Positions 1 through 64,000 of a stretch of 64,000 bases of DNA are shown here, one piece after another. Source of the stretch: Paraphysomonas bandaiensis (taxonomy: Eukaryota > Protista > Chrysophyceae). How positions within the stretch are numbered: position 1 is the stretch's first letter; each line of letters begins with the position of its first letter. The notes under the pieces were generated by a model. That model was not told the origin of the DNA. It did no database searches and saw only the letters and a list, made by a program, of their open reading frames with translations. Location: the NCBI GenBank assembly GCA_965644295.1, contig CBFFRP010000457.1, forward strand, positions 161,704-225,703. The letters run 5' to 3'. Both the position numbers and the translations under genes were made by a program.

Positions 1-1840
1 CAATCCTTGGCCTGCTAATGCCTTGGATTGCCTCCCCAGAGGAACGTTCGAAGAAGAATCCCACAGCGATTAAATGCGGACGATCACCTGCTTTGCCTGA
101 GAGAGCAGTTGCCACCGCACCACGACACTTGTCCGTCGCACACTGGGCAAGAATATTCTCACACAGCTCTTCTGCGTGGAGCTCCATCACTTGTCGTAGA
201 TGAACTGCCCCTTGGGATCCCTTGCCTGTACTCGGAAGGTGTGAGTTACGCGCCATATCTTCCAGCACGTCGCACATTAACCACCATCTAGGCTGAATCA
301 ACATCACATTCCGTCGCTTTATTGCAAGCCATCTGGAAGAGTCACTAACTTCTTTTCTTACGTCAACACCAGAAGATTCTTTTAAATTTTGCATCTCACC
401 CAGCATTGTATTGACCAGAGCAGCCCGAGTCGATATACAGTAAATATCATTATCGGCAGTGTTTTCTCTTAGAATCTGACATATATCGCTAACCCATGCG
501 TCTCTTTCTGCTATGCTTGAAGCACAGAGGTAAAGAACCTTCCGACGAGAGATAATAATAAACCAGGAGCTTTCTGTCGATGACAACATACTAGGAAGAG
601 GAAGGCACAAAGTTCCGGTACCTTTCCCTAGCGATATGCAGCATTGCAACCTGAGACCCATATCGACAAATGTGGAGCATAGCAACAGATCCGAACAGAC
701 GTGAACAACACATTCGCCTACGCCACCTCCACTTCCAACACTGCTAGTACTGCTGCTGGCACCGCTCTCTATCCGACCACGACATTGGAAATGGCGCCTC
801 AATCTGCCCTCTCTCACGACTGACCGCCCACGCCTGACTAAAGCCTCTATATCAGTCCTAGGCCTCGTTCCTGAGTTCAGAAACCTTTGGTAGAGGCTAT
901 GGAGTTTCTGCAAGTTACGGTGCTCCATGACTTCATTAAAGCAGTCCAGCAGACACGTTGTACAAGCTCCCAAAAGCTTTTCAGAGGAAACTTCCATTGA
1001 GCAGAGAACTTCCTGATATTCAAAATCTGCTTCTTGTAAACCCAGAAGAACATACCTGTGGGCGTCCGCACAGGTGGCGACATAACTGGGCAAACCACGT
1101 ACTGCCAATTCAGAGAGATGTAGCAAGTTGCGCATATCCACATGTATAGAGAATTCCGGGAATTCGGTGGATAATCTGTTGCATAATTCGCGGAGAGGGT
1201 CATAAAATCGTATTATATGGCGATGCACGGACATGAGTGGGACAAGCTTGTGAAACAATGTGCAGATTGTGGTATGTATATGGACAATGCGCTGTAGTGC
1301 TCTGTCCTGATCACTCACAAATGAGCTGACATCAAGACTAATACTCTTAAGGCCCTGTACGATCTGTTTGCTCAATACAATTGCGCTGTCCACAGCAACA
1401 CTGAACCCGGCGAATGGTGCCGATGAAACAAAAGCACACACAGAGCTCGATGTGACCACAATACAATCTTGCAGATATCTATACAGCTCTTGGAGACGAG
1501 TGCAATATTCTTCCTCCAACTCAATACAAGACTTGAAAACAGCGAGCATAGAAAGCAATGAAGAGATGGGGGCTCCGATGCTTCTGTTGGTAGAGTCAGT
1601 TGCAGCATGCATGTTTATGCACCGGGGATGCAACACAGCGCCTTTCTCTTGCAAAAACACACTGAGGAACTCCTCTGGAGACACCTCATTGAATGATTCC
1701 CTCTGCACAGAGGCACTGGGGGCTCTATTGGGGTTAAGCGGAGGGATTATCTGCTGATGGTGTCCATCTTCATTGTCAGATATGGATTGCTGGTCGATAT
1801 CGCTCTCGTCCAGTAGGTCCTGTGCCATCTCCAGGTCCAT
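1..1840 (-). CDS. DH(RhoGEF)-like + PH domain protein, 3' end runs off the window
   Basis: Manual translation from ATG at 1840 (MDLEMAQDLL) stays open to position 1. Helical region, then PH-like VVREGRL...VLYLCASSIAERDAWVSDI. Not in the ORF track because there is no stop in the window. Confidence 0.6.
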   Translation of the reverse strand, partial: MDLEMAQDLLDESDIDQQSISDNEDGHHQQIIPPLNPNRAPSASVQRESFNEVSPEEFLSVFLQEKGAVLHPRCINMHAATDSTNRSIGAPISSLLSMLAVFKSCIELEEEYCTRLQELYRYLQDCIVVTSSSVCAFVSSAPFAGFSVAVDSAIVLSKQIVQGLKSISLDVSSFVSDQDRALQRIVHIHTTICTLFHKLVPLMSVHRHIIRFYDPLRELCNRLSTEFPEFSIHVDMRNLLHLSELAVRGLPSYVATCADAHRYVLLGLQEADFEYQEVLCSMEVSSEKLLGACTTCLLDCFNEVMEHRNLQKLHSLYQRFLNSGTRPRTDIEALVRRGRSVVREGRLRRHFQCRGRIESGASSSTSSVGSGGGVGECVVHVCSDLLLCSTFVDMGLRLQCCISLGKGTGTLCLPLPSMLSSTESSWFIIISRRKVLYLCASSIAERDAWVSDICQILRENTADNDIYCISTRAALVNTMLGEMQNLKESSGVDVRKEVSDSSRWLAIKRRNVMLIQPRWWLMCDVLEDMARNSHLPSTGKGSQGAVHLRQVMELHAEELCENILAQCATDKCRGAVATALSGKAGDRPHLIAVGFFFERSSGEAIQGISRPRI

Positions 1841-2069
1841 GGCAGGGTAGGGTGAAGGGTTATGATGGATAGGATAGCATTGGTGTGGAGATAGTCATGT
1901 ATATATGCATGAGACAGCAGAGTTATGTATGTATGGTGAGGGATGTACTGCACATACAGATACTGCGTATAGAGGTACATAAGCATATGGTCCGGGATAT
2001 ATACGTGTACTAGTGGGTGAAGTAGAGCAGTACATACCAATGATAGGATACTTCTGTATGTATGATATA

Positions 2070-2460
2070 CAGCAGTACGGGTATCCACAGGTACATGAGT
2101 GTATGGTGTGTATGTACCTCTAGGAACCCTCCTGTGCATACTCTACTCTACTCCATCCTATAGTATGTATATATATACAGCAGTACGGATCTGGTATACA
2201 GGTACAGGTATCCACAGGTACAGGAGTGTATGATGTGTATACAACATCAGCACTCTCACTCCTTTCATAGGAACCCCCCCCCATACCTACACTACACAAT
2301 ACTATACTCTACACTATACTCTGTAGTATGTATACATATACAGCAGTACGGATCTGGTATACAGGTACAGGTATCCACAGGTACAGGAGTGTATGGTGTG
2401 TATGTACCTCTAGGAACCCTCCTGTACTCTACTCCATCATACACATACAGCAGTACGTGT
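2070..2460. repeat. Three degenerate copies of a ~70-90 bp unit in a divergent promoter
   Basis: cagcagtacgg...gtatccacaggtacaggagtgtatg recurs near 2070, 2178 and 2341. Confidence 0.8.
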
Positions 2461-2614
2461 CCACCTCTATGTATGTATGTCTATGTATGTATATATATAC
2501 GTGTGCCATCTCTCATCTCTACACACATATATCCATATCAATCTCCTCATACACACACCTCACAACATCCTAACCATCACATAACTCTCTCCCTCCCCCC
2601 CCCTCTAATCAATC

Positions 2615-4399
2615 ATGATCGTTGCAGACCGTAACATGCTAAAAGCCTCATTAGCTAAAGGCGTATTAGAGATCCAACTCACACTCATTCAACTCTATAC
2701 AAGTAACCTCAACGCTATTGGTACACAAGCAGCTTTAGTAGCTGGATTTGCTTTTACAGGCATAGCAGAAACAACATATCCAAGTGGAGAATTTGTTGAT
2801 AGTATTCTTGAATACTTTTATTATTTTTTTATTACTTTATGTTTAGTTTCGGGTCTGTTTGCTGTATCCCAATCAACTATCGTTACTTTATATGGACCAG
2901 CTATGGCACTTAGTGGTGAAACACCTGAAGCTGTAACAAAATCTGTATCAAATATGAGAACACAACAAGATTTTGTATTTAAAGTTGGTGGAGTATCGAT
3001 TACATCACTGTTTTTATCGGCTATAGTCCTGTCATGGGCTAGACGGCCGAGAGGAGTGGCGATTCTCAATACGATTGTATATATGGGGGTCTACTATCTT
3101 ATGGTGACGGAAGGACGAAAGGCGTATCTTTTGTTTGCATCTATCAAGGAAGAGGTGGGAGCGTATGAGGAAAAATCAGGTATATCTCTGTGGTGTCTGA
3201 GTGGTAGAGCTTGACTGGATTGGTGTATAGGTAAAGGAAATTCACCTGCACTGTCCCGCGCCAAGAGCGATGTCAACCCCATGGTGACTGCTGCACATGA
3301 TGGCGTCATGAGCGACAATATGTCTGCAGTAGGGAGTGGTGAGAACGATCAGACTGCAGAACAGGTATGTACTGCTAAGTGCGAATTATACTGACGTATA
3401 CGCACACACGATACTAATGGACACATATTGTCACATAATTCATTTGTGTTTAGGGCACTCAGACGAGGGCAAGAGGCGCTCTCTGGATGCGACAGAGTCT
3501 TTCTAAAGGCGGAGAGTTGCAACTATGCTATGCAGTACTGGAGAAGGGCAAGTTAGATATCTACCGCAAGGAGTCGGTAAGTATATATGACAAAATTATT
3601 TCCAATTTTTTGAAGGCTGAATTTTGTGTAGGATTTCGTTAATCACGAGAATCCTATTAACCAGAGACCATTTCAACTGTGGAAGTACCGTCTTGAACTC
3701 GATCCCAGGTAATGCATCTGTTGTGTACGTACGGTGTATACCGCGTGTACCTCACTGGAACATCAGTGCGCATGAACCAATATATAAATTTAACAACCCA
3801 TTTATAGAAAGTTCAACCGTGGACTTACATCTGCCTCAAAGTCTCTTCGAAAATTGGCCACTGGGCAGGGCGAGTTTTCAATCACCCAGCTGGCTACCTC
3901 TGACTACGATTTGAAAGAAGCAGTCCACAAGTACAGGTTTATACTTTATCCTAAGGTAACTAAAATGCACCGTGCAGTGCACCCAAATATTACCACTCCA
4001 CTGATTTAAGTATTTAATTTTATTATGGAAGTGTGACGGTGTTGTCTACTTGTAGGTGCTCTCTGAGCTTACCCCACTGGCTACTGGAGAGTTCATGGCC
4101 AACGATGAGCAGTCATATAAACTTTGGATCAAAGCCTTGTCTAGAGTCATCCGGTATATATGCATTATGTGTCATTTAAAGAGAGTATATGTGTGCTTTG
4201 TGTATAAATTTGTGGTGAGTCAACGTCTAGCCTAACATGGTATATAGGTCGTACGAACACATCGAGGCGAACCCTACTGTTGAGGCGACAATGAGGTAAC
4301 TAAGTATACAATGTATTCTTCGTTTTACTCAAGTATGTGAACTTTAGGGCAAATGCTAATGTGGAGCTTGCTGTAAATGCCGCCAGTCGATCCAGCTGA
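2615..4399 (+). CDS. Four-TM Orai/PGG-like membrane protein with C-terminal PH domain (multi-exon)
   Basis: Exon 1 has GTQAALVAGFAFTGIAE and 4 hydrophobic segments. Later GT-AG exons give RGALWMRQ...YAVLEKGKLDIY...YKLWIKALSRVI. TGA at 4397-4399. Confidence 0.65.
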
Positions 4400-4600
4400 G
4401 TGTACATCTTGGAACCTACCCGAATTATATTCTTCCTGGTGTAACAAGGTCCAATAGCTGGATTTTTTGCTATTTATCTATAGCAGTATCTAAATATCTG
4501 TGTTTCTGCGGTGTTCATTCCGATGCACTAGGAAAAGCTTGTATATTGACAATAATAAGGAGCTCATATTTTCACGTTCGTTTTTATTCTCTTTCTTCTC

Positions 4601-5240
4601 TGCAGTATGATGCAATATATATTGTGCAACTGAAGTGAGTTAATAGTGTGCAATAGTTGAAGCCAACTCATAGGTTACAGAGGAAGTAAATTCAGTTGCT
4701 GATATGTGACTATGTAAGGTATAGGAGTGACTGGCGAGCATATGATAAACAGATGTTCACCAGATGTTACAATGTCATGAGTATGATGTAGCGATGTGTT
4801 TAGATTAGTAATTATAATTTCTTACTTGAAAAAAGTGCATTGTGTGCAACAGAGAAAGGTAAAGGTTTACGTGTAGAGCAATGTTAACTTCAGTGAAAGG
4901 TTCAATTCTAGCATGGCAGCGAGTGATAGTTTAGATGAGAAGGCGACAGAGGACAGTCAGATTCTGAAGTTGGACAAGTAGAGTCGAAATAATCACCTGG
5001 GGCTGGAACCGAAAACTACTAGAGGGGGTAGAGCACGAGAGTTACGGCATGAGCGAAATGACACTGTGTTGCAACGATTTGGAAGGCTTGTGAACATGAC
5101 GCAGATGTGTTGGAGGTTTCGAACCAATACATGGAGGCAATGGCGCTACTACCAGATGATGATCTCAATAAGGACGGTTTGTCCTATCAGATGCCTCAAA
5201 TGTTGGTAGATAGGTTCGGGGTGAGTTGGAAAATGCACTC
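4601..5240 (+). mobile_element. Degenerate copia LTR + gag relic
   Basis: LTR-like segment ends ctagca at 4913, followed by tggcagc (PBS-like). Translation SRNNHLGLEP matches gag RNHLGLE of the other copia copies. Confidence 0.6.
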
Positions 5241-5621
5241 TAGAAGACTACAGCGATAGTTGTATCCTCCTCTTTCACGTGTACAGATGATATGGGATAG
5301 GAAGTAGTGCTAAAAAGCTTTCTCCTAAATCACCCATACTTGTCATGTCTAATTATAGCTACATCATATATGTCAAAATTAATAATCTATCTAGTCTAAC
5401 GACAATGCTTTTTCTTTAACGATCTAAACAGGTGCAGTGTTTTTAACGATCTGAAGTGTGAAAAAGGTGCAGGGGTATGATGCCTGTTTACCCTCTCAAC
5501 TATTCTCTACCATACCTACTACATTATGTACTTAATACATCTGTTTCAACAAAATCGCATCAAAACAGTTGCAAAAGAGTTTATAATATGCCCTAAGCAA
5601 AAAACTGTTCTTTTCTGAGGA

Positions 5622-5966
5622 TGTTAGAATTGAACCTTTCACTGAAGTTAACATTGCTCTACACGTAAACCTTTACCTTTCTCTGTTGCACACAATGCAC
5701 TTTTTTCAAGTAAGAAATTATAATTACTAATCTAAACACATCGCTACATCATACTCATGGCATTGTAACATCTGGTGAACATCTGTTCTCAGCAACATAT
5801 GTTCGCCAGTCACTCCTATACCTTACATAGTCACATATCAGTAAATGAATTTACTTCCTCTGTAACTATATTCTCCCGTTACACCTATGAGTTGGCTTCA
5901 CCTATTTCACACTATTAACTCACTTCAATTGCACAATATATAATATATATTGCATCATACTTCAGA
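5622..5966 (-). mobile_element. Inverted second copy of the 4601-4913 LTR
   Basis: Near-identical reverse complement of 4601-4913. Confidence 0.75.
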
Positions 5967-6055
5967 ACTCGACATTAGTAATGTATTGTTGGTACCGATC
6001 AGGCTTTCTTAACAAATAATTGTTAGTTATGTAGATCTTATATTTCCTATATTCC

Positions 6056-6935
6056 CGCAGACTGTGCACACCCCACAGACAACATGGCGCACATGCTTCT
6101 CACCTGCACTCACCCTGACATCATTCACATACGTGAAGATGTCCACCAAGCACACCACAATAAGCTTGACAAACTTCGCACACGCACGCTCCCCCATCCC
6201 TGGTTTTACACCGCCATAACTAAACTAGCCAAAGCCGCATGGAACCCAGCCACCCCCCAGGTTGAGCGCTACTGGACCGGCCACATTACTGCCACACAAA
6301 TGGCCGACGCATTCGGACGCCACATATCCAGCTCACTGCTCGAACATCAATTCCACGCCCTAGAAAAATCCATCGCCTCTATCCTACTCCCCCTATATGA
6401 TGGAGGGCTCCGTATGCTTCGCAATAGGGGACACAGACACCTCAACGTAGACACGGCACCGGCGACACCGGTCCCGACACACGCAAAGCCCCACCAGCCC
6501 CGACACCCGACACCAAAAGTACTCCAGCTACTCCAGGCGACATCCACCCCACGAACTACACTCTCTGCAAGAGCCCAGACCCGACAGAGGCAAGCGCAAC
6601 CACTCCGGAAACAACTTCTCCTTACTTGTAGCCGAAACCCCACCTCAACAACCAGCACCATCTCCACCACCGACTTGCACTCTCATATACAACTCGCCTC
6701 ACCCACCCCCCACATAATCCATGGCACAGGCCCGCCAGACACATTGCCCAAAGGTAGACCCCCCGACTAACCTCACTACAAGGGACGGTTGCACCATGGT
6801 GCTCGCAGCGATGCACAAGCAGTCCCGAGACGGTTGCCCGCCACTAGTAGTATATAGCAAATCTAGTTATTAGCTAGTCTATAGACATAAACTAGTTTCT
6901 GTACGCAACCGTACTCATGTAATAATCAGACTTTC
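6056..6935 (+). mobile_element. 5'-truncated non-LTR retrotransposon (LINE 3' end), no poly(A)
   Basis: 16-bp TSD ATATTTCCTATATTCC at 6040-6055 and 6936-6951. C-rich ORF to 6770 starts with a truncated zinc knuckle (C-AHPTDNMA-H-MLLT-C). Confidence 0.8.
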
Positions 6936-7059
6936 ATATTTCCTATATTCCAACGCAATGGATATTACTTCCCATTTACTTGAAGAAAATACTTAACAAG
7001 AAAATTAATTTCAATTTTTATAGTCCTAAAGTGAAAATGAAAACACTATCTATATACAG

Positions 7060-8852
7060 TTATTCACATGTTTCTACACATTCATATCCTTTCTGACCAT
7101 TACAGCTACTAGCAGACAAAGCATCGCTAACAATAGGGTTTGCAGTTGTGACATGAACATCATTGAGCTCAAATTCATGGATAGCCCCCCCAGTATCGCT
7201 ACCGCCAGTTTCTATCGTTGACACAAGAACTGTATCTTTCTTACTTTGTACCGAAATTAAAAGCGTCAAAAGGGAACCTGATATCAAAAATATCCCGGCT
7301 AATAATATTGAAACAGTGTAATTTCCTGTAGCATCGTAGACGATTCCGCCAATGGGGGCTGAAAATAAGTTTCCAATAGTGTTAGACGTATACATTAAGC
7401 CCATCACAGATGCCATATTATTAGAACTAAATAGCTCGCTGCAAACCACGGGTAGCAGACTTACAAGGCCACCTAGACATAAATCACACGTTACATAAAA
7501 TTGACGAATAAGAATTACAGGGGTAAGAATACATCCGTGGATGCCACACATATAACGATTTGATGTAACTAAAAACCAGTAGTTTATGGATAAATACTAC
7601 TTTTTTGAACAGTTCAATCAATGTATCAAGTACATATAATACCATACACTCTTTGCGCTATCACTACACCAACCCTAATCGAATGTTTCATATAATTTCA
7701 CTATCTTAGATACATATTTTTAATCCACAATTCAAAAAATACCTGAGAAAAAACCATATAGGATGCAAAACACAGAGAGTGAGATGAAGTCTGCACAAGA
7801 AGCCCAGTATAGCACGGCTAACCCCCCCACAAGAACACACACTCTGAAGCACCAGAGCTTGCTGTACTGGTCAGCTACATATCCTGAGAATATTCCACGA
7901 TTAGAGTGATCCTTGTAGACGATGAAGAACACACTACTCGAATTAACATTAAGCTACACGTAATCTACTCATGTTAGAACCAAGTAAAATACAACGCAAA
8001 TACGTATAATAAAACAGGTTAAATTCTACCTATCCCAGCTCGCCCAAGAGCACTAGTGAGTCCTAGAATTGACAGCAAGTACACGCTCTGAGTAGATCCC
8101 ACACCATGCAATTGTGCATACTTTACCACATGAACAAAGGGCATCATATACCCAAGAGATGCCAACAGTAAAGATAGATAGAGAACAGTAAAATTGGGTT
8201 GCCTGAAGTATTGAAGGGATTGCGTGGAGTTACTTGCTGAGGAGCACAATGGCAGGCGACGCCTAGTAATAACACCGCAACATACTAATCCAATTGTGGT
8301 TATAAAAGCCATATACTGCAAAGCAACTCGCCATGAGAACGACTGTAGCAGTAGATTAATAACAGGAGCGAAGCCGAACTGTCCCAACCCTGACCCCGAC
8401 ACAGCGATACCAACTGCCAGTCCTCTTTTCTTGTCAAAGTACTGACCGATAGCACTAACTGCCCCTATGAACGATAAGCTGTACCCACAGCCACAGATAA
8501 CACCTTGAGTGAGATACAAATGCCATAACTCCGAGCTGATAGAGGCTAATAACAGTCCGACCCCCACAATAATGCCCCCTAAAGATATGCACATCCCATT
8601 GCCGATCTTATCAGCCATAGATCCGGATACACCTGCAAGACCAGTAAGTCCACCAGCAGCAATTGATCCAATCCATGCCACTTGACCACCAGATGAGTGG
8701 AAGGCGTGTATGTATACGGGATACACCACCCCAAAGCTGTAGATGTTACCCAACACAAAGAAATGTACAAAGAAGGCACCTATCACTACAATCCAACCGT
8801 ATCCACCTTCAGGAGGGGGAGAGGTAGGATCTGTTGTCTTGATGAACTTCAT
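7060..8852 (-). CDS. MFS monocarboxylate transporter (MCT/SLC16-like), spliced
   Basis: PPEGGYGWIVV and YFDKKRGLAVGIAVSGSGLG motifs; about 3 exons; start MKFIKT at 8852. Confidence 0.9.
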
Positions 8853-9058
8853 TTCATTGCATATGATCTCATATACATACACCCCTATAGTCCCATATGC
8901 GCCATACCATACTACGATACACACACACTGAGATGGAACACACCCTGCTGCTGTACCATGTACACGTCCAGCCATATACAGCGAAGTATACATCCAGAAG
9001 ACTACGAAGTGGACACCACCACCATATAGAGAACCTTTGATTGGCTGTGAAGTCTCGG

Positions 9059-9059
<1 letters not shown>

Positions 9060-9089
<30 letters not shown>

Positions 9090-9254
9090 TGTATGTATGT
9101 ATGTATGTATGTATGTATGTATGTATGTATGTATGTATGTATGTATGTATGTATGTATGTATGTATGTATGTATGTATGTATGTATGTATGTATGTATGT
9201 ATGTATGTATGTATGTATGTATGTATGTATGTATGTATGTATGTATGTATGTAT
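9060..9254 (+). repeat. (TATG)n microsatellite
   Basis: Perfect tetranucleotide array. Confidence 0.98.
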
Positions 9255-9323
9255 AGCTATGTGGTTCAGTGTATGTATGTGTGATGGGATTATAGTCATA
9301 TATATGTGTATCTATAGATCTGT

Positions 9324-11367
9324 ATGATGTCTGGAGACTCCGAACTCTACCAGTGCATAATCTGTCATGAACCTTACCGCCGAGAGGGTCGTTTATCTCC
9401 CGTAACTCTCATGTGCGGTCACTCTCTGTGTGTGGGGTGTTATGAGTCTCTTCCCTCATCATCAGCATCATCAGCAGCATCTTCCTCCTTATTATGTCCC
9501 ATATGCTCTCTTCCATGTCCCCCTCCATCCAAAAACACAACTCTATTAAAAGAGATTGCTTCAAGAGAGCTCGCATCATGTTCATTGGCTATACATACAC
9601 TGTGCAGTGAGTGTATGAGGACAACGAGCTCTGTATGCTGTGAAGAGTGCGATCGGATGCTATGCAGAAGATGTGACGATCGTCTACACAGACAGGGAGA
9701 TAGAACACAGCATCTGAGAGAGTGTACGCGAACGGAAGAGACGGATATGTGTGCCAGTCATATGCATCCGCTGACTCAGTACTGCAAGACGTGTGAGCGA
9801 TCTGTATGTGATGATTGTGCCTCGACTGGTGAACATGCTGCTCACGAGACGGGTGATCTAAAAAGCGTTGCTGCTAAAATAGAGAAGCGCATGTCCAACT
9901 ATAGGAAAGTACTGGAGCAGATATGCGCCGAAACGAGCTCGATGTCCTCTAATATTGAGCAATGTTTAGGCAATGCAGGTGTTGGTGATGAGAAAAATTC
10001 AGAATCATCATCTTTACGTAACGAGTGGAAGCAAACAGCAAGGAATTCTATCAACCAAACTTTTGAAAAGCTACATGCTGCTTTGCACAAACGACGCCAG
10101 GAACTGCTAACCATGGTGGATAACGTATACGAGGAGAAAAAGCTGCATTTGCTCGGACAAAATGCAAGCGCCAATAATCTCCATCGGAGTGCACACGAAT
10201 TGTTAGAAAAAATCGAAGAGTTTCCGCCGGATCGGGAGGCTTCTTTGGTTAGTTTGTACGGGGAACTACAAGAACAACTTGATGATTTAAACGAGGTCGA
10301 TATACATACTATGATAGGCCCCGTAAATGACCTACGAGTCCACACTTCTTTTGATACCAAAGACCTCGATGTGCTGTTTAGCATAGTTCATACCCTGGGC
10401 ACTGTTGGTGAGAAAGGAGAAGCTGGAAGGGATGTATCACAAAATAAAACTACCAGATCACGGTCTCCCGCCCCCTCTTCTTCGATAGGATCGAAGGGTG
10501 ACAATCGACCTGTCGGAAATATTGAGGAATCCGCTCCCCTGTCATTTGATGACTTATACGTAGGTATGGTTGTCGTGTACAGTTTATCTGGACTTATATG
10601 ATATGTGTGGAGAATGTTGAGTCCGTATGATTTATGTTTGCTTTTTTAGGGATGAGGGTGGACGCTCTCGATACTGTGAATAGATGGGCAGAAGCGGAGG
10701 TAAACGCCAACGTTCACGTCATTTTTGGTATATAATATCCTCTGCTACTACTAGTGCGGTGCATGACAACTACTCGCATACGATTACGAGATCTGACTGT
10801 GTACAATGTATTTCACTCTCCCTGTAACTGTGAACTGCCGTATTGTTCAGGTTTTAGAACTCGATGCGGGTGAGCGGGAAGTGCTTGTGTCGTACGTTTA
10901 TTGGCCCTCTGAGTGGAATGAATGGTTGCCTGTAAGAAGCGATGTAATTGCTCCTTTGAAAACGCACACCCTCTGCGCTGGGCGTGAGATTTGCGTGGGC
11001 CAGAGGGTAGAAGTATGTAATGGTGGAAGCGAATGGAGGGAAGCTTTCGTAACTAATGTCAATGGCTATCAGGTTTGAAGCAACTTCGCGTTACAGTCTG
11101 CATTTGCGTTGTTTTCTTGAGTTATGAGTGCTGCACTGCATGTATTTTAATGCGTGCACCTTATCATGATTGTAGATAATTAGGTACATGTAGGTGGAAG
11201 TCCTGTATGAAGACGACAAGCAGAAGGAGCGGAGCTTAACTGTGGATACTCGTATGGATCGTATCCGACAGTATGGTATTGCGGCTCAACCAAAGAAAAA
11301 AAGAGCAAGTACGTCGTCGTCAAAGTCGAATAATAGTAAGCAAGGCAAAAAGAAAGCACGTGCGTGA
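9324..11367 (+). CDS. RING / B-box / coiled-coil (TRIM-like) protein with C-terminal Tudor/MBT-like repeats
   Basis: CxxC..CGH..C RING, two B-boxes, coiled coil. Spliced exons GMRVDALDTVNRWAEAE, YVYWPSEWNEWL. Confidence 0.85.
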
Positions 11368-11388
11368 TACTTTTGTTGCCAACAGTGT

Positions 11389-11573
11389 TCTAGATATTGA
11401 GTTCTTTGGAAATTGTTATCTTTGGATGTGTTTGAACTGATATTTTTCACTGGTTATATCATAAAATAGTTACTACTGCTTTTGTCATCTAGATATTGAG
11501 TTTATTTTTGGAACTTTTATTTTGGATGTGTGCGAACTGTTATTTTTCACTGATTATATCGTATAATAGTTAC
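11389..11573. repeat. ~100-bp tandem duplication in 3' flank
   Basis: tctagatattgagtt...atagttac occurs twice. Confidence 0.8.
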
Positions 11574-11621
11574 AAAATGTACGAATTTTCGATACCTTCC
11601 CTCGATACCCTTATGTGGTAG

Positions 11622-11753
11622 TGGATGTCCTATTATTAGCAATAGGCGTTTAAAAGTCAGAACTGGCTATATATGCGGCTCACGCTAGTTTCCCGGAGAA
11701 CTATCTCCGGTACAGATTGTACATATCCCTAGACCCGACTTTGTTGAGGGCTA
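11622..11753 (-). mobile_element. Minimal (132 bp) non-autonomous retroposon, family R
   Basis: 11-bp TSD TTATGTGGTAG (11611-11621, 11754-11764); family head joined directly to family tail. Confidence 0.75.
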
Positions 11754-11907
11754 TTATGTGGTAGGGGGTAGGGGTACATTGTTGTAGCGTTGTAAAATTT
11801 GGGGATTTACTGTTTTGAGTTAATCTAGAATCTAGTACAACACCATTCCCTAAGCTTTTGTGTAGGATTGATTAGAAACAATACTTTGATTTGTAATCGT
11901 TTTTATA

Positions 11908-13113
11908 TATTGAATGTCTGATTATTAAGAAGCGCAAGCTTGTGCGTTGCCGCGACCAACCTAACAACTCGCGCGACACTATGCATAACATGACTCTCAT
12001 CTAGTTACTATTGCATGCACCGACAAGTGCTCAACTATACAACACGATTTAGTTAGCTACATGGGCATACGACGAGTTGCGTGTTTAAGCCGGATCATAC
12101 GCTCCTGCCCAATCTACTTGTCCTGACACAAACAACTTGCGGTCGGTGTCTTCGGCATATGTCTCCTGTATATGCGGCAGATCTTTAGGGCCCTCTTCAA
12201 GGTGGTGTTCACAGCAGCAGGTAGTCTGGAAGGGAGAATAAAGTAGCTCTAGCGCCGGGTCCTCCCACGGTCACGAAGCGGTCTCACTGGTGCAATTTTG
12301 CACACTGACGCATGAAACAGACATCTACCAAAATCTGTTACAAATTCAAGCTGACTCCGATGTCTTCCCTCCATTGTGTGCACTCGTCCAGCACATGCAT
12401 CCACCTTGCACTCTTCTCCCGAGTGACTTACACTAGTAGGAAACCGTGCACCTTCCCCGCTCGGATGAAAACCTACTAAGCAAGAATAACATAAAAGCAC
12501 CACAAATGTACCTGACACTGCTTGGAGAACAGTGCCAGAGCCTTGATATAATCTCAATGACCTGGGTCAGAGGAGAAACCAAGACTAGGCAGTAGACGTG
12601 TGAGAAGACATAACAGGTCCAATCACATCATTGTCATTGCCATGCATCCATGAGGAAAGTTTGACGCATTACCTCGGTCATTGGCCACACAGATACCGAA
12701 TAATGTGAACTCATACTCAGCATCAATCACTCAAAGCAAACGCAGGGAGCAAGCAGAATGTTGATATACCTGACATCTGCTGACTTCAGGTTTTTTGAGT
12801 TCTCAAGGTGAACATCCCGGATGCTTAACTTCAGCAGGCAGCCCAATACCCCGGTTACCCTTCTGGTGGGCCCTGTCCCGGATGCCCTTGAGGTGGGCCC
12901 ATTCCCGGATGCCTGTTTATTCGTCAGGGCCCAAAGACGTCTACACAAGTGACACTTATTAGTGTCCCTTGTACCACACAAGCATTTGGCTATGAGTGGG
13001 CAGAACATATATCTGCTGACTATGTTTGCGGCTCACGTTAGTTTCCCGGAGAAATATCTCCGGTACTTATCCCCCAGAACACCACGAAAGGTGCGAGTCC
13101 GACTTTGTTGAGG
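11908..13113 (-). mobile_element. Long (1.2 kb) non-autonomous retroposon, family R
   Basis: 15-bp TSD GTAATCGTTTTTATA (11893-11907, 13114-13128); no TIRs; 3' end taataatcagacattca. Confidence 0.8.
13028..13113 (-). ncRNA. Candidate HDV-like ribozyme fold at retroposon 5' end
   Basis: P2 CGG(A)CTCGC/GTGAGCCG, P3 ACC/GGT, L3 TTTCGT, P4 CCGGAGA/TCTCCGG, J4/2 CTAA. P1 and P1.1 are imperfect. Confidence 0.5.
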
Positions 13114-13479
13114 GTAATCGTTTTTATAATTCTAATCAGGAGCATCTCTATTTCCTTTAATAGCGAGTAACAAGCTAAATTTCTATACATTCTAAATATT
13201 ATAAACATTAGGCTTTTAGCATCATGAAGATATGATATGATACGTAAAAACTCTATTATCCTACGAGAACTGCTTGTGTGTTGCCGCAAACACCAAGGTA
13301 CGAATTCTCTCTATATTATTCATAGGAGTGTGTGTAGGGGACGTTTTACACGTATAGCATGACAAGTGAAAGCAGTGATCTACAGCCACACTGAAACTCT
13401 TGAGGCTACACATACATATTTACGGCAGGCACCAGAGGGGAAGCAGCAAATACCCTTTTGAGTACGTTCTTTACAGTCA

Positions 13480-14218
13480 AGTAATGAGTGTCTTATTATT
13501 AGCAACAACAGCAACTGCTTAACTATTATGCTTAGCTATGATATTATCCTACTATTTAACGTCACCGCAAGCACCAAGAGGTGCAACCGCTTTCGCTTCA
13601 TCACTCAGAGCGAACGCAGTGATCAAGCAGAATATATAGTAAATTTGATATACTACATGACATACATCTCTTGTAGCACCTATTGCTAAAATATAGCATG
13701 CATGGAAATGAGAGTGTAATGACGGACATAGAAAAAATACTCACACACATACAGATGGATGTATATGAATGTACCACTTTGACATATTTAATTCTTTCTA
13801 TCTGTTGCTCGAGAATAATTAGTACCAACTAACGCAGCTTATAATGTTCATATATGCGTATAGGATGTGGTGTGTATGCTATAATGATGATTGTAAGTGC
13901 ATAATATATATATTTTATATAAGTAAAACATACATAATATAGCTAATATAGCAGTCAGTAATTATATGATGTGAGTAATGTTGTGATGAGCATGATGATG
14001 ATAATAGTATAACATCATAATAAATATATATATATATAAAGTAGTGATGATGTTGTGTAAAATACATGTACGAGTATGTAAGTAGTAAAATGATGATATA
14101 TATTATTGCAGTGTCCCTTGTACCACACAAGCATTTGGCTACGGGTGGGCAGAACATTCTCGGGTTACTATATATAAGTAGCTCACTTTAATTTCCGGAG
14201 AAATACCTCAGGTACTTA
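13480..14218 (-). mobile_element. Interrupted family R copy (tail 13480-13640, head 14108-14218)
   Basis: Both pieces match family R; AT-rich sequence lies between; no TSD found. Confidence 0.6.
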
Positions 14219-14289
14219 TAATTGCATTCCTTGGGATGTACTGGTGCTTAATATTATATTATATATTATGCTAGATATAGAACAAAGCT

Positions 14290-14656
14290 CTATATCGAAG
14301 CACAATCTAATGTTGTTGAGAGGCACTTTAGTCGTACAAAGTTGATTATGACACCTGAGCGTAGAGACATGAACCATATTGTCTAGAATCATTGCTATTC
14401 CTACGAGCCAAAATTACATGTTGTGTGTTGTGGGATGCTGATACTCTCCATGAAGCCCTGCAAGAAGACCTATGTGCCGGTGGAGAGCGAGTAGTAGTTA
14501 CGCTTCGTAGTCTGTTATTTAACTAAATTAGTAATTAAGGGACCAGCACACTATCTATTAGGAGGGGTATTCTCTACTTAGTAGGTATTAATGGCCATTA
14601 TAATTGCCGGGAACTGGACTACCATTAACAGGCCATTTATGGTTACCAGGCCCTGG
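14290..14656 (+). mobile_element. hAT transposase 3' relic and terminus
   Basis: SNVVERHFSRTKLIMTPERRDM motif; ends ...ggccctg. A similar end occurs at 34225-34362. Confidence 0.6.
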
Positions 14657-15414
14657 TTTACAGATGGCACAACTATGAATTGAAGGGAAATAGAAGAATT
14701 GAAAGAAGTAAGTTTTTTGTCATTGCCGTTTTTTTGTTTCAGCTTTTAAGTAAGCCTATACACTATATTGACTTTAGGTCATTTTTAAAATTAAGATCAT
14801 TGAGAGATGTTTATTATTGTAATCCAGCTAGATAGACTATTTTATTAAATTGCATCCACAATTGTGAGTTGTCATGAAAAACATGTCGACAACATGATAA
14901 TTTAGTTTTCGTTCATGTCTACCACTGCTCAACTTCCGTATCGTGAATCGTCATGATACAATATATAGTATCTTTGACTACGTATTACTGTTTTTCACAT
15001 ACACAGCGATATTAAAGATTTTAGTGGTTCGACAGAGCTCGAGACTTTGTTGCCATACTTGCATGATATCTGTCAATCGAATATCAACCATGTTCGTATA
15101 AAATACAGGAGTATATTACTTAGCAAAACATATGAAGTTGGAAACTTCGTAATCAAATATAATTATACAATAACAGCATTTCAGGTTCGTGGGACAAGAG
15201 TCACCACATCCTATAATAAAACAGCTTATAATATTGCTCAGTATACAGGGCTGACATCATTATAAGCCTACTGCATGGGGCAAGATTCTCGTAATAAACT
15301 TCATATAAAATCTGACCAGCTGTATCTAATGATGTCGTAGCACAACACCGTGCTTACTCAGAAATAGTACTGTACATTCATAACCAATAAAACAATCCTA
15401 GAATTCCTACCCGT

Positions 15415-16815
15415 TTATATAATTCCACTATCAGCCACCTTACAGTTTCCAAATATTCTAGACAAGAAAGTCTGTGGCCGAGATTGCCGTGGCACCTCCA
15501 TAAGATATTCACCATCCTTAGTGACAGCATGTCGCATTGATGGCCGTTTCTCGTCATTCGAAATGACAGTAACTGTGACCCCAGTTTCCACAACTTCTGC
15601 GCTTTCAATCGCCTGAGGAGCTTCTGAAATAGGAATACCTTCATCGACAGGAACAATACGACTACTTCGTTTCGATTTCTCAGTACTGGAAGACAGTGAA
15701 TCAGCAGCAAGCGACACCGATGTGCATATCGTATGGTTTGTCGTCATAGATGAAGCATCGACGTCGTTCGCCTCCACTGTGTCTTTCTGTCCCTTACATA
15801 CACTCTTTATTCGACTTTGCCGTCTTGCTTTTGGATTATTTAATGGCACTCGCCGCACAAGAGCTGTAGTCTCTTTGACGTTGTGGATGACCTCCTTGGT
15901 AATCAAGTCCTGGATTGTAAAATGGGCCTTGGCATAAATGCTGGGAGAAACCCACAACTCTGTGTTCAACGCTTCTAGCAATGCCCACTCAAGAGCATTC
16001 ACGCGATCAATATGCAGGCCAGGAAACACTTGACAATAGTCACCGTTGATCATTGCGAAATCATCCCAAACTTTACTAGCCATCATCATGCCAGATAGAA
16101 CTACCCCTTTCCAATTTGTGTCGGTTAAAGTGAAAGTTCCATTGGAGAATTTAATCATTCGCTCAATGTAGACAAGAGTGACTACCATACATTCATACTC
16201 CATCTGAGTCTCAAAACATATTTTGTGAATAAAATTCGTGATCGCATCAATAGACGGCGCATTCGTTCCCTATAAGATATATTGTTACGACATATTTGAC
16301 GATGTAGACAGCGGGAATACAATGAATACAAAACTTACACTTGATAGAACATTCAACATTGAAAATCTTCTGATCGATCCTCCGGATGAAGCTCGCTTTC
16401 TTGATTGCTCAAAGGTTGAATATCGATCATCAGCAGCCCTCTCCGCATCAATTTTAGAACCAGAAAGAATTTTATTTCTTAGTAAGACACCCAAACACTT
16501 CGAAACAGTATACGGCGACACGACAACAGAGTCTAAACTCTTTGTTGTATCAGATGATATGTTCTCCGACCCCTCATCCCACTTCATCCACTCGTGTCGA
16601 CACAGTTTGCTGCTGCTCTCTTTCATTGAGTTAACAGCTGTTGCATGAACCACTGTGGTGTTACTGCGACCTCTCTCCACACTCACTGCAGTGGTTTCAA
16701 CATGAGAGTCGTTCTCAGGAACATAATTCATGGAACTAGAGCGGAAACGAGGGTCCTTATAAGCGGACTCCTCATGTGTAAAGTATTCAAAGTCTTCATT
16801 AGTATCTATAGCCAT
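15415..16815 (-). CDS. Cyclin Y / PHO80-like cyclin-box protein
   Basis: ECMVVTLVYIERM..MASKVWDD..NALEWALL; intron about 16270-16338. Confidence 0.8.
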
Positions 16816-17507
16816 CCTTGACCTTTAATAGGAGTGATGACTAGAGTAGAAGTGATGTGATAGGTAGAACAGCTGTGTATATATAGAGAGAGAGGCACGA
16901 TATCATACATACATGTATATACACACCCCAGTGCACAGCAGCGTATCGTTCGAGAGGGAGGAAGCATCCATAGGGTTCATATGGGGGGATCTCCACCAAC
17001 CATTCAATCGCTAACAGCACAGTCCGACAGATTCTATCCAATCATTTATCTATACTTAGTTTTCATTTGTTTATATCTTTTAGAGCAGTTATTGTATATA
17101 CTTCATCTGTACTACATCAAGAATACACCGTATTACATTAAGAATATTCTGGAGGTCCCCGACACCCACACCACCCTCAGGCCCTTCGTACGTACGTTCC
17201 CATGTCTAAGGTACGTGATACGGTGCATTCAGTATCAGTCCATCCTCCCTCCTACCTCAAGTCGAATGTGAAGTATGACGTGTGTGTATCCTGCTGCCTG
17301 TAATCTCATACTATACATACACAGTACAGACCCGCCCCATACCATACTATGGTCTTCATACTGCCCTGAAGTCTTAACTTCCTCCTATATATGCTTCTGT
17401 CTCTATATATACACGTATAGATGAGTGGATCACATGAACAGCCTCATATCACACACATACACACATACACACATATAACACCACAACACTCTCTCTAATC
17501 TCTCCCT

Positions 17508-19213
17508 ATGAACCAACAGCATCCCAATCAAGAGGACTCGACCTTCACAAGCATCGTCTCGTCTTTATTGTCCATTAAACGCAATAAGCCTCATGAAACC
17601 CTGCATACATATGCGAGTGACTATCACTCGAGTATTCTAAAGGAGGCGGAGTCGCTACGAGCCCTCCCTCATCCTCAAGTGGTGATCTCCGCGTCTTCTC
17701 CTCCTCCGAACTATCGTTCCAATCATAAAGCAGTGCATGACGAGAACTCATCAAGAAGAAGGAGTGCCTCTCACTCGACAGAGAATGATGTGTCATCTAC
17801 AGACAATGAAAGACATTTAAAGAGGAGTTCATGTTCGTATACACACACCAGCCCGGCCTCAGACATGATGAGGAGTGCGGAGGCTTTGGGCCCAACTGTG
17901 AATAACCCTAATCGAAAAAGACAAGCTATGTCTGACATGTATAAGACACACATGTGCTCTACAGATTTAACGAACAATATCCCACAACCGAACTGTCAGA
18001 TCCCTCTAGTTTCCTCCTCGTCGTCCACGGATGCAGATTTGGTGTCCTCGTCGACAGATGCTCAAGCCAGCGAACCCCGGCCGTCATCACCAGTAGGATC
18101 TGTAGGCATTGAAAGTCCCCGTGTCAGTAATCAACACACTCATTCTGGTTATTGGTGTGAAGTATATGGCTTCGATGCCTCAGATGTGAAAATTCAATAT
18201 TCTGATGGGACTGCTGACAATATTGGCCGAGGACTCAAATGCCCCGCTTCTGCAGCGGGTACTCAGTCGCGAAAGTGTTCGAAACTGGCTCGTAAAACGA
18301 GAACGGGTTTCCGAAATATGGGATCCATTCCCGTCCCTCTAAAAGCCGAGGACATTAAAGAGGAGGTAGCAGCGTCGGAATCGTCTATCACGAATTCATT
18401 TATTTCACAACTGCAACAGCAAGGAGTGGGACAAACTTTGTCCCGTGATAAGGTTGATATCTGTAAATTGTCAGAGGTAGCGCAGATGTCGGGAACTGAC
18501 AACTCAGGGGGATACTGGCAGTGGATACCCGCGTCATCACCGACTTCTCAGAGCCTTCCGGATGGAAAACACGTCCCTGATACGGCCGGGGAGGTAGAGC
18601 GCACTCATCAGACGAAAGTTGCAATGGAACCGTGTCGAAACATGGGCTCTGGGAATTTTTGTAATGTTCCTCCCCCTATCTCTGTACTAGCGTTATATTC
18701 CGCTTCCAGTGGTATAGATAGAGTCGCCCATGACCGAAACGGTGTTGTGGAGATAACAGATGGCTATAAACTTAGCCCACTTGCATGGAAAACTATTGAC
18801 GCTGCAACCACTGTTTCAGGGACGCGATCATCCATTTGGAACGAGGTAATTGTTCATCTGAAAGCTATCATGATCTTGTATAAACCTATATCCACGTAAG
18901 TGTAAAATTGATAATATTAATGTGTAGAGCAAACAAATCGTGTGAGTGATGTACCAGATGTGGATAAGTCAGGATATAACGAAAGAATACGAAATGTGTT
19001 TGTTAAAAACACTCCCTGAAGAGCACGTGCTTCTCCCGCCCGGCTATGTCTATGCAGAATATACGTGTCACTGTTTCTGAAGTTTAATTTCGGTGGTATC
19101 ACCTCTATATTACCAAGCTAAAGATGTTTTTTTATAAATGATTACAGTATCCCTGGCCTCGTCCACCTGAAGCTGTGGTTTCGAACGAATTTATGTCATG
19201 CTATGTGTACTAA
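17508..19213 (+). CDS. Ser-rich hypothetical protein
   Basis: 463-aa ORF; probable intron 18847-19147 and last exon YPWPRPPE. Confidence 0.6.
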
Positions 19214-19599
19214 TCTATGCAGACTCTAGGTTGTGTCAGTCTCCATGGAATTGTACAACCCGACATGTTATGTGCAACTGAAATTGCAAAGAAAACATTT
19301 AACGTGGCCAATATGCCACACATGGACTATAAGTATGAAATAGATTTGTATGTATTTTGAATAATTAATAAACTATGTTTTGTTATCATATTTTATCACA
19401 TGGCACACGTTGTTGTCGTAGCAATCGTTGTATTTCAATATATACTAGTACGATTATGTCAGTATTCAACAAAATGTCTTGTACATAGTCATGCGGAGAA
19501 TAACTGTTGATTGATATCGTTATTGTTACTTTTGTTTTTTCCTAGGTAGGCTTAGGAAAGAGAGTAAAACTATGATGATAGGAGGAGGAAGTAGTCCTT

Positions 19600-20949
19600 G
19601 CAAAACAAATTCGTATCACTAGCTTTTGTATTTTCAGTTCCTTCGTATATGTGTTCATTTCCTTCTCCTATTTTTATAGTTGATTGTTTTTTGAACTCTG
19701 CATTCATGAGCTCGATGTCCAGATACGCCACACACAAAACATCCATCATCATCAGCGCCATTTTTTGACTTACTTCTTTTGGATTCTGCTTGTTCTCTTC
19801 GATGCTTGTTTTTACCATTGCGCTTCATTTGGGAGATCTTCAGATCCTTCTTCTTCATCCAGCAGTTCTTCTGAGTGTGACCTCGTTTTCCACATTTAGA
19901 GTATGAGCATGTTATCTCTTGATCAGAAGAATTCCAATGTACTTCCGGTGCTGAAGACTCCTGTGGTAGACCCTTTGCCTGGTCGAAGCGCCTACAAATG
20001 GTGATCATCTCATTAAATGAAATATCACCTTTCAGGTAGATGTTTGTGTACAGCTGCTCCAGATCCTTCCTCGTTTCCAGCGCAGTCTGCAGCTTCGTTT
20101 TTTTGGATACGTCAGTTGGCGGCTCACCAAGTTCCGTCATTTTTTGGACAATTCCGTTCAGTCGATCAATGGCTGTACACACCAGCTCCCCCTGTAGAAT
20201 TCAAACTGTTTATTCAGTTCCACCAATTCGTACTGGGTTTCCCCACGAAATCTAATAACCAATTTATTTACCAATTCACTTGCTAATATCTCCTTATCAG
20301 GATCATCAGGTGGAAGCATGTCCTTCTCTCGGAAGTATTGATCAACAATCTCAAGCGCCTCCGCAACAGGTTGAACAGCTTCGAAGATGGAACTGATGCA
20401 GGTGTCTTTCCTCTCCAACCACTTGTCGAGGTCTTCCTTATACTTGTTTTTTACAGCTGTGGACGCATTGTCAGCAGGTCGATGCGGTCGCTCTTCCAAT
20501 CCAAGATGGTTCCGACTCTTTCTCATGAGCCAAACTCTCAATCGCTTCGTCCAGTTCACAACACCGAACTGATCGAACTTCGGAAGGTGTCTCCATTCCG
20601 AACTACTTGCGGAACTACCGTCCGTTACCATATCAAGGTTTGACATTATATGAGAAGTATTAACTTAACAACAGAAGGTAACTTATACTCAATGCTGAGA
20701 ATTATAAATTATAATCAATATCTTTTATCATTCATCAATATCATGTTGTCTCTACTACCACTCATTTCTCGTACGACGATCTTACATCGTCACTACAACT
20801 TGCATCGTCACTATATTCCGTTTTACCGCTATATGCTTATCGTCATTCATTCTCACAATACGATTAACAAGACTACAACTGTATACTACAGTAATTTAAA
20901 TACCTTATAACTACAGCTTTCAATTGCTCTCATATAGCAGAACTCAACA
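19600..20949 (-). mobile_element. Truncated copia: 5' LTR (20631-20949) + frameshifted gag
   Basis: Gag closely similar to 58934-60040, with two CCHC knuckles; LTR related to the 320-bp LTR. Confidence 0.9.
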
Positions 20950-21330
20950 CATGTGAATAGTGTTCGCTCCCAGTAGACCATAATACACAACGTCTGGGCC
21001 GAAATTTTATATGTCAACTCCTCCTTCCTTATGGCCACGAAAAATACCGTTGGAATATACGTATTTACCATATTTAGAGGCCGTTCATGATTTCTATGTT
21101 AGATACACCGAGAGAAACAGTGCTTATGATCATACTGACTTTCTTTATATTCTCATTAGGGATGTAGAAGCTAAAATTTTAAATTACTATTGAAGATAGT
21201 AATACCGACCCTGGTTGTTAGCTGTGAGTAATGCGAATGATGATTTTAAACAGCGGTGGTACATCGAAGATGATAGTCAAGCATCAAGCAGGCAATTTAT
21301 TAGATCTATTCGATGCAGCGTTGCAAGTTA
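20950..21330 (+). repeat. Duplicate of the CK1-like gene stop codon and 3' flank (27692-28072)
   Basis: Near-identical ~380-bp segments starting catgtgaatag. Confidence 0.9.
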
Positions 21331-21426
21331 CTGATTAGAGATACTATATATTGTACAATACATTGCAATAGTATTGTTGGACCGCTTTTAAAACCCCACC
21401 CATGCTATAGATGGGACTCTATGTAG

Positions 21427-22699
21427 CAGGGATAGGGAACAATATATTGCAATACTATTGTTAGGTAGCGTTCCATCAATAGTATTGATGGATTTTTTAA
21501 ACCGGCCCTACAATACTATTGCAATATATTGCAATATATTGTACAATATATTGCAATATATTAGTATGACTAATCAGTAAGTAAACACATCCGTAGTTTT
21601 CATTTTTAGTACTTGCCATATTTTATAAGGTCTAAGGTCACTTGATAATCAAACCCACTACTCTTAACTAATTAAAAGTTTCCTCATACTCATCCTCTGA
21701 GCCATCATCGGTGACATCATCATCACCATATTCATTCAATATTGATTGAAATATGCTTGCATCCGGCCACAACTGTCGGTTAGCTTTCAGAAACAACAGC
21801 ATATTAAGTGTAGTAGGATGCATACGTTTGCGCAACACTGATATAATCAGTTTTGCTGCGCTGAACAGGCGTTCACACGTATTGGAAGTACATACTACAT
21901 GACTCGTGCACCTGTACTTAGATATTTCAACTTTTCGCTTCTTAAGTTTTTGAGCTGATTGAAGAATTTTTTCCGCATAGCCAACTTTAGCTTCATCATC
22001 CTCTGTATTGTTGCAATAATCACTGTCTGAACGGAGATATATTCTAACAGCATCTTTCTCAGATCTTGTCAAGTCCAATTCTTCGCCTGCTTGGAGTTTT
22101 GCAATTCCATTCTCGAAATTCGGATCATTAACAATGGGACTGTTTTTCTGTAAAGCAGATAGTGGATACTTTGGCCTAAAGTCCCTCAATAAGCCATCAA
22201 ATATGTTCCGGCATTCATAAAGATTCACTTGACTTGATCCTCCAGTTTGAAGCAATTTCGAGACGCTTTCAAACTTCCTCAGGTCGTCTACAAGGGCGAT
22301 TATTTCGGTATTCTGTCATCATTCAGTTGTCTCTTCTTGTCACTATAGGATATATATACTATATTAAGAGAAGTACTGTACATACATGTGGAGAGGTGTA
22401 GAGTGCTGTTTGAGCTGGCGATACATAAAAAATAGAAAATAACATCAAAAATAGGCTTTTTTTCTTATTTTCCGGATATTTGTATACAGAGGCGTATATT
22501 TTGCACCATACAGTTGAGGATCTTCTCTTATATGACTATCATAATATTGATTGCAATATATTGCAATAGTATTGTGAGCTCTATTAACAGAAACACTATT
22601 GATGGAATATTTGACCAGTCCACCAATCAATATATTTTACAATATATTGCAATATATTGTACAATATATTGCAATACAATATATTGTTCCCTATCCCTG
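21427..22699 (-). mobile_element. Internally deleted hAT DNA transposon
   Basis: TIRs CAGGGATAGGGAACAATATATT; 8-bp TSD CTATGTAG; subterminal caatatattg repeats. ORF 21668-22255 has hAT dimerisation motif TSNTCERLFS..LLFLKAN. Confidence 0.92.
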
Positions 22700-23024
22700 C
22701 TATGTAGCAGTAGTATTGCAGTACATTGTTCGCTAGCCCTGGTCCCCACTAATTGAAAAATATGAAATATGGATATTTCAAATTTAGAAAGGGACTAAAT
22801 TCGGCACGCCCTTAAACTTTATAAATTCTTTAGTTATGAAATGAAATACACAGTACAATCATACTGATTTGGCTGTCCATTATTCTACATGAATCCATCT
22901 ACTAACTGAACCGGTAGCTAATTATAGATATCACCACTCGTTCGCGGTATAACACCCAGAAAACAACAGGTGGCTATAGGTATGTGACAGCCGGAAGGTA
23001 AGCACCACAGGTAGTACATATATC

Positions 23025-23507
23025 TCATATTGTATACCTATGTACCACCCCATTTCCAATTAAAGCGAAGCATAGAGCAGCTATTACAACAACCAGGAGG
23101 AAGATAACACACCCGACTGCAATATATTTCAAGAAGTTATAATTACACTCCATTCTTTGTATATTTTCCAAAATATCATCTTGTCCTTGTTTTAGATGAG
23201 GCAAATATTCATTTATCTGCTCAGACATGCGAGACTGAGAATCAAGCACTGTCGCTATATCTGATTCAGTTCTTTCAGTAATGACTTTTGTTGCATTGAT
23301 CTCTGCTTTATTTTCTAACAGAAGTTTCTTTAATTCTTCATAATTAGCGTTAGATGTATTTTTCAGACCAATTATGAGTTCGGCCAGATAGTTTGTTTCA
23401 GAACTGTGACCCTTACGACCAACCACAGTGAAATCGGTATCACGTTTCGATGCACGAACATCATCAAGTGTTACGACACTGCTCATTTCTCTTCGACTGT
23501 ATACCAC
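23025..23507 (-). CDS. Intronless coiled-coil protein with C-terminal TM anchor
   Basis: 160-aa ORF; heptad region then a hydrophobic tail. Confidence 0.5.
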   Translation of the reverse strand: MVYSRREMSSVVTLDDVRASKRDTDFTVVGRKGHSSETNYLAELIIGLKNTSNANYEELKKLLLENKAEINATKVITERTESDIATVLDSQSRMSEQINEYLPHLKQGQDDILENIQRMECNYNFLKYIAVGCVIFLLVVVIAALCFALIGNGVVHRYTI

Positions 23508-23700
23508 TTCGACAATTGTTTCAACGCAACTAAGGGGGCGTAACTATGCAATCTTGACTGGTCTAAAGGTCGGGGCCTTTTATGGGGTGGGGTAAAAAAA
23601 ACACCATATGCATTGCTCTTCTCGTCCACCATATACAGCAGTATACTGCGGACTACGCTTTTTCTCATCCCTCCCGAATTCCAAGAATAATATTTTCGTT

Positions 23701-23834
23701 TCAGCATTCTTTGTATATTTTTGTTCAAAGATGCCTCATATATTGAGACAACAATTATCTGAATTACAGCCGTAGTTGTATGTTAGTAATATAGATAAAT
23801 TTTGCTTCAATATATTCCCGAAAAATAAGATGCA
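23701..23834 (+). mobile_element. ~140-bp MITE-like repeat (family P)
   Basis: Matches copies at 25404, 36832, 37101 and 53325. Confidence 0.75.
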
Positions 23835-23963
23835 TACATACCTATAGCACATGTCAGCAGGACATATATTCACATACACATCCATTGATGGAACCCTATC
23901 TATTAACCAATCCAACACACCAGCATCATGTTATCAGATTTATTTTGCGATGATGTTGAAGAT

Positions 23964-24470
23964 TGTCCCATTCCGAGAACGTACCCTAGTGAAGTGCTAG
24001 TGTTGACTAAGCTAAGTAATGTATAGATTATTAATAATAATCTCAGCGTATTCTTTGTATGTCGGCACCAAGAAAGCTCTAGCTAGATCTACACTATACT
24101 TGCATAGCCTATATGAGAATACGAGAAACCCCGCGCACTCTAGGGGAGGGAGGGGGGGTGGCCAATGTCACACTAGACCTATACTGAGTCATGCATGGTC
24201 AAGAGAATCCCCGCGTAATCATTGTTAGGTAATGATGGGAAGGTAGAAGGTACACATGGTCCTAATAGAATCTGCGCGAATTACATATATAAAAGTCATG
24301 CATAGTTATGAGAAATCCTACGTATTCTCAGCAAAGGTTAACACAGGTGGGGGCGGCAACAGAATCTGTGCGTGATCTATGTGGTATGTGGTCAGCTACG
24401 TTTGTACACGGGTTGATGGGTAGTGGTGTACAGCCAGCCTACACTGTGGCCACGCCTTCGGAATGGGGCA
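23964..24470. mobile_element. MITE family H (TIR TGCCCCATTCCGAG)
   Basis: TIRs and internal identity with the 33058 and 39139 copies. Confidence 0.8.
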
Positions 24471-25403
24471 ATGTCAGCTTTGGATAGTTGTCTCATCATT
24501 GTGGTTTCTCTACAAATGTAACACAATGAAGTATGTAGAATATAATGAACAATGAACATACATATGGCTGTCAATATCAAAATAAAAACAGAAGTGAGTT
24601 TCTGCTGAACCGAATATTGAATTTGAATGTCTACATTTGCCCGGTGCTGATATTAGCACTCTGTTGAGCCCAATTCAGGTAAAACAGAAAGAATTTTATT
24701 TAGACATAAATGGGGATAATAGGATAATATGATAACGTTAAATTGTCAACCCTTACATACAGCTGTATTTTAAGTTATAATTTAATATACACCTTTATTT
24801 ATTATCCCATATCGCTTCTTACAATTAAATACAGTAAATCGAATAATGTAATATGAATTTTATGGAGATAGTGAAGCCCATCAATGTAGCACATAACGAT
24901 GAAAGTTATCTCCATTTAATTAATTGAAGTGGTGTTTACAGTTACAGAGTTCAGCTATCGAATATGGAATGCATCATTATGTATAACGTACACTGAGTCA
25001 ATTCATAGCACCATATGGGCATATCTGTACAACAATGAGGCTTATCATGCTCGATATGAACCACACTGTCCTGCACTGGGGCTACAGTGTATGGGCCCCT
25101 CTATGAGGGCGGTCCCTTCGTATGATCCCTCTTATACTGGGGAATGAGGGGCTTAGCTTAAGCCATGCATGACCAGCTGAGTCATGCAAGGGACGCCTGC
25201 CACTACTTGAAACTCCTGCACGTCATGCAGATGGGACAGTAGGGCGGCTCTCACAGATCCTGCGGGTGATCTATACAGTCATCCATGTTGATAAAATGGT
25301 GAGTGAGTGCATAGAATCATGGAGTTATAGTGAATGTGAGCCCTCATGATGACCACACTGCTGCCTGTCGCTCTGTGGTGGGAATGATGCAGTGGACTCG
25401 ACT

Positions 25404-25548
25404 ATCGGCAGTCAGCATCTTATTTTTCGGAAATATATTGAAGCAAATATTCTCTATATAACTGCAACACAACTACGGCTGGAATACAGATAATTGTTGC
25501 CTCAATATTAGAGGCATCTTTGAACAAAAATACACAAAGGATGCCAAT
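25404..25548 (-). mobile_element. Family P repeat
   Basis: atcggca...tgccaat termini. Confidence 0.8.
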
Positions 25549-25911
25549 ACGCTATACTGGGCACACTCTGCACTGTTGGAGGGTTTATATACTGCAGTAC
25601 AACCAAAACGAGTGTTCGCTTAAAATCACTGATTTATATATAAACCTACAGTTTTAAATGAAAATTCCCTATTTTATATATGTATATACAGTATGTATAT
25701 ATGTATGTAAGTACTGTAGGTAGGTACATGCATGTATATATGTACGTGTACCCTGGTATGGGTGTGTTAATCTCATATGTATGTATGTATGTAAGTACTG
25801 TAGGTAGGTACATGCATGTATATATGTACGTGTACCCTGGTATGGGTGTGTTAATCCTCATATGTATGTATGTATATGCAGGTGATCGGGGTACATGTGC
25901 ATGTGTATTGC

Positions 25912-27698
25912 ATGAGTATGAGGTGGATGTTGTTAGTCTTGTTATTGTTGGTGTTCTCAGTGGTGTTGTGTGATGATGTGCCGGAGTGGACGGGTGGGGT
26001 CGTTAACGGGCAGGTGAGCCACCAACATACACATGCATGTGATGGCTATGCATGCATTCACTGCATCTATCTCACCGTATCTATCTCACTGCATCTATCT
26101 CACCGTATCTATCTCACTGCATCTATCTCACCGTATCTATCTCACTGCATCTATCTCACCGTATCTATCTCACTGCATCTATCTCACCGTATCTATCTCA
26201 CTGTATCTATCTCACTGCATCTATCTCACTGTATCTATCTCACTGCATCTATCTCACTGTATCTATCTCACTGCATCTATCTCACTGTATGTAGTTTGAG
26301 GTCGAGAGTTTCTTGGGATCCGGCTCATATGGATGGGTATACCGGGGGCGGGATGTCCGTACCGGTCATCTGGTCGCCTTAAAGGCGGAGTCTGTTAATG
26401 CCACCAAGTCGAAGCTGCCATATGAATGCGACATACTGGAGCGCATTAGAAACATAAGTACGTGCATGCATCTCATGATGGAGACAACAGTGTCATGTGC
26501 AGTGCACTGAGTGACTGTGCTGCAGGTGATCACATAGTGAAGCTGCACTGGTGTGGATATGCGGGCCTCCATAATGAGTATAGAGTGTTAGTAACAGATC
26601 TCTACGGCAAAAGCTTAGAGAGTGTAGAAAACGATGATCACATGAAGGATATCAAATATTTGAACCGCGTGAAAAATGTGGGCCGACAGATGGTCTCGAC
26701 ATTGGAGATACTGCATGATGCCGGTATGTGAATGAGGTTATTTTCTTCTTAAGCACGCACAGTATATACACGCAGTAGGCTTATGTGAAATGCAAAATTG
26801 GTGTATATGTTCGTGGTGATGATATAATGTGCAGGTGTGATTCACGTTGACATCAAGCCAGCCAATATAATGGAAGACCGTGCAAATAAGAACAAGTACA
26901 TACTCATCGATTTTAACCTAGCACGGTTGTACATTCGCGATGGCAGGCATATTTTATACAATGATGGGGGGCGGCGGTCAGGCACACCTAGATACATGTC
27001 CTTCAATAGCATGTTACGCACAGGTACTGAAAAAGTACATGAGTAGGATTTGGGGATGATATGTGTATATATAATCGAGCTCCTGTTATATGATACAGTT
27101 ATGGTGACACTGCAATCCTGATGATGTATCCCAATATTTTTCAGAGCTATCACGGAGAGACGACTTAGAATCTCTGGCCTACGTACTGATATCACTATTA
27201 AAACCACTCCCTTGGTCAGGAATAAGCGCCAATAACACGCGCGAGAAAAATCTGAGGCGCATACAGGCAAGGATGAAAGAATCCATTGACACTCTCTGCG
27301 AGGGACTACCAGGTATGCAATGCTTTTGATATATGCCTTCCATAGCAAGGAGAGTATTGACAGCACAAGTAGTAGCATTACGTGGTATTTGGAGGAACCG
27401 TGATAATATTAGTGGAGTACTGTACAGCATACGTGGATTTTATTTTTTGTATATTGTAGAAAGTATTCTGTACATTCACTGTTGTTTTCAGTATTGTGTA
27501 TTGTTGGTTTAATAAAGTTTAGAATATGGGTATAGCATACTGTGTACTATATATATGCCCAGGGTAGGTGTGAGCAAAACTGATATGTTTATTATCATTA
27601 TAGGAGAATTTAATGCTTTCATGAGACATACGAAATCTTTGGGATTCTATGAGCGGCCGAATTACGACTTACTGAGAAGCTTATTGGACAGCATGTGA
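25912..27698 (+). CDS. Casein kinase 1-like kinase with N-terminal signal peptide, 6 exons
   Basis: MRWMLLVLLLLVFSVVLC; LGSGSYGWVY, VALKAE, HVDIKPAN, DFNLA, GTPRYMS, TPLPWSG; last exon EFNAFMRHTKSLGFYERPNY. Confidence 0.85.
26059..26290 (+). repeat. 14-bp minisatellite (cacYgYatctatct)n within intron 1
   Basis: About 16 tandem units between the GT at 26014 and the AG at 26294. Confidence 0.95.
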
Positions 27699-28918
27699 AT
27701 AGTGTTCGCTCCCAGCAGACCTTAATACACAACGTCTGGGCCGAAATTTTATATGTGAGCTCCTCCTTCCTTATGGCCATGAAAAATACCGTTGGAATAA
27801 ACGTATTTATCATTTTTAGAGGCCGTCCATGATTTTTATGTTAGAAACACCGAGAGAAACAGTGCTTATGATCATACTGACTTTCTTTATATTCTCATTA
27901 GGGATGTAGAAGCTAAAATTTTAAATTACTATTGAAGATAGTAATACCGGCCCTGGTTGTCAGCTGTGAGTAATGCGAGTGACGATGTACAACAGCGGTG
28001 GTACATCCAATATGACAGTCAAGCATCAAGCAGGCAATTTATCAGATCTATTCGATCCAGCGTTGCAAGTTATATTCATGAGTGAAATTTCTTGAGTCGA
28101 TATACAGTCAGCTCACAATCTAATATGTCGATGTCGAAGACATCTCAGATTTAAACATAAAATCATATAAAGTCACGACTCATTTATGTAGTACTTTTAG
28201 ATTATATTCATTCAATTATTGCTATTATCTACAGTATTATTAATAGCTAAATACACTGTATATCTATAATTATGACTGCAAAGGCTTAAGAATCGTACAT
28301 TTGGATCTATTATTGGACCTAGTCAATTTAGTGAAATTTCCTAGTCACACCTTAAATAGTGTAAAAAATATAGCAATTAAATATATAAGCTTTACAATGA
28401 CTCCATACATGTTTAATGTATTTTTCTATCCAACAAGTATCAAGCATTCAATACAGTAATAAATTATTTATTACTTTGACTAGGTTTTTACCCCAAAGTC
28501 TGTGACAAGTTAATTCAACCAATTTGACTACTCCCTTTTGTACACTATACTTCATACACCAGGGCTACGTATCAATTAATTTATGCATGTTGTAGTTAAT
28601 TATAATTGCAATTATTTCTTGTTGTCTCAATTTCAATTATTGCAACTATTTAATATAGCTACCTCATGATTTCATATTCTGGAGGCGACGACACACACAC
28701 TTCTGTATGTATCGACGGTTCATGCGTAAAAACATAAGTAGCTCTAACTACCGAGGATTCATACTCTGGCGCAAACCCGTCATAACAATCTTAGCTCTAC
28801 TGAACAACCTTTCAACCTTATTGGTTGTGGCATGCAAGTGCTTCATGTGTTGCGGTAGCGAGTGTGCTGGTTAAGACATTCTTATATGGCATATACGATA
28901 TTCAGTATACCTCATTTT

Positions 28919-29681
28919 CAGGGCTAGTCAAAATAATATTGGATTGCAATTATTTGTTTTTGCTAGCTATAGTATATTATTTATTATTTTAGCAAGAGTT
29001 GGCCTCGTGTGTCTAACCCATGCTAGTGTGTCTTAGAAAATATACTTCATTAATCATAAACTACTCTACATAATCACATAACTCATCTACTATTATAACA
29101 TCGAACAATCATCATAACTACCTGCAACAAAGAACGCTATTCATGTTCGATATTAGAATTCGAACTATTCACCAAATAGCAAACTCCAAACTATTGAATT
29201 GATGCTGTCATCCTCATATAAACATGTTTTTCTTGTAATCTGTAAGAGCATATGTCAGTCTATCTAAACAGTTATACCAAGCACATATTCAGTACAACTA
29301 ACCTTGTTGAACGTTTGTTCAGCAGAACCAAGATTATCATGACACACTTGCGACAAGGAATGACTCCACGTCGCCTCGAACTTCTGCTTTTCCTTCGCTT
29401 CAACAAGCACTTGTGGACCGCAAAGACAATTATCGATGATGGACTGTCCGATCATAAGAATGAGGACGACAGTGACGAAGAGTTGGAACACATAGAGTAC
29501 TTGTTGCTGCATTGTTATTGGGTTCTCATCATTATGTTGTACCCTCTACTAACTCTTCTTAGCACCCAATATATTGCAACATATTTAATAATCAATCGTT
29601 ATTGGTCTTGAAAGTATTATTATTATTTAATTTTGCTTGCAATATAAAATATATATAGCGAAATATTGTTGACTGGCCCTG
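28919..29681 (+). mobile_element. Internally deleted hAT transposon
   Basis: TIR cagggctagtcaa/ttgactggccctg; TSD ctcatttt/ctcagttt; TTNLVERLFS..LELLLFLRFN. Confidence 0.85.
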
Positions 29682-29929
29682 CTCAGTTTGTGTAATTATT
29701 GATCTGATTACATGTTTAGTAATATATAAGTTAATGGCGCCAAATATCATGCTTTTTTAAATCTAAAATCTCAACGATTCAAAGTGAATATCATGTAAAT
29801 TAATGTGTCATATTATTTTATAGAAGTATATTCTATCTATATCAAAACTACTACGTAAATTGATATGATAATATTCATAATAACATATTTCTACACATTT
29901 GAAAAATTTACTAGCAGAAATGCGTGAGC

Positions 29930-31559
29930 TTATCCCCCAATTAATATCATTGGTCTATTCTTTGACACAGCTATCGATGCTGGAGAATTATGCCCCCCAA
30001 GGGCTTTATGCTTCGCTCTCACTGCACCACTGATCATATTAACGACGTCTGCATCACAGTATCCATCTAACAACAAAAAATACATCAGATCATAAGAGCA
30101 AGAAGCCAACGCCCAACAATCTGGACAACATACGTCTACATAGAATGAGTCGAAATAAGATGCACCCACACATGAGCAGAGTACTAATATGGCAAGACAT
30201 TCCATTGCTCTGCGGTATACAGCGTGGACGGATACGCATAGATTTGTTACCTCTAAACGCTTGCAATATGTTCAACTCATCACTACCAAATAGACAAACT
30301 TTTATTTTGCCATCTGCGGTAATCCTCAGTCGATTGCACCCACCACAGAAGTTGCTGCAGCAAAAAACAACGAATGAGACAATATACCATATATATGCAA
30401 TGTAAGGAGTTTAAGCGACACATAGGAAGTATTAAAACATGACATACAACATGTAGAAGCACGGCACACTATACGGTATATATATTTGATGAAATCGAAT
30501 ACATTATAAGAAGTGCGTTTAATAAACAATATCGCACCTGCTCATCGAAGTTATGAACCCAACTCTTCCCATATACCCCTCACTATCGCCAATGTCACTG
30601 GACTCATTTCCCTTCATACTACTACCTGCTGGTACAGAGGAGAATACACGATACCACTTAGTAGTGTCGTGGGGGTCCCGAACAGAAGATGTATCCTTGC
30701 GAATATCCACACCCTGGATAAGTATGAGTGTGTCAGAAGACAGTGTCAAAAAAAACTAATAGTAAATATGCATATACTCATGGCAAGTTATATGTGCACG
30801 ATTTATTCAACACATCAACGTACAAAATATGCATAGCAGTACCTTTTCTTTGAGAGTATCTATGGCTTCAAAATATGGAACCAGGGCTTTAGGATTCCAA
30901 TTGTTGTCATCGAAAGGCATTACCTCTATGAATCTAACATCTATAGGACTGTCTTTAGTTAGTTCCACAAAATCCGCTATCTCCGTATAGTTGACGTCTC
31001 TCATCAACACACAATTTACTTTAACTTTAAGATCTCTACTCGCAGCAGCATAGAGAGCACTCAACACATGTGCCAATCCTCTTTTATCACGTCTAACAAT
31101 TGATGCAAATCTATCAGGGTTTAGTGTATCCAGTGAGATATTGACATGAGTCAACCCCGCGTCACATAACTTATCCAACTGAGACTTCAACACTAATCCA
31201 TTAGTGGTAATACCGATACTCTTAATGGTCTCGATGTCCCTGCAGTGTCGTATGAGTTCAGGCAGTGATTTATTAACAGTCGGTTCTCCTCCAGTGAATC
31301 TGATTTTATCAACACCACCAGCAGCAAAGAGAGAGATGAGTCTCTTTCTTTCATTAAGATTCATAAGTGAATCATTCGGTGTGAGTGTAACTCCGTCTAG
31401 AGGCATGCAATACACACAACGGAAGTTGCATTTCTCAGTAATGCTCATCCGAAGATAGTTATGAAACCGACCGAATGTATCAACGAGCATATGAGAAGAC
31501 TCATTGGGAGAAGGGGATGATGAGAGAACCCTTCGGACTGCACCTGCAGATCGTCTCAT
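29930..31559 (-). CDS. moaA: GTP 3',8-cyclase (molybdenum cofactor biosynthesis, CNX2/MOCS1A)
   Basis: CNFRCVYC radical SAM motif, RFTGGEP, RFIEVMP, C-terminal RPMILIGG; spliced. Confidence 0.95.
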
Positions 31560-31586
31560 GGTCTCTGGTCTGTATGAGTGCTATGA

Positions 31587-31895
31587 GGCCCTCAGCATGT
31601 ATGTATGTGTGTATAGACGACTAGGAGAAGAAGGAGGACCAGGAATACAGCAGTATAATAACTATGTATACTGCTGTGTACAGTCTCTGGTCGGCCCCTC
31701 AGCATGTATGTATGTGTGTGTATAGACAACTGTGAGAAGAAGAAGGACGAGGAATACAGCAGTATAATAACTATGTATACTGCTGTGTACAGTCTCTGGT
31801 CGGCCCCTCAGCATGTATGTATGTGTGTGTATAGACGACTATGAGAAGAAGAAGGACGAGGAATACAGCAGTATAACTATGTATACTATGTACAG
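31587..31895. repeat. Three ~110-bp tandem units upstream of moaA
   Basis: gccc(c)tcagcatgtatg...aggaatacagcagtataa repeated three times. Confidence 0.9.
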
Positions 31896-33057
31896 CCCAT
31901 GTGTGTATGTGTGTATGGTATGTGTGTATGCTGGTCTAGATCGGGTCGTATGATTGGCTCAAGTGTCCCGAAGGAGAATTCTCAATGTTCTTCAACAATA
32001 TTACAAACTTGGACCTGAAAACCCCATATTTACATGTAAAACCCCTTGTTTTTATACTATATCTCTGATCATGTGGCTGGTTATGCATGTACAGTAGCAA
32101 TGCATGCATGCATCCATGTATTAGTAGAGTGGATGCTTTGAATGATGAGCCATATCAACGCGGACATTGGGATGATATTTCAGAGGATGGGAGAATGAGT
32201 AAGGTGTATTCCGGTCCACTGAATCTGGTCATTGAGTGTGTTTGAGCTCTTCCATACACGGTCTCACCGGCTTACTGCCACATCCATAGCGTGTATGTTG
32301 GTATAACATCCTTAACGCCACTACGACTATGAGAGGACCTCACTGCAGAGGCTATCACATATACGTATATGTCTATCTGACTTACTGTGTTCGTATCGTT
32401 TGCATTGAGTCAGTGACCGTGTATCAGTGTGTTGTATTATGATCGATGTTGTTGTCGTTACGCTGTGCTGTGTGCTCCATACAACACACGAGGACTATAT
32501 AAACGGTACATGTTTCGTGTTTATTCTTCATATTAAACACAATACGAAAAGCCTGCATGTGTGGTATGATCTATGTGTTCACTGCAGTTACGTTTGAGCC
32601 CTTCCTGTTCTTTACTTTACTTCCTGTTCTTGTCGATTACAGTATTTAATAGCATAACGAGTTTGTCATTTTATTCCATTGCTTATTTTCTGTGTTGAAC
32701 TATGAATTACGACGATTATGTCTACTGCTATAACACATGTGGTTGAGGACTCCGTCATCCACACACGTTTCAGCCGTTTGAGGAATGTACCCGTAATATT
32801 ACAGTACTATAATGATAATATTGCGATACTTCTTCTACGATAGCCATCAGTAGGCCTCAGGATTGGTACATATAGGAATACTTACAGCTTACAGGTATAT
32901 TATTAAATATATGTCATGGCACCTAGATGGAACGTTTTGTACCTATGGGTACACTTTAGCTACCTAGGTAGTAGATAGTACTTGTGGATATTTTAATAGG
33001 ATCCACCTATTGCAGACAAGACCAGCTACAGATAGCTACCAGTTCTTGGTACCTAAT

Positions 33058-33537
33058 TGCCCCATTCCGAGAGCGTACCCTAGCGAAGTGTTAGTGTTGA
33101 CTTCTTTGTGTGTCGGCACCAAGAAAACTCTAGCTAGATCTACACTATACTTGCTAGCCTATATGAGATTACGAGAAACCCCGCGCATTCTAGGGGAGGG
33201 AGGGGTGTGTGGCCAATGTCACACTAGACCTATACTGAGTTATGCATGGTCATGAGAAGCCCCGCGTAATCTTTGCTAGGTAATAATGGGAAGGTACACA
33301 TGGTCCTACTAGAATCTGTGCGAATTACATATATAAAAGTCATGCATAGTTATGAGAAATCCCGCGTATTCTCAACAAAGGTTAACACAGGTGGGGTGGC
33401 AACAAAATCTGCGCGTGATCTATGTGGTCAGCTACGTTGGTACACGGGCGGGTGGGTAGTAGAATCAGTGCTATATCTCGGTGTTTTAGGTGATGTTCAG
33501 CCAGCCTTCAATATGGCCACGCCCTCGGAATGGGGCA
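33058..33537. mobile_element. MITE family H
   Basis: Perfect 14-bp TIR TGCCCCATTCCGAG/CTCGGAATGGGGCA. Confidence 0.85.
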
Positions 33538-34780
33538 TCATGCAACAGTTCATCGGCAGTTCATATAACAGTTCATTGGCAGTACATATAACAGTTCATC
33601 AACAGTTCATCGGCAGTTATTGTAACAGTTCGTCGGCAGTTCGTATGGAAGTGCATGCAACAGTTTAGATGACAGCGTGACGTACACTACTTTCTAAAAC
33701 ACAGTAAAAAGTAATAGTCCGAGAATAACAAGTAAATTATTACTCTATGGAGCGAAGCACACATCATACAAAACCATATATATTAACACGTAACTAATAA
33801 CTATTATATTACACATGGGGTAATAGATATTCTCCACCACACAAAACTAAACACGCAAATTACACTTCCACTCCCAGCAAATCCGAGCTTGTAACCAAGA
33901 CAAAGTCTGAGATGTCTCGTCATCCTACATCAGTGTTGAGGCGTTATCTTGTCTGTAACACCCACCTGTAAAAATAGCACACAGATAAGCAAAATATTTA
34001 CATACATATACATATCATACATATATTCATTAGCTGGTGATATATATGCTTTATATAAAGCTTAATATAGGACTAGTCACATACAACAAGCTATATAATA
34101 CTTACAAGGAAGTAATATATGCTCGTCACACATTTCAATATTTAGAGTTTCTTCGGAGTGTAGAGGAGATACTATATTCTATATTATCTTAAAAACACTC
34201 AGTTCTATATATACAGGTAGGTCATTAATGGCCCATTAATGTCCCGTTCCCGGCAACTATAATGACATTAATGACAAATGCCCCGGCAATTATAATGGCA
34301 TTACCATTAACGGCGCATTAATGACCAATAATGCTATTACCATTAACAGTTACCAGGCCCTGGTTGTTAGCACTTAGTACTAATTATTTTTATTGCCCGC
34401 CATTATCGCTTTTACTTGCCACTTTCCCTCAGAACGTCTTCAATTAGGAGGAGCCGTTTTGAAAAAGTGCCCTAATCCTGCACCTAGATTATGATTAGTG
34501 TGATGATATGATAATTGGCCGGAAGTTTGCCCCCTTTTTTCACGTCGGGTATAATCTTTTGCACAAACACCTACAAAACTATAATAGTTTCGCACGGCTA
34601 CTTCTTCTTTTTCACACAAGCATTAGAAGTTAATAGTTCGCACGAGTACAGACAAGTACAACTCACGAGAGTATGGTTCACACGAGATTAGCAGCAAAGA
34701 ATACATAGAAATTATTAGCCAATAAAAGAAGGTCTAGGCTACTCGAGCAAAAGCGTGATTAATTCTCTCCACTACTATGT

Positions 34781-36718
34781 TTACCCTTGCCCTTGTTGGT
34801 TGTCATCGAATTCTGTTGTGGCATAGATTGTCGAATCTGGAACTAAGTACTTAACAAATCCAGATAAAGTTTTGCCGTATAAGATCTTTAAATCTTCTTC
34901 AAAGCAGAATATCACATTAGGTGGCGCTTCAGATGTGGTGTTTTGATGAGCCCTTTGCTTGACAACAAATATCAACACAAACTCATAACTGGTCCTTCCA
35001 GAGCGATACCACGCTGTTTTTTTTAGAACTGGGTTACAACCAGTGAAAGTACACTGATGCTGAACGAAGTTTTTGCAGTGTTGGACAGATGTATTCACAG
35101 TGTCAATGGTCAGTTTCGCGGACGCGCCCTCCGCACTGAACTTATTTTGGATGAACACTGGAAGGATAAACTTTTTCCGTTTCAGTTTACCAGAAGGAAA
35201 TGCCTCATAAAAAATTAATCGGTCCCACCCAGGATTATAGTCATCGGTAGGAGATAGTATAAAGTTTAGCTGAGCATTCACCTTATCACCTTTGTGGTAT
35301 TGTTGCAGAATTAATACTGCAGATGCATCCACGGGACACGACACGGCGCTTTCAGATGCTCGCTCCATATTATTATAATCTCGCTGCGCAACACAATAAA
35401 CGTCACGGAGAGGTATCTGTTCATAGTCTTTATCCGGTCGGGCAAGCCGTATCAACTGCTCCCAACTGCAGTGCAAATTCTTAAATCTCTTGCGAGTAAA
35501 TTTTCCGCGCAGGTCAAGTATCTGTCGAAGCAGACGACCCAAATCTCGATTGACGTGTTTTGATTGCGCCCAGGCATGCAAAAATAACTCAGGGCACATG
35601 GGCACAAACTTATGTGGACCCTCACCATCCAGCGAATTCAACAGGACGCCACGGTTCACCAATGACTCATACGTCTCATCCCCAACAAGGTCACTGCTAC
35701 ACACTTCTTTACCCAGGATTATCGCTTTCAATAAAACATCGAGATGAGAAACTTGTCGATAGGCCCCAATGAGTCGGCGCGCCGCGGAAGAAATAACGTA
35801 AGACAGATCCTTTCGATTGACTTCGCCCATGACACTGTTGCATACGGAAACAACATACTCAATCGATCTCGGGTGTCCACCGCACACGTCGGCTAGCTGT
35901 TTCAAGTTCTGATCACGATCCACATCAATATCTTCTTCGTTCACAAACGAGCACTGAACTTCAGTTCGGAGAATGTTTAAGGTCTGCTCATAAGATAGTA
36001 GCGGTAATGTACAAACTGAATTCATGGGGCGCCCGGAAGTTGTAGTTTCATTTATCATGAAAGACACATCCAATGATGAGAAGACAACGACATTACAGAT
36101 GTCTTGGTATAAATCAGCCATTCCACATAGATAAGAACGACAGCGATTAGAAAACTGAATTCCATCAGATCCTTCGCCCATTGCTTGCGTTTTCTGAATT
36201 TCATCAACCAATATCACTGATAGTGAACAGCCAGATTCTGCTACCCTATCTCGCAACTTTCTACGAATTCCTTCTTTGAAACTTTCCTTTTTGTCAACAG
36301 TACTCACTCTGTCTACAACTTTGTTGACACATTCTTCCCATGGGTGCCTCGACTGATCTACAAATTCAACATAATACAATCGAAGTAGAATAAAGAGTCC
36401 AGGGTCACTCAAAAACACATCACTATGTGGTGCAGCCACATCACAAGAACATCTACCGAAATCTGCAACAAAAAAATGAATATTTGATACATTGCGACTG
36501 TACAAGTGAGTCAACAAGAAGGTCTTCCCCATCCCTGGTGAGGCATGAACAAACAGAGATTCACGTTTACTTTCAACTGAAGATGCGCCTATTAGCGTTA
36601 TGGTTGTTAATATTTTATGAATTTGAGTGTCTCGACTCTGAGGAATGAGGCGGAAGTTCTCACCCAGCGCTTCTTCTGCAGTTGGTCTCCGCTGGATCTC
36701 ATGGAGGTTGAAATTCAT
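34781..36718 (-). CDS. Crinkler/RHS-type P-loop NTPase + restriction-endonuclease-fold protein, intronless
   Basis: Walker A ASPGMGKT, Walker B ILVDE, CGGHPR, and NPGWD..FIQNK nuclease-like motif. Confidence 0.75.
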   Translation of the reverse strand: MNFNLHEIQRRPTAEEALGENFRLIPQSRDTQIHKILTTITLIGASSVESKRESLFVHASPGMGKTFLLTHLYSRNVSNIHFFVADFGRCSCDVAAPHSDVFLSDPGLFILLRLYYVEFVDQSRHPWEECVNKVVDRVSTVDKKESFKEGIRRKLRDRVAESGCSLSVILVDEIQKTQAMGEGSDGIQFSNRCRSYLCGMADLYQDICNVVVFSSLDVSFMINETTTSGRPMNSVCTLPLLSYEQTLNILRTEVQCSFVNEEDIDVDRDQNLKQLADVCGGHPRSIEYVVSVCNSVMGEVNRKDLSYVISSAARRLIGAYRQVSHLDVLLKAIILGKEVCSSDLVGDETYESLVNRGVLLNSLDGEGPHKFVPMCPELFLHAWAQSKHVNRDLGRLLRQILDLRGKFTRKRFKNLHCSWEQLIRLARPDKDYEQIPLRDVYCVAQRDYNNMERASESAVSCPVDASAVLILQQYHKGDKVNAQLNFILSPTDDYNPGWDRLIFYEAFPSGKLKRKKFILPVFIQNKFSAEGASAKLTIDTVNTSVQHCKNFVQHQCTFTGCNPVLKKTAWYRSGRTSYEFVLIFVVKQRAHQNTTSEAPPNVIFCFEEDLKILYGKTLSGFVKYLVPDSTIYATTEFDDNQQGQG

Positions 36719-36831
36719 GATACAGTCACAATGTCCAATTCAGTTAATACTGATGAGTCATCCTTCTCGACCTTAATCATATTCATGCCCTCTATGTGGA
36801 TCTGTGGTTGATTATATATGTATGTTACTCT

Positions 36832-36976
36832 ATCGGCAGTCAGCATCTTATTATTCGGAAATATATTGAAGTAGAAATCTTCTATAGTACCTACATACAA
36901 CTACAGCTAGAATACAGATAATTGTTGTCTCAATATTAGAGGCATCTTTGAACAAAAATACACAAAGGATGCCGAT
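36832..36976 (-). mobile_element. Family P repeat
   Basis: ATCGGCA...TGCCGAT termini. Confidence 0.8.
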
Positions 36977-37100
36977 CCAGGCAGGCTAGCAAGGCTTAAT
37001 ATTCCCTCTGGGTTTTTCTTATAGGAACATGTTTTTAGGAATATTTTCAGGAATTTTTGTTGTTGGAATGTTGCAAAAAACCCCATATGTGTGTCCACGT

Positions 37101-37262
37101 ATCGGCATCCTTTGTATATTTTTGTTCCAAGATGCCTCTAATATTGAGACAACAATTATGTGTATTCCAGCCTTAGTTGTACTGTAGTTGTACTGCAGTA
37201 ATACAGAGAAATTTTGCTTCAATTTATTTCCGAAAACAAATATATTGATGCTGACTGCGGAT
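37101..37262 (+). mobile_element. Family P repeat, inverted relative to the 36832 copy
   Basis: Sequence identity to the other copies. Confidence 0.8.
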
Positions 37263-37411
37263 GGTCTGTATATCCAGCAGGAGGATGTGGGGACGTGGAC
37301 ATGGGCATGTATGTGCGTGTATGTGTATATGTACAGCAGGAAGTCCATCCGATCACTCACTTAAGTAGCAAACAACAACTAGACAACTTCTCATTCTTCA
37401 ATACCTTTACA

Positions 37412-38586
37412 ATGACTGATCTAACTCATCCGCGAAATGGAAACATACTGCCATCAGCGGGTTCATCCAGTGGTGAAATCTGCTTCTACAATGAAAAATA
37501 TAACCACAAGTGTCCCATGAGTGATCAGGCATTATCTAAATTAACGAGGATTGACTAACATCTAACTCACCTGACTACGACTACTTTGCGGATTGGCATG
37601 AGAGTCCAGCTCCCGATGGGAAGGTACACGCCACTATTCACGTGAAGCTGACCGATCCAGGAACGCCGATGTCGTATGTTAATACTGGTGATAGTAAGCA
37701 AAAGTATGATGGATCTACGAAGTTTAAACCGCCTGGATGCAAAAAATATCAGCGGATGATCTTGCTTTACCTGAGGCAGGGAGTGAGTTGCAATCGGCCA
37801 CTGACCGTATGCAAAGGAGTTTTTTATATGGGCGTTCACAACATAAACAACACGCTACCATTGAACAAAATATCCAATTTTTACTGAAGGAGGAACGTCT
37901 ACTCGAGAAACTTTTCAGCATCTCACTTGTATAGAGATGTCGGAGTGGACCTACGAATTTCAAATGGTTTAGCAACATATCATGATATGACTACCTCATG
38001 CGCAGTTTTCTTGGGAGATAAAGACATTCTGGACACTATTGTAAGGGATATGTGCGTAGGAATCCCTCCAACGGATCTCATTTTCACGGAAACTCGTTTT
38101 TTTTTTGACTCTACCGATGTCAGAGAGATTAACGAAGTGAAGACATGCATACAAAACTGAGGTACAGGTGTTAGTAAAATCCTTACAAATCACCACTTAA
38201 AGTACGCATGGGAAGATATGCCACTATTGCGTGAAGATTTGCCCAGCCACATGCTACTGACTGTCGTCAACTATGATGATTTAATTGAAATTGCGATAGC
38301 AGGAGGCACACGAAGACTTTGTGAGACTCCTCTTGAATGTATGCTAAGAACAGCTGATATGAAAGCTGGAATTGCCCTTGATATCAACAGCAATTTAAGA
38401 ATTGTAGGCTCCCCTGAAGTCCACGCAGGTTGCAATCCGGACGGCTCAGTGATGTGGGAGCCGTTTTACCACAGTATGAATAAATATTATTTTCGAGCGG
38501 TGGCTTCAACTCCTGGGGAAGATGCTGAGCATGTGGTTGCAAGTGACTTGAGTGAATCTATAAAGGGGATGTCAATATCAAGCTAG
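37412..38586 (+). pseudogene. Disrupted intronless gene of unknown family
   Basis: Chain of protein-like ORFs broken by frameshifts and TGA stops. Confidence 0.55.
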
Positions 38587-39138
38587 GAGATAACGAACTG
38601 AGCTGGAAAATGCGGTACTTTTCGACTTAAACGTAAGTTATCTCTTAGTCGTTACACAACGATCATATTCAGAAGACTTTTTCAGTTTAAATATTCTCAT
38701 GTCCTACATCTCTCACCACATATTTTGCTCTTCTATTTCTTATGCCAATTAATTCAGGGAAGAAAATTAAATTAGATAAGTAAATGTTGATTTAGATCGT
38801 AAGAATTGAGATTATTAATAATTACTACCACCTTAATTCATCTGAGCTGATGTAAAGTCACGTCATCAATTTACTTTAGGGGAAAGGTTATTTAGGGGTA
38901 AAATTATAGTGTCACACTAATTTTGTTGTAAAAAACTAAGCAAAGTAATAAAAATTCAACAAAACCAAGTTTAGACACACACAGCAGAAGAAGGAGGAAT
39001 TCTTCGAATCTGTAATAGTACACACTGGTAGTACAAAATGTGGTTCACACACTTCTTGAATAATAGCACAAGCCATTAATATGCATACTGCATACATAGT
39101 CTCAACATCTTAGGTTTTGAGTTATGTATTATTCTTGT

Positions 39139-39398
39139 TGCCTCATTCCGAGAGTGTACCCTAGTGAAGTGTAAGTAACGTATAGATTATTAATAAAAAT
39201 CTCAGCGTATTCTTTGTGTGTCGGCACCAAGAAAACTCTAGCTAGATCTACACTATACTTGCATAGCCTATATGAGATTACGAGAAACCCCGCGCATTCT
39301 AGGGGAGGGCGGGTGGGTAGTAGAATCAGTGCTATATCTCGGTGTTTTAGGTGATGTTCAGCCAGCCTTCAACATGTCCACGCCCCCGGAATGGGGCA
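39139..39398. mobile_element. MITE family H, internally deleted
   Basis: Both TIRs retained; deletion between G-rich blocks. Confidence 0.8.
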
Positions 39399-39869
39399 CT
39401 AAAAATCTCTTAAGACCTCTAATTTGGCCCACCAATGGCCTTAATTTTCCACCATATCAGCAACATTGTATAACTTCCGAGCAATGTTATACCGTGAAAC
39501 TATCAAAAACAGAAAGAAAATGCACATATGGAAAATGACCAGAACTCACTAACTTTCTGTTTACCAGGCTATGTCATATTGTGGCTTTGGTAGAACAAGA
39601 GGTGAATTCGAGATTATGTTAACGTATTCACTATATTTTTAAAAGGACTGTCATATTCTGCTCATAATGCTTTGATACTACAAGAGATTAATGTACACAA
39701 CAATTACGACCTTAGAATAGGTACTAGTGCGAGTAAAACAATATAATACATTAATATCAAAATAGTTGAACTTTGTACAGCCCATGATATATCATAATAA
39801 ACAATACGATACGATCTGATAACGCGTTACAATTCATCATGAGATAATCAAAGCAATACACATCTTAGA

Positions 39870-40391
39870 TTATGCATAATCGTCAAGAGCTGGGTCGTAT
39901 ACATTGTAGTTAGCAGCTCTTTCCTTGAATTTGGCACCATAGACCGGTAGAATCACGAGAGTATTTAGAAACAGAAAAGAAAGTGTATAAATAAGATACC
40001 CAACAGCCATAAATGGAAGAGAAAATATAAAGAACAGCAATGCGCAAACCATCCCCATTGCCGTCTGCTTGTTGCTGTCTGTCCCAAGATTCCATAAACC
40101 CTTCCCGACAAACATAACGCCCACATGAACACAGTGACACACATAGTGACCCACCACAAGAAACACGAAGACGGTAACAAACACTGTAGCTAAGATTGCA
40201 TAGCCCAGAGAGTTCCATACTGTGCATAGTGCACCCGGCAGAGAGCCCTGCCGCTCATCAACGACACACGCCTGCTGCTCCTCGTCAGATAACACCTCAA
40301 TCCTCTCCGCAACAACAGCATCCCCCACAGGATCAGCCCTTGGAACAACTGTATGCTCACTTTGACTATCCTTAGCGACACCTTCACTCAT
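39870..40391 (-). CDS. Small multi-pass membrane protein
   Basis: MSEGVAKD start at 40391; hydrophobic segments. Confidence 0.6.
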   Translation of the reverse strand: MSEGVAKDSQSEHTVVPRADPVGDAVVAERIEVLSDEEQQACVVDERQGSLPGALCTVWNSLGYAILATVFVTVFVFLVVGHYVCHCVHVGVMFVGKGLWNLGTDSNKQTAMGMVCALLFFIFSLPFMAVGYLIYTLSFLFLNTLVILPVYGAKFKERAANYNVYDPALDDYA

Positions 40392-40422
40392 CCTCACCAC
40401 TGAAGAACTTTGCTCATACTTC

Positions 40423-40567
40423 CATACACACATACATACATACATACATACATACATACATACATACATACTTCCATACACACATACATACATACATACA
40501 TACATACATACATACATACATACATACATACATACATACATACATACATACATACATACATACACAC

Positions 40568-40598
<31 letters not shown>

Positions 40599-41036
40599 CA
40601 TACATACATACATACATACATACATACATACATACATACATACATACATACATACATACATACATACATACATACATACTTCCATACACACATACATACA
40701 TACATACATACATACATACATACATACATACATACATACATACATACATACATACATACATACATACATACATACATACATACATACATACATACATACA
40801 TACATACATACATACATACATACATACATACATACATACATACATACATACATACATACATACATACATACATACATACATACATACATACATACATACA
40901 TACATACATACATACATACATACATACATACATACATACATACATACATACATACATACATACATACATACATACATACATACATACATACTGTACATAC
41001 ATACATACATACATACATACCTACATACATGTATGT
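40423..41036 (-). repeat. (TATG)n microsatellite, ~600 bp
   Basis: (CATA)n on + with recurring variant units. Confidence 0.98.
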
Positions 41037-41848
41037 ACGGAAAATGGCGTTTTCTGATATTTTTTCTGGTTTTATAGTTGTATAGTGTTGCTTTTCTCTA
41101 ATATCCGGATATTTCGTACTGATACAAGCCTATAAAAGTAGAGATTTACAGGCATATCTTACTGTATAGCTATAGCTGGGCACCTTCAGAGGTGCTTGAG
41201 AGGCCCTCGAGTCAAGTGAGTCTCCTGGCCCACACTCATCTGACAATGATACTGACATACGAGTCATACCGTGTGTGTTGTATACTCGTAAACATCATCA
41301 GCACAGCTGCACTCATTGTCTCATAGGCACACAGCTGCACTGCTGCGCCTCGTATGATCGTTGACATCTAGAAGAGTATCGCAGGCGACTCAATGCATGG
41401 AAGTCCATCGCTGGTTGCTATCAGAGTGCTACCTACAGAGATGTCAGTGTGGAGCTATAGGCGAAGAGACAAGACACAGTCGTGTATACCGCAGCAGTGT
41501 TAGTTCTATCCAGTCGGCCTTAGCTTTCACTCAACGATTGAAGTGATTGATGCTGAGTTTGGCTGTTTGCGAGCACTGAAAGCATTTGAATGATGACCGT
41601 TAATGGGGGAATACAGAAGTGTTTAACAGTATTATGCGAACTAACGTCATGATAGTAATCAAGTAGTAGTGTGGCTGAGATATACTGACCGTATAAGGTC
41701 GTGATGTATCTCAGATTATGTCAAAAAGATTCGTAGTTGCAGTAGCATAGATTTGGCGATTGACAATAAATAAATGGTAAGTGATATTGATCATGATTTT
41801 ACTAGTTTATAATTCAAGCATTGAGTGTGTATATTACGCTTTTATAGT

Positions 41849-42868
41849 TGCATTCATGCACCAACAAGTGCGCAACTATACAACACGATTTAGTTAGCTA
41901 CAGGGCCATAGAAACGAGTTGCGTGTTTAGTCGGATCATACGCTCCTGCCCAATCTACTAGTCCTGACATAAACAACTTGCGGTCCGTGCTCTTCGGCAG
42001 ATCTTTAGGGCCCTTCAAGACGATGTTCACAGAAGCAGGTAGTCTGAAAGGGAGAGTAGCGTAGCTCTAGCGCTGGGTCCTCCCAACGTCACGAGGCGGC
42101 CTCACAGGTGCATTTTTTCTCACACTGACGCTTGAAACAGACGTCTACCAAAATCCAAACTGGTTCCTAAACGTCTTCCCTCCATTATTGCGTGCATTCG
42201 TCCAGCACATGCACCCACCTTGCACTCTTCTGCCGAGCGACTTCGCTAGTAGGAAGCCCTAGCTTTCTCCTCTCGGATGAAAGCCTATTAAGACGAAGTA
42301 TCATCACAACACCACCAATGTACCTATCACTGCTTGGAGAACAGTGCCAGAGCCTTTTTATAATTTCAATGACCTGGGTCAGGAGAAACCAACTAAGCAG
42401 TAGACTTGTAGTAGACATAATAGTAGGTCTAATCACATTGCCGAGGAAAGTTTGACGCATTACCTCTGTTATTGACCACAGAGATGCCAAGTACTTTAAA
42501 CATATATTCGGCATCAATCACACTTAAAGCAAACGTAGTGAGCAAGCAGAATGTTGGTATACCTGTAATCTGTTGACTCAAGATTTTCGAGTCCTCAGGG
42601 TGATCTCATCCCGGATACTTGTCTTCAGTAGGCAGACCAACCCCCGGATGACTTTGAGGTGGGCCTATTCCCGGATGCCTGTTTATTCGTCAGGGCTCTA
42701 CACAAGTGACATTTATTTGTGCCCCTTGCACCACACAAGAATTTGGCCATAAGTGGGGGGAAATTATCTGCTGAGTGTGTATATGCGGCTCACGTTGGGT
42801 ATTCATCTCTGAAATGTCTCGGGTATTTATCCCCAAGAACACCACGAAAAGGTGTGAGTCCGACGTCG
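41849..42868 (-). mobile_element. Long family R retroposon copy lacking the tail motif
   Basis: Colinear with 12010-13105; 8-bp flanking repeat TTTATAGT. Confidence 0.75.
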
Positions 42869-43296
42869 TTTATAGTGATAACAGAATGAGCAAAAGTCAA
42901 TATTATACAAGAGCTATTAATGAACTACGTTGAACTACAGCATTTTGTTAAGCTAAACTTAACACAAGGATGTGAATAGAAAAATCAGAATAGTTCTGCG
43001 AATATTACTAATAATAGAGCTTGGGTATTCGACATCTATTCATAAGAAATACTGTTTTCGCAGTCAGACAGTTTTGCTAGGTCTGAGCTCTAAAGTGAGG
43101 AAACCGTTATACTCTGACGATAATTTTTGCTTCAGGATCATGGCATATAAAAGTACACGCAGTACAACATATACATGAATTAGTCGTCTAAAAACAGAGA
43201 AAATCCTATATATCATTTGTGATGTCACTTTTGTCATATTCGGATAATGAAACTTAAGTAACTGAACTTGAACTCACACACAGTAAAAAAAACAGA

Positions 43297-44240
43297 GATA
43301 TAGGGAACAATATAATAGCAATACCATTGTTAGGTAGCGTTCCGTCAATATTATTTTAAACCGATCCAACAATATTGCTATGTATGTATCATTACTCCCA
43401 CCTTTTCGTAGTGTTCTGGGGGATAAGTACAGGAGATATTTCTCCAGGAAAAACTAACGTGAGCCGCATGTGTAGTCAGCAGATATTGTTCTGCCCACTC
43501 ATAGCCAAATGCTTGTGTGGTACAAGGAACACTAATAAATGTCACTTTTGTAAACGTCTTTGGGCCTTATTGACGAATACACAGGCATCCGGGAATGGGC
43601 CCACCTCAAGGATTTTGTGTGATAGAGCGAAAGTGGTTGCATCTTGGTGCTTGGTGCTTGCGGTGCCGTACAAGCAGCTTTCGTAGAGCTAAATAGCAGA
43701 ATATCAGAGTTAAGCATTGACTCTTAAACGCCTACTGCTAATAATAAGGCATTCACTACTGTATCATTAATCAGTAGGTAAACCCCTCCGTTGATTCCAT
43801 TTTTAGTATACTAGTCAGTAAGATCACACATACATGATAACCAAACCCACAACTCCTTAGCTAATAACTATTTTCTTCCTACTCATTCTCTGAGTCATCG
43901 TCGGTGCCGTCAACATTACCATATATATTCATTCACAAACTTAATTGAAATATGCTTGCATCCGGCCACAACTGTCGATTAGATTTCAGAAACAACAGCA
44001 TATATATTAAGTGTAGTAGGAAGTAGGATGCATAAGTTTACGTAGCGCTGATATAATATATTAGCTGCGGTGAACAGGCGTTCACATGTATTTGAAGTAC
44101 ATACTACATGACTCGTGCACCACGCATACATCTCGTTGTGTGTATGCACCTGTACTTAAATATTTCAAGTTTTCGTTTCTTAATTTTTTGAGCTACCGAA
44201 GAAATTTTTCCGCGTAGCCAACATCAGCCATAAATTGCAA
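43297..44240 (-). mobile_element. Degenerate copy of the 21427 hAT element, interrupted by family R
   Basis: tagggaacaatat end; 43830-44230 matches 21640-21990. Confidence 0.75.
43395..43759 (+). mobile_element. Short (365 bp) family R retroposon
   Basis: 10-bp TSD TGTATCATTA (43385-43394, 43760-43769). Confidence 0.8.
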
Positions 44241-44617
44241 TATATTATAATAAACTTCTGTTATCAACTAGTAAAATTATATTCAACATGTCTTATCATT
44301 CATTGATATCACATGTTCATGTAATACTGTTAACTGCTAACCACTACTGTATTCTTCAAGCAACGATCATAATTTAAATACCTTCTTAGAAATACAGTTT
44401 CCAATTGCTCACAAACAGCAAAACGCAACATGTGAAACATTACTCTTTACTAGAGATAAGGATCAATATGCTACGCCAGTTCAAATCTACTTCCAAAAAG
44501 CGACGGCGATAATTAACTTCACTTGAATATGTGCACTCTTAACTAATAATCTAAGTAATTCACGAAACAAATATTGTAAATGATAAATACGCCACGCTGG
44601 CGAAAAACCAATACCAG

Positions 44618-47600
44618 CTACCACCAGCTTTGCTGATTGCGCTCCTTCAAAAGCTTAGCCATATTTGCAAATTCTTTTGATGCATCTGCTAATTTCGCAC
44701 TCTTATCACTGAGCTGTTCCAATTTTTCTCCACGTTCCTGTAGTTTCAGCTTAGCATCTGCCAAAGTTTCCATGGTCGCAGTCGAGGAAGATATAGTAGA
44801 TTCTGATTTCGACACCTCGGACGATTTACCACTTGTGCCTTTAAACAATGCATCTCTCGAAGCAGAAATTTTATCCTTATCTCGGGAGTCTGGTGATATA
44901 ATATCGCCGTGCTGAACAGGTGGTAGAGGCATATTTCCTTTGCCAGACATGAAGGCTTCCGCTCGAGCGATATCGATTCGATGTGAAACGACGTTGTAAC
45001 ATCCATCGCATACCCTTACCTGAAAACAGTTTATTTAGTACACTGATAACTACCGCAATGAAGCGTGGCGGGCAACACACTGTTACCTAGCAGCGCTAAT
45101 ACAATAAATTTCATCACATCACTGTTTACTCACCGCCTGCTTGCTAATGGTAACCCTCTTTTTTGAGCATTCATCGCAGCACAATGAGTCACACAATCGA
45201 CAATGGTGTTGTCTACGGAAAATGGTAAACGTCGCACGGCACAGGGTACAGGGAGGAGGTTTTCCAGCTTCAACACATTGTGCAGCGACTGTTGTGGCAT
45301 CACTGTGGTGGTCGAACTCCTTTAAGCTACACGTAAAACATTAAAACAACTGCGAGAGGAGAAATCAAAAATACCTCAATTTAATGTCATCTCCATTAAG
45401 AAGTCCTTTTTTGCTCCACATCGATATCCCTTCATTGATAACAAGCGTTGCATCCTCTGACCTAAGCTCAGATGGTGGACCTTCCTCCGTTCGTCCACCG
45501 TGAGACATGAGCAAAAGTAAACTTGACTGCAAGCCATCTTTCCACCGGGTTACATGTTCATTCATAATATCAATAGGACGGCGCCCCCGGATGTCTGGAA
45601 TGTTAGGAAAAGCTCCATGCTCCAGTAGAACACGGAGAGTAGATATGCTGTCAGCTGGGTTGGTCTGCTCGAGGTCCTCTTCTTGCCCACCACTTCTGAT
45701 CCACGCCTGGAGTTCATCGTCATTTTCATCATTTCCGGCCACCACCCCGTCACCTTCCCCGCCCCTGCTCTGAAGAATTTTTTGGCCCTCTCCAATTGCC
45801 CGCTTCAGTGGCATGCTGCTGCATGCAAAGTGTAAAGGTGTCCAACCGTCCTCGTCGCAATGGATGTTTACATCAGCCACTGATGCGCTGGAATTCGTCG
45901 TGTCTGACTTCGAGAGTAGGGTCTCGATCGCCTGATGCTGCCAGCTTGCACTAAGGTAGTGCAAAACGCTAAGTCCTTCTCTATCCTTGAAATTTGGGTC
46001 CGCGCCTGACTCAATCAAAAACTCGATCGACTTGCTGAGAGCCTGTATGTCGGTATGCCCTTTCACATCACGACCTTCTACGCACGCCAGATATAGTGGA
46101 GTACGGCCTTTATCATCCAAAACATCGACGTTAAACACGTGTGTACATAACATACCCAGTGCTTCGCTGTCTAATTGCAGAGCAGCCCAGTGAAGTGGTG
46201 TCAGACCGCGCCTATCAGGGATAGTTACATCGGCACTGCTTTCATGCAATACTCGGGTGATACTCGTCAGTCGGAGTATGTTGGCATAGTGCAGTGGAGT
46301 GTATCCCTCCTCATCCTGAGTCTCCATATCTTCGAACTCATTTTCACCAGCCAGACATGCCTCCAAAAGAGCGTTGACTTTTCGCACATCTCTCGAGAGT
46401 ACCGCAGCATGCATCGTTCCTATGAGGTACTGGTGTCTCCATCCTATCACTCTCCTGCGCTCTTCCTCATCCACACTCTCACACAAACACTCATACACTG
46501 CCCTCACCCACTCTTCCCTAGTCGTCACGTCTTCACAGATCACTACAAGTGATCCACCTGGATACAATACTTCAAACACCGACTTCGGATTAGTAGTTGT
46601 GCTGTCGATGAGATCCGACTCCACTCGAATATTTATCTTACAGGTGGCGAGGTCGACAAGTGTCTCCACTGCGAACTTATCTCCTTGACTGGCCGTCACC
46701 AGCAACACATCTGTCAAAAGAAATAAATATTTCTTGTTCTGCACATTCCAGAGAGCACGCTTTCCAGCTACTGCCACGGCCCCGTGCTTAACTATTCGTC
46801 TCCCGTCCTTTACTATGATGCTTGTAGAGAGAGCAGTGGCCCGGTCTGCAGCATTTTGTTTCCCTTTCATGATGCGTGTTGCCAAATTTTTTTGCTGCTT
46901 CGGGGGGATACTTTCAGGTCGAGATTCTTTTTCTTTAAAGACAAGGCGGGCCGCCAATTTGCGCAGAGAGATCATATCGGCCGACTCCTCCTCTAGGGAA
47001 AGGGTGGAGTCTGCCTCAGATGCAGCAACCGGAGATATGGGCGGCTCATTTACGGGAACTTCACCATTATCAGGAGATTCACTACCAGTTTCTTGTTTAG
47101 CTGGAATCGGTGTGTTGGCTAACGATTTAACTGATGACTGACTCACAGGAATAGGCTTAACCAGTGACGCAGTTCCAGTGTCCCCTTTATCTACTAATGT
47201 AGGGCTGTCGCTAACTCCAGACGTCGTGGGGGACGAAGTCTGACCAGGTGATACGGCACCAGCTATATTTCCACTCGTTGCTGAAGGTGGTGCAGGAGAA
47301 CTGGACGCTGAAGATGACCCCGATATCGATGGAGGACATGTGTATCGTCGAAAGATCATTTGCAGAGGCCGTTCTGCGTTTTTTATATATTTTACAGTCT
47401 CAGTCCACTGCTCCTTATCTACATGTGTGTCGCCAATGACTCTTTCCCCAACACCCCAGAGTTCATCACCACTATGTACCCCTCCTTCATCCGCTTGAGT
47501 ACCTACTTCCACTTCATGTACATATATAACCCCATCCGCACGGCGTCGAAGTGTCATACCAAGTGGGCCTTCGTCGAACTCTACCACCGACAGGTTCGGC

Positions 47601-48154
47601 CCCGAAGGAGGAGTTGGTAACGCAACACTACTTGGAGGAGATGAGTATGATCGATTAGATTTTGTAACTGCGACAGGCCCCGCATCATCACAGTGCCTCT
47701 CGTCTGAGTGTTGCCCAGTTATCACTTGCAATATTCGAAACATTACTGTCTCTCCGTGACGTGTATCGGACAGGACTAACTTCATACTCCCATCTGAATT
47801 CGTATGAAGTCTTAAGTATTTCATGTTATCACCATGACCAACCACCAACTCAAAGGCACTCATCTCATATGAGTATACGCGTAGCTCAAAGGGTTCCTCT
47901 ATAGAGAAAGGAGCCCATATGAGATCACCGCAACTGTTAGTTTGAAGAGAGACAGCCGTATCCTCATCATCTCTACCCACTAACAACACAGGCACCCCCT
48001 CAGACACCCCTTCACCACACAGCAACAGCACTAAGAACTGCTGCCCCTCTCCCTCCCCCTCCCGCTCAACCACACTCACGACACCGCCACACTCACATGG
48101 AAGGTACAGATGCCGGTCTACAATCTGCACCAGAACCCTTGATCTTGAATCCAT
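44618..48154 (-). CDS. PDZ + PH + ankyrin + FYVE-like + C-terminal R-SNARE motif protein
   Basis: GPLGMTL (PDZ); YLFLLTDVLL..REEWVRAV (PH); GYTPLH/GLTPLH/GWTPLH; FTIFRRQHHCRLC; LQERGEKLEQLSDKS. Confidence 0.8.
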
Positions 48155-48214
48155 GCTGCTGTATATATAAGAAATCAGATCACTGAGCACACCTGAATCC
48201 CCCTCATTAAACAA

Positions 48215-48447
48215 CACACACATACATACATACATACATACATACATACATACATACATACATACATACATACATACATACATACATACATACATACATA
48301 CATACATACATACATACATACATACATACATACATACATACACTACATACATACATACATACATACACTACATACATACATACATACATACATACATACA
48401 TACATACATACATACATACATACATACATACATACATACATACACAC

Positions 48448-48478
<31 letters not shown>

Positions 48479-48547
48479 CATACATACATACATACATACA
48501 TACATACATACATACATACATACATACATACATACATACATACACAC

Positions 48548-48578
<31 letters not shown>

Positions 48579-48679
48579 CATACATACATACATACATACA
48601 TACATACATACATACATACATACATACATACATACATACATACACACATACATACATACATACATACATACATACACAC

Positions 48680-48710
<31 letters not shown>

Positions 48711-48874
48711 CATACATACATACATACATACATACATACATACATACATACATACATACATACATACATACATACATACATACATACATACATACATACA
48801 TACATACATACATACATACATACATACATACATACATACATACATACATACATACATACATACATACATACATA
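48215..48874 (-). repeat. (TATG)n microsatellite, ~660 bp
   Basis: (CATA)n on +. Confidence 0.98.
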
Positions 48875-49095
48875 CCAGTATATTATCATATATTCCTCAA
48901 AAACTAGAAAAACCCGGATATCTTACCCTTTCCTGTCTCCTCCGGCATGAAAACCCCTCTTTTCTACAGCCTGTAGAGTGCACCACCTCAATCTTGGTGT
49001 GGTCTTGAGATGGCTGCTAGTGTGTGTATATATACATACATATTCTTCTCTATGTTCCAGTGAGGCGTAGCATCAACAGCAACCTCAGTGCTGAT

Positions 49096-50946
49096 ATGAA
49101 TAAGTTTGAGGGGTTGTGGTATGATTCAGAGGGGTTCCCAACTGACACATCTGAGGATCAGGTCAGTATAGACGTACAGAGGGGTGCTGTGTGTATGTGT
49201 ATGTATGTATGTATGTATGTATGTGTATGAGTGTCATTTGAAAGGATGGATGTAACGGTTGATTGATAGAGAGAATGTGAAATGTTTTGCTCTGAGTTTC
49301 TCGTGTCTCCAGAGGAGTGTTCGAAGGTCAGTCTCTCACTCTCATTGCTGTCTATTGGCTTATAGAAGTAACGTGGACACAGGCGGTGTTGCGTGATATG
49401 AGGGCGCAGGGTCTGCTGGATGACGACAACTGCATATCTCTCCTGCGGATAAAGTGATTTCATTTGATTGTTTTTATACTGAGAATAAAATGCATCTTAC
49501 AGACACACGCGCTACTTGAAGTCTAACATGTCAAGTTTGCCGCAAGGATTCGCAAGTTTGGATGCGAGGTACACACGATTATTTTATGATTAACGTCTCA
49601 TATTTATGTAGTCGCCCGTGGATAATGTACTGGATAACACACTCACTATATCTTCTTGATGCGGAGGATCCAACTATTAGTAGCGGTGTGATACGCACTT
49701 TGCGCAATATCCAAAATATCGACGGTGGGTTTGGTGGTGGACCACAGCAGCTGTCCCATGGGTAGGCTGCATTTTACGTATCTCTTTTTGCACCCTATCA
49801 CACGCTATTAACATGTAGAGCACCTAACTATGCCTCGGTTATGACACTCTGTGAGATATGCACTGAAGCGTCTCTTTCCCTGATTGACAGGTGGGCAATT
49901 CCTACGTAATATAATTGCTGGTGTTGATATGTCCCAGGGGAGCAATGTATAACTATTTAATCAGCATGAAACACCCCGGTGGAGGTTTTAGAATGCACCG
50001 GTACGTGTATAATGAAAGTATACATGTAGTCATTATACTCGCAGAGATGGCGAAGTAGATACCAGGAGCTGCTACACAGCCCTTGCTGTTGCCCGACTTC
50101 TCAATATCCTCACAGCAGGTATTCATTACTCACAATCCGCTTGAAGCAGGGTCGTGTTGTAATTTATTTTGGTATAGAGCTTGTTGCTGGGGTGGCGGAC
50201 TATCTTCTCTCCTGCCAGACATATGAGGGTGGGTTCGGAGGAGAACCTGGCAATGAAGCACACGGAGGGTATAATTTTTGTGCTCTGGCTGGCCTTATAA
50301 TTCTGGGCGAGGTGAGTAGTTATTTACTTCTGCTTGATATATTGATCGAGCATGCGCAGGGACACAGGTGCAATATACAAGCGCAGAGGAGGTGGTTACT
50401 GAGCATGCAAACCCGATTGGAAGGGGGGTTTCGAGGGCGGACAAACAAGCTAGTTGACGCCTGTTACTCATACTGGCAGGGCGCGGCATTCTCTCTCCTG
50501 GCGCTTCTGGAGGCTGGCCTGACAGACACTGGGGACTGTTACGGTCAGTCTGATGAGCATTGTTTGGATATGAATAGCCTCGCGCTGCAGAGGTATATTC
50601 TTCATTGCTGTCAGCATCTTGAGGGTGGGCTCAGGGATAAACCGGGGAAAAATCGAGATTTTTATCACAGGTATCAAGTTGGTTATGCCTGGTGTCCCTT
50701 TTTCTTACATGTTTCTGAAGCTGCTACGCCTTGTCCGGGCTCTCGATTGCGCAGCACGGGCTGTATGGCACAGCTGTGACGAATACGAGTGGTAGGCTGT
50801 ATGGGGCCACAGATAATTTGTTGAAAAGAACGTCGTGTGTGTTTAATATTGGTTGCGACAGACTTGTTAAGTCTATGTCTTATTTTTCCTCCATGCCCTC
50901 TTCTCATGACGAACTGTCTAGTATGTATAGTCAACATACCTCTTAG
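49096..50946 (+). CDS. FNTB: Protein farnesyltransferase beta subunit, many short introns
   Basis: LDASRPWIMYW, GGFGGGPQQLSH, CQTYEGGFGG..EAHGGY, GRTNKLVDACYSYW, GGLRDKPGKNRDFYH. Confidence 0.93.
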
Positions 50947-51442
50947 TAATTTCCCCATGTGATTTGATCCATTGCGTAGGCTTTAATTTAGCAACTTTAA
51001 TTTAGCCAATGAGTACGTCGTTTATTGAACTCATTTTAAGCATTCAATGTGTTTATATGTTGTTGACAATGAGGTCGACAAATTTTGACATTTGATAGCT
51101 AGTTATATGCATTGTTGCAAGATGTATAGCACTGTCCAACAGGGATGCAAAACAATTAGTGGTCAATTACATGATGCAGGTTGCAGTCTTGTAGCTGTTA
51201 TAATTGCAATTGTTATTAGCTTTCCTAATTAATTGAAAACTAAATACGAACTCAAATAGCTATACATTAGCTGCCAACATAGCTTGCAGCTGTTTCATTC
51301 CAGAGGCGTTAGAAAGTGACATAACTGAAGAAGATTATCACTCCATGCTCAGATCGTAAAGTTAGAAACCTATAGTAACTTATAATGAACTTATGATAAA
51401 TATCACTTGTCATTCACTATCAACCGCCAAATTCATGTTGTC

Positions 51443-51600
51443 TCTGTTTAGTTCTGCTATATGAGAGCAATTGAATGCTGTAGTTATAAGGCAATTCAAA
51501 TTATAGTACTATATAGTTGTTCTCTTATTATTCGTACTGTGCGAGTGAATCACGTGACAGAACTGACGGATACGCAACCACGAAAAACCATAAGAGCCCT
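51443..51600. mobile_element. Copia LTR and 3'-internal fragments
   Basis: Matches the LTR start and actgacggatacgcaaccac at 55471. Confidence 0.6.
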
Positions 51601-52700
51601 AAATGCCGAGGAGTCATACTACTCTTGCGCAAAGCAGTCATATTAATCGTAGCTCTATTGAATAATCTTTCAACTTTATTGGCTGTGATAGTGCTTCAGG
51701 CTACGGTATCGTGCTTGCTTCCGCTGCCTGTTATCATCAATCAAACACTGCGCTGTGTTGAGCAGTTTGTAATATATTATATAATCTTCCTCCATTGAGC
51801 AAGAAAGATTATTGATACTTTTTCATTTGGGTAAATGAGACATTGTTGCCACTTTGTATATTTACGACTGCCCTTCGAAAGCAGCGTCAGTATTATTAGC
51901 AGCTCAGATGACGCTCGACAACCAGGTGCCCTGTGATGAGTTCTTCAAACAATGTGCACACGTCGTGGAGATCGAGCTGATCTTTATTTTCATTTTGTAT
52001 TCAATTGGCGTAAGGGTTACCAGTAGTGAATTACACTTAACACGTCAGAACCAAACTCGCACGATCGCTAGTGGTCAGATAGATGCAAATAGTGTTTTGT
52101 CATTGCAGATGTGGAGCCCCACTTGGTGTCCTATTTGATTGCTGCGAATAAAAGGTCTTTCTTGGCATACCAGTCATGAATGCCCATTAGAAGTAAACAT
52201 CATAGCAGCCAGATTTAAGTTGTGAATTGCAGAGCCTATGAGTTGTACAGGTCTGCCAATCAAATTTGGAATTGAAATTGGTATTGTCTCTTTAATTGCG
52301 TTGAAATCATATCCAACCTTTCAGGTTGAAAAAGATCATTCATCATCATGAATGATTTAGAACTGATCCTCCATATGTCTGAATTTATGGTAGCAGACAT
52401 CGTCAACAAAGTTTTTTTCAGAAGACAGTCTCCCAGTTTCAACATATGTTAAAGGTCAAACTAGCTACATGCAGTTTGTTTGACTTATGATGGTGTGTAA
52501 GATCGAATATATATACTCCAATTTTTACCTTGCCAGTATCAAATAGATGGCAATAGAAATATTCCCATTAATTGAAAAATGTTTTCATCAGTTATTAGCT
52601 GTCCCAATTTCAATCTCTGTAATTGACAATAAATGATACGCTGTCCTGCTATCCAAAAAAGGAAACAACACCTTTCATATGGTACTGGAGTAATTATTAT
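51600..52700 (-). mobile_element. Highly degenerate hAT transposase
   Basis: TANKVERLFNRATINMTALRKSSMTPRHL at 51600-51690; upstream extent uncertain. Confidence 0.5.
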
Positions 52701-53324
52701 TAACTCTACAATATATACCACATTGAAGAACTCAACTCACGCACTGTAGAACCATTCACACCGTGTAGATAGTATATTTAAACTAATAGCAGTCGCGTAT
52801 TTTCTGTTTACTATTCAATATTAAAATACGTTATCACGCCCGGCAAAAATACACCAGAAGGACACTAACACTAAAGTGCAACAATAAATTTTACTTATAC
52901 GAACAAGTCACTCTATCTGGCAGATAACGATCCCGATAACAGTTTGGTCTGTGGCAGATAAGGAGGCGGCGCATCTCTTCCTCATAATTCGAAGAGACGG
53001 ACGATTGCAGACTATCTCGTTGATTATCTCCTCCGATATACGGTGCCTGCTGCACGTACTTCATCGGCGATTGTGCGATCCACAGACTCCATCTGCTCTA
53101 TTCTTATGAACCATAATAGACACGCTCTACTGGCACGCAACTCTCTCTAAGTGGCCATATATAGCAGTGCTCTCAACTCCGTATCTGTCCAGGGTAGGGC
53201 GGGTTCATTGCATGAGGATAAGATGGAGCAGGTAGTGAGATAGATTGACAGGCAGCTCGTAGTTCCATGCGGAGGAGGCTCGGAGGGTTAGTCCAACTAC
53301 TGTCAGGCTGGAGATCCTGGTCGT

Positions 53325-53468
53325 ATCGGCATCGTTTGTATATTTTTGTTCAAAGATGGCTCTAATATTGAGGCAATAATTATCTGTATTCTAGCCGTAG
53401 TTGTATTGCAGTAATATAGAGGAATTTTACTTCAATTTATTCCCGAAAAAGAAGATGCTGAATGCCGA
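53325..53468 (+). mobile_element. Family P repeat
   Basis: atcggca...tgccga. Confidence 0.8.
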
Positions 53469-53715
53469 GCGGGCTGCATTTAAAACTATGGGTTTATAAA
53501 AAAGTGGGGGATTTTATGCATTAAAACCTGCCCCAAGTCAAAAAACACGCCAGCATACTACGCTGTATATGACGCCTATACAGTGTACTGCTGTGTCTTG
53601 TACCGCACGTTGTTTGTGTAGGTGAATCCAGCTATCCACGTCAGATCACTCGGCTACCATACCACACCAGCATACATGCAAAGCAACTCCATGTTGAAAC
53701 ACATACAGAAGCCAA

Positions 53716-54622
53716 ATGATCGATTTTAGTCTCCTCGTTCTTCTTCTTTACGCTCAGAGGTATTATCTGCAGCTCTGTTGTGCTGCATGACTGTATCCAT
53801 GCACAGTATATGCATGTAGTAACCACGTGTGCAGTATAGGGATCGACAAGGGGGGTATACCTGGAGTTGCTGCACTGGGTAGGGTACGCATATTCCATAT
53901 GTTTTCATGTGTGATGGATGGATGCAACAGGAATTACTGTGGCTCTCTGTGCTGATGTGAAGTACTCCGCGCAACAGATAGTGGCCCTGTTTGTCCCAAT
54001 ATTATTTTGTGCAGACGTAGGAGCAGCATATGCATTCCGGCAATCTATTAAGTGGAATATATTGGGAAGACTATGCTTGCCTTCGTTTGTTGGTATGTGT
54101 ATCGGATTCTATTTACTCCATTATTTTAGTGAAAATAGCGTTAGACGGTTAGCGGGATATTCATTGATTTTGATAGCAGGGGTGCATTTCGTGTCTCACC
54201 GCCTTGTTTTATATCGTATTCTACCTCTATACACCGCCAAAGCATCCAAGAATACAAGTGTTATTTCCGCGGTATTCTACGGAACACTCATTGGATTTCT
54301 CACAGTTGTCGCAAATGTTGCCGGACCTATTGCTGTTGTTTATTTTATGCAACATGGCCTTCAAAAAAATGAACTGAACGGAACGCGAGCATTCTTTTTT
54401 CTTCTAGCTAACTTCGTCAAGCTTCCAGGTCAGATTTACCTTGGCAATGTTGTCCTCGACGACTTTTCCTTGATATTCCTGCTTGCACTTATGGCTCTTG
54501 TATCCACATTTGCTGCAGCAAGATTTGTTACGCCCAATGTAGATCAGATTTGGTTTGAACGGATATCATGGTCTTTTGTAGCAATAGGCGCAGTAAAGCT
54601 TATATTGTATAGTAATACGTAA
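53716..54622 (+). CDS. TauE/SafE (TSUP) sulfite exporter family protein
   Basis: Spliced N-terminus MIDFSLL..GIDKGGIPG; ANVAGP; GTRAFFFLLANFVKLP. Confidence 0.8.
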
Positions 54623-55115
54623 TGCATGTGAATTTCATAAATGGTATAATACTGCTGATATAATAATGCTGTTGTTGTCGCATCAGATTATTTTATTGTG
54701 GTTTCTGCGGTATGGACTGACCAAGCAACAGGCTGCAAGGAGTGTTTATTTCTCAGAGACGAAAAAGCATGTGAAAAAAAATTGTTGGTTGCAGCTTCGA
54801 AAATAATTGTGACCTTAAAAAAAGAACAGATAAAACTGGTGATCGTATAACCATAAATTTGATAGTACAAAACAGAAACATACTCAGATACTCAGACGGC
54901 AACGGTATTGAAGCTGAGAGTAAGAGTGTGACGGATGAGTTGAAAGCACAGAATATGTTATTGAAGCACGAGCTATATCCTGTACTCGCCGAATTCTATT
55001 AACCCAGAGATTAAACAATTTTTAATAGGACCCGCTATACTGGCTATTCTGAGCTTCTGAGGTTCACTAAACATCAATTCTCGTAGTCCTCGTAGTATAG
55101 GGTGGTAGTAAAGGT

Positions 55116-58100
55116 TGTTAGAAATAGACATTTTTAGTAATAAGACCTTCGTTAACACTTATATGGAATATTATATAATTATGAGTGATACCATACTTCA
55201 TTCATTGACGTTCACCAACTCTTTCTATCTCTACTACACCAACCATTTCTAGTACGATCTTATATCGTCACTATCTTGTACAGTCAGTATATTTCAGTTT
55301 TATCACTACAATGGCTATCATATTATTGGTTCTCATACTACAGCTAGCTACTACTGTATTCTTTGAGTAACGGATATAATTCTAATATCTTGGAAACTAC
55401 AGCTTTTAATTGCTCACAAACAGCAAAACTCAACACTCCCTCTCAATTCAAAGCTGTAAAACATGGCATAACTGACGGATACGCAACCACCGAAACCGTA
55501 TAGGACAAACCGGTGGACGTATGGCTCCGACGTTTCAGCTAGCCTCTCCGTAGACAACACGTTTATGAGCCTCTGTTTCGTTTGTATGAATTCTCTCTGA
55601 TGACATCCACAGATGACTTCTGATCTTCTCCTAGACATCTCTTTCTATGCTTCTCGTATATAACGCCACACAAAGATTTCGTAAATATGTCTGCAGTCTG
55701 GTTATCAGTTCCAACGTGATACAATATCGCAGTGTTAAAACGTCCTTCTGGATCTACATGTTCACGCACCCAGTGGTATTTGATTTCAATGTGTTTTGAT
55801 CTTTTGTGGAACACTGGATTTAATGCTAGATCACGAGCACTCTGGCTATCTAAAAAGAATGGAGTGGGTTCGTACAGTCGAAGTCCCAATTCGGCCAACA
55901 CCCCCCGAAGCCACACCAGTTCTTGCATGCCAGCGTACATAGCTTGGTACTCACTCTGCATTGAAGACGTAGACACAGTAACTTGTAAGATTGATTGCCA
56001 GGTGAGTGGTCCACCTGCTGCAAACACAATGTATCCAGTTGTCGACCTTCGTGACACAGTATCGCCTGCCCAGTCAGCATCTGTGAAAATATGCATGTCA
56101 AAGCTCTTACCACTGAACCGAATACCTTTCCGCACAGTACCCCTGATGTATTGTAACAAATAAGTCATCAACTTGCATGTAGCCTTTGTTGGTTTCGAAG
56201 CATATCGTGACAATAGGCCAACAGCATACGCAATATCTGGACGCGTATTCATTGATAGATATAGCATGGCACCTAGTAAGCTACGATAGGGATAATTGTC
56301 GACTCCCTCTTCCTCCTGAGATGAGTTCTCACTATCAGTGCAATTAATCCTGTCCATGGCATCTACAGGTAGTGGGGATTTGCGAACTTTGTTTGAAGGT
56401 CCAAGGAATGCTGCATATTTGGTGAGAATTTTTTCAGCGTATGTCGATTGGTCAAGTTGAATATAATTCTTGGTCCTTGTAACTCGAACGTTGAGAAAAT
56501 GCTCTAATTCTCCCATGTCTGACATGTCAAATCTTTCACAAAACCGTTTCTTGATTTCTGTCAAAATAGTCAGATCCGCACAAGCGATTACTATATCATC
56601 AACGTATATGGTTAAGTACACACGATGACCTTTGTACATCATATAATATAGGTATGGTTCTAAAATACAGGGTTTGAATCCCAAAGACTTTATAAATCCA
56701 TGTATGGTCTTCCACCATGAACGTGGAGAACTCCGAAGGCCATATAGTGAGCGATATAGTTTGAAACAGTGTCCTGGTGGCAACTGAAAATCGGGAGGAG
56801 GGTCCATGTACACGTCTCCTTCGATTTTAGCATAACAGAATGCATTCGACACGTCAAGTTGATGGATGTGCATACTAAACATGAAAGCAAGTGCAATGAT
56901 TAGTCTAACCGTAATCGATTTCACCACAGGAGCAAATGTATTTTCGACGTCTATACCTGTCCTTTGACCATATCCCAGAGCGACCAGACGAGCTTTATGC
57001 TTTTTTATTGATCCATCTTTATTGTATTTTCGTTTGAACACATATCTGGACTTTAGAGGTCTAACACCAGGTGGCGTCTCAACGACATTAAACACTTCCC
57101 GCTTGAATAATGCATTCCGTTCTAATCGTCTAGCTTCCTTCCAATTTGAAGCTTCAGGACATGTCAATGACTCTTCATACGTCTCAGGCTCTCTATAAGT
57201 AGACGAGTTAGACATAAGTGCGCAATCACTCTCATCACACAAGTTAACAATCTCCTCGTCATGGAGAAGGTTTACCTCACCCAGGGTGGACACATTAGTC
57301 AACACCCTTCGGGTTCGCGTACGTTTACCACTGGTCTCCCTTGACTCAGCATGTACAGTACCACTATTCTCACTGGGCACACAAGAAGGTACATTCTCAA
57401 AGACACGATTCGCGCTGACCCCACTCGGTACAGCACCCGCACTACTCTCCGGCAAAGTACGAAGGGACATTCTCTTCCCTGGAATCTCATCCGCCGTAGA
57501 CTTATTGGGCGTGTCACCCGAAGCCGGCGTAGATGACGATCCACCTCTCTTGTCGTCACAAGAACGAGGTTTTGAGTACAGCCTGCGGTTATAGTCACCA
57601 GTCAACTCGGCAATATCACGTACGTGAATAGGGACTTTTTCTTCTATCTGCTCTTTCCCAGCAGTTACTAGCGCCCTAAACGCCACAATTAGTCCTTTTC
57701 GCACCACAACTCTCGTAGTCTTGAAGAGAAACCCGTCGTCCACATGATACGAACCAATCAGATGTTTAAACTCTTCAACTGATCGATCTAATGGGTCAGT
57801 TTTGACTAAGGCCTCTTCAAGCTCTGCATAGTACTCCTTATCTCTTGGAGGTATACTTTCATCATACAGAACATGTACTGATACGACTTCTTTGTCACCA
57901 AGCCACACACGGGATCCCTTTTTCGTATTGGATAGACCTATGAAATACCCAGTCTGTGACTTCTCCTGCCAATCCTTTCGACGATCACCTTTGGGAATAA
58001 GCACATAAGCCTTGCACCCCCAGCGTCGAAATCTCGATAAGTCAGGGACTGAACCTCCTGGAACGCACTCCATTGGAGACATCCAACCTCGATATGTACG

Positions 58101-60317
58101 TGTAGGCATTCGTCGAACGATCATGCATGCATATACATAAGCATCCCACCAAAAAATTACGGGTAATCCTGAGTCCATTAACAGAGCCAGAGTCATTTCT
58201 CCCAATGTTCGATTCCTACGCTCAGATACACCATTCATCTCAGGGCTGTCTGTGGAGCTCCAAGTGATGCTAGTTCCAAACTTGCTCATTAAGTATTGCT
58301 GAATGGACTTGTCGATCAACTCAGCCCCCCCATCCGAATGGTACTGTATCAACCGGTGTGAACCGGGATATGTAGGGAGTTTACGCTCAACCCAGTCCTT
58401 CACGCAACTCAACACCTCATTCGCAGACCGTGTCTCCAACGGATATTCCCAAAACTCCTTGGTGGCTATATCTGATAATGTCAGAACATATTTATATCCT
58501 TGTCTGGATGGGCAATTGAAATATACAGCAATGTCCACAGAAACCTTCTCAAGGAACTCTGTAGCTTGCAGTTCGTCATCTCTCTTTGCGGTGAATGATT
58601 TCCTTGTCATCTTTGATTTTGCGCAAGCCTTACAAATACCTTTCATTTTTCGTAAACTCTTCTTGCTGAGATGTCGTCGGGTTAATCCGCTCCCGGTAAA
58701 AAGTCTGTGTTTAAATGCTTCAATCAGCTTATGTTTGCTGACGTGTCCACAGCGCTTGTGTAACATCTCTAACGGATCTTCATGCACCTTGTCGGACAAA
58801 TATACTTCCTCCGGCATTGTCAAATTTGGAAGATCAAGTATTTCCTGTAAGTTTACGTAAGGCATTCCGTTGCTTGAGTAGGTTGCCTCCAATACAGTCT
58901 CCCCAGTATCAAGTCGCACAACAGTGGGGTTGTTCAACAACTGCAATCCATACCCGTGAGAACGGAGTATTCCTCCAGAGCAGATATTCTTGACTGATCC
59001 AGGGCAGATCTTGATGTCAGTCCAATCGCCAAAGCCTCCAGTTTCCTCATAGTGTAAACTTGATCCAGCTCTGGTTGTCTGGATATCTCCATCCTCCATC
59101 CACATACATAACAGCCATCTGATTTTTTCTTCTCGTTGTTGTCTCTGCGACTCTCAGATCGATTCCTAGCGACTCGACTCTTTCCCTGCCTTCTTAATTT
59201 CGCAATCTTAAGATCTCTCTTCTTCTTCCAGCACGATTTCTGTGAGTGGCCCCGTTTGCCACATTTGGGATAGCTGCACACCTCATTTTCATCAGCAGTG
59301 GAATTCATGTTTACTTCGTCGGTGCCTTCTTTCGGGACACCTTTTGCCTGATCGTATCTCCTGCATATGGTGATCATATCAATAAAGGTTATGTCACCTT
59401 GTAGGTAGAGATTGGTGTACAGTTGCTCCAAATCGCTTCGTGTTTCGAGGGCAGTCTGTAACTTCGTTTTTTTAGCGATGTCAGTGGGTGGTTCCCCCAA
59501 CTCGGACATTTTTTGACAGATGCCGTTTAGTCGATCGATTGCTGCGCACACGAGTTCCCCCGGTAGAATTTTGAATCCTGCAAACTTCTTATTCAATTCA
59601 ACTAATTCATATTGGATTTCCCCTCTAAACCGAACAATTAACCTAGAGATGAGTTCACTCGCTAACTGCTCTTTATCAGGATGGTCCTGCGGGAGCATAT
59701 CCTTTTCCCGGAAGTACTGATCCACGATCTCAAGGGCTTCAGCGACTGGTTGAACAGCTTCAAATATCGAACTGATGCACGTGTCTTTCCTCTCCAGCCA
59801 CTTGTCCAGATCCTCCTTGTACTTATTTCGGACTGTCACTGGCGCATTATTTGCTGGTCTTACTGGACGGTCCTCTAGACCCAGATGGTTCCTGTTCTTC
59901 CTCATCAACCACACTTTCAGATTCTTTGACCAATTCACTACACCGAACTGATCAAATTTGGGAAGAAGTTTCCACTCCGAACTACTGTCTGCTACCATGT
60001 TAGAAATAGACATTTTTAGTAATAAGACCTTCGTTAACACTTATATGGAATATTATATAATTATGAGTGATACCATACTTCATTCATTGACGTTCACCAA
60101 CTCTTTCTATCTCTACTACACCAACCATTTCTAGTACGATCTTATATCGTCACTATCTTGTACAGTCAGTATATTTCAGTTTTATCACTACAATGGCTAT
60201 CATATTATTGGTTCTCATACTACAGCTAGCTACTACTGTATTCTTTGAGTAACGGATATAATTCTAATATCTTGGAAACTACAGCTTTTAATTGCTCACA
60301 AACAGCAAAACTCAACA
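55116..60317 (-). mobile_element. Ty1/copia LTR retrotransposon, recent, with gag/protease deletion
   Basis: 320-bp TG..CA LTRs (55116-55435, 59998-60317), identical by eye; TSD AAGGT; PBS TGGTAGCAGA; PPT; INT-RT(YVDD)-RNaseH(DADWAG) order. Confidence 0.97.
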
Positions 60318-60863
60318 AAGGTACGCCAGTGATAATAAAGGAATATACAAAATATAAACTACAGGTGAATTGTTAATTAACACACATGTACGAGGCTGTG
60401 CCACACTGTGGTAGCCACAGCATCAAATTGCGAATATGAAATGAAGGACGAGGAACGTCGTCCAGCCTACCCAATTTAGATTTCAGGAAAATGAACCAGG
60501 AAAATGAAGTAGTATAACTTTTATAATGTAGTGACGATATAGGTGACAGCCCTGTTAGTGAGTATGTACTGCCGATTACCTAATAATATTCTATGCAAGG
60601 CCAACAGCGGCTTTCTCTGATTACGATCAAACCCATCAAGGCGTTTCATACTCTACGCATATTGTAACAGATGTCTAATACTAAATACTTAATGAGAAAC
60701 AAGTTATAATCTTACTGCATGACGACGGGTGGAATAAAAGGGTCCAGATAGCACCATATCATACTGTATATATTACGATTCCATACTCAAACCCCTGACC
60801 CCATCTGTCAAGAGACCATTATAACTGCACTAAAACAATATATTTTCCATTTCAAGTATTATA

Positions 60864-61339
60864 TTACACTTCATCTTCATGAAGCAACATATTCGGGATT
60901 CCATCGTGGATAGGAAATTTTCTACCAGTCTAAACAATATATCAACAGCTAGAGCAAATGTATAAATTAGAACGCACCTCTGGGCATATTAAATACCCTT
61001 CAATAACATGTACCTCGAATAGGATATGATGCAGTGTGCGCAGCAATGTCTCGTCTCTACAATCTTGATCAGGCAACTCCTCCAAGTCACTGATGCTCGT
61101 TATGTTCAGTGCATTAGCTGCAGCTTTCAATGCAGAAAAATTTATCCTCGATAGCATCGCATTCGTTGCTTCTGTTAGTTGATGTCACTCATGCATTGAG
61201 GTGTACTGTAATCATATCTCTCACCTACATCAAAGGGGCACTCCTCCACCTCCACTTTATCAGACTCTATTTGAAGGGGATACCCAGACACAACACCCTT
61301 AATGTTTGACTTCAGCATGTTATGAGTAATGAGACGCAT
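60864..61339 (-). CDS. TRM112: Methyltransferase activator Trm112
   Basis: MRLITHNML..GYPL..LHHILFE..CPE.GRKFPIHDGIPNMLLHEDEV; 3 exons. Confidence 0.93.
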
Positions 61340-61467
61340 GGTGATCACACTTATCACTGACCAGGTTAAACGAGTTGGAATAATGTCACACTCTGCATAT
61401 GAATGAAGCAGATGCTGGATTGGGACAATCAGCACGCGCACCTACCACACCACCACCACATGCTCTC

Positions 61468-61804
61468 TATGTACGTATGTATGTATGTATGTATGTATGT
61501 ATGTATGTATGTATGTATGTATGTATGTATGTATGTATGTATGTATGTATGTATGTATGTATGTATGTATGTATGTATGTATGTATGTATGTATGTATGT
61601 ATGTATGTATGTATGTATGTATGTATGTATGTATGTATGTATGTATGTATGTATGTATGCATGTATGTATGTATGTATGTATGTATGTATGTATGTATGT
61701 ATGTATGTATGTATGTATGTATGTATGTATGTATGTATGTATGTATGTATGTATGCATGTATGTATGTATGTATGTATGTATGTATGTATGTATGTATGT
61801 ATGC
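61468..61804 (+). repeat. (TATG)n microsatellite
   Basis: Near-perfect array. Confidence 0.98.
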
Positions 61805-61897
61805 AGGATAGGATCGTGTCTTGTTATGTGGGTATTTGTATAATTGAACGTGTGTCTTTGTTAAAAATTAAAGCTCCTTGTCTGTTCTAATTGAAGA

Positions 61898-63007
61898 ATG
61901 TCAGCCTTTTCTAATGAAGTAGACGATGAAGTGTATGAGGTGGAGGAGGTCCCTGTTCTTCCTGTTCCCTCAGGAGGCGAGGACTGGGAGGGGGCAGCAG
62001 AGGCGAAGACTCAGGCTGCTGAGGCTAAGAGCGCTGGGAACTACGAACAGGCTGTAGAGCTGTACACGAAAGCGATGGAACTCGGAGGAGCGTCGTCTCT
62101 GACTCTTGCCAATAGGGCGGACTGCCTCTTGAGGGGCCGCAGACCGAATGCCGCTCTAGCAGACTGTAACGAGGCACTCAAGCTGAACCCAGACAGTGCA
62201 AAGGCTCTCAGGTAAAGGTGTGAAATATGACTGATATAAGTATTTAATTATAGAAGGTGCCGAGGTCAAGTTAATCGGCGTCTTGGAAACTGGGAGGCGG
62301 CTAACAAGGACCTCTCCGCGGCGCAGGTCAGTGTTCTCATCTTTTCACACAGGCTAAACAAGCCTTAACTAAACTATGACAGTCAATTGATTTTGATCCT
62401 GATACTGAGCCTGTCAGAAAGTTCGTAACCTCTAAGGCGGCCGAGCTCGAAGCAGAGCGTGTGCAGCAGCGTATTGAAGAAGAGGAGGCACTCAGGGAAA
62501 AAGTCAGGAAGCAAAGGGCTGAGTTGGCAGAGCAGCGCAAACGTGAGGAAGAGGAAGAAGCGGCGAGGGTAGGAGTTCATACGTATTCTATTTTACCAAG
62601 TTACTTTGTGTTGGTAGCGTGAAGCTGAGGCCGGGGCAGGTATGGGAGGTTTCCCTGGTGGAATGCCGGGTATGGATGGAGCCGGAGGAATGGACATTCA
62701 GCAGATGATTATGCAGCTACTCATGTCAGACCCGGAGCTTGCGGCGGGAATGCAAAATCCGAAGGTAATGAAAGCGTTTGGTGCTATGATGGGTGGAGGC
62801 GATGCTGCTGCAGCCGAGATGAACGACCCTGAAGTCAAGGCCTTTATGGAGAAGTTCCAAGCAAAGCTTGGACCACTCATGGGCATGATGGGAGGAATGG
62901 GCGGCATGGGAAATATGGGAGGTATGCCAGAGGGTGATGATGAGGACGACATGCCCGATCTCGAGGAAGACCCTATGTCTGCTCCTGCTGTGGAGGAAGT
63001 TGATTAA
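61898..63007 (+). CDS. ST13: Hsc70-interacting protein (Hip/ST13-like; TPR + GGMP + STI1)
   Basis: TPR with NPDSAK, IDFD, charged region, GGFPGGMPG, SDPELAAGMQNPKVM. Confidence 0.85.
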
Positions 63008-63250
63008 CAACTTAATAGCTCGTAGCCTGCGTGGCAGTTCATACGTTTGGTTACTGGAGTCGATTTTTGTAGCATTGGTAACGAAGCGCTTGTGACCATA
63101 CATACTAGCTGTCAAAAATAAGTTGTCATTTAATGATATCTACTTAGCCGTACACTCTAATAGCACAATGGGGGTTGTCTATATTCAAATTTGAGGGATT
63201 ACAAACTTATTCAACTTGCAAACTTTAACTAGTATCCAACCAATTAGGTC

Positions 63251-63858
63251 TGTTGAGTTTTGCTGTTTGTGAGCAATTAAAAGCTGTAGTTTCTAAGATA
63301 TTTAAATTATAACCGTTACTCAAAGAATAGAGTAGTAGCTAGCTAACCGTATTATGAGAACCAGTGATATGATAACTATGTTGGAATACGTATGTTTCTC
63401 TGAGATAGTACTGTATAATACGTTGAATAAAATCTGAAAAACAGTAATATGTAGTCAAAGATACTATATAGCTATAACTGTGACACTGAAGTATTGTATC
63501 ATGACGGTTCAAGATACGGAAGTTGATCAGTGGTTGGCATGAGCGAATTGTATTATCATGTTGTTGATAAAGTTTGACATGATAATAGGAAAGGTATTTA
63601 TATTATAACCGTTACTTAGTGTATACTACAGTAGTGTTGAGCTGTATTATGAGAAGTGAAATCATGACGATGTCTATATAGTAGTATAACGGAAATATGT
63701 GGTCATAAAGGATAATGACGATGTAAGATCGTATGAGGTATGAGAAATGAGTGGTTGTAGAGAATAGAGAAAATATGAAATTGATGAATGATAGGAGATA
63801 TTGATTATAATTATAATATGTACAACATTGAGTGTAAGTTTACCTTTCTCGTTCAGTT
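63251..63858 (+). mobile_element. Composite solo-LTR relics of the copia family; hAT end follows at 63863
   Basis: tgttgagttttgctgtttgtgagcaattaaaagctgtag matches the 320-bp LTR start. Confidence 0.7.
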
Positions 63859-64000
63859 CTATCCAGGGCTAGGAAATAATATATTGCAATACTATTGTTA
63901 GAGAGCGTTCCATCAATGGAGATTAGGGCTAGGTATTGAACTTCTATCTATTCTTAAGATGTCAAATCATGACATTATCATGTTGTTCACATGTTTTACA

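Follow-up and report, generated by a model that had tools for sequence, protein, structure and literature searches.

Strand-neutral (TATG)n arrays in promoter-side gaps between head-to-head genes of Paraphysomonas bandaiensis

Long arrays of a single tetranucleotide, (TATG)n on one strand and (CATA)n on the other, occupy promoter-side gaps in the genome of Paraphysomonas bandaiensis. They lie mostly between genes arranged head-to-head and show no preferred orientation to these genes. We consider it probable that one hugely amplified microsatellite forms a largely passive spacer in such gaps. The arrays had been noticed in a stretch of 64,000 nucleotides from one contig (hereafter, the window), where TATG seemed to lie always on the sense strand just upstream of a start codon. 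This observation was partly confirmed in the present analysis, and the interpretation offered with it (a promoter element, an expandable 5' UTR intron or an ApT platform for 6mA) was partly supported.

Materials and Methods

Arrays in the window were delimited with TRF. The wider sample consisted of 33 further arrays in 212 kb from other contigs (C1-C25) of the 62.6-Mb genome, and was taken as 20 array regions and 30 short loci. These arrays were drawn via particular boundary types, in part via sharp 5' boundaries. The strand count was restricted to 27 independent arrays outside the window. Genes were called by ORF length and by a codon score, which was weak at 0.12 nats per codon. The first in-frame ATG was taken as the start codon, and array-to-start distances were measured to this ATG.

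Results

Arrays in the window and their neighboring genes

The four long arrays reported in the first-pass annotation exist, and an ATG lies 24-94 bp downstream of each on the TATG strand (Table 1). All are simple tandem repeats of the microsatellite type, with a period of 4, 49-165 copies and 95-100% matches. The AG dinucleotides that had been described at the ends of two arrays are found at 9256 and 61806. Three of the four TATG-sense genes (RING/B-box, Ank/PH and TPR) are backed by Pfam; the 173-aa ORF next to array 2 had no Pfam match.

TATG is not, however, on the sense strand of every adjoining gene: at arrays 1, 3 and 4, a gene or ORF on the opposite strand also has the array upstream of it. 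Array 1 separates a head-to-head pair, the MFS gene (-) and the RING/B-box gene (+), and the upstream sequence of the MFS gene reads CATA on its own strand. At array 3, the prenyltransferase exon covers the Pfam profile only from position 150, so that the first exons must fall in 48876-50140. The predicted prenyltransferase-beta gene is the divergent partner of this array, on its CATA-sense side. At array 4, the opposite-strand ORF has an N-terminus which we take to resemble that of Trm112; no Pfam match was obtained for it. Array 2 is in a head-to-tail setting and not in a divergent pair: no + strand gene was found in 41031-45364, beyond this array.

Among the shorter TATG runs that had been listed, the three given in Table 1 were recovered. 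The run near 16910 begins as CATA and then switches. The run at 49198 lies in a GT..AG stretch (49162-49311, about 150 bp) that looks like a likely intron of a + strand gene.

Table 1. Arrays, adjoining ORFs and short TATG runs in the window (for arrays and runs, the strand is the one that reads TATG).
Feature	Position	Strand	Evidence or composition	Relation to array or setting
Short TATG run	2468..2496	+		head-to-head gap, ~120 bp upstream of ATG at 2615
MFS transporter ORF	8019..8852	-	Pfam MFS_1 1.4e-26 from residue 27	start codon 8852, 207 bp from array 1
Array 1	9060-9254	+	48.8 copies, 100% pure (TRF)	
RING/B-box gene	9324..10601	+	ORF list; Pfam zf-B_box and RING	TATG-sense, ATG 70 bp downstream of array 1
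Short TATG runs	25675..25875	+	in an 84-bp tandem unit of 2.2 copies, alongside TAGG units	
173-aa ORF	39870..40391	-		ATG 40391, TATG-sense, 24 bp from array 2, ~30 bp from its pure part
Array 2	40415-41030	-	~154 copies, recurring variant blocks (TRF; sequence)	
Synaptobrevin-like ORF	44618-44950	-		beyond array 2
Ankyrin/PH gene	45365..48154	-	Pfam Ank_2 5.8e-23, PH	ATG 48154, TATG-sense, 61 bp from array 3
Array 3	48216-48875	-	~165 copies (TRF)	
Short TATG run	49198..49224	+	6.8 units	inside GT..AG stretch
Prenyltransferase exon	50141..50779	+	Pfam Prenyltrans 4.7e-50, profile positions 150-279 of 304	
Trm112-like ORF	61178..61339	-	54 codons; translation	start 61339, CATA-sense, 128 bp from array 4
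Array 4	61468-61803	+	84 copies, 98% pure (TRF)	
TPR protein, first exon	61898..62212	+	Pfam TPR_1 6.6e-11	TATG-sense, ATG 94 bp downstream of array 4

Location of the arrays on the promoter side of genes

Flanking gene calls pointed away from the array in 47 of 49 cases (p = 4e-12). Twenty-four arrays were scored for context: 19 were in head-to-head gaps, 5 lay between same-strand genes and none was tail-to-tail. Thus, all arrays between opposite-strand ORFs were head-to-head (19 to 0, p = 4e-6). When 24 tail-to-tail gaps (median 1.5 kb) were searched for arrays, none held one. The arrays lie upstream of gene starts beyond chance, as expected of promoter-associated tandem repeats, and they are genuinely associated with promoter sides.

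Long arrays were present in only three of the eight head-to-head gaps of the window and are therefore dispensable there. The density of two-unit TATG words was 2.18 per kb in the 7 head-to-head gaps that lack an array; in tail-to-tail gaps it was 0.20 per kb, and in coding DNA 0.21 per kb. Short TATG tracts thus show an enrichment of about 10-fold between head-to-head genes even where no array is present.

A search for core-promoter motifs upstream of 64 ORF-called starts was too noisy to be of use and showed only that, at array-adjacent genes, the last 40-60 bp are weakly biased toward C over G.

Orientation of the arrays

The proposal that TATG is always on the sense strand did not hold in the wider sample. 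For the 27 independent arrays, the nearest start codon fell on the TATG-sense side 13 times and on the CATA-sense side 14 times. The 95% confidence interval of the TATG-sense share is 0.29-0.68, and with a true rate of 0.9 the probability of observing 13 or fewer would be 6e-8. Array-to-ATG distances were alike on the TATG and CATA sides (median 260 and 290 bp, p = 0.6), and on both sides they span 24 to >900 bp from the array edge. The arrays therefore have neither the fixed orientation to the transcribed gene nor the fixed distance to the start site (here measured to the ATG) of a directional core promoter element. Strand is random and position is not. The 4/4 TATG-sense pattern of the window is a small-sample coincidence.

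Genes verified by Pfam were found close to arrays on either side. The CATA-sense neighbors encode Dak1 (61 bp from the array), Methyltransf_15 (65 bp), Arm (83 bp), a nucleotide-sugar transporter (124 bp), PH/TPR (128 bp) and AAA (141 bp) proteins, and the TATG-sense neighbors encode Aldedh (64 bp), F-box/Ank (108 bp) and His_Phos_2 (148 bp) proteins. Since the strand rule is not real, the intron, directional-promoter and upstream-ATG readings fall away.

As to the polarity of the arrays themselves, the 3' flank resembled TATG more closely than the 5' flank did in 21 arrays, and less closely in 6 (p = 0.001). We do not rely on this result, because the sample was partly drawn via sharp 5' boundaries.

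Abundance, length and insertions

The repeat amounts to about 0.66 Mb, or 1.06% of the genome, in roughly 1,000-1,500 arrays with lengths of 0.1-1.4 kb. Matches to the 40-mer numbered 127,451 and were equal on both strands. In one pair of paralogous arrays, whose flanks are 99.5-99.8% identical, the lengths are 624 and 1,441 bp; such short-term copy-number variation is typical of promoter-associated tandem repeats, and assembly error may contribute to the difference. The arrays also tolerate insertions: transposons with intact terminal repeats interrupt two of those sampled.

Two further ideas on the origin of the arrays did not find support. They are not the tails of one mobile element: in an all-against-all BLAST, the 500-bp flanks matched one another only via local duplication and two transposon insertions. 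Hairpin-driven expansion is not supported either, as the minimum free energy from single-strand folding was 0 for each strand. In a metagenome scan with the Dak protein that neighbors an array, the matches had at most 48% identity and were apparently bacterial, and no orthologous promoter was obtained. No description of such arrays was found in the literature on chrysophytes.

Discussion

How a strand-neutral spacer might arise can be outlined as follows. Short TATG tracts, already common in head-to-head gaps, would be the seeds. These may expand and contract fast, by slippage or unequal exchange, in DNA that is open and presumably untranscribed. Arrays would persist only in such gaps, because the TATG strand within a transcript would add start codons and GTATGT donors. 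The core promoter and the short 5' UTR of each gene could fit in the 25-300 bp between array edge and ATG. With these outside its edge, the array would be a variable, largely passive spacer which abuts both promoters and, in the tightest cases, underlies them. Where the ATG is only 24-65 bp away, some of the transcription machinery must sit on the array, and "passive" may then understate its part. One difficulty for the passive spacer is that tolerance alone hardly accounts for the complete absence of arrays from tail-to-tail gaps, which are sized like those between head-to-head genes. Selection or protein binding could be the cause of the single motif and its 95-100% purity.

An active role is possible, although we think it rather unlikely. 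The arrays would then be elements of head-to-head promoters that act on chromatin or topology in either orientation, by supercoil absorption, nucleosome exclusion, insulation or a protein that reads the repeat, and copy number would tune both genes. TATG, at 25% G+C, could melt or flip to the Z-form and so absorb the negative supercoils of divergent transcription. The (ATGT)n repeat of Plutella xylostella ABCC2 (PMC13710865) and the Z-DNA-forming TG repeat of HO-1 (PMC3664823) are precedents. The positional specificity (19 head-to-head against 0 tail-to-tail, 47 of 49 flanks outward) argues for such an element, as do the short tracts in array-less head-to-head gaps and the pure, single motif; strand neutrality is what an element acting at the duplex level predicts. 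However, five of the eight head-to-head gaps in the window do without a long array, the lengths of 0.1-1.4 kb show no preferred size, paralogous arrays differ 2.3-fold in length, and transposons sit inside arrays. Moreover, TA steps form Z-DNA poorly. Extended to the whole genome, the same idea would make TATG tracts of every length, two units as well as kilobase arrays, an orientation-free architectural code. Bound by protein or in a non-B-DNA form, they would keep head-to-head genes apart and tune both, and rapid changes in copy number would cause heritable expression variation at 1,000 loci or more. We regard this wider version as more doubtful still.

The remaining explanations fare much worse. 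A sense-strand element is very improbable, be it a directional promoter or a 5'-UTR intron that can expand, with GTATGT as donor and AG at the array end. The nearest ATG on the TATG strand at all four window arrays, the two arrays that finish in AG and the short run within the likely intron suggested one, but the 13 to 14 split in the wider sample contradicts it. CATA-sense genes, which are as close (61-141 bp in verified cases) and as frequent as the others, have no GT, AG or ATG to draw from the repeat on their strand, and so the 5' UTR intron fails as a general model. AG occurred within 6 bp of the array 3' end in 29% of cases, against 34% at random control positions, and arrays reach 1.4 kb, compared with about 150 bp for the sole intron-like stretch seen. 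The promoter-element proposal accordingly survives in its link of arrays to the promoter side of genes and is lost in its directional, sense-strand version. That arrays or their lengths stem from mis-assembly is also highly unlikely. Some contigs do end at or near arrays (one, C10, ends 22 bp past an array), several matches are only a few kb from a contig start, and the length of a pure repeat is difficult to assemble. Yet arrays sit within contigs between unique, gene-bearing flanks, carry interruptions specific to the locus, occur equally on both strands and contain transposons that keep intact terminal repeats. Least credible of all is a platform for N6-adenine DNA methylation. Each unit supplies one symmetric ApT and an MT-A70 family gene is present in the genome, but this gene, the one candidate found (a lower bound), has as its only solved-structure match a METTL4-like enzyme (7cv6, 3e-26) and not one of the AMT1/MTA1 type.

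Dense symmetric ApT near gene starts is indeed shared with the 6mA territories of AMT1-encoding eukaryotes. There, known 6mA is placed in linker DNA downstream of the TSS (PMC7145601, PMC12695648), whereas the arrays are upstream of genes, and an AMT1-type enzyme was not found here, the single MT-A70 match being a lower bound. Tandem repeats in promoters of yeast and other eukaryotes tune expression (PMC3899988, PMC10027321). They are likewise unstable and concentrated in promoters, in nucleosome-poor regions, and change copy number fast. The present arrays differ in that one tetranucleotide, in arrays that reach 1.4 kb (25 to 360 units), makes up about 1% of the genome and is placed near-exclusively head-to-head. 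The ABCC2 repeat of P. xylostella is of the same class (ATGT is TATG in another phase), is located in a promoter and varies in length. There, a repeat of at least 27 ATGT units brings in E(z) and the gene is silenced, so that length switches the chromatin state (PMC13710865). That is a single insect locus, in contrast to at least 1,000 loci here with far longer arrays and apparently ordinary genes. Z-DNA-prone repeats such as the (TG)n of human HO-1 (PMC3664823, PMC8053131) share with TATG the alternation of pyrimidine and purine (T-A-T-G is Y-R-Y-R), a site of negative supercoiling and freedom of orientation. Half of the TATG steps, however, are TA, which favors melting over the Z-form.

What remains of the original finding is a set of orientation-free repeats in promoter-side gaps rather than an intron, a methylation signal or a promoter tied to the sense strand. 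It is unusual that one tetranucleotide makes up about 1% of a compact genome and lies almost only in head-to-head gaps and, in the sample, never in tail-to-tail ones. Should the arrays have an effect on chromatin or topology, P. bandaiensis would offer more than 1,000 natural length variants for the study of how bidirectional promoters are shaped by repeats. Should they be passive, they would illustrate clearly which parts of a genome tolerate runaway microsatellites, with transposons using them as landing pads.

The TATG arrays of the window and their genome-wide sample

The window holds four long period-4 arrays, which are almost pure according to TRF. Their coordinates and ATG distances in the first-pass annotation proved correct by TRF and by the sequence positions of the start codons. 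A gene on the opposite strand likewise lies downstream of three of the four arrays (1, 3 and 4).

TATG arrays of the window and the genes beside them (arrays by TRF)
Array	Position	TATG strand	Copies	TATG-strand gene	Start codon	Distance	Opposite-strand gene	Position	Distance
1	9060-9254	+	48.8 (100% pure)	RING/B-box (Pfam)	9324	70 bp	MFS transporter (Pfam)	start 8852	207 bp
2	40415-41030	-	154	173-aa ORF without Pfam match	40391	24 bp			
3	48216-48875	-	165	Ank/PH (Pfam)	48154	61 bp	prenyltransferase (Pfam)	later exon 50141-50779	
4	61468-61803	+	84	TPR (Pfam)	61898	94 bp	54-codon frame, Trm112-like candidate	start 61339	128 bp

We take the 54-codon frame beside array 4 to resemble Trm112, which Pfam did not confirm. 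Array 2 is outside any divergent pair. No + strand gene was found in the 4.3 kb beyond it, where a synaptobrevin-like - strand ORF is located (44618-44950). Variant blocks, for example the ACACACTTAC interruption, recur several times within and between arrays 2 and 3 at a spacing of 100-130 bp, which hints at block duplication inside the arrays. The window also carries an intact Ty1/copia-type polyprotein ORF (55563-59105, - strand, 1,180 aa; RVT_2 2e-57, rve, SH3_retrovirus) and an additional 368-aa ORF on the same strand (58934-60040).

The assembly containing the window is eukaryotic (62.6 Mb, 669 contigs). The 40-mer (TATG)10 occurs 62,434 times in the forward and 65,017 times in the reverse direction. 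When these counts were scaled via the arrays whose sequence was read, the TATG total was estimated as about 0.66 Mb (1.06% of the genome), distributed among roughly 1,000-1,500 arrays. Array boundaries were listed genome-wide, and sequence was fetched from contigs C1-C25 as thirty 3-kb loci and twenty 10-kb regions; the sample therefore represents the first contigs only, selected via particular array-boundary types. Merged with the window, it comprised 276 kb with 37 arrays, 35 of them at least 100 bp long. Every array was oriented to read TATG before its flanks were scored. ORFs were filtered by length and codon score, and the closest one on either side was scored for direction (facing the array or facing away) and for the position of its first ATG. 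Gene calls are thus ORFs with a weak codon score, and the start codon is the first in-frame ATG. The counts exclude one locus that is a duplicate, as well as the inner flanks of the two arrays split by transposons.

Position and orientation of the arrays

The position upstream of genes was strongly upheld: outside the window, 47 of 49 independent flank calls were directed away from the array (p = 4e-12). In segments of at least 9 kb, 19 arrays lay between head-to-head ORFs and 5 between same-strand ORFs, with none between tail-to-tail ORFs. Of 24 tail-to-tail gaps examined, not one contained an array, despite their large size (median 1.5 kb by these gene calls). In the same-strand contexts, as with array 2, the array adjoins the start of the downstream gene. 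A long array is not obligatory, since only three of the eight head-to-head gaps of the window have one, and the genome estimate implies that long arrays occupy a minority of these gaps overall.

Short TATG tracts are more general than long arrays. Seven array-less head-to-head gaps, six of which contain at least one two-unit TATG word, have a density of 2.18 such words per kb; the density is 0.20 per kb for tail-to-tail gaps and 0.21 for coding DNA (p = 5e-8 on a small sample). The short TATG runs noticed earlier in the window are consistent with this enrichment. One head-to-head gap of the window contains a 109-bp tandem repeat (31589-31887, 2.8 copies), the unit of which includes a short ATGT/GTGT alternating tract. 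A 14-bp tandem repeat (26058-26290, 16.6 copies, 88% matches) is situated within the ORF 25870-26382, directly downstream of TATG-bearing 84-bp repeats.

The arrays had also been proposed to read TATG always on the sense strand, and this rule did not hold. Outside the window, the nearest start was CATA-sense in 14 arrays, including two borderline calls, and TATG-sense in 13 (95% interval of the TATG-sense share, 0.29-0.68). With a true share of 0.9, 13 or fewer out of 27 would be expected with a probability of 6e-8. The median array-to-ATG distance was 290 bp on the CATA side vs 260 bp on the TATG side (p = 0.6). Pfam matches show that the calls on both sides are more than ORF predictions. CATA-sense genes, with their N-termini in the correct place, were confirmed for a Dak1 kinase (61 bp), a cap-methyltransferase-like protein (65 bp), an Arm-repeat protein (83 bp), a nucleotide-sugar transporter (124 bp), a PH/TPR protein (128 bp) and an AAA ATPase (141 bp). 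TATG-sense genes were likewise confirmed by Pfam for an aldehyde dehydrogenase (64 bp), an F-box/Ank protein (108 bp) and a histidine phosphatase (148 bp). For the window, an even split would give four of four TATG-sense arrays with p = 0.06, and this window is one among many read.

Instability and array edges

In a paralogous pair, the arrays measure 624 vs 1,441 bp with flanks 99.5-99.8% identical. Thus, the arrays behave like fast-evolving DNA. This pair is an inverted duplication among three arrays within 8 kb (G000:C2:66447-74314); its two copies have in common the array, 189 bp of flank at one end and 437 bp at the opposite end. Apart from this duplication and insertions, the array flanks are unique, which rules out that the arrays are tails of a mobile element. 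Neither array strand forms a hairpin.

Inserted elements interrupt two of the sampled arrays; thus, the arrays tolerate disruption. One element (G000:C15:90294-93667) is 3.37 kb long with terminal inverted repeats of about 190 bp, and leaves array pieces of 108 and 252 bp; none of the element's four ORFs (108-165 aa) matched Pfam. The other insertion (G000:C25:192702-198788), about 4.6 kb between 212-bp direct repeats of 99.5% identity, looks like an LTR element from its ends.

In the TATG orientation, array 3′ ends on several contigs and at 25692-25875 of the window frequently decay into TGTG and TAGG variant units, for example GTAGGTAGGTA. TATG resemblance was greater in the 3′ flank for 21 arrays and in the 5′ flank for 6 (p = 0.001), a difference that sampling may bias. 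On G000:C53 (1174-8079), array 3′ ends at 1174, 3465, 5756 and 8047 are spaced by exactly 2,291 bp, which suggests a tandem 2.3-kb unit containing a TATG array. Some contigs end at or near arrays (the end of G000:C10, and matches close to contig starts). The assembly therefore probably breaks at the longest arrays, and the array lengths should be read as lower limits.

Possible roles of the arrays

An expandable 5′ UTR intron fails as a general model, because genes are just as frequent and as close on the CATA side, although the CATA strand lacks GT, AG and ATG. No AG excess was observed within 6 bp of the array 3′ end (29% of arrays vs 34% of random positions). Splicing could still occur at single TATG-sense genes. 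A 6mA platform appears improbable. Searching the genome gave at least one MT-A70 gene (G000:C68:13194-14555, 453 aa), whose only match among solved structures was METTL4-like 7cv6 (3e-26), with none to an AMT1/MTA1-type enzyme. Moreover, published 6mA territories lie in linker DNA downstream of the TSS (PMC12695648), whereas the TATG arrays are upstream. As for a promoter element, the location agrees, but the arrays have neither a fixed orientation nor a fixed distance and are missing from most promoters. At genes with an array-to-ATG distance of only 24-65 bp, transcription machinery and array edge would have to overlap physically, except with extremely short 5′ UTRs.

The main rival, that the arrays have an active role independent of orientation, seems to us rather unlikely, although several observations speak for it. 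In TATG, pyrimidines and purines alternate perfectly at 25% G+C, and the arrays are located exactly where divergent transcription generates negative supercoils. There is a precedent in an insect (ATGT)n promoter repeat, whose length switches the chromatin state (PMC13710865). More than tolerance is also favored by the complete lack of arrays in tail-to-tail gaps and by short tracts being 10-fold enriched in those head-to-head gaps that have no array. We nevertheless lean towards the explanation that seeds in head-to-head promoters expand and survive only there. The seeds would be short TATG tracts in the middle of these promoters, where the DNA would be open and untranscribed; they would grow via slippage or unequal exchange, and the expanded tracts would persist only in such promoter middles. 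The array would then be a variable spacer separating two ordinary core promoters.

What the first reader, a model, noticed from the sequence alone, without database searches (positions are those of the whole stretch)
13028..13113. HDV-like ribozyme topology at the 5' end of family R
Seen: consensus GCCCTCAAC AAAGT CGGACTCAC ACC TTTTCGT GGT GTTCTGGG GG ATAAGTACCGGAGA TATT TCTCCGGGAAA CTAAC GTGAGCCG. This gives P2, P3 with an L3 ending CGT, GG, P4, J4/2 CTAA with the catalytic-position C, and P2', in HDV order. Copies at 42786-42868 and 43395-43467 keep P2/L3; 11676-11753 has lost P3/L3. Known: HDV-like ribozymes process 5' ends of R2, RTE and L1Tc elements. Caveat: P1 pairs only 6 of 8 and the P1.1 C is T in the copies that retain L3, so these may be dead or a variant fold.
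Basis: partly seen in the sequence, partly recalled or inferred. Interest (0 to 1): 0.8.

Follow-up and report, generated by a model that had tools for sequence, protein, structure and literature searches.

The report
Self-cleaving RNA head of a retroposon
The first 86 bases of a very abundant short retroposon in a marine chrysophyte-like alga fold like the HDV-like ribozyme known from the 5' ends of trypanosome L1Tc/ingi elements; this form was previously reported only from trypanosomatids, and cleavage has not been tested.

Summary
On the minus strand, 13114-13029 is the fixed 5' end of a full-length retroposon with target-site duplications. It carries P2, P3/L3, P4 and a C-containing J4/2 in HDV order.

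- **Type of ribozyme.** The fold is the trypanosomatid Pr77/L1Tc kind, not the HDV/R2 kind. A covariance model built only from three Trypanosoma congolense Pr77 sequences ranks the two intact R heads first in 130 kb. It matches them end to end and starts at the element's 5' end (22.4 and 19.1 bits, E 0.001 and 0.008; next hit E 1). A sequence-only model gives 6.5 bits or less.
- **P1 and P1.1.** P1 pairs 8 of 8 with a 2-nt bulge. P1.1 is a single U-A pair, where Pr77 has A-U. J1/4 (7 nt) and J4/2 (9 nt) match Pr77 in length and mostly in sequence.

The best named relatives of the host's proteins are chrysophytes.

What is missing:
- Rfam finds nothing.
- The family is too uniform for covariation within it.
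- RNA 5' ends could not be read.
- No cleavage has been shown.

About 30 unchecked first-stage notes flag the same head elsewhere in this genome.

The parts
11908..13114 (-). Full-length long copy of retroposon family R, running from the 5' end at 13114 to the 3' end at 11908
   Evidence: Target-site duplications flank it. blastn against the other copies. Contig depth rises and falls at both ends.
13115..13128 (-). Upstream copy of the target-site duplication. It is 15 bp if C 13114 is counted.
   Evidence: The same 14-15 letters recur at 11907-11893.
11893..11907 (-). Downstream copy of the target-site duplication
12727..13114 (-). 5' module of about 390 nt, 4-10 times more abundant than the rest of the long element. 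Most copies join it directly to a LINE-type tail, giving a short SINE-like form.
   Evidence: Depth table, and loose ends at 12726. Short copy at 43394-43760.
13107..13114 (-). P1 5' strand CCCUCAAC. The predicted cleavage site is 5' of C 13114.
   Evidence: Alignment to the model. Pair table.
13093..13101 (-). P2 5' strand CGGACUCGC, with A 13098 bulged
   Evidence: MFE fold. Duplex energy -10.7 kcal/mol.
13081..13092 (-). P3 (ACC/GGU) enclosing L3 (UUUCGU). It contains CGTG, which is the downstream promoter element in Pr77.
13071..13080 (-). P1 3' strand GUU[CU]GGGGG. The bulge is at 13077-13076.
13064..13070 (-). J1/4 AUAAGUA, 7 nt as in Pr77. A 13070 pairs with the third U of L3 to form P1.1.
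13046..13063 (-). P4 hairpin, 7 bp with loop UAUU
   Evidence: Variants keep the pairing.
13037..13045 (-). J4/2 GAAACUAAC. The candidate catalytic C is at 13041.
   Evidence: Aligned to GAAGCUAAG of Pr77.
13029..13036 (-). P2 3' strand GUGAGCCG
41845..42875 (-). Older copy, 78% identical. P2/P3/L3 are kept, P4 is destroyed, and the 3' tail is missing.
43394..43760 (+). Short copy with a 5'-truncated head and a LINE-type tail
11620..11753 (-). Mini copy of about 130 nt with its own 11-bp target-site duplication. It keeps the normal 5' end but lacks P2-5'/P3/L3.
6084..6936 (+). 3' fragment of an APE-type LINE. Its 3' terminus shares the motif TAATAATnAGrCwTyCA with the R tails.

Best explanation
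The first 86-87 nt of family R form an HDV-like self-cleaving ribozyme module of the Pr77/L1Tc type. R itself is a non-coding retroposon copied by an APE-type LINE.

Proposed mechanism:
- R RNA is made either as part of a longer host transcript or from an internal promoter in the same 86 nt.
- The head folds into the nested double pseudoknot: P1 paired with the segment just 3' of P3, P1.1, P2, P3 and P4.
- The cytosine at 13041 in J4/2 catalyses cleavage just 5' of C 13114.
- The result is an RNA with one fixed 5' end. The LINE enzyme then copies it from the shared 3' tail.

Shown here: the fixed 5' end, the retroposon anatomy, and the segment-by-segment match to Pr77 ribozymes.
Inferred: cleavage itself, the cleavage site, and any promoter role.
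For: 1. **Independent model.** Model R1 was built from three T. congolense Pr77 sequences only. It scores the two intact R heads at 22.4 and 19.1 bits (E 0.0012 and 0.0077), over the full model 1-95, starting at 13113. The best unrelated hit in 130 kb scores 10.5 bits (E 0.99). The same sequences modelled without structure give 6.5 bits or less.
2. **Segment table.**
   - P3 ACC/GGU is identical to L1Tco, which the paper reports as highly active.
   - J1/4 is 7 nt in both and ends in AGUA, followed by the C that opens P4.
   - J4/2 is 9 nt in both, with 7 of 9 letters identical, including the C.
   - P1.1 is U-A where Pr77 has A-U.
   - P1, P2 and P4 differ in sequence but pair in both groups, with similar duplex energies.
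3. **Start of P1.** It begins with C1 and three C-G pairs, which one search gives as the feature that sets the trypanosomatid ribozymes apart from HDV/R2.
4. **Fixed 5' end.** It is seen in about 150 contigs at different insertion sites, with target-site duplications.
5. **P4 variants keep pairing.** These are a G.U change, and a loop change plus an insertion that together add a G-C pair.
Against: - Rfam finds no ribozyme of any kind, even at E up to 10.
- P1 needs a 2-nt bulge. One search reports that irregular P1 stems are uncommon and have been linked to loss of activity in vitro.
- Most copies have a 6-nt L3, and L3 positions 2-3 are UU, not CA as in Pr77 or CC as recalled for HDV.
- The MFE fold of the head is a competing nested structure (-26.6 against -24.1 kcal/mol for P2+P3+P4).
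- RNA-library contigs run across 13114 into flanking sequence. These are either uncleaved RNA or DNA carry-over.
- A mini copy without the ribozyme core still has the normal 5' end.
- The model's E-values are rough, and the model rests on three sequences from one species.
- Some well-folded Pr77 copies were inactive in vitro.
Confidence: 0.6

Rival explanations
1. The head is mainly, or only, an internal RNA polymerase II promoter of the Pr77 kind, with initiation at +1 directed by the downstream CGTG element. On this reading the HDV-like fold is an inherited relic that no longer cleaves.
For: - Pr77 is a proven promoter whose CGTG lies at +25 to +28. R has CGTG at about +29 to +33.
- A mini copy lacking the ribozyme core has the same 5' end.
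- RNA-library contigs cross the predicted cleavage site.
- P1 is bulged and L3 is shortened.
Against: - Most of the match to Pr77 lies in base pairing rather than in sequence.
- P1, P2 and P4 differ in sequence between R and Pr77 yet stay paired. That points to a constraint acting on the RNA.
- In Pr77 the two functions coexist.
Confidence: 0.2
2. The match is a chance resemblance. The head is an ordinary structured 5' region with two real hairpins that happens to fit a loose HDV template.
For: - The loosened descriptor hits shuffled sequence as often as the real window.
- Fold z-scores are only -0.4 to -1.8.
- Plain global alignment to Pr77 gives z of only 1.4 to 2.2.
- Rfam is silent.
Against: - The Pr77-only model ranks the two intact heads first, about 9-12 bits above all other sequence in 130 kb, in full length and at the exact 5' end.
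- The junction lengths and motifs coincide.
Confidence: 0.1
3. The folded head serves another RNA-level role, such as binding of the LINE proteins, RNA stability or translation start, and does not cleave.
For: - The conserved three-way junction P2/P3/P4 is recovered by MFE folding.
- HDV-like heads of other retrotransposons are reported to affect translation (title of the reference cited).
Against: - R is non-coding.
- LINE recognition is expected at the shared 3' tail.
- This reading does not explain the Pr77-like junction motifs.
Confidence: 0.1

Closest known systems
Pr77 hallmark / L1TcRz: the HDV-like ribozyme and internal promoter at the 5' end of trypanosomatid L1Tc, ingi, NARTc, RIME and SIDER elements
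   Same: - It occupies the first 77-95 nt of LINE-dependent retroposons.
- It starts with C1 and three C-G pairs.
- P3 is ACC/GGU, and L3 ends in CGU.
- CGTG is present.
- P1.1 is a single pair.
- J1/4 is 7 nt and ends in AGUA, followed by the C that opens P4.
- J4/2 is 9 nt, GAA(A/G)CUAA.
- A model built from Pr77 alone finds the R heads.
   Different: - The host is a chrysophyte-like stramenopile, not a trypanosomatid.
- P1 has 8 pairs with a CU bulge instead of 7 uninterrupted pairs.
- L3 positions 2-3 are UU, and L3 is 6 nt in most copies.
- The P1.1 pair is flipped.
- The P2 and P4 sequences are unrelated.
- Neither cleavage nor promoter activity has been tested.
- The clade of the partner LINE is not determined.
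HDV, CPEB3 and R2-type HDV-like ribozymes
   Same: The same nested double-pseudoknot order, a 3-bp P3, a C in J4/2 followed by NAA, and (for R2, RTE and others) a position at the retrotransposon 5' end.
   Different: - There is no G1.U start.
- There is no two-pair G-C P1.1.
- No Rfam HDV-family hit is found, even at E up to 10.
SINEs with small-RNA heads (tRNA, 5S, 7SL, snRNA)
   Same: A short, very abundant, non-coding retroposon with a LINE-derived 3' tail.
   Different: The head matches no tRNA and no Rfam small RNA.

Membership tests
HDV-like self-cleaving ribozymes (general) | Strand order of the nested double pseudoknot: P1, P2, P3, L3, P3', P1', P4, J4/2, P2' | tested here: met
   The segments are present in this order.
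HDV-like self-cleaving ribozymes (general) | P1 of 6-7 uninterrupted pairs that starts at the cleavage site and lies directly 3' of P3' | tested here: inconclusive
   There are 8 pairs, but with a 2-nt bulge after pair 5. Read another way, there are 6 contiguous pairs with a 4-nt linker. Irregular P1 stems are reported as uncommon and linked to low activity.
HDV-like self-cleaving ribozymes (general) | Cytosine in J4/2 placed a few nt before P2' | tested here: met
   C 13041 in GAAACUAAC aligns with the C of the Pr77 J4/2.
HDV-like self-cleaving ribozymes (general) | Match to a curated HDV-family covariance model in Rfam | tested here: not met
   No hit at gathering score, nor at E up to 10.
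HDV-like self-cleaving ribozymes (general) | Mg-dependent self-cleavage 5' of nt +1, abolished by changing the catalytic C to U | not testable with these tools
   This needs in vitro transcription. All sequencing runs were held as contigs, so RNA ends could not be read.
Pr77 / L1Tc-type HDV-like ribozyme | Occupies the first 77-95 nt of a LINE-dependent retroposon with a fixed 5' end | tested here: met
   Target-site duplications and a sharp 5' boundary at 13114.
Pr77 / L1Tc-type HDV-like ribozyme | +1 is C, with two or three consecutive C-G pairs at the base of P1 | tested here: met
   C1-G, C2-G and C3-G. The feature is as described.
Pr77 / L1Tc-type HDV-like ribozyme | Conserved core: P3/L3 containing CGTG, single-pair P1.1, AGUAC before P4, GAAGCUAAG in J4/2 | tested here: met
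   21 of 27 positions outside P1 and P2 that are invariant among the three Pr77 sequences are identical in R, with no gaps in those segments. This is my count.
Pr77 / L1Tc-type HDV-like ribozyme | Significant score against a model built from Pr77 sequences only | tested here: met
   22.4 and 19.1 bits, E 0.0012 and 0.0077, against 10.5 bits for the best other hit. The E-values are rough and the model has only three sequences.
Pr77 / L1Tc-type HDV-like ribozyme | Carried by the partner LINE as well, and that LINE belongs to the ingi/L1Tc clade | tested here: inconclusive
   The partner is an APE-type LINE. No contig reaches its 5' end, model R1 finds no head on L002-L004, and its clade was not determined.
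Pr77 / L1Tc-type HDV-like ribozyme | Internal RNA polymerase II promoter activity | not testable with these tools
   Only the CGTG motif at a similar distance from +1 is seen.

The most novel reading that the evidence does not exclude
The Pr77 promoter/ribozyme module, so far treated as a hallmark of trypanosomatid L1Tc/ingi elements, also exists and works in a stramenopile. There, in a variant with a bulged P1, it would head a SINE-like family represented by tens of thousands of assembled contig pieces. That would mean the module is either very old among APE-type LINEs or has moved between distant protist lineages.
Probability: 0.35. Interest if true: 0.75.

Novelty: new member of a known kind. 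Interest (0 to 1): 0.6.

Why it matters
HDV-like ribozymes at retrotransposon 5' ends are known. The Pr77 form, however, has been described only in trypanosomatids, where it also acts as a promoter and influences host gene expression.

An active copy in a free-living marine chrysophyte would have three consequences:
- It would widen the known host range of this module across eukaryotic supergroups.
- It would give a second, distant set of sequences for separating the ribozyme constraints from the promoter constraints.
- It would explain how a SINE-like family without a small-RNA head obtains a defined 5' end.

It also offers a natural test of whether the HDV fold tolerates a bulged P1.

Tried and rejected
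- **Rfam** on the whole window and, permissively, on the head: nothing found.
- **Two scans of JGI metagenome contigs and one of viral contigs** with head patterns: no match, so no further copies were obtained.
- **Protein handles to fetch more copies.**
  - The 93-aa ORF inside the head module gave only one 1.3-kb scaffold, L001.
  - The copia ORF is not on record.
  - The genome itself is not in the protein collection.
- **Reads.** All runs were held as contigs, so RNA 5' ends could not be measured. The variant table was cut at 40 rows.
- **A 'compensatory' change** in the 78% copy (C to A with G to U) was rejected as evidence. It fits two different P1 registers and also a competing hairpin, and the first 8 nt of that copy may be target DNA.
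- **tRNA or small-RNA head**: rejected.
- **Euglenozoan host**: set aside, because the best named relatives are chrysophytes.
- **Protein atlas look-ups**: the service was busy.
- **Head on LINE contigs L002-L004**: not found, because their 5' ends are missing.

Three Pr77 sequences of 78-95 nt were typed from the supplement text shown.

Full report
**What is at the coordinates.** A blastn of the region against the window finds these family copies:
- 12002-13109
- 41845-42870, same orientation, 78% identical
- 43394-43611, opposite orientation, 90% identical
- fragments at 14103-14219 and 11663-11713

The copy at 13114 is a complete insertion. The same 14-15 letters lie just upstream of its 5' end (13128-13115, or to 13114) and just after its 3' end (11907-11893). 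The element therefore runs from 13114 to 11908. No tRNA gene and no Rfam family is found anywhere in the window.

**The 5' end is fixed and the family is very large.** I laid Logan contigs of two DNA runs and two RNA runs on 11850-13250.
- About 29,600 and 8,900 contig pieces lie on the element in the two DNA runs.
- Summed depth falls from over 200,000 to about 20-150 beyond 13118.
- 65 and 91 contigs stop matching at 13114 and continue into AT-rich sequence with no consensus (agreement 0.38). These are many different insertion sites sharing one 5' end, CCCTCAAC.
- The first 390 nt or so (12727-13114) are 4-10 times deeper than the rest. At 12726 most copies continue with a different sequence that resembles the LINE-tail stem-loop.
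- The commonest form is therefore a short SINE-like element. The copy at 43394-43760 is an example.

R tails and a LINE fragment at 6084-6936 share a 3' terminal motif. That fragment's ORF carries a Cys/His motif. It is homologous to the C-terminal part of proteins that follow APE and RVT_1 domains on other marine scaffolds. R is thus a non-autonomous, LINE-dependent retroposon.

**Host.**
- The stretch is held by marine metagenomes and polyA metatranscriptomes.
- The best named relatives of the MoaA-like ORF at 30807-31559 are all chrysophytes: Pedospumella/Spumella 61%, Mallomonas 57%, Chrysophyte H1 57% and Chlorochromonas 54%.
- The LINE-tail ORF matches a Paraphysomonas transcript at 63%.
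- I take the host to be a chrysophyte-like stramenopile. It is not a trypanosomatid.

**Testing the fold as first proposed.** MFE folding recovers P2, P3 and P4, but the z-scores are only -0.4 to -1.8.
- The MFE of the 87-mer is a competing nested fold.
- A descriptor requiring at most one P1 mismatch, or a C in P1.1, rejects the head.
- A descriptor loosened just enough to accept it finds 3 sites in the window, against a mean of 3.7 in shuffles.
- Rfam finds no ribozyme even at E up to 10.

By these tests alone the claim would be weak.

**The Pr77 comparison.** Papers on L1Tc state three relevant points:
- The trypanosomatid ribozymes start with C1 and have two or three C-G pairs at the base of P1.
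- Their P1.1 is a single pair.
- The same 77 nt act as a promoter with a CGTG element at +25 to +28.

The supplement of PMC4035085 prints Pr77 sequences, among them L1Tco, whose 78-nt ribozyme is reported as highly active.

I aligned three T. congolense sequences (A3) and built a covariance model with P1, P3 and the outer pairs of P4 (R1). I searched it with filters off over the window plus L001, 130 kb counting both strands.
- The two best hits are the two intact R heads: L001 70-158 (22.4 bits, E 0.0012) and window 13113-13027 (19.1 bits, E 0.0077).
- Both cover model positions 1-95 and start at the element's 5' end.
- The next hit scores 10.5 bits (E 0.99).
- The same alignment modelled without structure gives 6.5 bits or less. 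So about 13-16 bits come from base pairs in the Pr77 register.
- Plain global alignment is weak, with z of 1.4 and 2.2.

**The resulting anatomy.** Positions below are numbered on the 7-nt-L3 consensus.

| Segment | R head | Pr77 |
|---|---|---|
| P1 | C1-G45, C2-G44, C3-G43, U4.G42, C5-G41, bulge C39 U40, A6-U38, A7-U37, C8-G36; best duplex -8.7 kcal/mol | 7 uninterrupted pairs; -7.6 to -10.4 kcal/mol |
| P3 | ACC/GGU | the same in L1Tco |
| L3 | UUU(U)CGU | UCAACGU (L1Tco); UCAUCGC in the two SIDER sequences |
| P1.1 | U (third nt of L3) with A (first nt after P1') | A-U at the same two places |
| J1/4 | 7 nt, ending in AGUA followed by the C that opens P4 | 7 nt, the same ending |
| J4/2 | 9 nt, GAAACUAAC | 9 nt, GAAGCUAAG |
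| P2, P4 | unrelated sequence, paired | unrelated sequence, paired |

Conserved junctions combined with variable but paired helices are what a shared RNA structure predicts.

Within the family, the common P4 variants keep pairing. One gives a G.U pair. A loop change together with an insertion adds a G-C pair.

**What remains against it.**
- The P1 bulge, the 6-nt L3 in most copies and the UU in L3 are departures whose effect is unknown.
- Irregular P1 stems have been linked to inactivity, and some well-folded Pr77 copies are inactive.
- RNA-library contigs cross 13114. This could be uncleaved RNA or DNA carry-over.
- A 130-nt mini copy with its own target-site duplication keeps the 5' end but lacks the ribozyme core. 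Its deletion may have arisen during or after copying.
- The family is too uniform for covariation within it. Only two substitution sites reach 5% in the head.
- No contig reaches the partner LINE's 5' end.

**Verdict.** The head is best read as a Pr77/L1Tc-type HDV-like ribozyme module, possibly doubling as a promoter, in a lineage where it has not been reported in the held literature. Catalysis is inferred, not shown. About 30 first-stage notes on other pieces of this genome make the same proposal, and some name the ingi/L1Tc resemblance. They are unchecked and do not count as independent evidence.

Noticed in passing
window 55116-60297: A copia-type LTR retrotransposon with two 300-nt LTRs that are 100% identical. 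It has an intact 1180-aa pol ORF and a gag ORF on the minus strand, so it looks like a very recent insertion.
   Followed up: partly
window 40257-41000, 48344-48877, 61380-61842, 8972-9378: Long arrays of a repeat with an 8-nt period. Some lie in opposite orientation to each other (93-99% complementary arms) and overlap mechanical ORFs.
   Followed up: no
L001 1-160: A 5'-truncated R head in inverted orientation abuts the 5' end of a full-length head. This is either a nested insertion or an assembly chimera. Joints between opposite strands were also seen when contigs were laid on the region.
   Followed up: partly
window 12727-13008 (-): A 93-aa ORF on the sense strand of the R head module. 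It recurs at 96% identity as a 147-aa called protein on a Tara scaffold. It has no known domain and is probably spurious.
   Followed up: partly
window 11620-11753 (-): A mini R copy of about 130 nt, made of the 5' end, P4 and the tail, with an 11-bp target-site duplication. Three extra letters (TAG) lie between the duplication and CCCTCAAC.
   Followed up: partly
window 13071-13101 (-), head nt 15-45: The P2 5' strand can pair instead with the P3'/P1' region (GGACUCAC with GUGG.GUUC). This gives a competing hairpin that wins in the MFE fold. It could act as a folding switch, as described for L1Tc.
   Followed up: partly
window 15415-16815 (-) and 30807-31559 (-): The cyclin-like and MoaA-like genes appear split into adjacent ORFs or cut short, which suggests short introns in this genome.
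   Followed up: no

Follow-up and report, generated by a model that had tools for sequence, protein, structure and literature searches.

Stringent SINE/LINE pairs, such as UnaSINE1 and UnaL2 of the eel, are joined by a 3′ tail that stems from the LINE and closes with a conserved motif; they have no need of poly(A), produce target site duplications (TSDs) of variable length and generate 5′-truncated copies. Classical SINEs carry a Pol III head derived from tRNA, 7SL or 5S. Two further groups of LINE-dependent elements are built on a structured 5′ end. The R2 SIDEs and R2/R1 hybrid SIDEs of Drosophila are non-coding and consist of such an end and a LINE 3′ UTR (Eickbush and Eickbush, 2012; PMC3414825), the hybrids having the TSD typical of the LINE that provides their 3′ end (PMC3414825). 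The trypanosomatid NARTc, RIME and SIDER elements, headed by Pr77 (PMC3185411, PMC4035085, PMC1874656) are abundant non-autonomous partners of an APE-RT LINE, as is the family that we describe here, family R. Its overall plan, in which a structured 5′ head is followed by a body that may be missing and by a tail from a LINE 3′ UTR, is already known from R2 SIDEs, from NARTc/RIME/SIDER and from stringent SINE/LINE pairs.

Family R was recognized in a 64-kb stretch of AT-leaning DNA (~41% G+C), the whole of which is called the window below. An initial annotation had described five related elements there as internally deleted, LINE-dependent retroposons. All five are present, with flanking repeats of 15, 11, 10 and 8 bp at four of them, but their orientation and the standing of the smallest copy had to be revised.

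Family R in the window and in the genome

The reference copy, R1206, is a full-length member of a 1.2-kb subfamily. It measures 1206 bp and lies on the minus strand at 11908-13113/13114, where a genome search returns its own 100% match and at least 39 copies at 96-99%. Its sense 5′ end, CCCTCAAC..., is at 13114 and its sense 3′ end, ...AATAATCAGACATTCAATA, at 11908. The 15-bp TSD gtaatcgtttttata (plus strand) occupies 11893-11907 and 13114-13128, the last base of the TSD overlapping the first C of the element. Two parts of R1206 recur throughout this work, both on the minus strand: a conserved, structured 5′ head of ~90 nt (13025-13114), and a LINE-derived 3′ terminal motif (11908-11935) in which 15 of 16 nt are as in the LINE terminus.

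The repeat finder and BLAST link the window copies to one another. As the initial annotation proposed, shorter and longer forms have both ends in common and differ in the interior. R365 (365 bp, plus strand, 43395-43759), delimited by alignments and its TSD, joins the 5′ module to a LINE-3′-UTR-like tail; it lacks the first ~16 nt of the head and is flanked by the 10-bp TSD tgtatcatta (plus strand) at 43385-43394 and 43760-43769. A 1020-bp copy on the minus strand (41849-42868) aligns with R1206 at 77% identity and is an older relative of it. Its 5′ end is short of ~4 nt, its 3′ end stops ~90 nt early and so has no LINE-type terminus, and it has the 8-bp flanking repeat tttatagt (plus strand) at 41841-41848 and 42869-42876. 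A split, degraded copy on the minus strand (13480-14219) retains the 5′ module at 14103-14219 and the tail from 13480 to ~13640, separated by an AT-rich stretch; no TSD was found at its flanks. We also found a sixth, small R-type tail fragment on the minus strand at 13250-13299, a LINE-3′-UTR-like block that is 78% identical over 50 nt to positions 337-386 of R512, the ~510-bp sister family of R1206.

The smallest copy, R132 (132 bp, minus strand, 11622-11753), was identified by its TSD and by BLAST. Internal deletion has left it with a tail and only part of the head, from which P2/P3 are missing; it has 3 additional nt at the 5′ junction and carries the 11-bp TSD ttatgtggtag (plus strand) at 11611-11621 and 11754-11764. 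The initial annotation counted it as a form of the family, but a genome-wide search found this form only once; it is a one-off and not a propagating subfamily.

Other features of the window include a young Copia-type LTR retrotransposon at 55116-60297, whose 300-nt direct repeats (55116-55415 and 59998-60297) are 100% identical and whose minus-strand ORFs encode gag (Retrotran_gag_2), integrase (rve), SH3_retrovirus and RVT_2 domains. An older element may have left its LTRs in a second pair of 300-nt direct repeats (20950-21249 and 27692-27991), which are 94% identical and separated by 6.7 kb. Arrays of (GTAT)n/(ATAC)n microsatellites, hundreds of bases long, at 8972-9378, 40257-41060, 48344-48877 and 61380-61842 give rise to spurious long ORFs and low-complexity protein matches. 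Host-like uninterrupted ORFs at 9324-10601 and 45365-48364 encode a RING and B-box (TRIM-like) protein and a 999-aa protein with a PH domain and ankyrin repeats, respectively. A host transporter reaches at most 56% identity to environmental proteins and ~37% to those of early-diverging fungi, its best named relatives, and a protein atlas gave a vague indication of animals.

Across the 62.5-Mb assembly, R1206 has at least 40 copies, 96-100% identical and on different contigs, from a search that gave 2,622 first-look candidates. R512 likewise has at least 40 copies at 95-98%, with a complete one at L071:359-871. With 2 mismatches at most allowed, the conserved first 24 nt of the head match the genome 1,169 times, and the reversed control gives 0 matches. 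The repeat family that had been claimed from five copies thus extends, by genome-wide BLAST and pattern search, to more than 1,100 copies, far above chance. Mean pairwise identity among 28 independent R1206 copies is 99.2%, and the amplification was therefore very recent. Contigs spanning most of R1206 are found in poly(A) and total metatranscriptomes of marine samples, in which strand and ends are invisible and DNA carry-over is possible.

The junctions of R1206 were surveyed by locating each fetched copy and comparing both of its flanks. Exact direct repeats of 11-18 bp are present at the junctions of 27 of the 29 fetched copies, on different contigs; one of the two exceptions lies in a tandemly duplicated block and the other is broken at one end. 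Given the small number of offsets permitted, a repeat of this length would arise by chance in about 1e-5 of copies. The TSDs begin mostly with TA or AT. In the sense orientation the copies end in ...TTCAAT followed by 0-4 additional A/T bases, and every TSD-bearing copy begins with the identical 5′ end. The two ends of family R are unrelated to each other and show neither terminal inverted repeats (TIRs) nor poly(A). The longest ORFs of R1206 have no Pfam match, and a tblastn comparison with 150 LINE-like proteins revealed no similarity. Partial, near-identical copies all keep the 3′ end: six span sense ~91-1206 and one (L066) spans 281-1206.

Variable TSDs, the absence of TIRs and poly(A), and the lack of coding capacity argue for a non-autonomous element inserted by target-primed reverse transcription. 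This mode of insertion had been put forward from the window copies, and it gains from the TSD lengths, the 5′-truncated copies and the terminus shared with a LINE. The TSD tabulation that the initial annotation had suggested, applied to the 29 fetched copies, likewise gives variable lengths, flanking repeats above chance and no TIRs. Judged from its sequence, family R is very probably a LINE-mobilized, non-coding, non-autonomous non-LTR retroposon, SINE-like in the broad sense.

Several individual loci deserve mention. Five of the six partial R1206 copies end within 5 nt of sense ~91 (C423:238822, C370:208956, C144:53773, C292:141252 and C297:22653, all in G000), a pile-up that could represent a reverse-transcriptase stop or a headless subfamily. 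Three R1206 copies stand in tandem with repeated flanks at G000:C421:68996-73369 (L005, L011 and L012, starting at 68996, 70389 and 72164); they go back not to three insertions but to tandem duplication of a segment that contains the element. At G000:C123:494879-499084 (L018), an R1206 copy with a 16-bp TSD sits inside an ORF of a different APE-RT LINE family. R copies are often nested in the heads and bodies of other R copies (L026, L029), and in L066 LINE-X, the LINE discussed below, abuts R.

The structured 5′ head

The HDV-like fold is a nested double pseudoknot with a 6-7-bp P1 at the cleavage site, P1′ immediately after P3/L3, 5 bp or more in P2 and a cytosine in J4/2 (PMC3774820). In nested minimum free energy folding, a long helix closes the R head and encloses two hairpins, one of CACC/GGUG with 7 nt in its loop and the other of 7 bp. 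The 5′ CCCUCA left free can pair with UGGGGG between the hairpins, and this additional helix produces the HDV-like double-pseudoknot order P1-P2-P3-L3-P3′-P1′-P4-J4/2-P2′, with C-N-A-A just before P2′. A P2 of 8 bp, a P3 of 3-4 bp, a P4 of 7 bp and a J4/2 ending ...ACUAA fit such a fold. P1 attains 6 bp only if P3′ is followed by a 3-nt spacer; alternatively it covers 8 positions, 2 of them mismatched. J1/4 measures 7 nt versus 0-2 in R2. When the double-pseudoknot drawing was applied to 13 diverged heads, 89% of cells were paired, compared with 36-52% for slid controls. Covariation was borderline, with 3 compensatory pairs equalled by 25 of 500 shuffles, and the source copies are decaying ones that were also used to derive the structure. 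By thermodynamic folding, neither the tails nor the head are more stable than shuffles (z -1.6 to +0.9).

The strongest alternative is that the head is no ribozyme, and that it defines the 5′ end only as an internal promoter, or as a protein-binding or second-strand-priming structure. We consider this only slightly less probable than its opposite. The head matches no Rfam family at the gathering score or at E <= 10, the models being narrow and unable to score pseudoknots, and P1 is imperfect. The head is also the most variable part among R1206 copies: in the 28 copies, variability per column is 1.75% over sense nt 1-100 and about 0.3% in the remainder of the element, a ~5-fold difference. Changes in T-run length, CpG decay or error-prone copying of a structured end are possible sources of this variability. 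In addition, the similar Pr77 acts as a Pol II promoter whose downstream element is CGTG (PMC4748587); CGTG also stands at +30 of the R head. Against a purely non-catalytic role stand the fit of the HDV helix order, the C-N-A-A before P2′ and a P3/L3 close to that of L1TcRz. The stop of five of the six truncated R1206 copies at the 3′ edge of the head is likewise expected of, and fits, a compact structure that blocks reverse transcriptase. The identical CCCTCAAC start of TSD-bearing copies lends indirect support to the predicted self-cleavage 5′ of nt 1. The R132 copy lacks P3 and is single in the genome, and therefore provides no evidence against a ribozyme. From the modelled fold, we regard ribozyme function of the head as about as likely as not; the head may equally be a promoter, by itself or in addition.

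Pr77, the head of L1Tc (as a ribozyme, L1TcRz), is the closest described counterpart of the R head. Both start with CCCT, have an identical P3 (CACC/GGUG) and a 7-nt L3 ending in CGU, and share ...AGUA before P4, GAA(R)CUAA before P2′ and CGTG near +25 to +30. The L1Tc ribozyme starts at C1 as well, cleaving just before this base, and its P1.1 is a single pair (PMC3185411); a C at +1 of the R head is therefore no obstacle to a ribozyme. R differs from Pr77-headed elements in its marine host, whose proteins are close to those of no named genome, in having no poly(A) tail and in the 3-nt spacer between P3′ and P1′. In global alignment with the full 77-nt Pr77 (oligo R77, PMC1874656) the similarity of the R head is borderline (z 2.0-3.1), with 26-252 of 5000 shuffles as good depending on the scoring; with a partial Pr77 rebuilt from primers it is not significant. 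The R head might unite promoter and HDV-like ribozyme in the manner of L1Tc/Pr77 and be a true homologue of this trypanosomatid ingi/L1Tc hallmark, heading more than 1,100 retroposons in a marine eukaryote; this is a tentative reading that we hold to be rather unlikely.

The probable LINE partner, the sense strand and the class of element

A candidate partner is present in the window. A 5′-truncated copy of the element that we call LINE-X lies on the plus strand at 6058-6935, with a remnant of a C-terminal ORF, a 3′ UTR of 166 nt and a 16-bp TSD at 6042-6057 and 6936-6951. The genome holds at least 40 copies of LINE-X at 93-99%, with stop-free frames of 1722-2479 aa that span APE and RT matches upstream of the 3′ end, and its relatives in public data have Exo_endo_phos (APE) and RVT_1 (RT) domains. 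The C-terminal 614 aa gave no match in sequence and profile searches of Pfam and PDB; the region may be RNase H-like, as conserved D/E/D/H/D columns and a CCHC motif suggest. Through the closest protein fragment a single metagenome contig of 1.1 kb was retrieved, and neither a search for related loci nor one of JGI metagenome contigs with a pattern of the head gave a match. At G000:C426:354309-359220 and elsewhere, the APE match of LINE copies lies within exceptionally long frames free of stops, 2,479 to 3,731 aa in length.

In the coding orientation, the terminus of LINE-X reads ...GTAATAATCAGACTTTC, with a short AT extension behind it. The TSDs of its truncated copies measure 16, 13, 13 and 14 bp, the 3′ ends of these copies read CTTTC(AT)n, and ATA follows the LINE-X end in all 12 copies read. 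LINE-X insertions are of the same kind as those of family R, with a short A/T extension in place of poly(A) and targets that begin with AT/TA. The sense terminus of R1206, ...CTTAATAATCAGACATTCAATA, is identical to the LINE-X terminus at 15 of 16 positions, a score equalled by 2 of 2000 shuffles. The 166 nt of the LINE-X 3′ UTR align over their full length, in the same order, with ~190 nt in the 3′ part of R512 (BLAST E = 1.7e-6), including one block with ~36 of 40 positions identical by our count in the alignment. The 3′-UTR block is also found in R365 and in the split copy. The terminal motif occurs five times in the 64-kb window, once at a LINE end and four times at R ends, and always at the 3′ end of an element. 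The LINE dependence asserted in the initial annotation is thereby borne out in one concrete respect, a terminus common to family R and a resident endonuclease-type LINE. The ~800 nt of the R1206 body have no match in the last 2.4 kb of LINE-X, and on contigs C1-C123 no head was found upstream of a LINE copy on the same strand, though many of the copies there are truncated.

The driver could instead be another LINE family of this genome, or several, with LINE-X only a relative of the true partner. Several related APE-LINE families do exist in the genome, there are 3-5 differences from LINE-X at the ends of R365, R132 and the split copy (…AATAATAAGGCATTCACTAC and similar), and the 1020-bp copy has an 8-bp flanking repeat yet no LINE-type terminus. 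At the very terminus, however, R1206 and R512 match LINE-X best, the age of R (95-99%) is like that of LINE-X (93-99%), and TSD length and target preference coincide, all of which makes a different driver improbable. The agreement in age, TSD length, target preference and terminus leads us to infer that LINE-X or a very close relative drives family R.

The same LINE settles the orientation of family R, which the initial annotation had reversed. Read in reverse complement, its "head" (TGAATGTCTGATTATTA...) becomes the LINE-derived 3′ tail, as the match to the LINE terminus shows, and its "tail" (a hairpin and ...TTGTTGAGGG) becomes the fixed 5′ head and not a 3′ tail. The LINE-X terminus being the reverse complement of that former "head", the sense strand of 11908-13114 is therefore the minus strand. 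The partial R1206 copies keep the LINE-type end and lose the other, which likewise identifies the former "head" as the 3′ tail and the former "tail" as the 5′ end. If the sense strand were instead the plus strand of the window, the former "tail" would be a 3′ stem-loop recognized by a LINE. Such a reading can draw on the hairpin CCGGAGA-N4-TCTCCGG near that end, which resembles the 3′ stem-loops of stringent LINEs, and on a single variable base beside ...ATTGAA, which is readable as an untemplated 5′ addition. It is very unlikely, since LINE-X in its coding orientation ends with the reverse complement of the former "head", the whole LINE 3′ UTR in R512 has that same orientation, the near-identical partial copies lose the GTTGAGGG end and not the opposite one, and among all loci read no LINE ends in ...GTTGAGGG.

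With the minus strand as the sense strand, the remaining alternative is a class of element other than a LINE-mobilized one. DNA transposons (MITEs), Helitrons, solo LTRs or Penelope-type retrozymes have in their favor nothing specific, just the general possibility that applies to short non-coding repeats, and their probability is close to nil: there are no TIRs and TSD length varies from 11 to 18 bp, against a MITE; TSDs are present and the 5′-TC/CTRR-3′ signature is not, against a Helitron; TG...CA ends and a fixed TSD of 4-6 bp are missing, against a solo LTR; and no hammerhead was found in copies that are dispersed and not tandem, against a retrozyme.

Proposed mechanism and place among LINE-dependent retroposons

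Family R elements are composed of three parts. The first is an invariant, highly structured 5′ head of ~90 nt that makes up, with a conserved 5′ module, ~320 nt; the first ~320 nt are 75-95% shared between subfamilies with wholly different bodies. The second is a variable body, absent in the ~510-bp R512 and represented in R1206 by ~800 nt of unrelated non-coding sequence. The third is a 3′ tail that, we propose, was copied from the 3′ UTR of the resident endonuclease-type LINE-X. The LINE-X reverse transcriptase would recognize the common 3′ UTR and terminus ("stringent" recognition), and LINE-X would nick AT-rich targets and copy the R RNA by target-primed reverse transcription. With less confidence, we suggest that the head may fix the exact 5′ end through HDV-like self-cleavage of read-through transcripts, through an internal promoter, or both, as Pr77 does in L1Tc.

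Family R resembles the R2 SIDEs of Drosophila in having a precise 5′ terminus from a structured 5′ end and a LINE 3′ UTR for target-primed reverse transcription; its 3′ end, like that which characterizes SIDEs, is a LINE 3′ UTR, as seen in the R512 tail. The Drosophila SIDEs, however, are rare, specific to rDNA and proven to derive from the LINE's own two ends, whereas family R is dispersed in more than 1,100 copies. The ~800-nt unrelated body of R1206 is also unlike Drosophila SIDEs. Internal deletion of a LINE, as put forward in the initial annotation, would make family R a strict SIDE (as defined in PMC3414825); the family may equally be chimeric, with a LINE tail joined to a head of independent origin. 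With stringent SINE/LINE pairs it shares the LINE-type 3′ tail and terminal motif, the variable TSDs and the 5′ truncation. Unlike classical SINEs, it has no tRNA or Rfam head and, at 0.5-1.2 kb, is longer than most SINEs. ARAGORN detected no tRNA in the 64-kb window, and with Rfam also empty a head derived from tRNA, 7SL or 5S is not supported.

Family R provides a clean natural example of stringent 3′-UTR recognition by a LINE without poly(A). Should its head self-cleave, the combination of an HDV-like ribozyme head and a LINE-derived tail that marks R2 SIDEs and NARTc/RIME/SIDER would reach into another branch of eukaryotes. Were the head truly homologous to Pr77, the module would be far older, or more mobile between lineages, than its "trypanosomatid-only" status suggests. 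Finally, family R makes up an estimated ~1% of the 62.5-Mb genome (1,169 heads of 0.5-1.2 kb each), and its recent activity, together with insertions within other repeats and beside genes, means that it matters for the annotation and masking of this genome.
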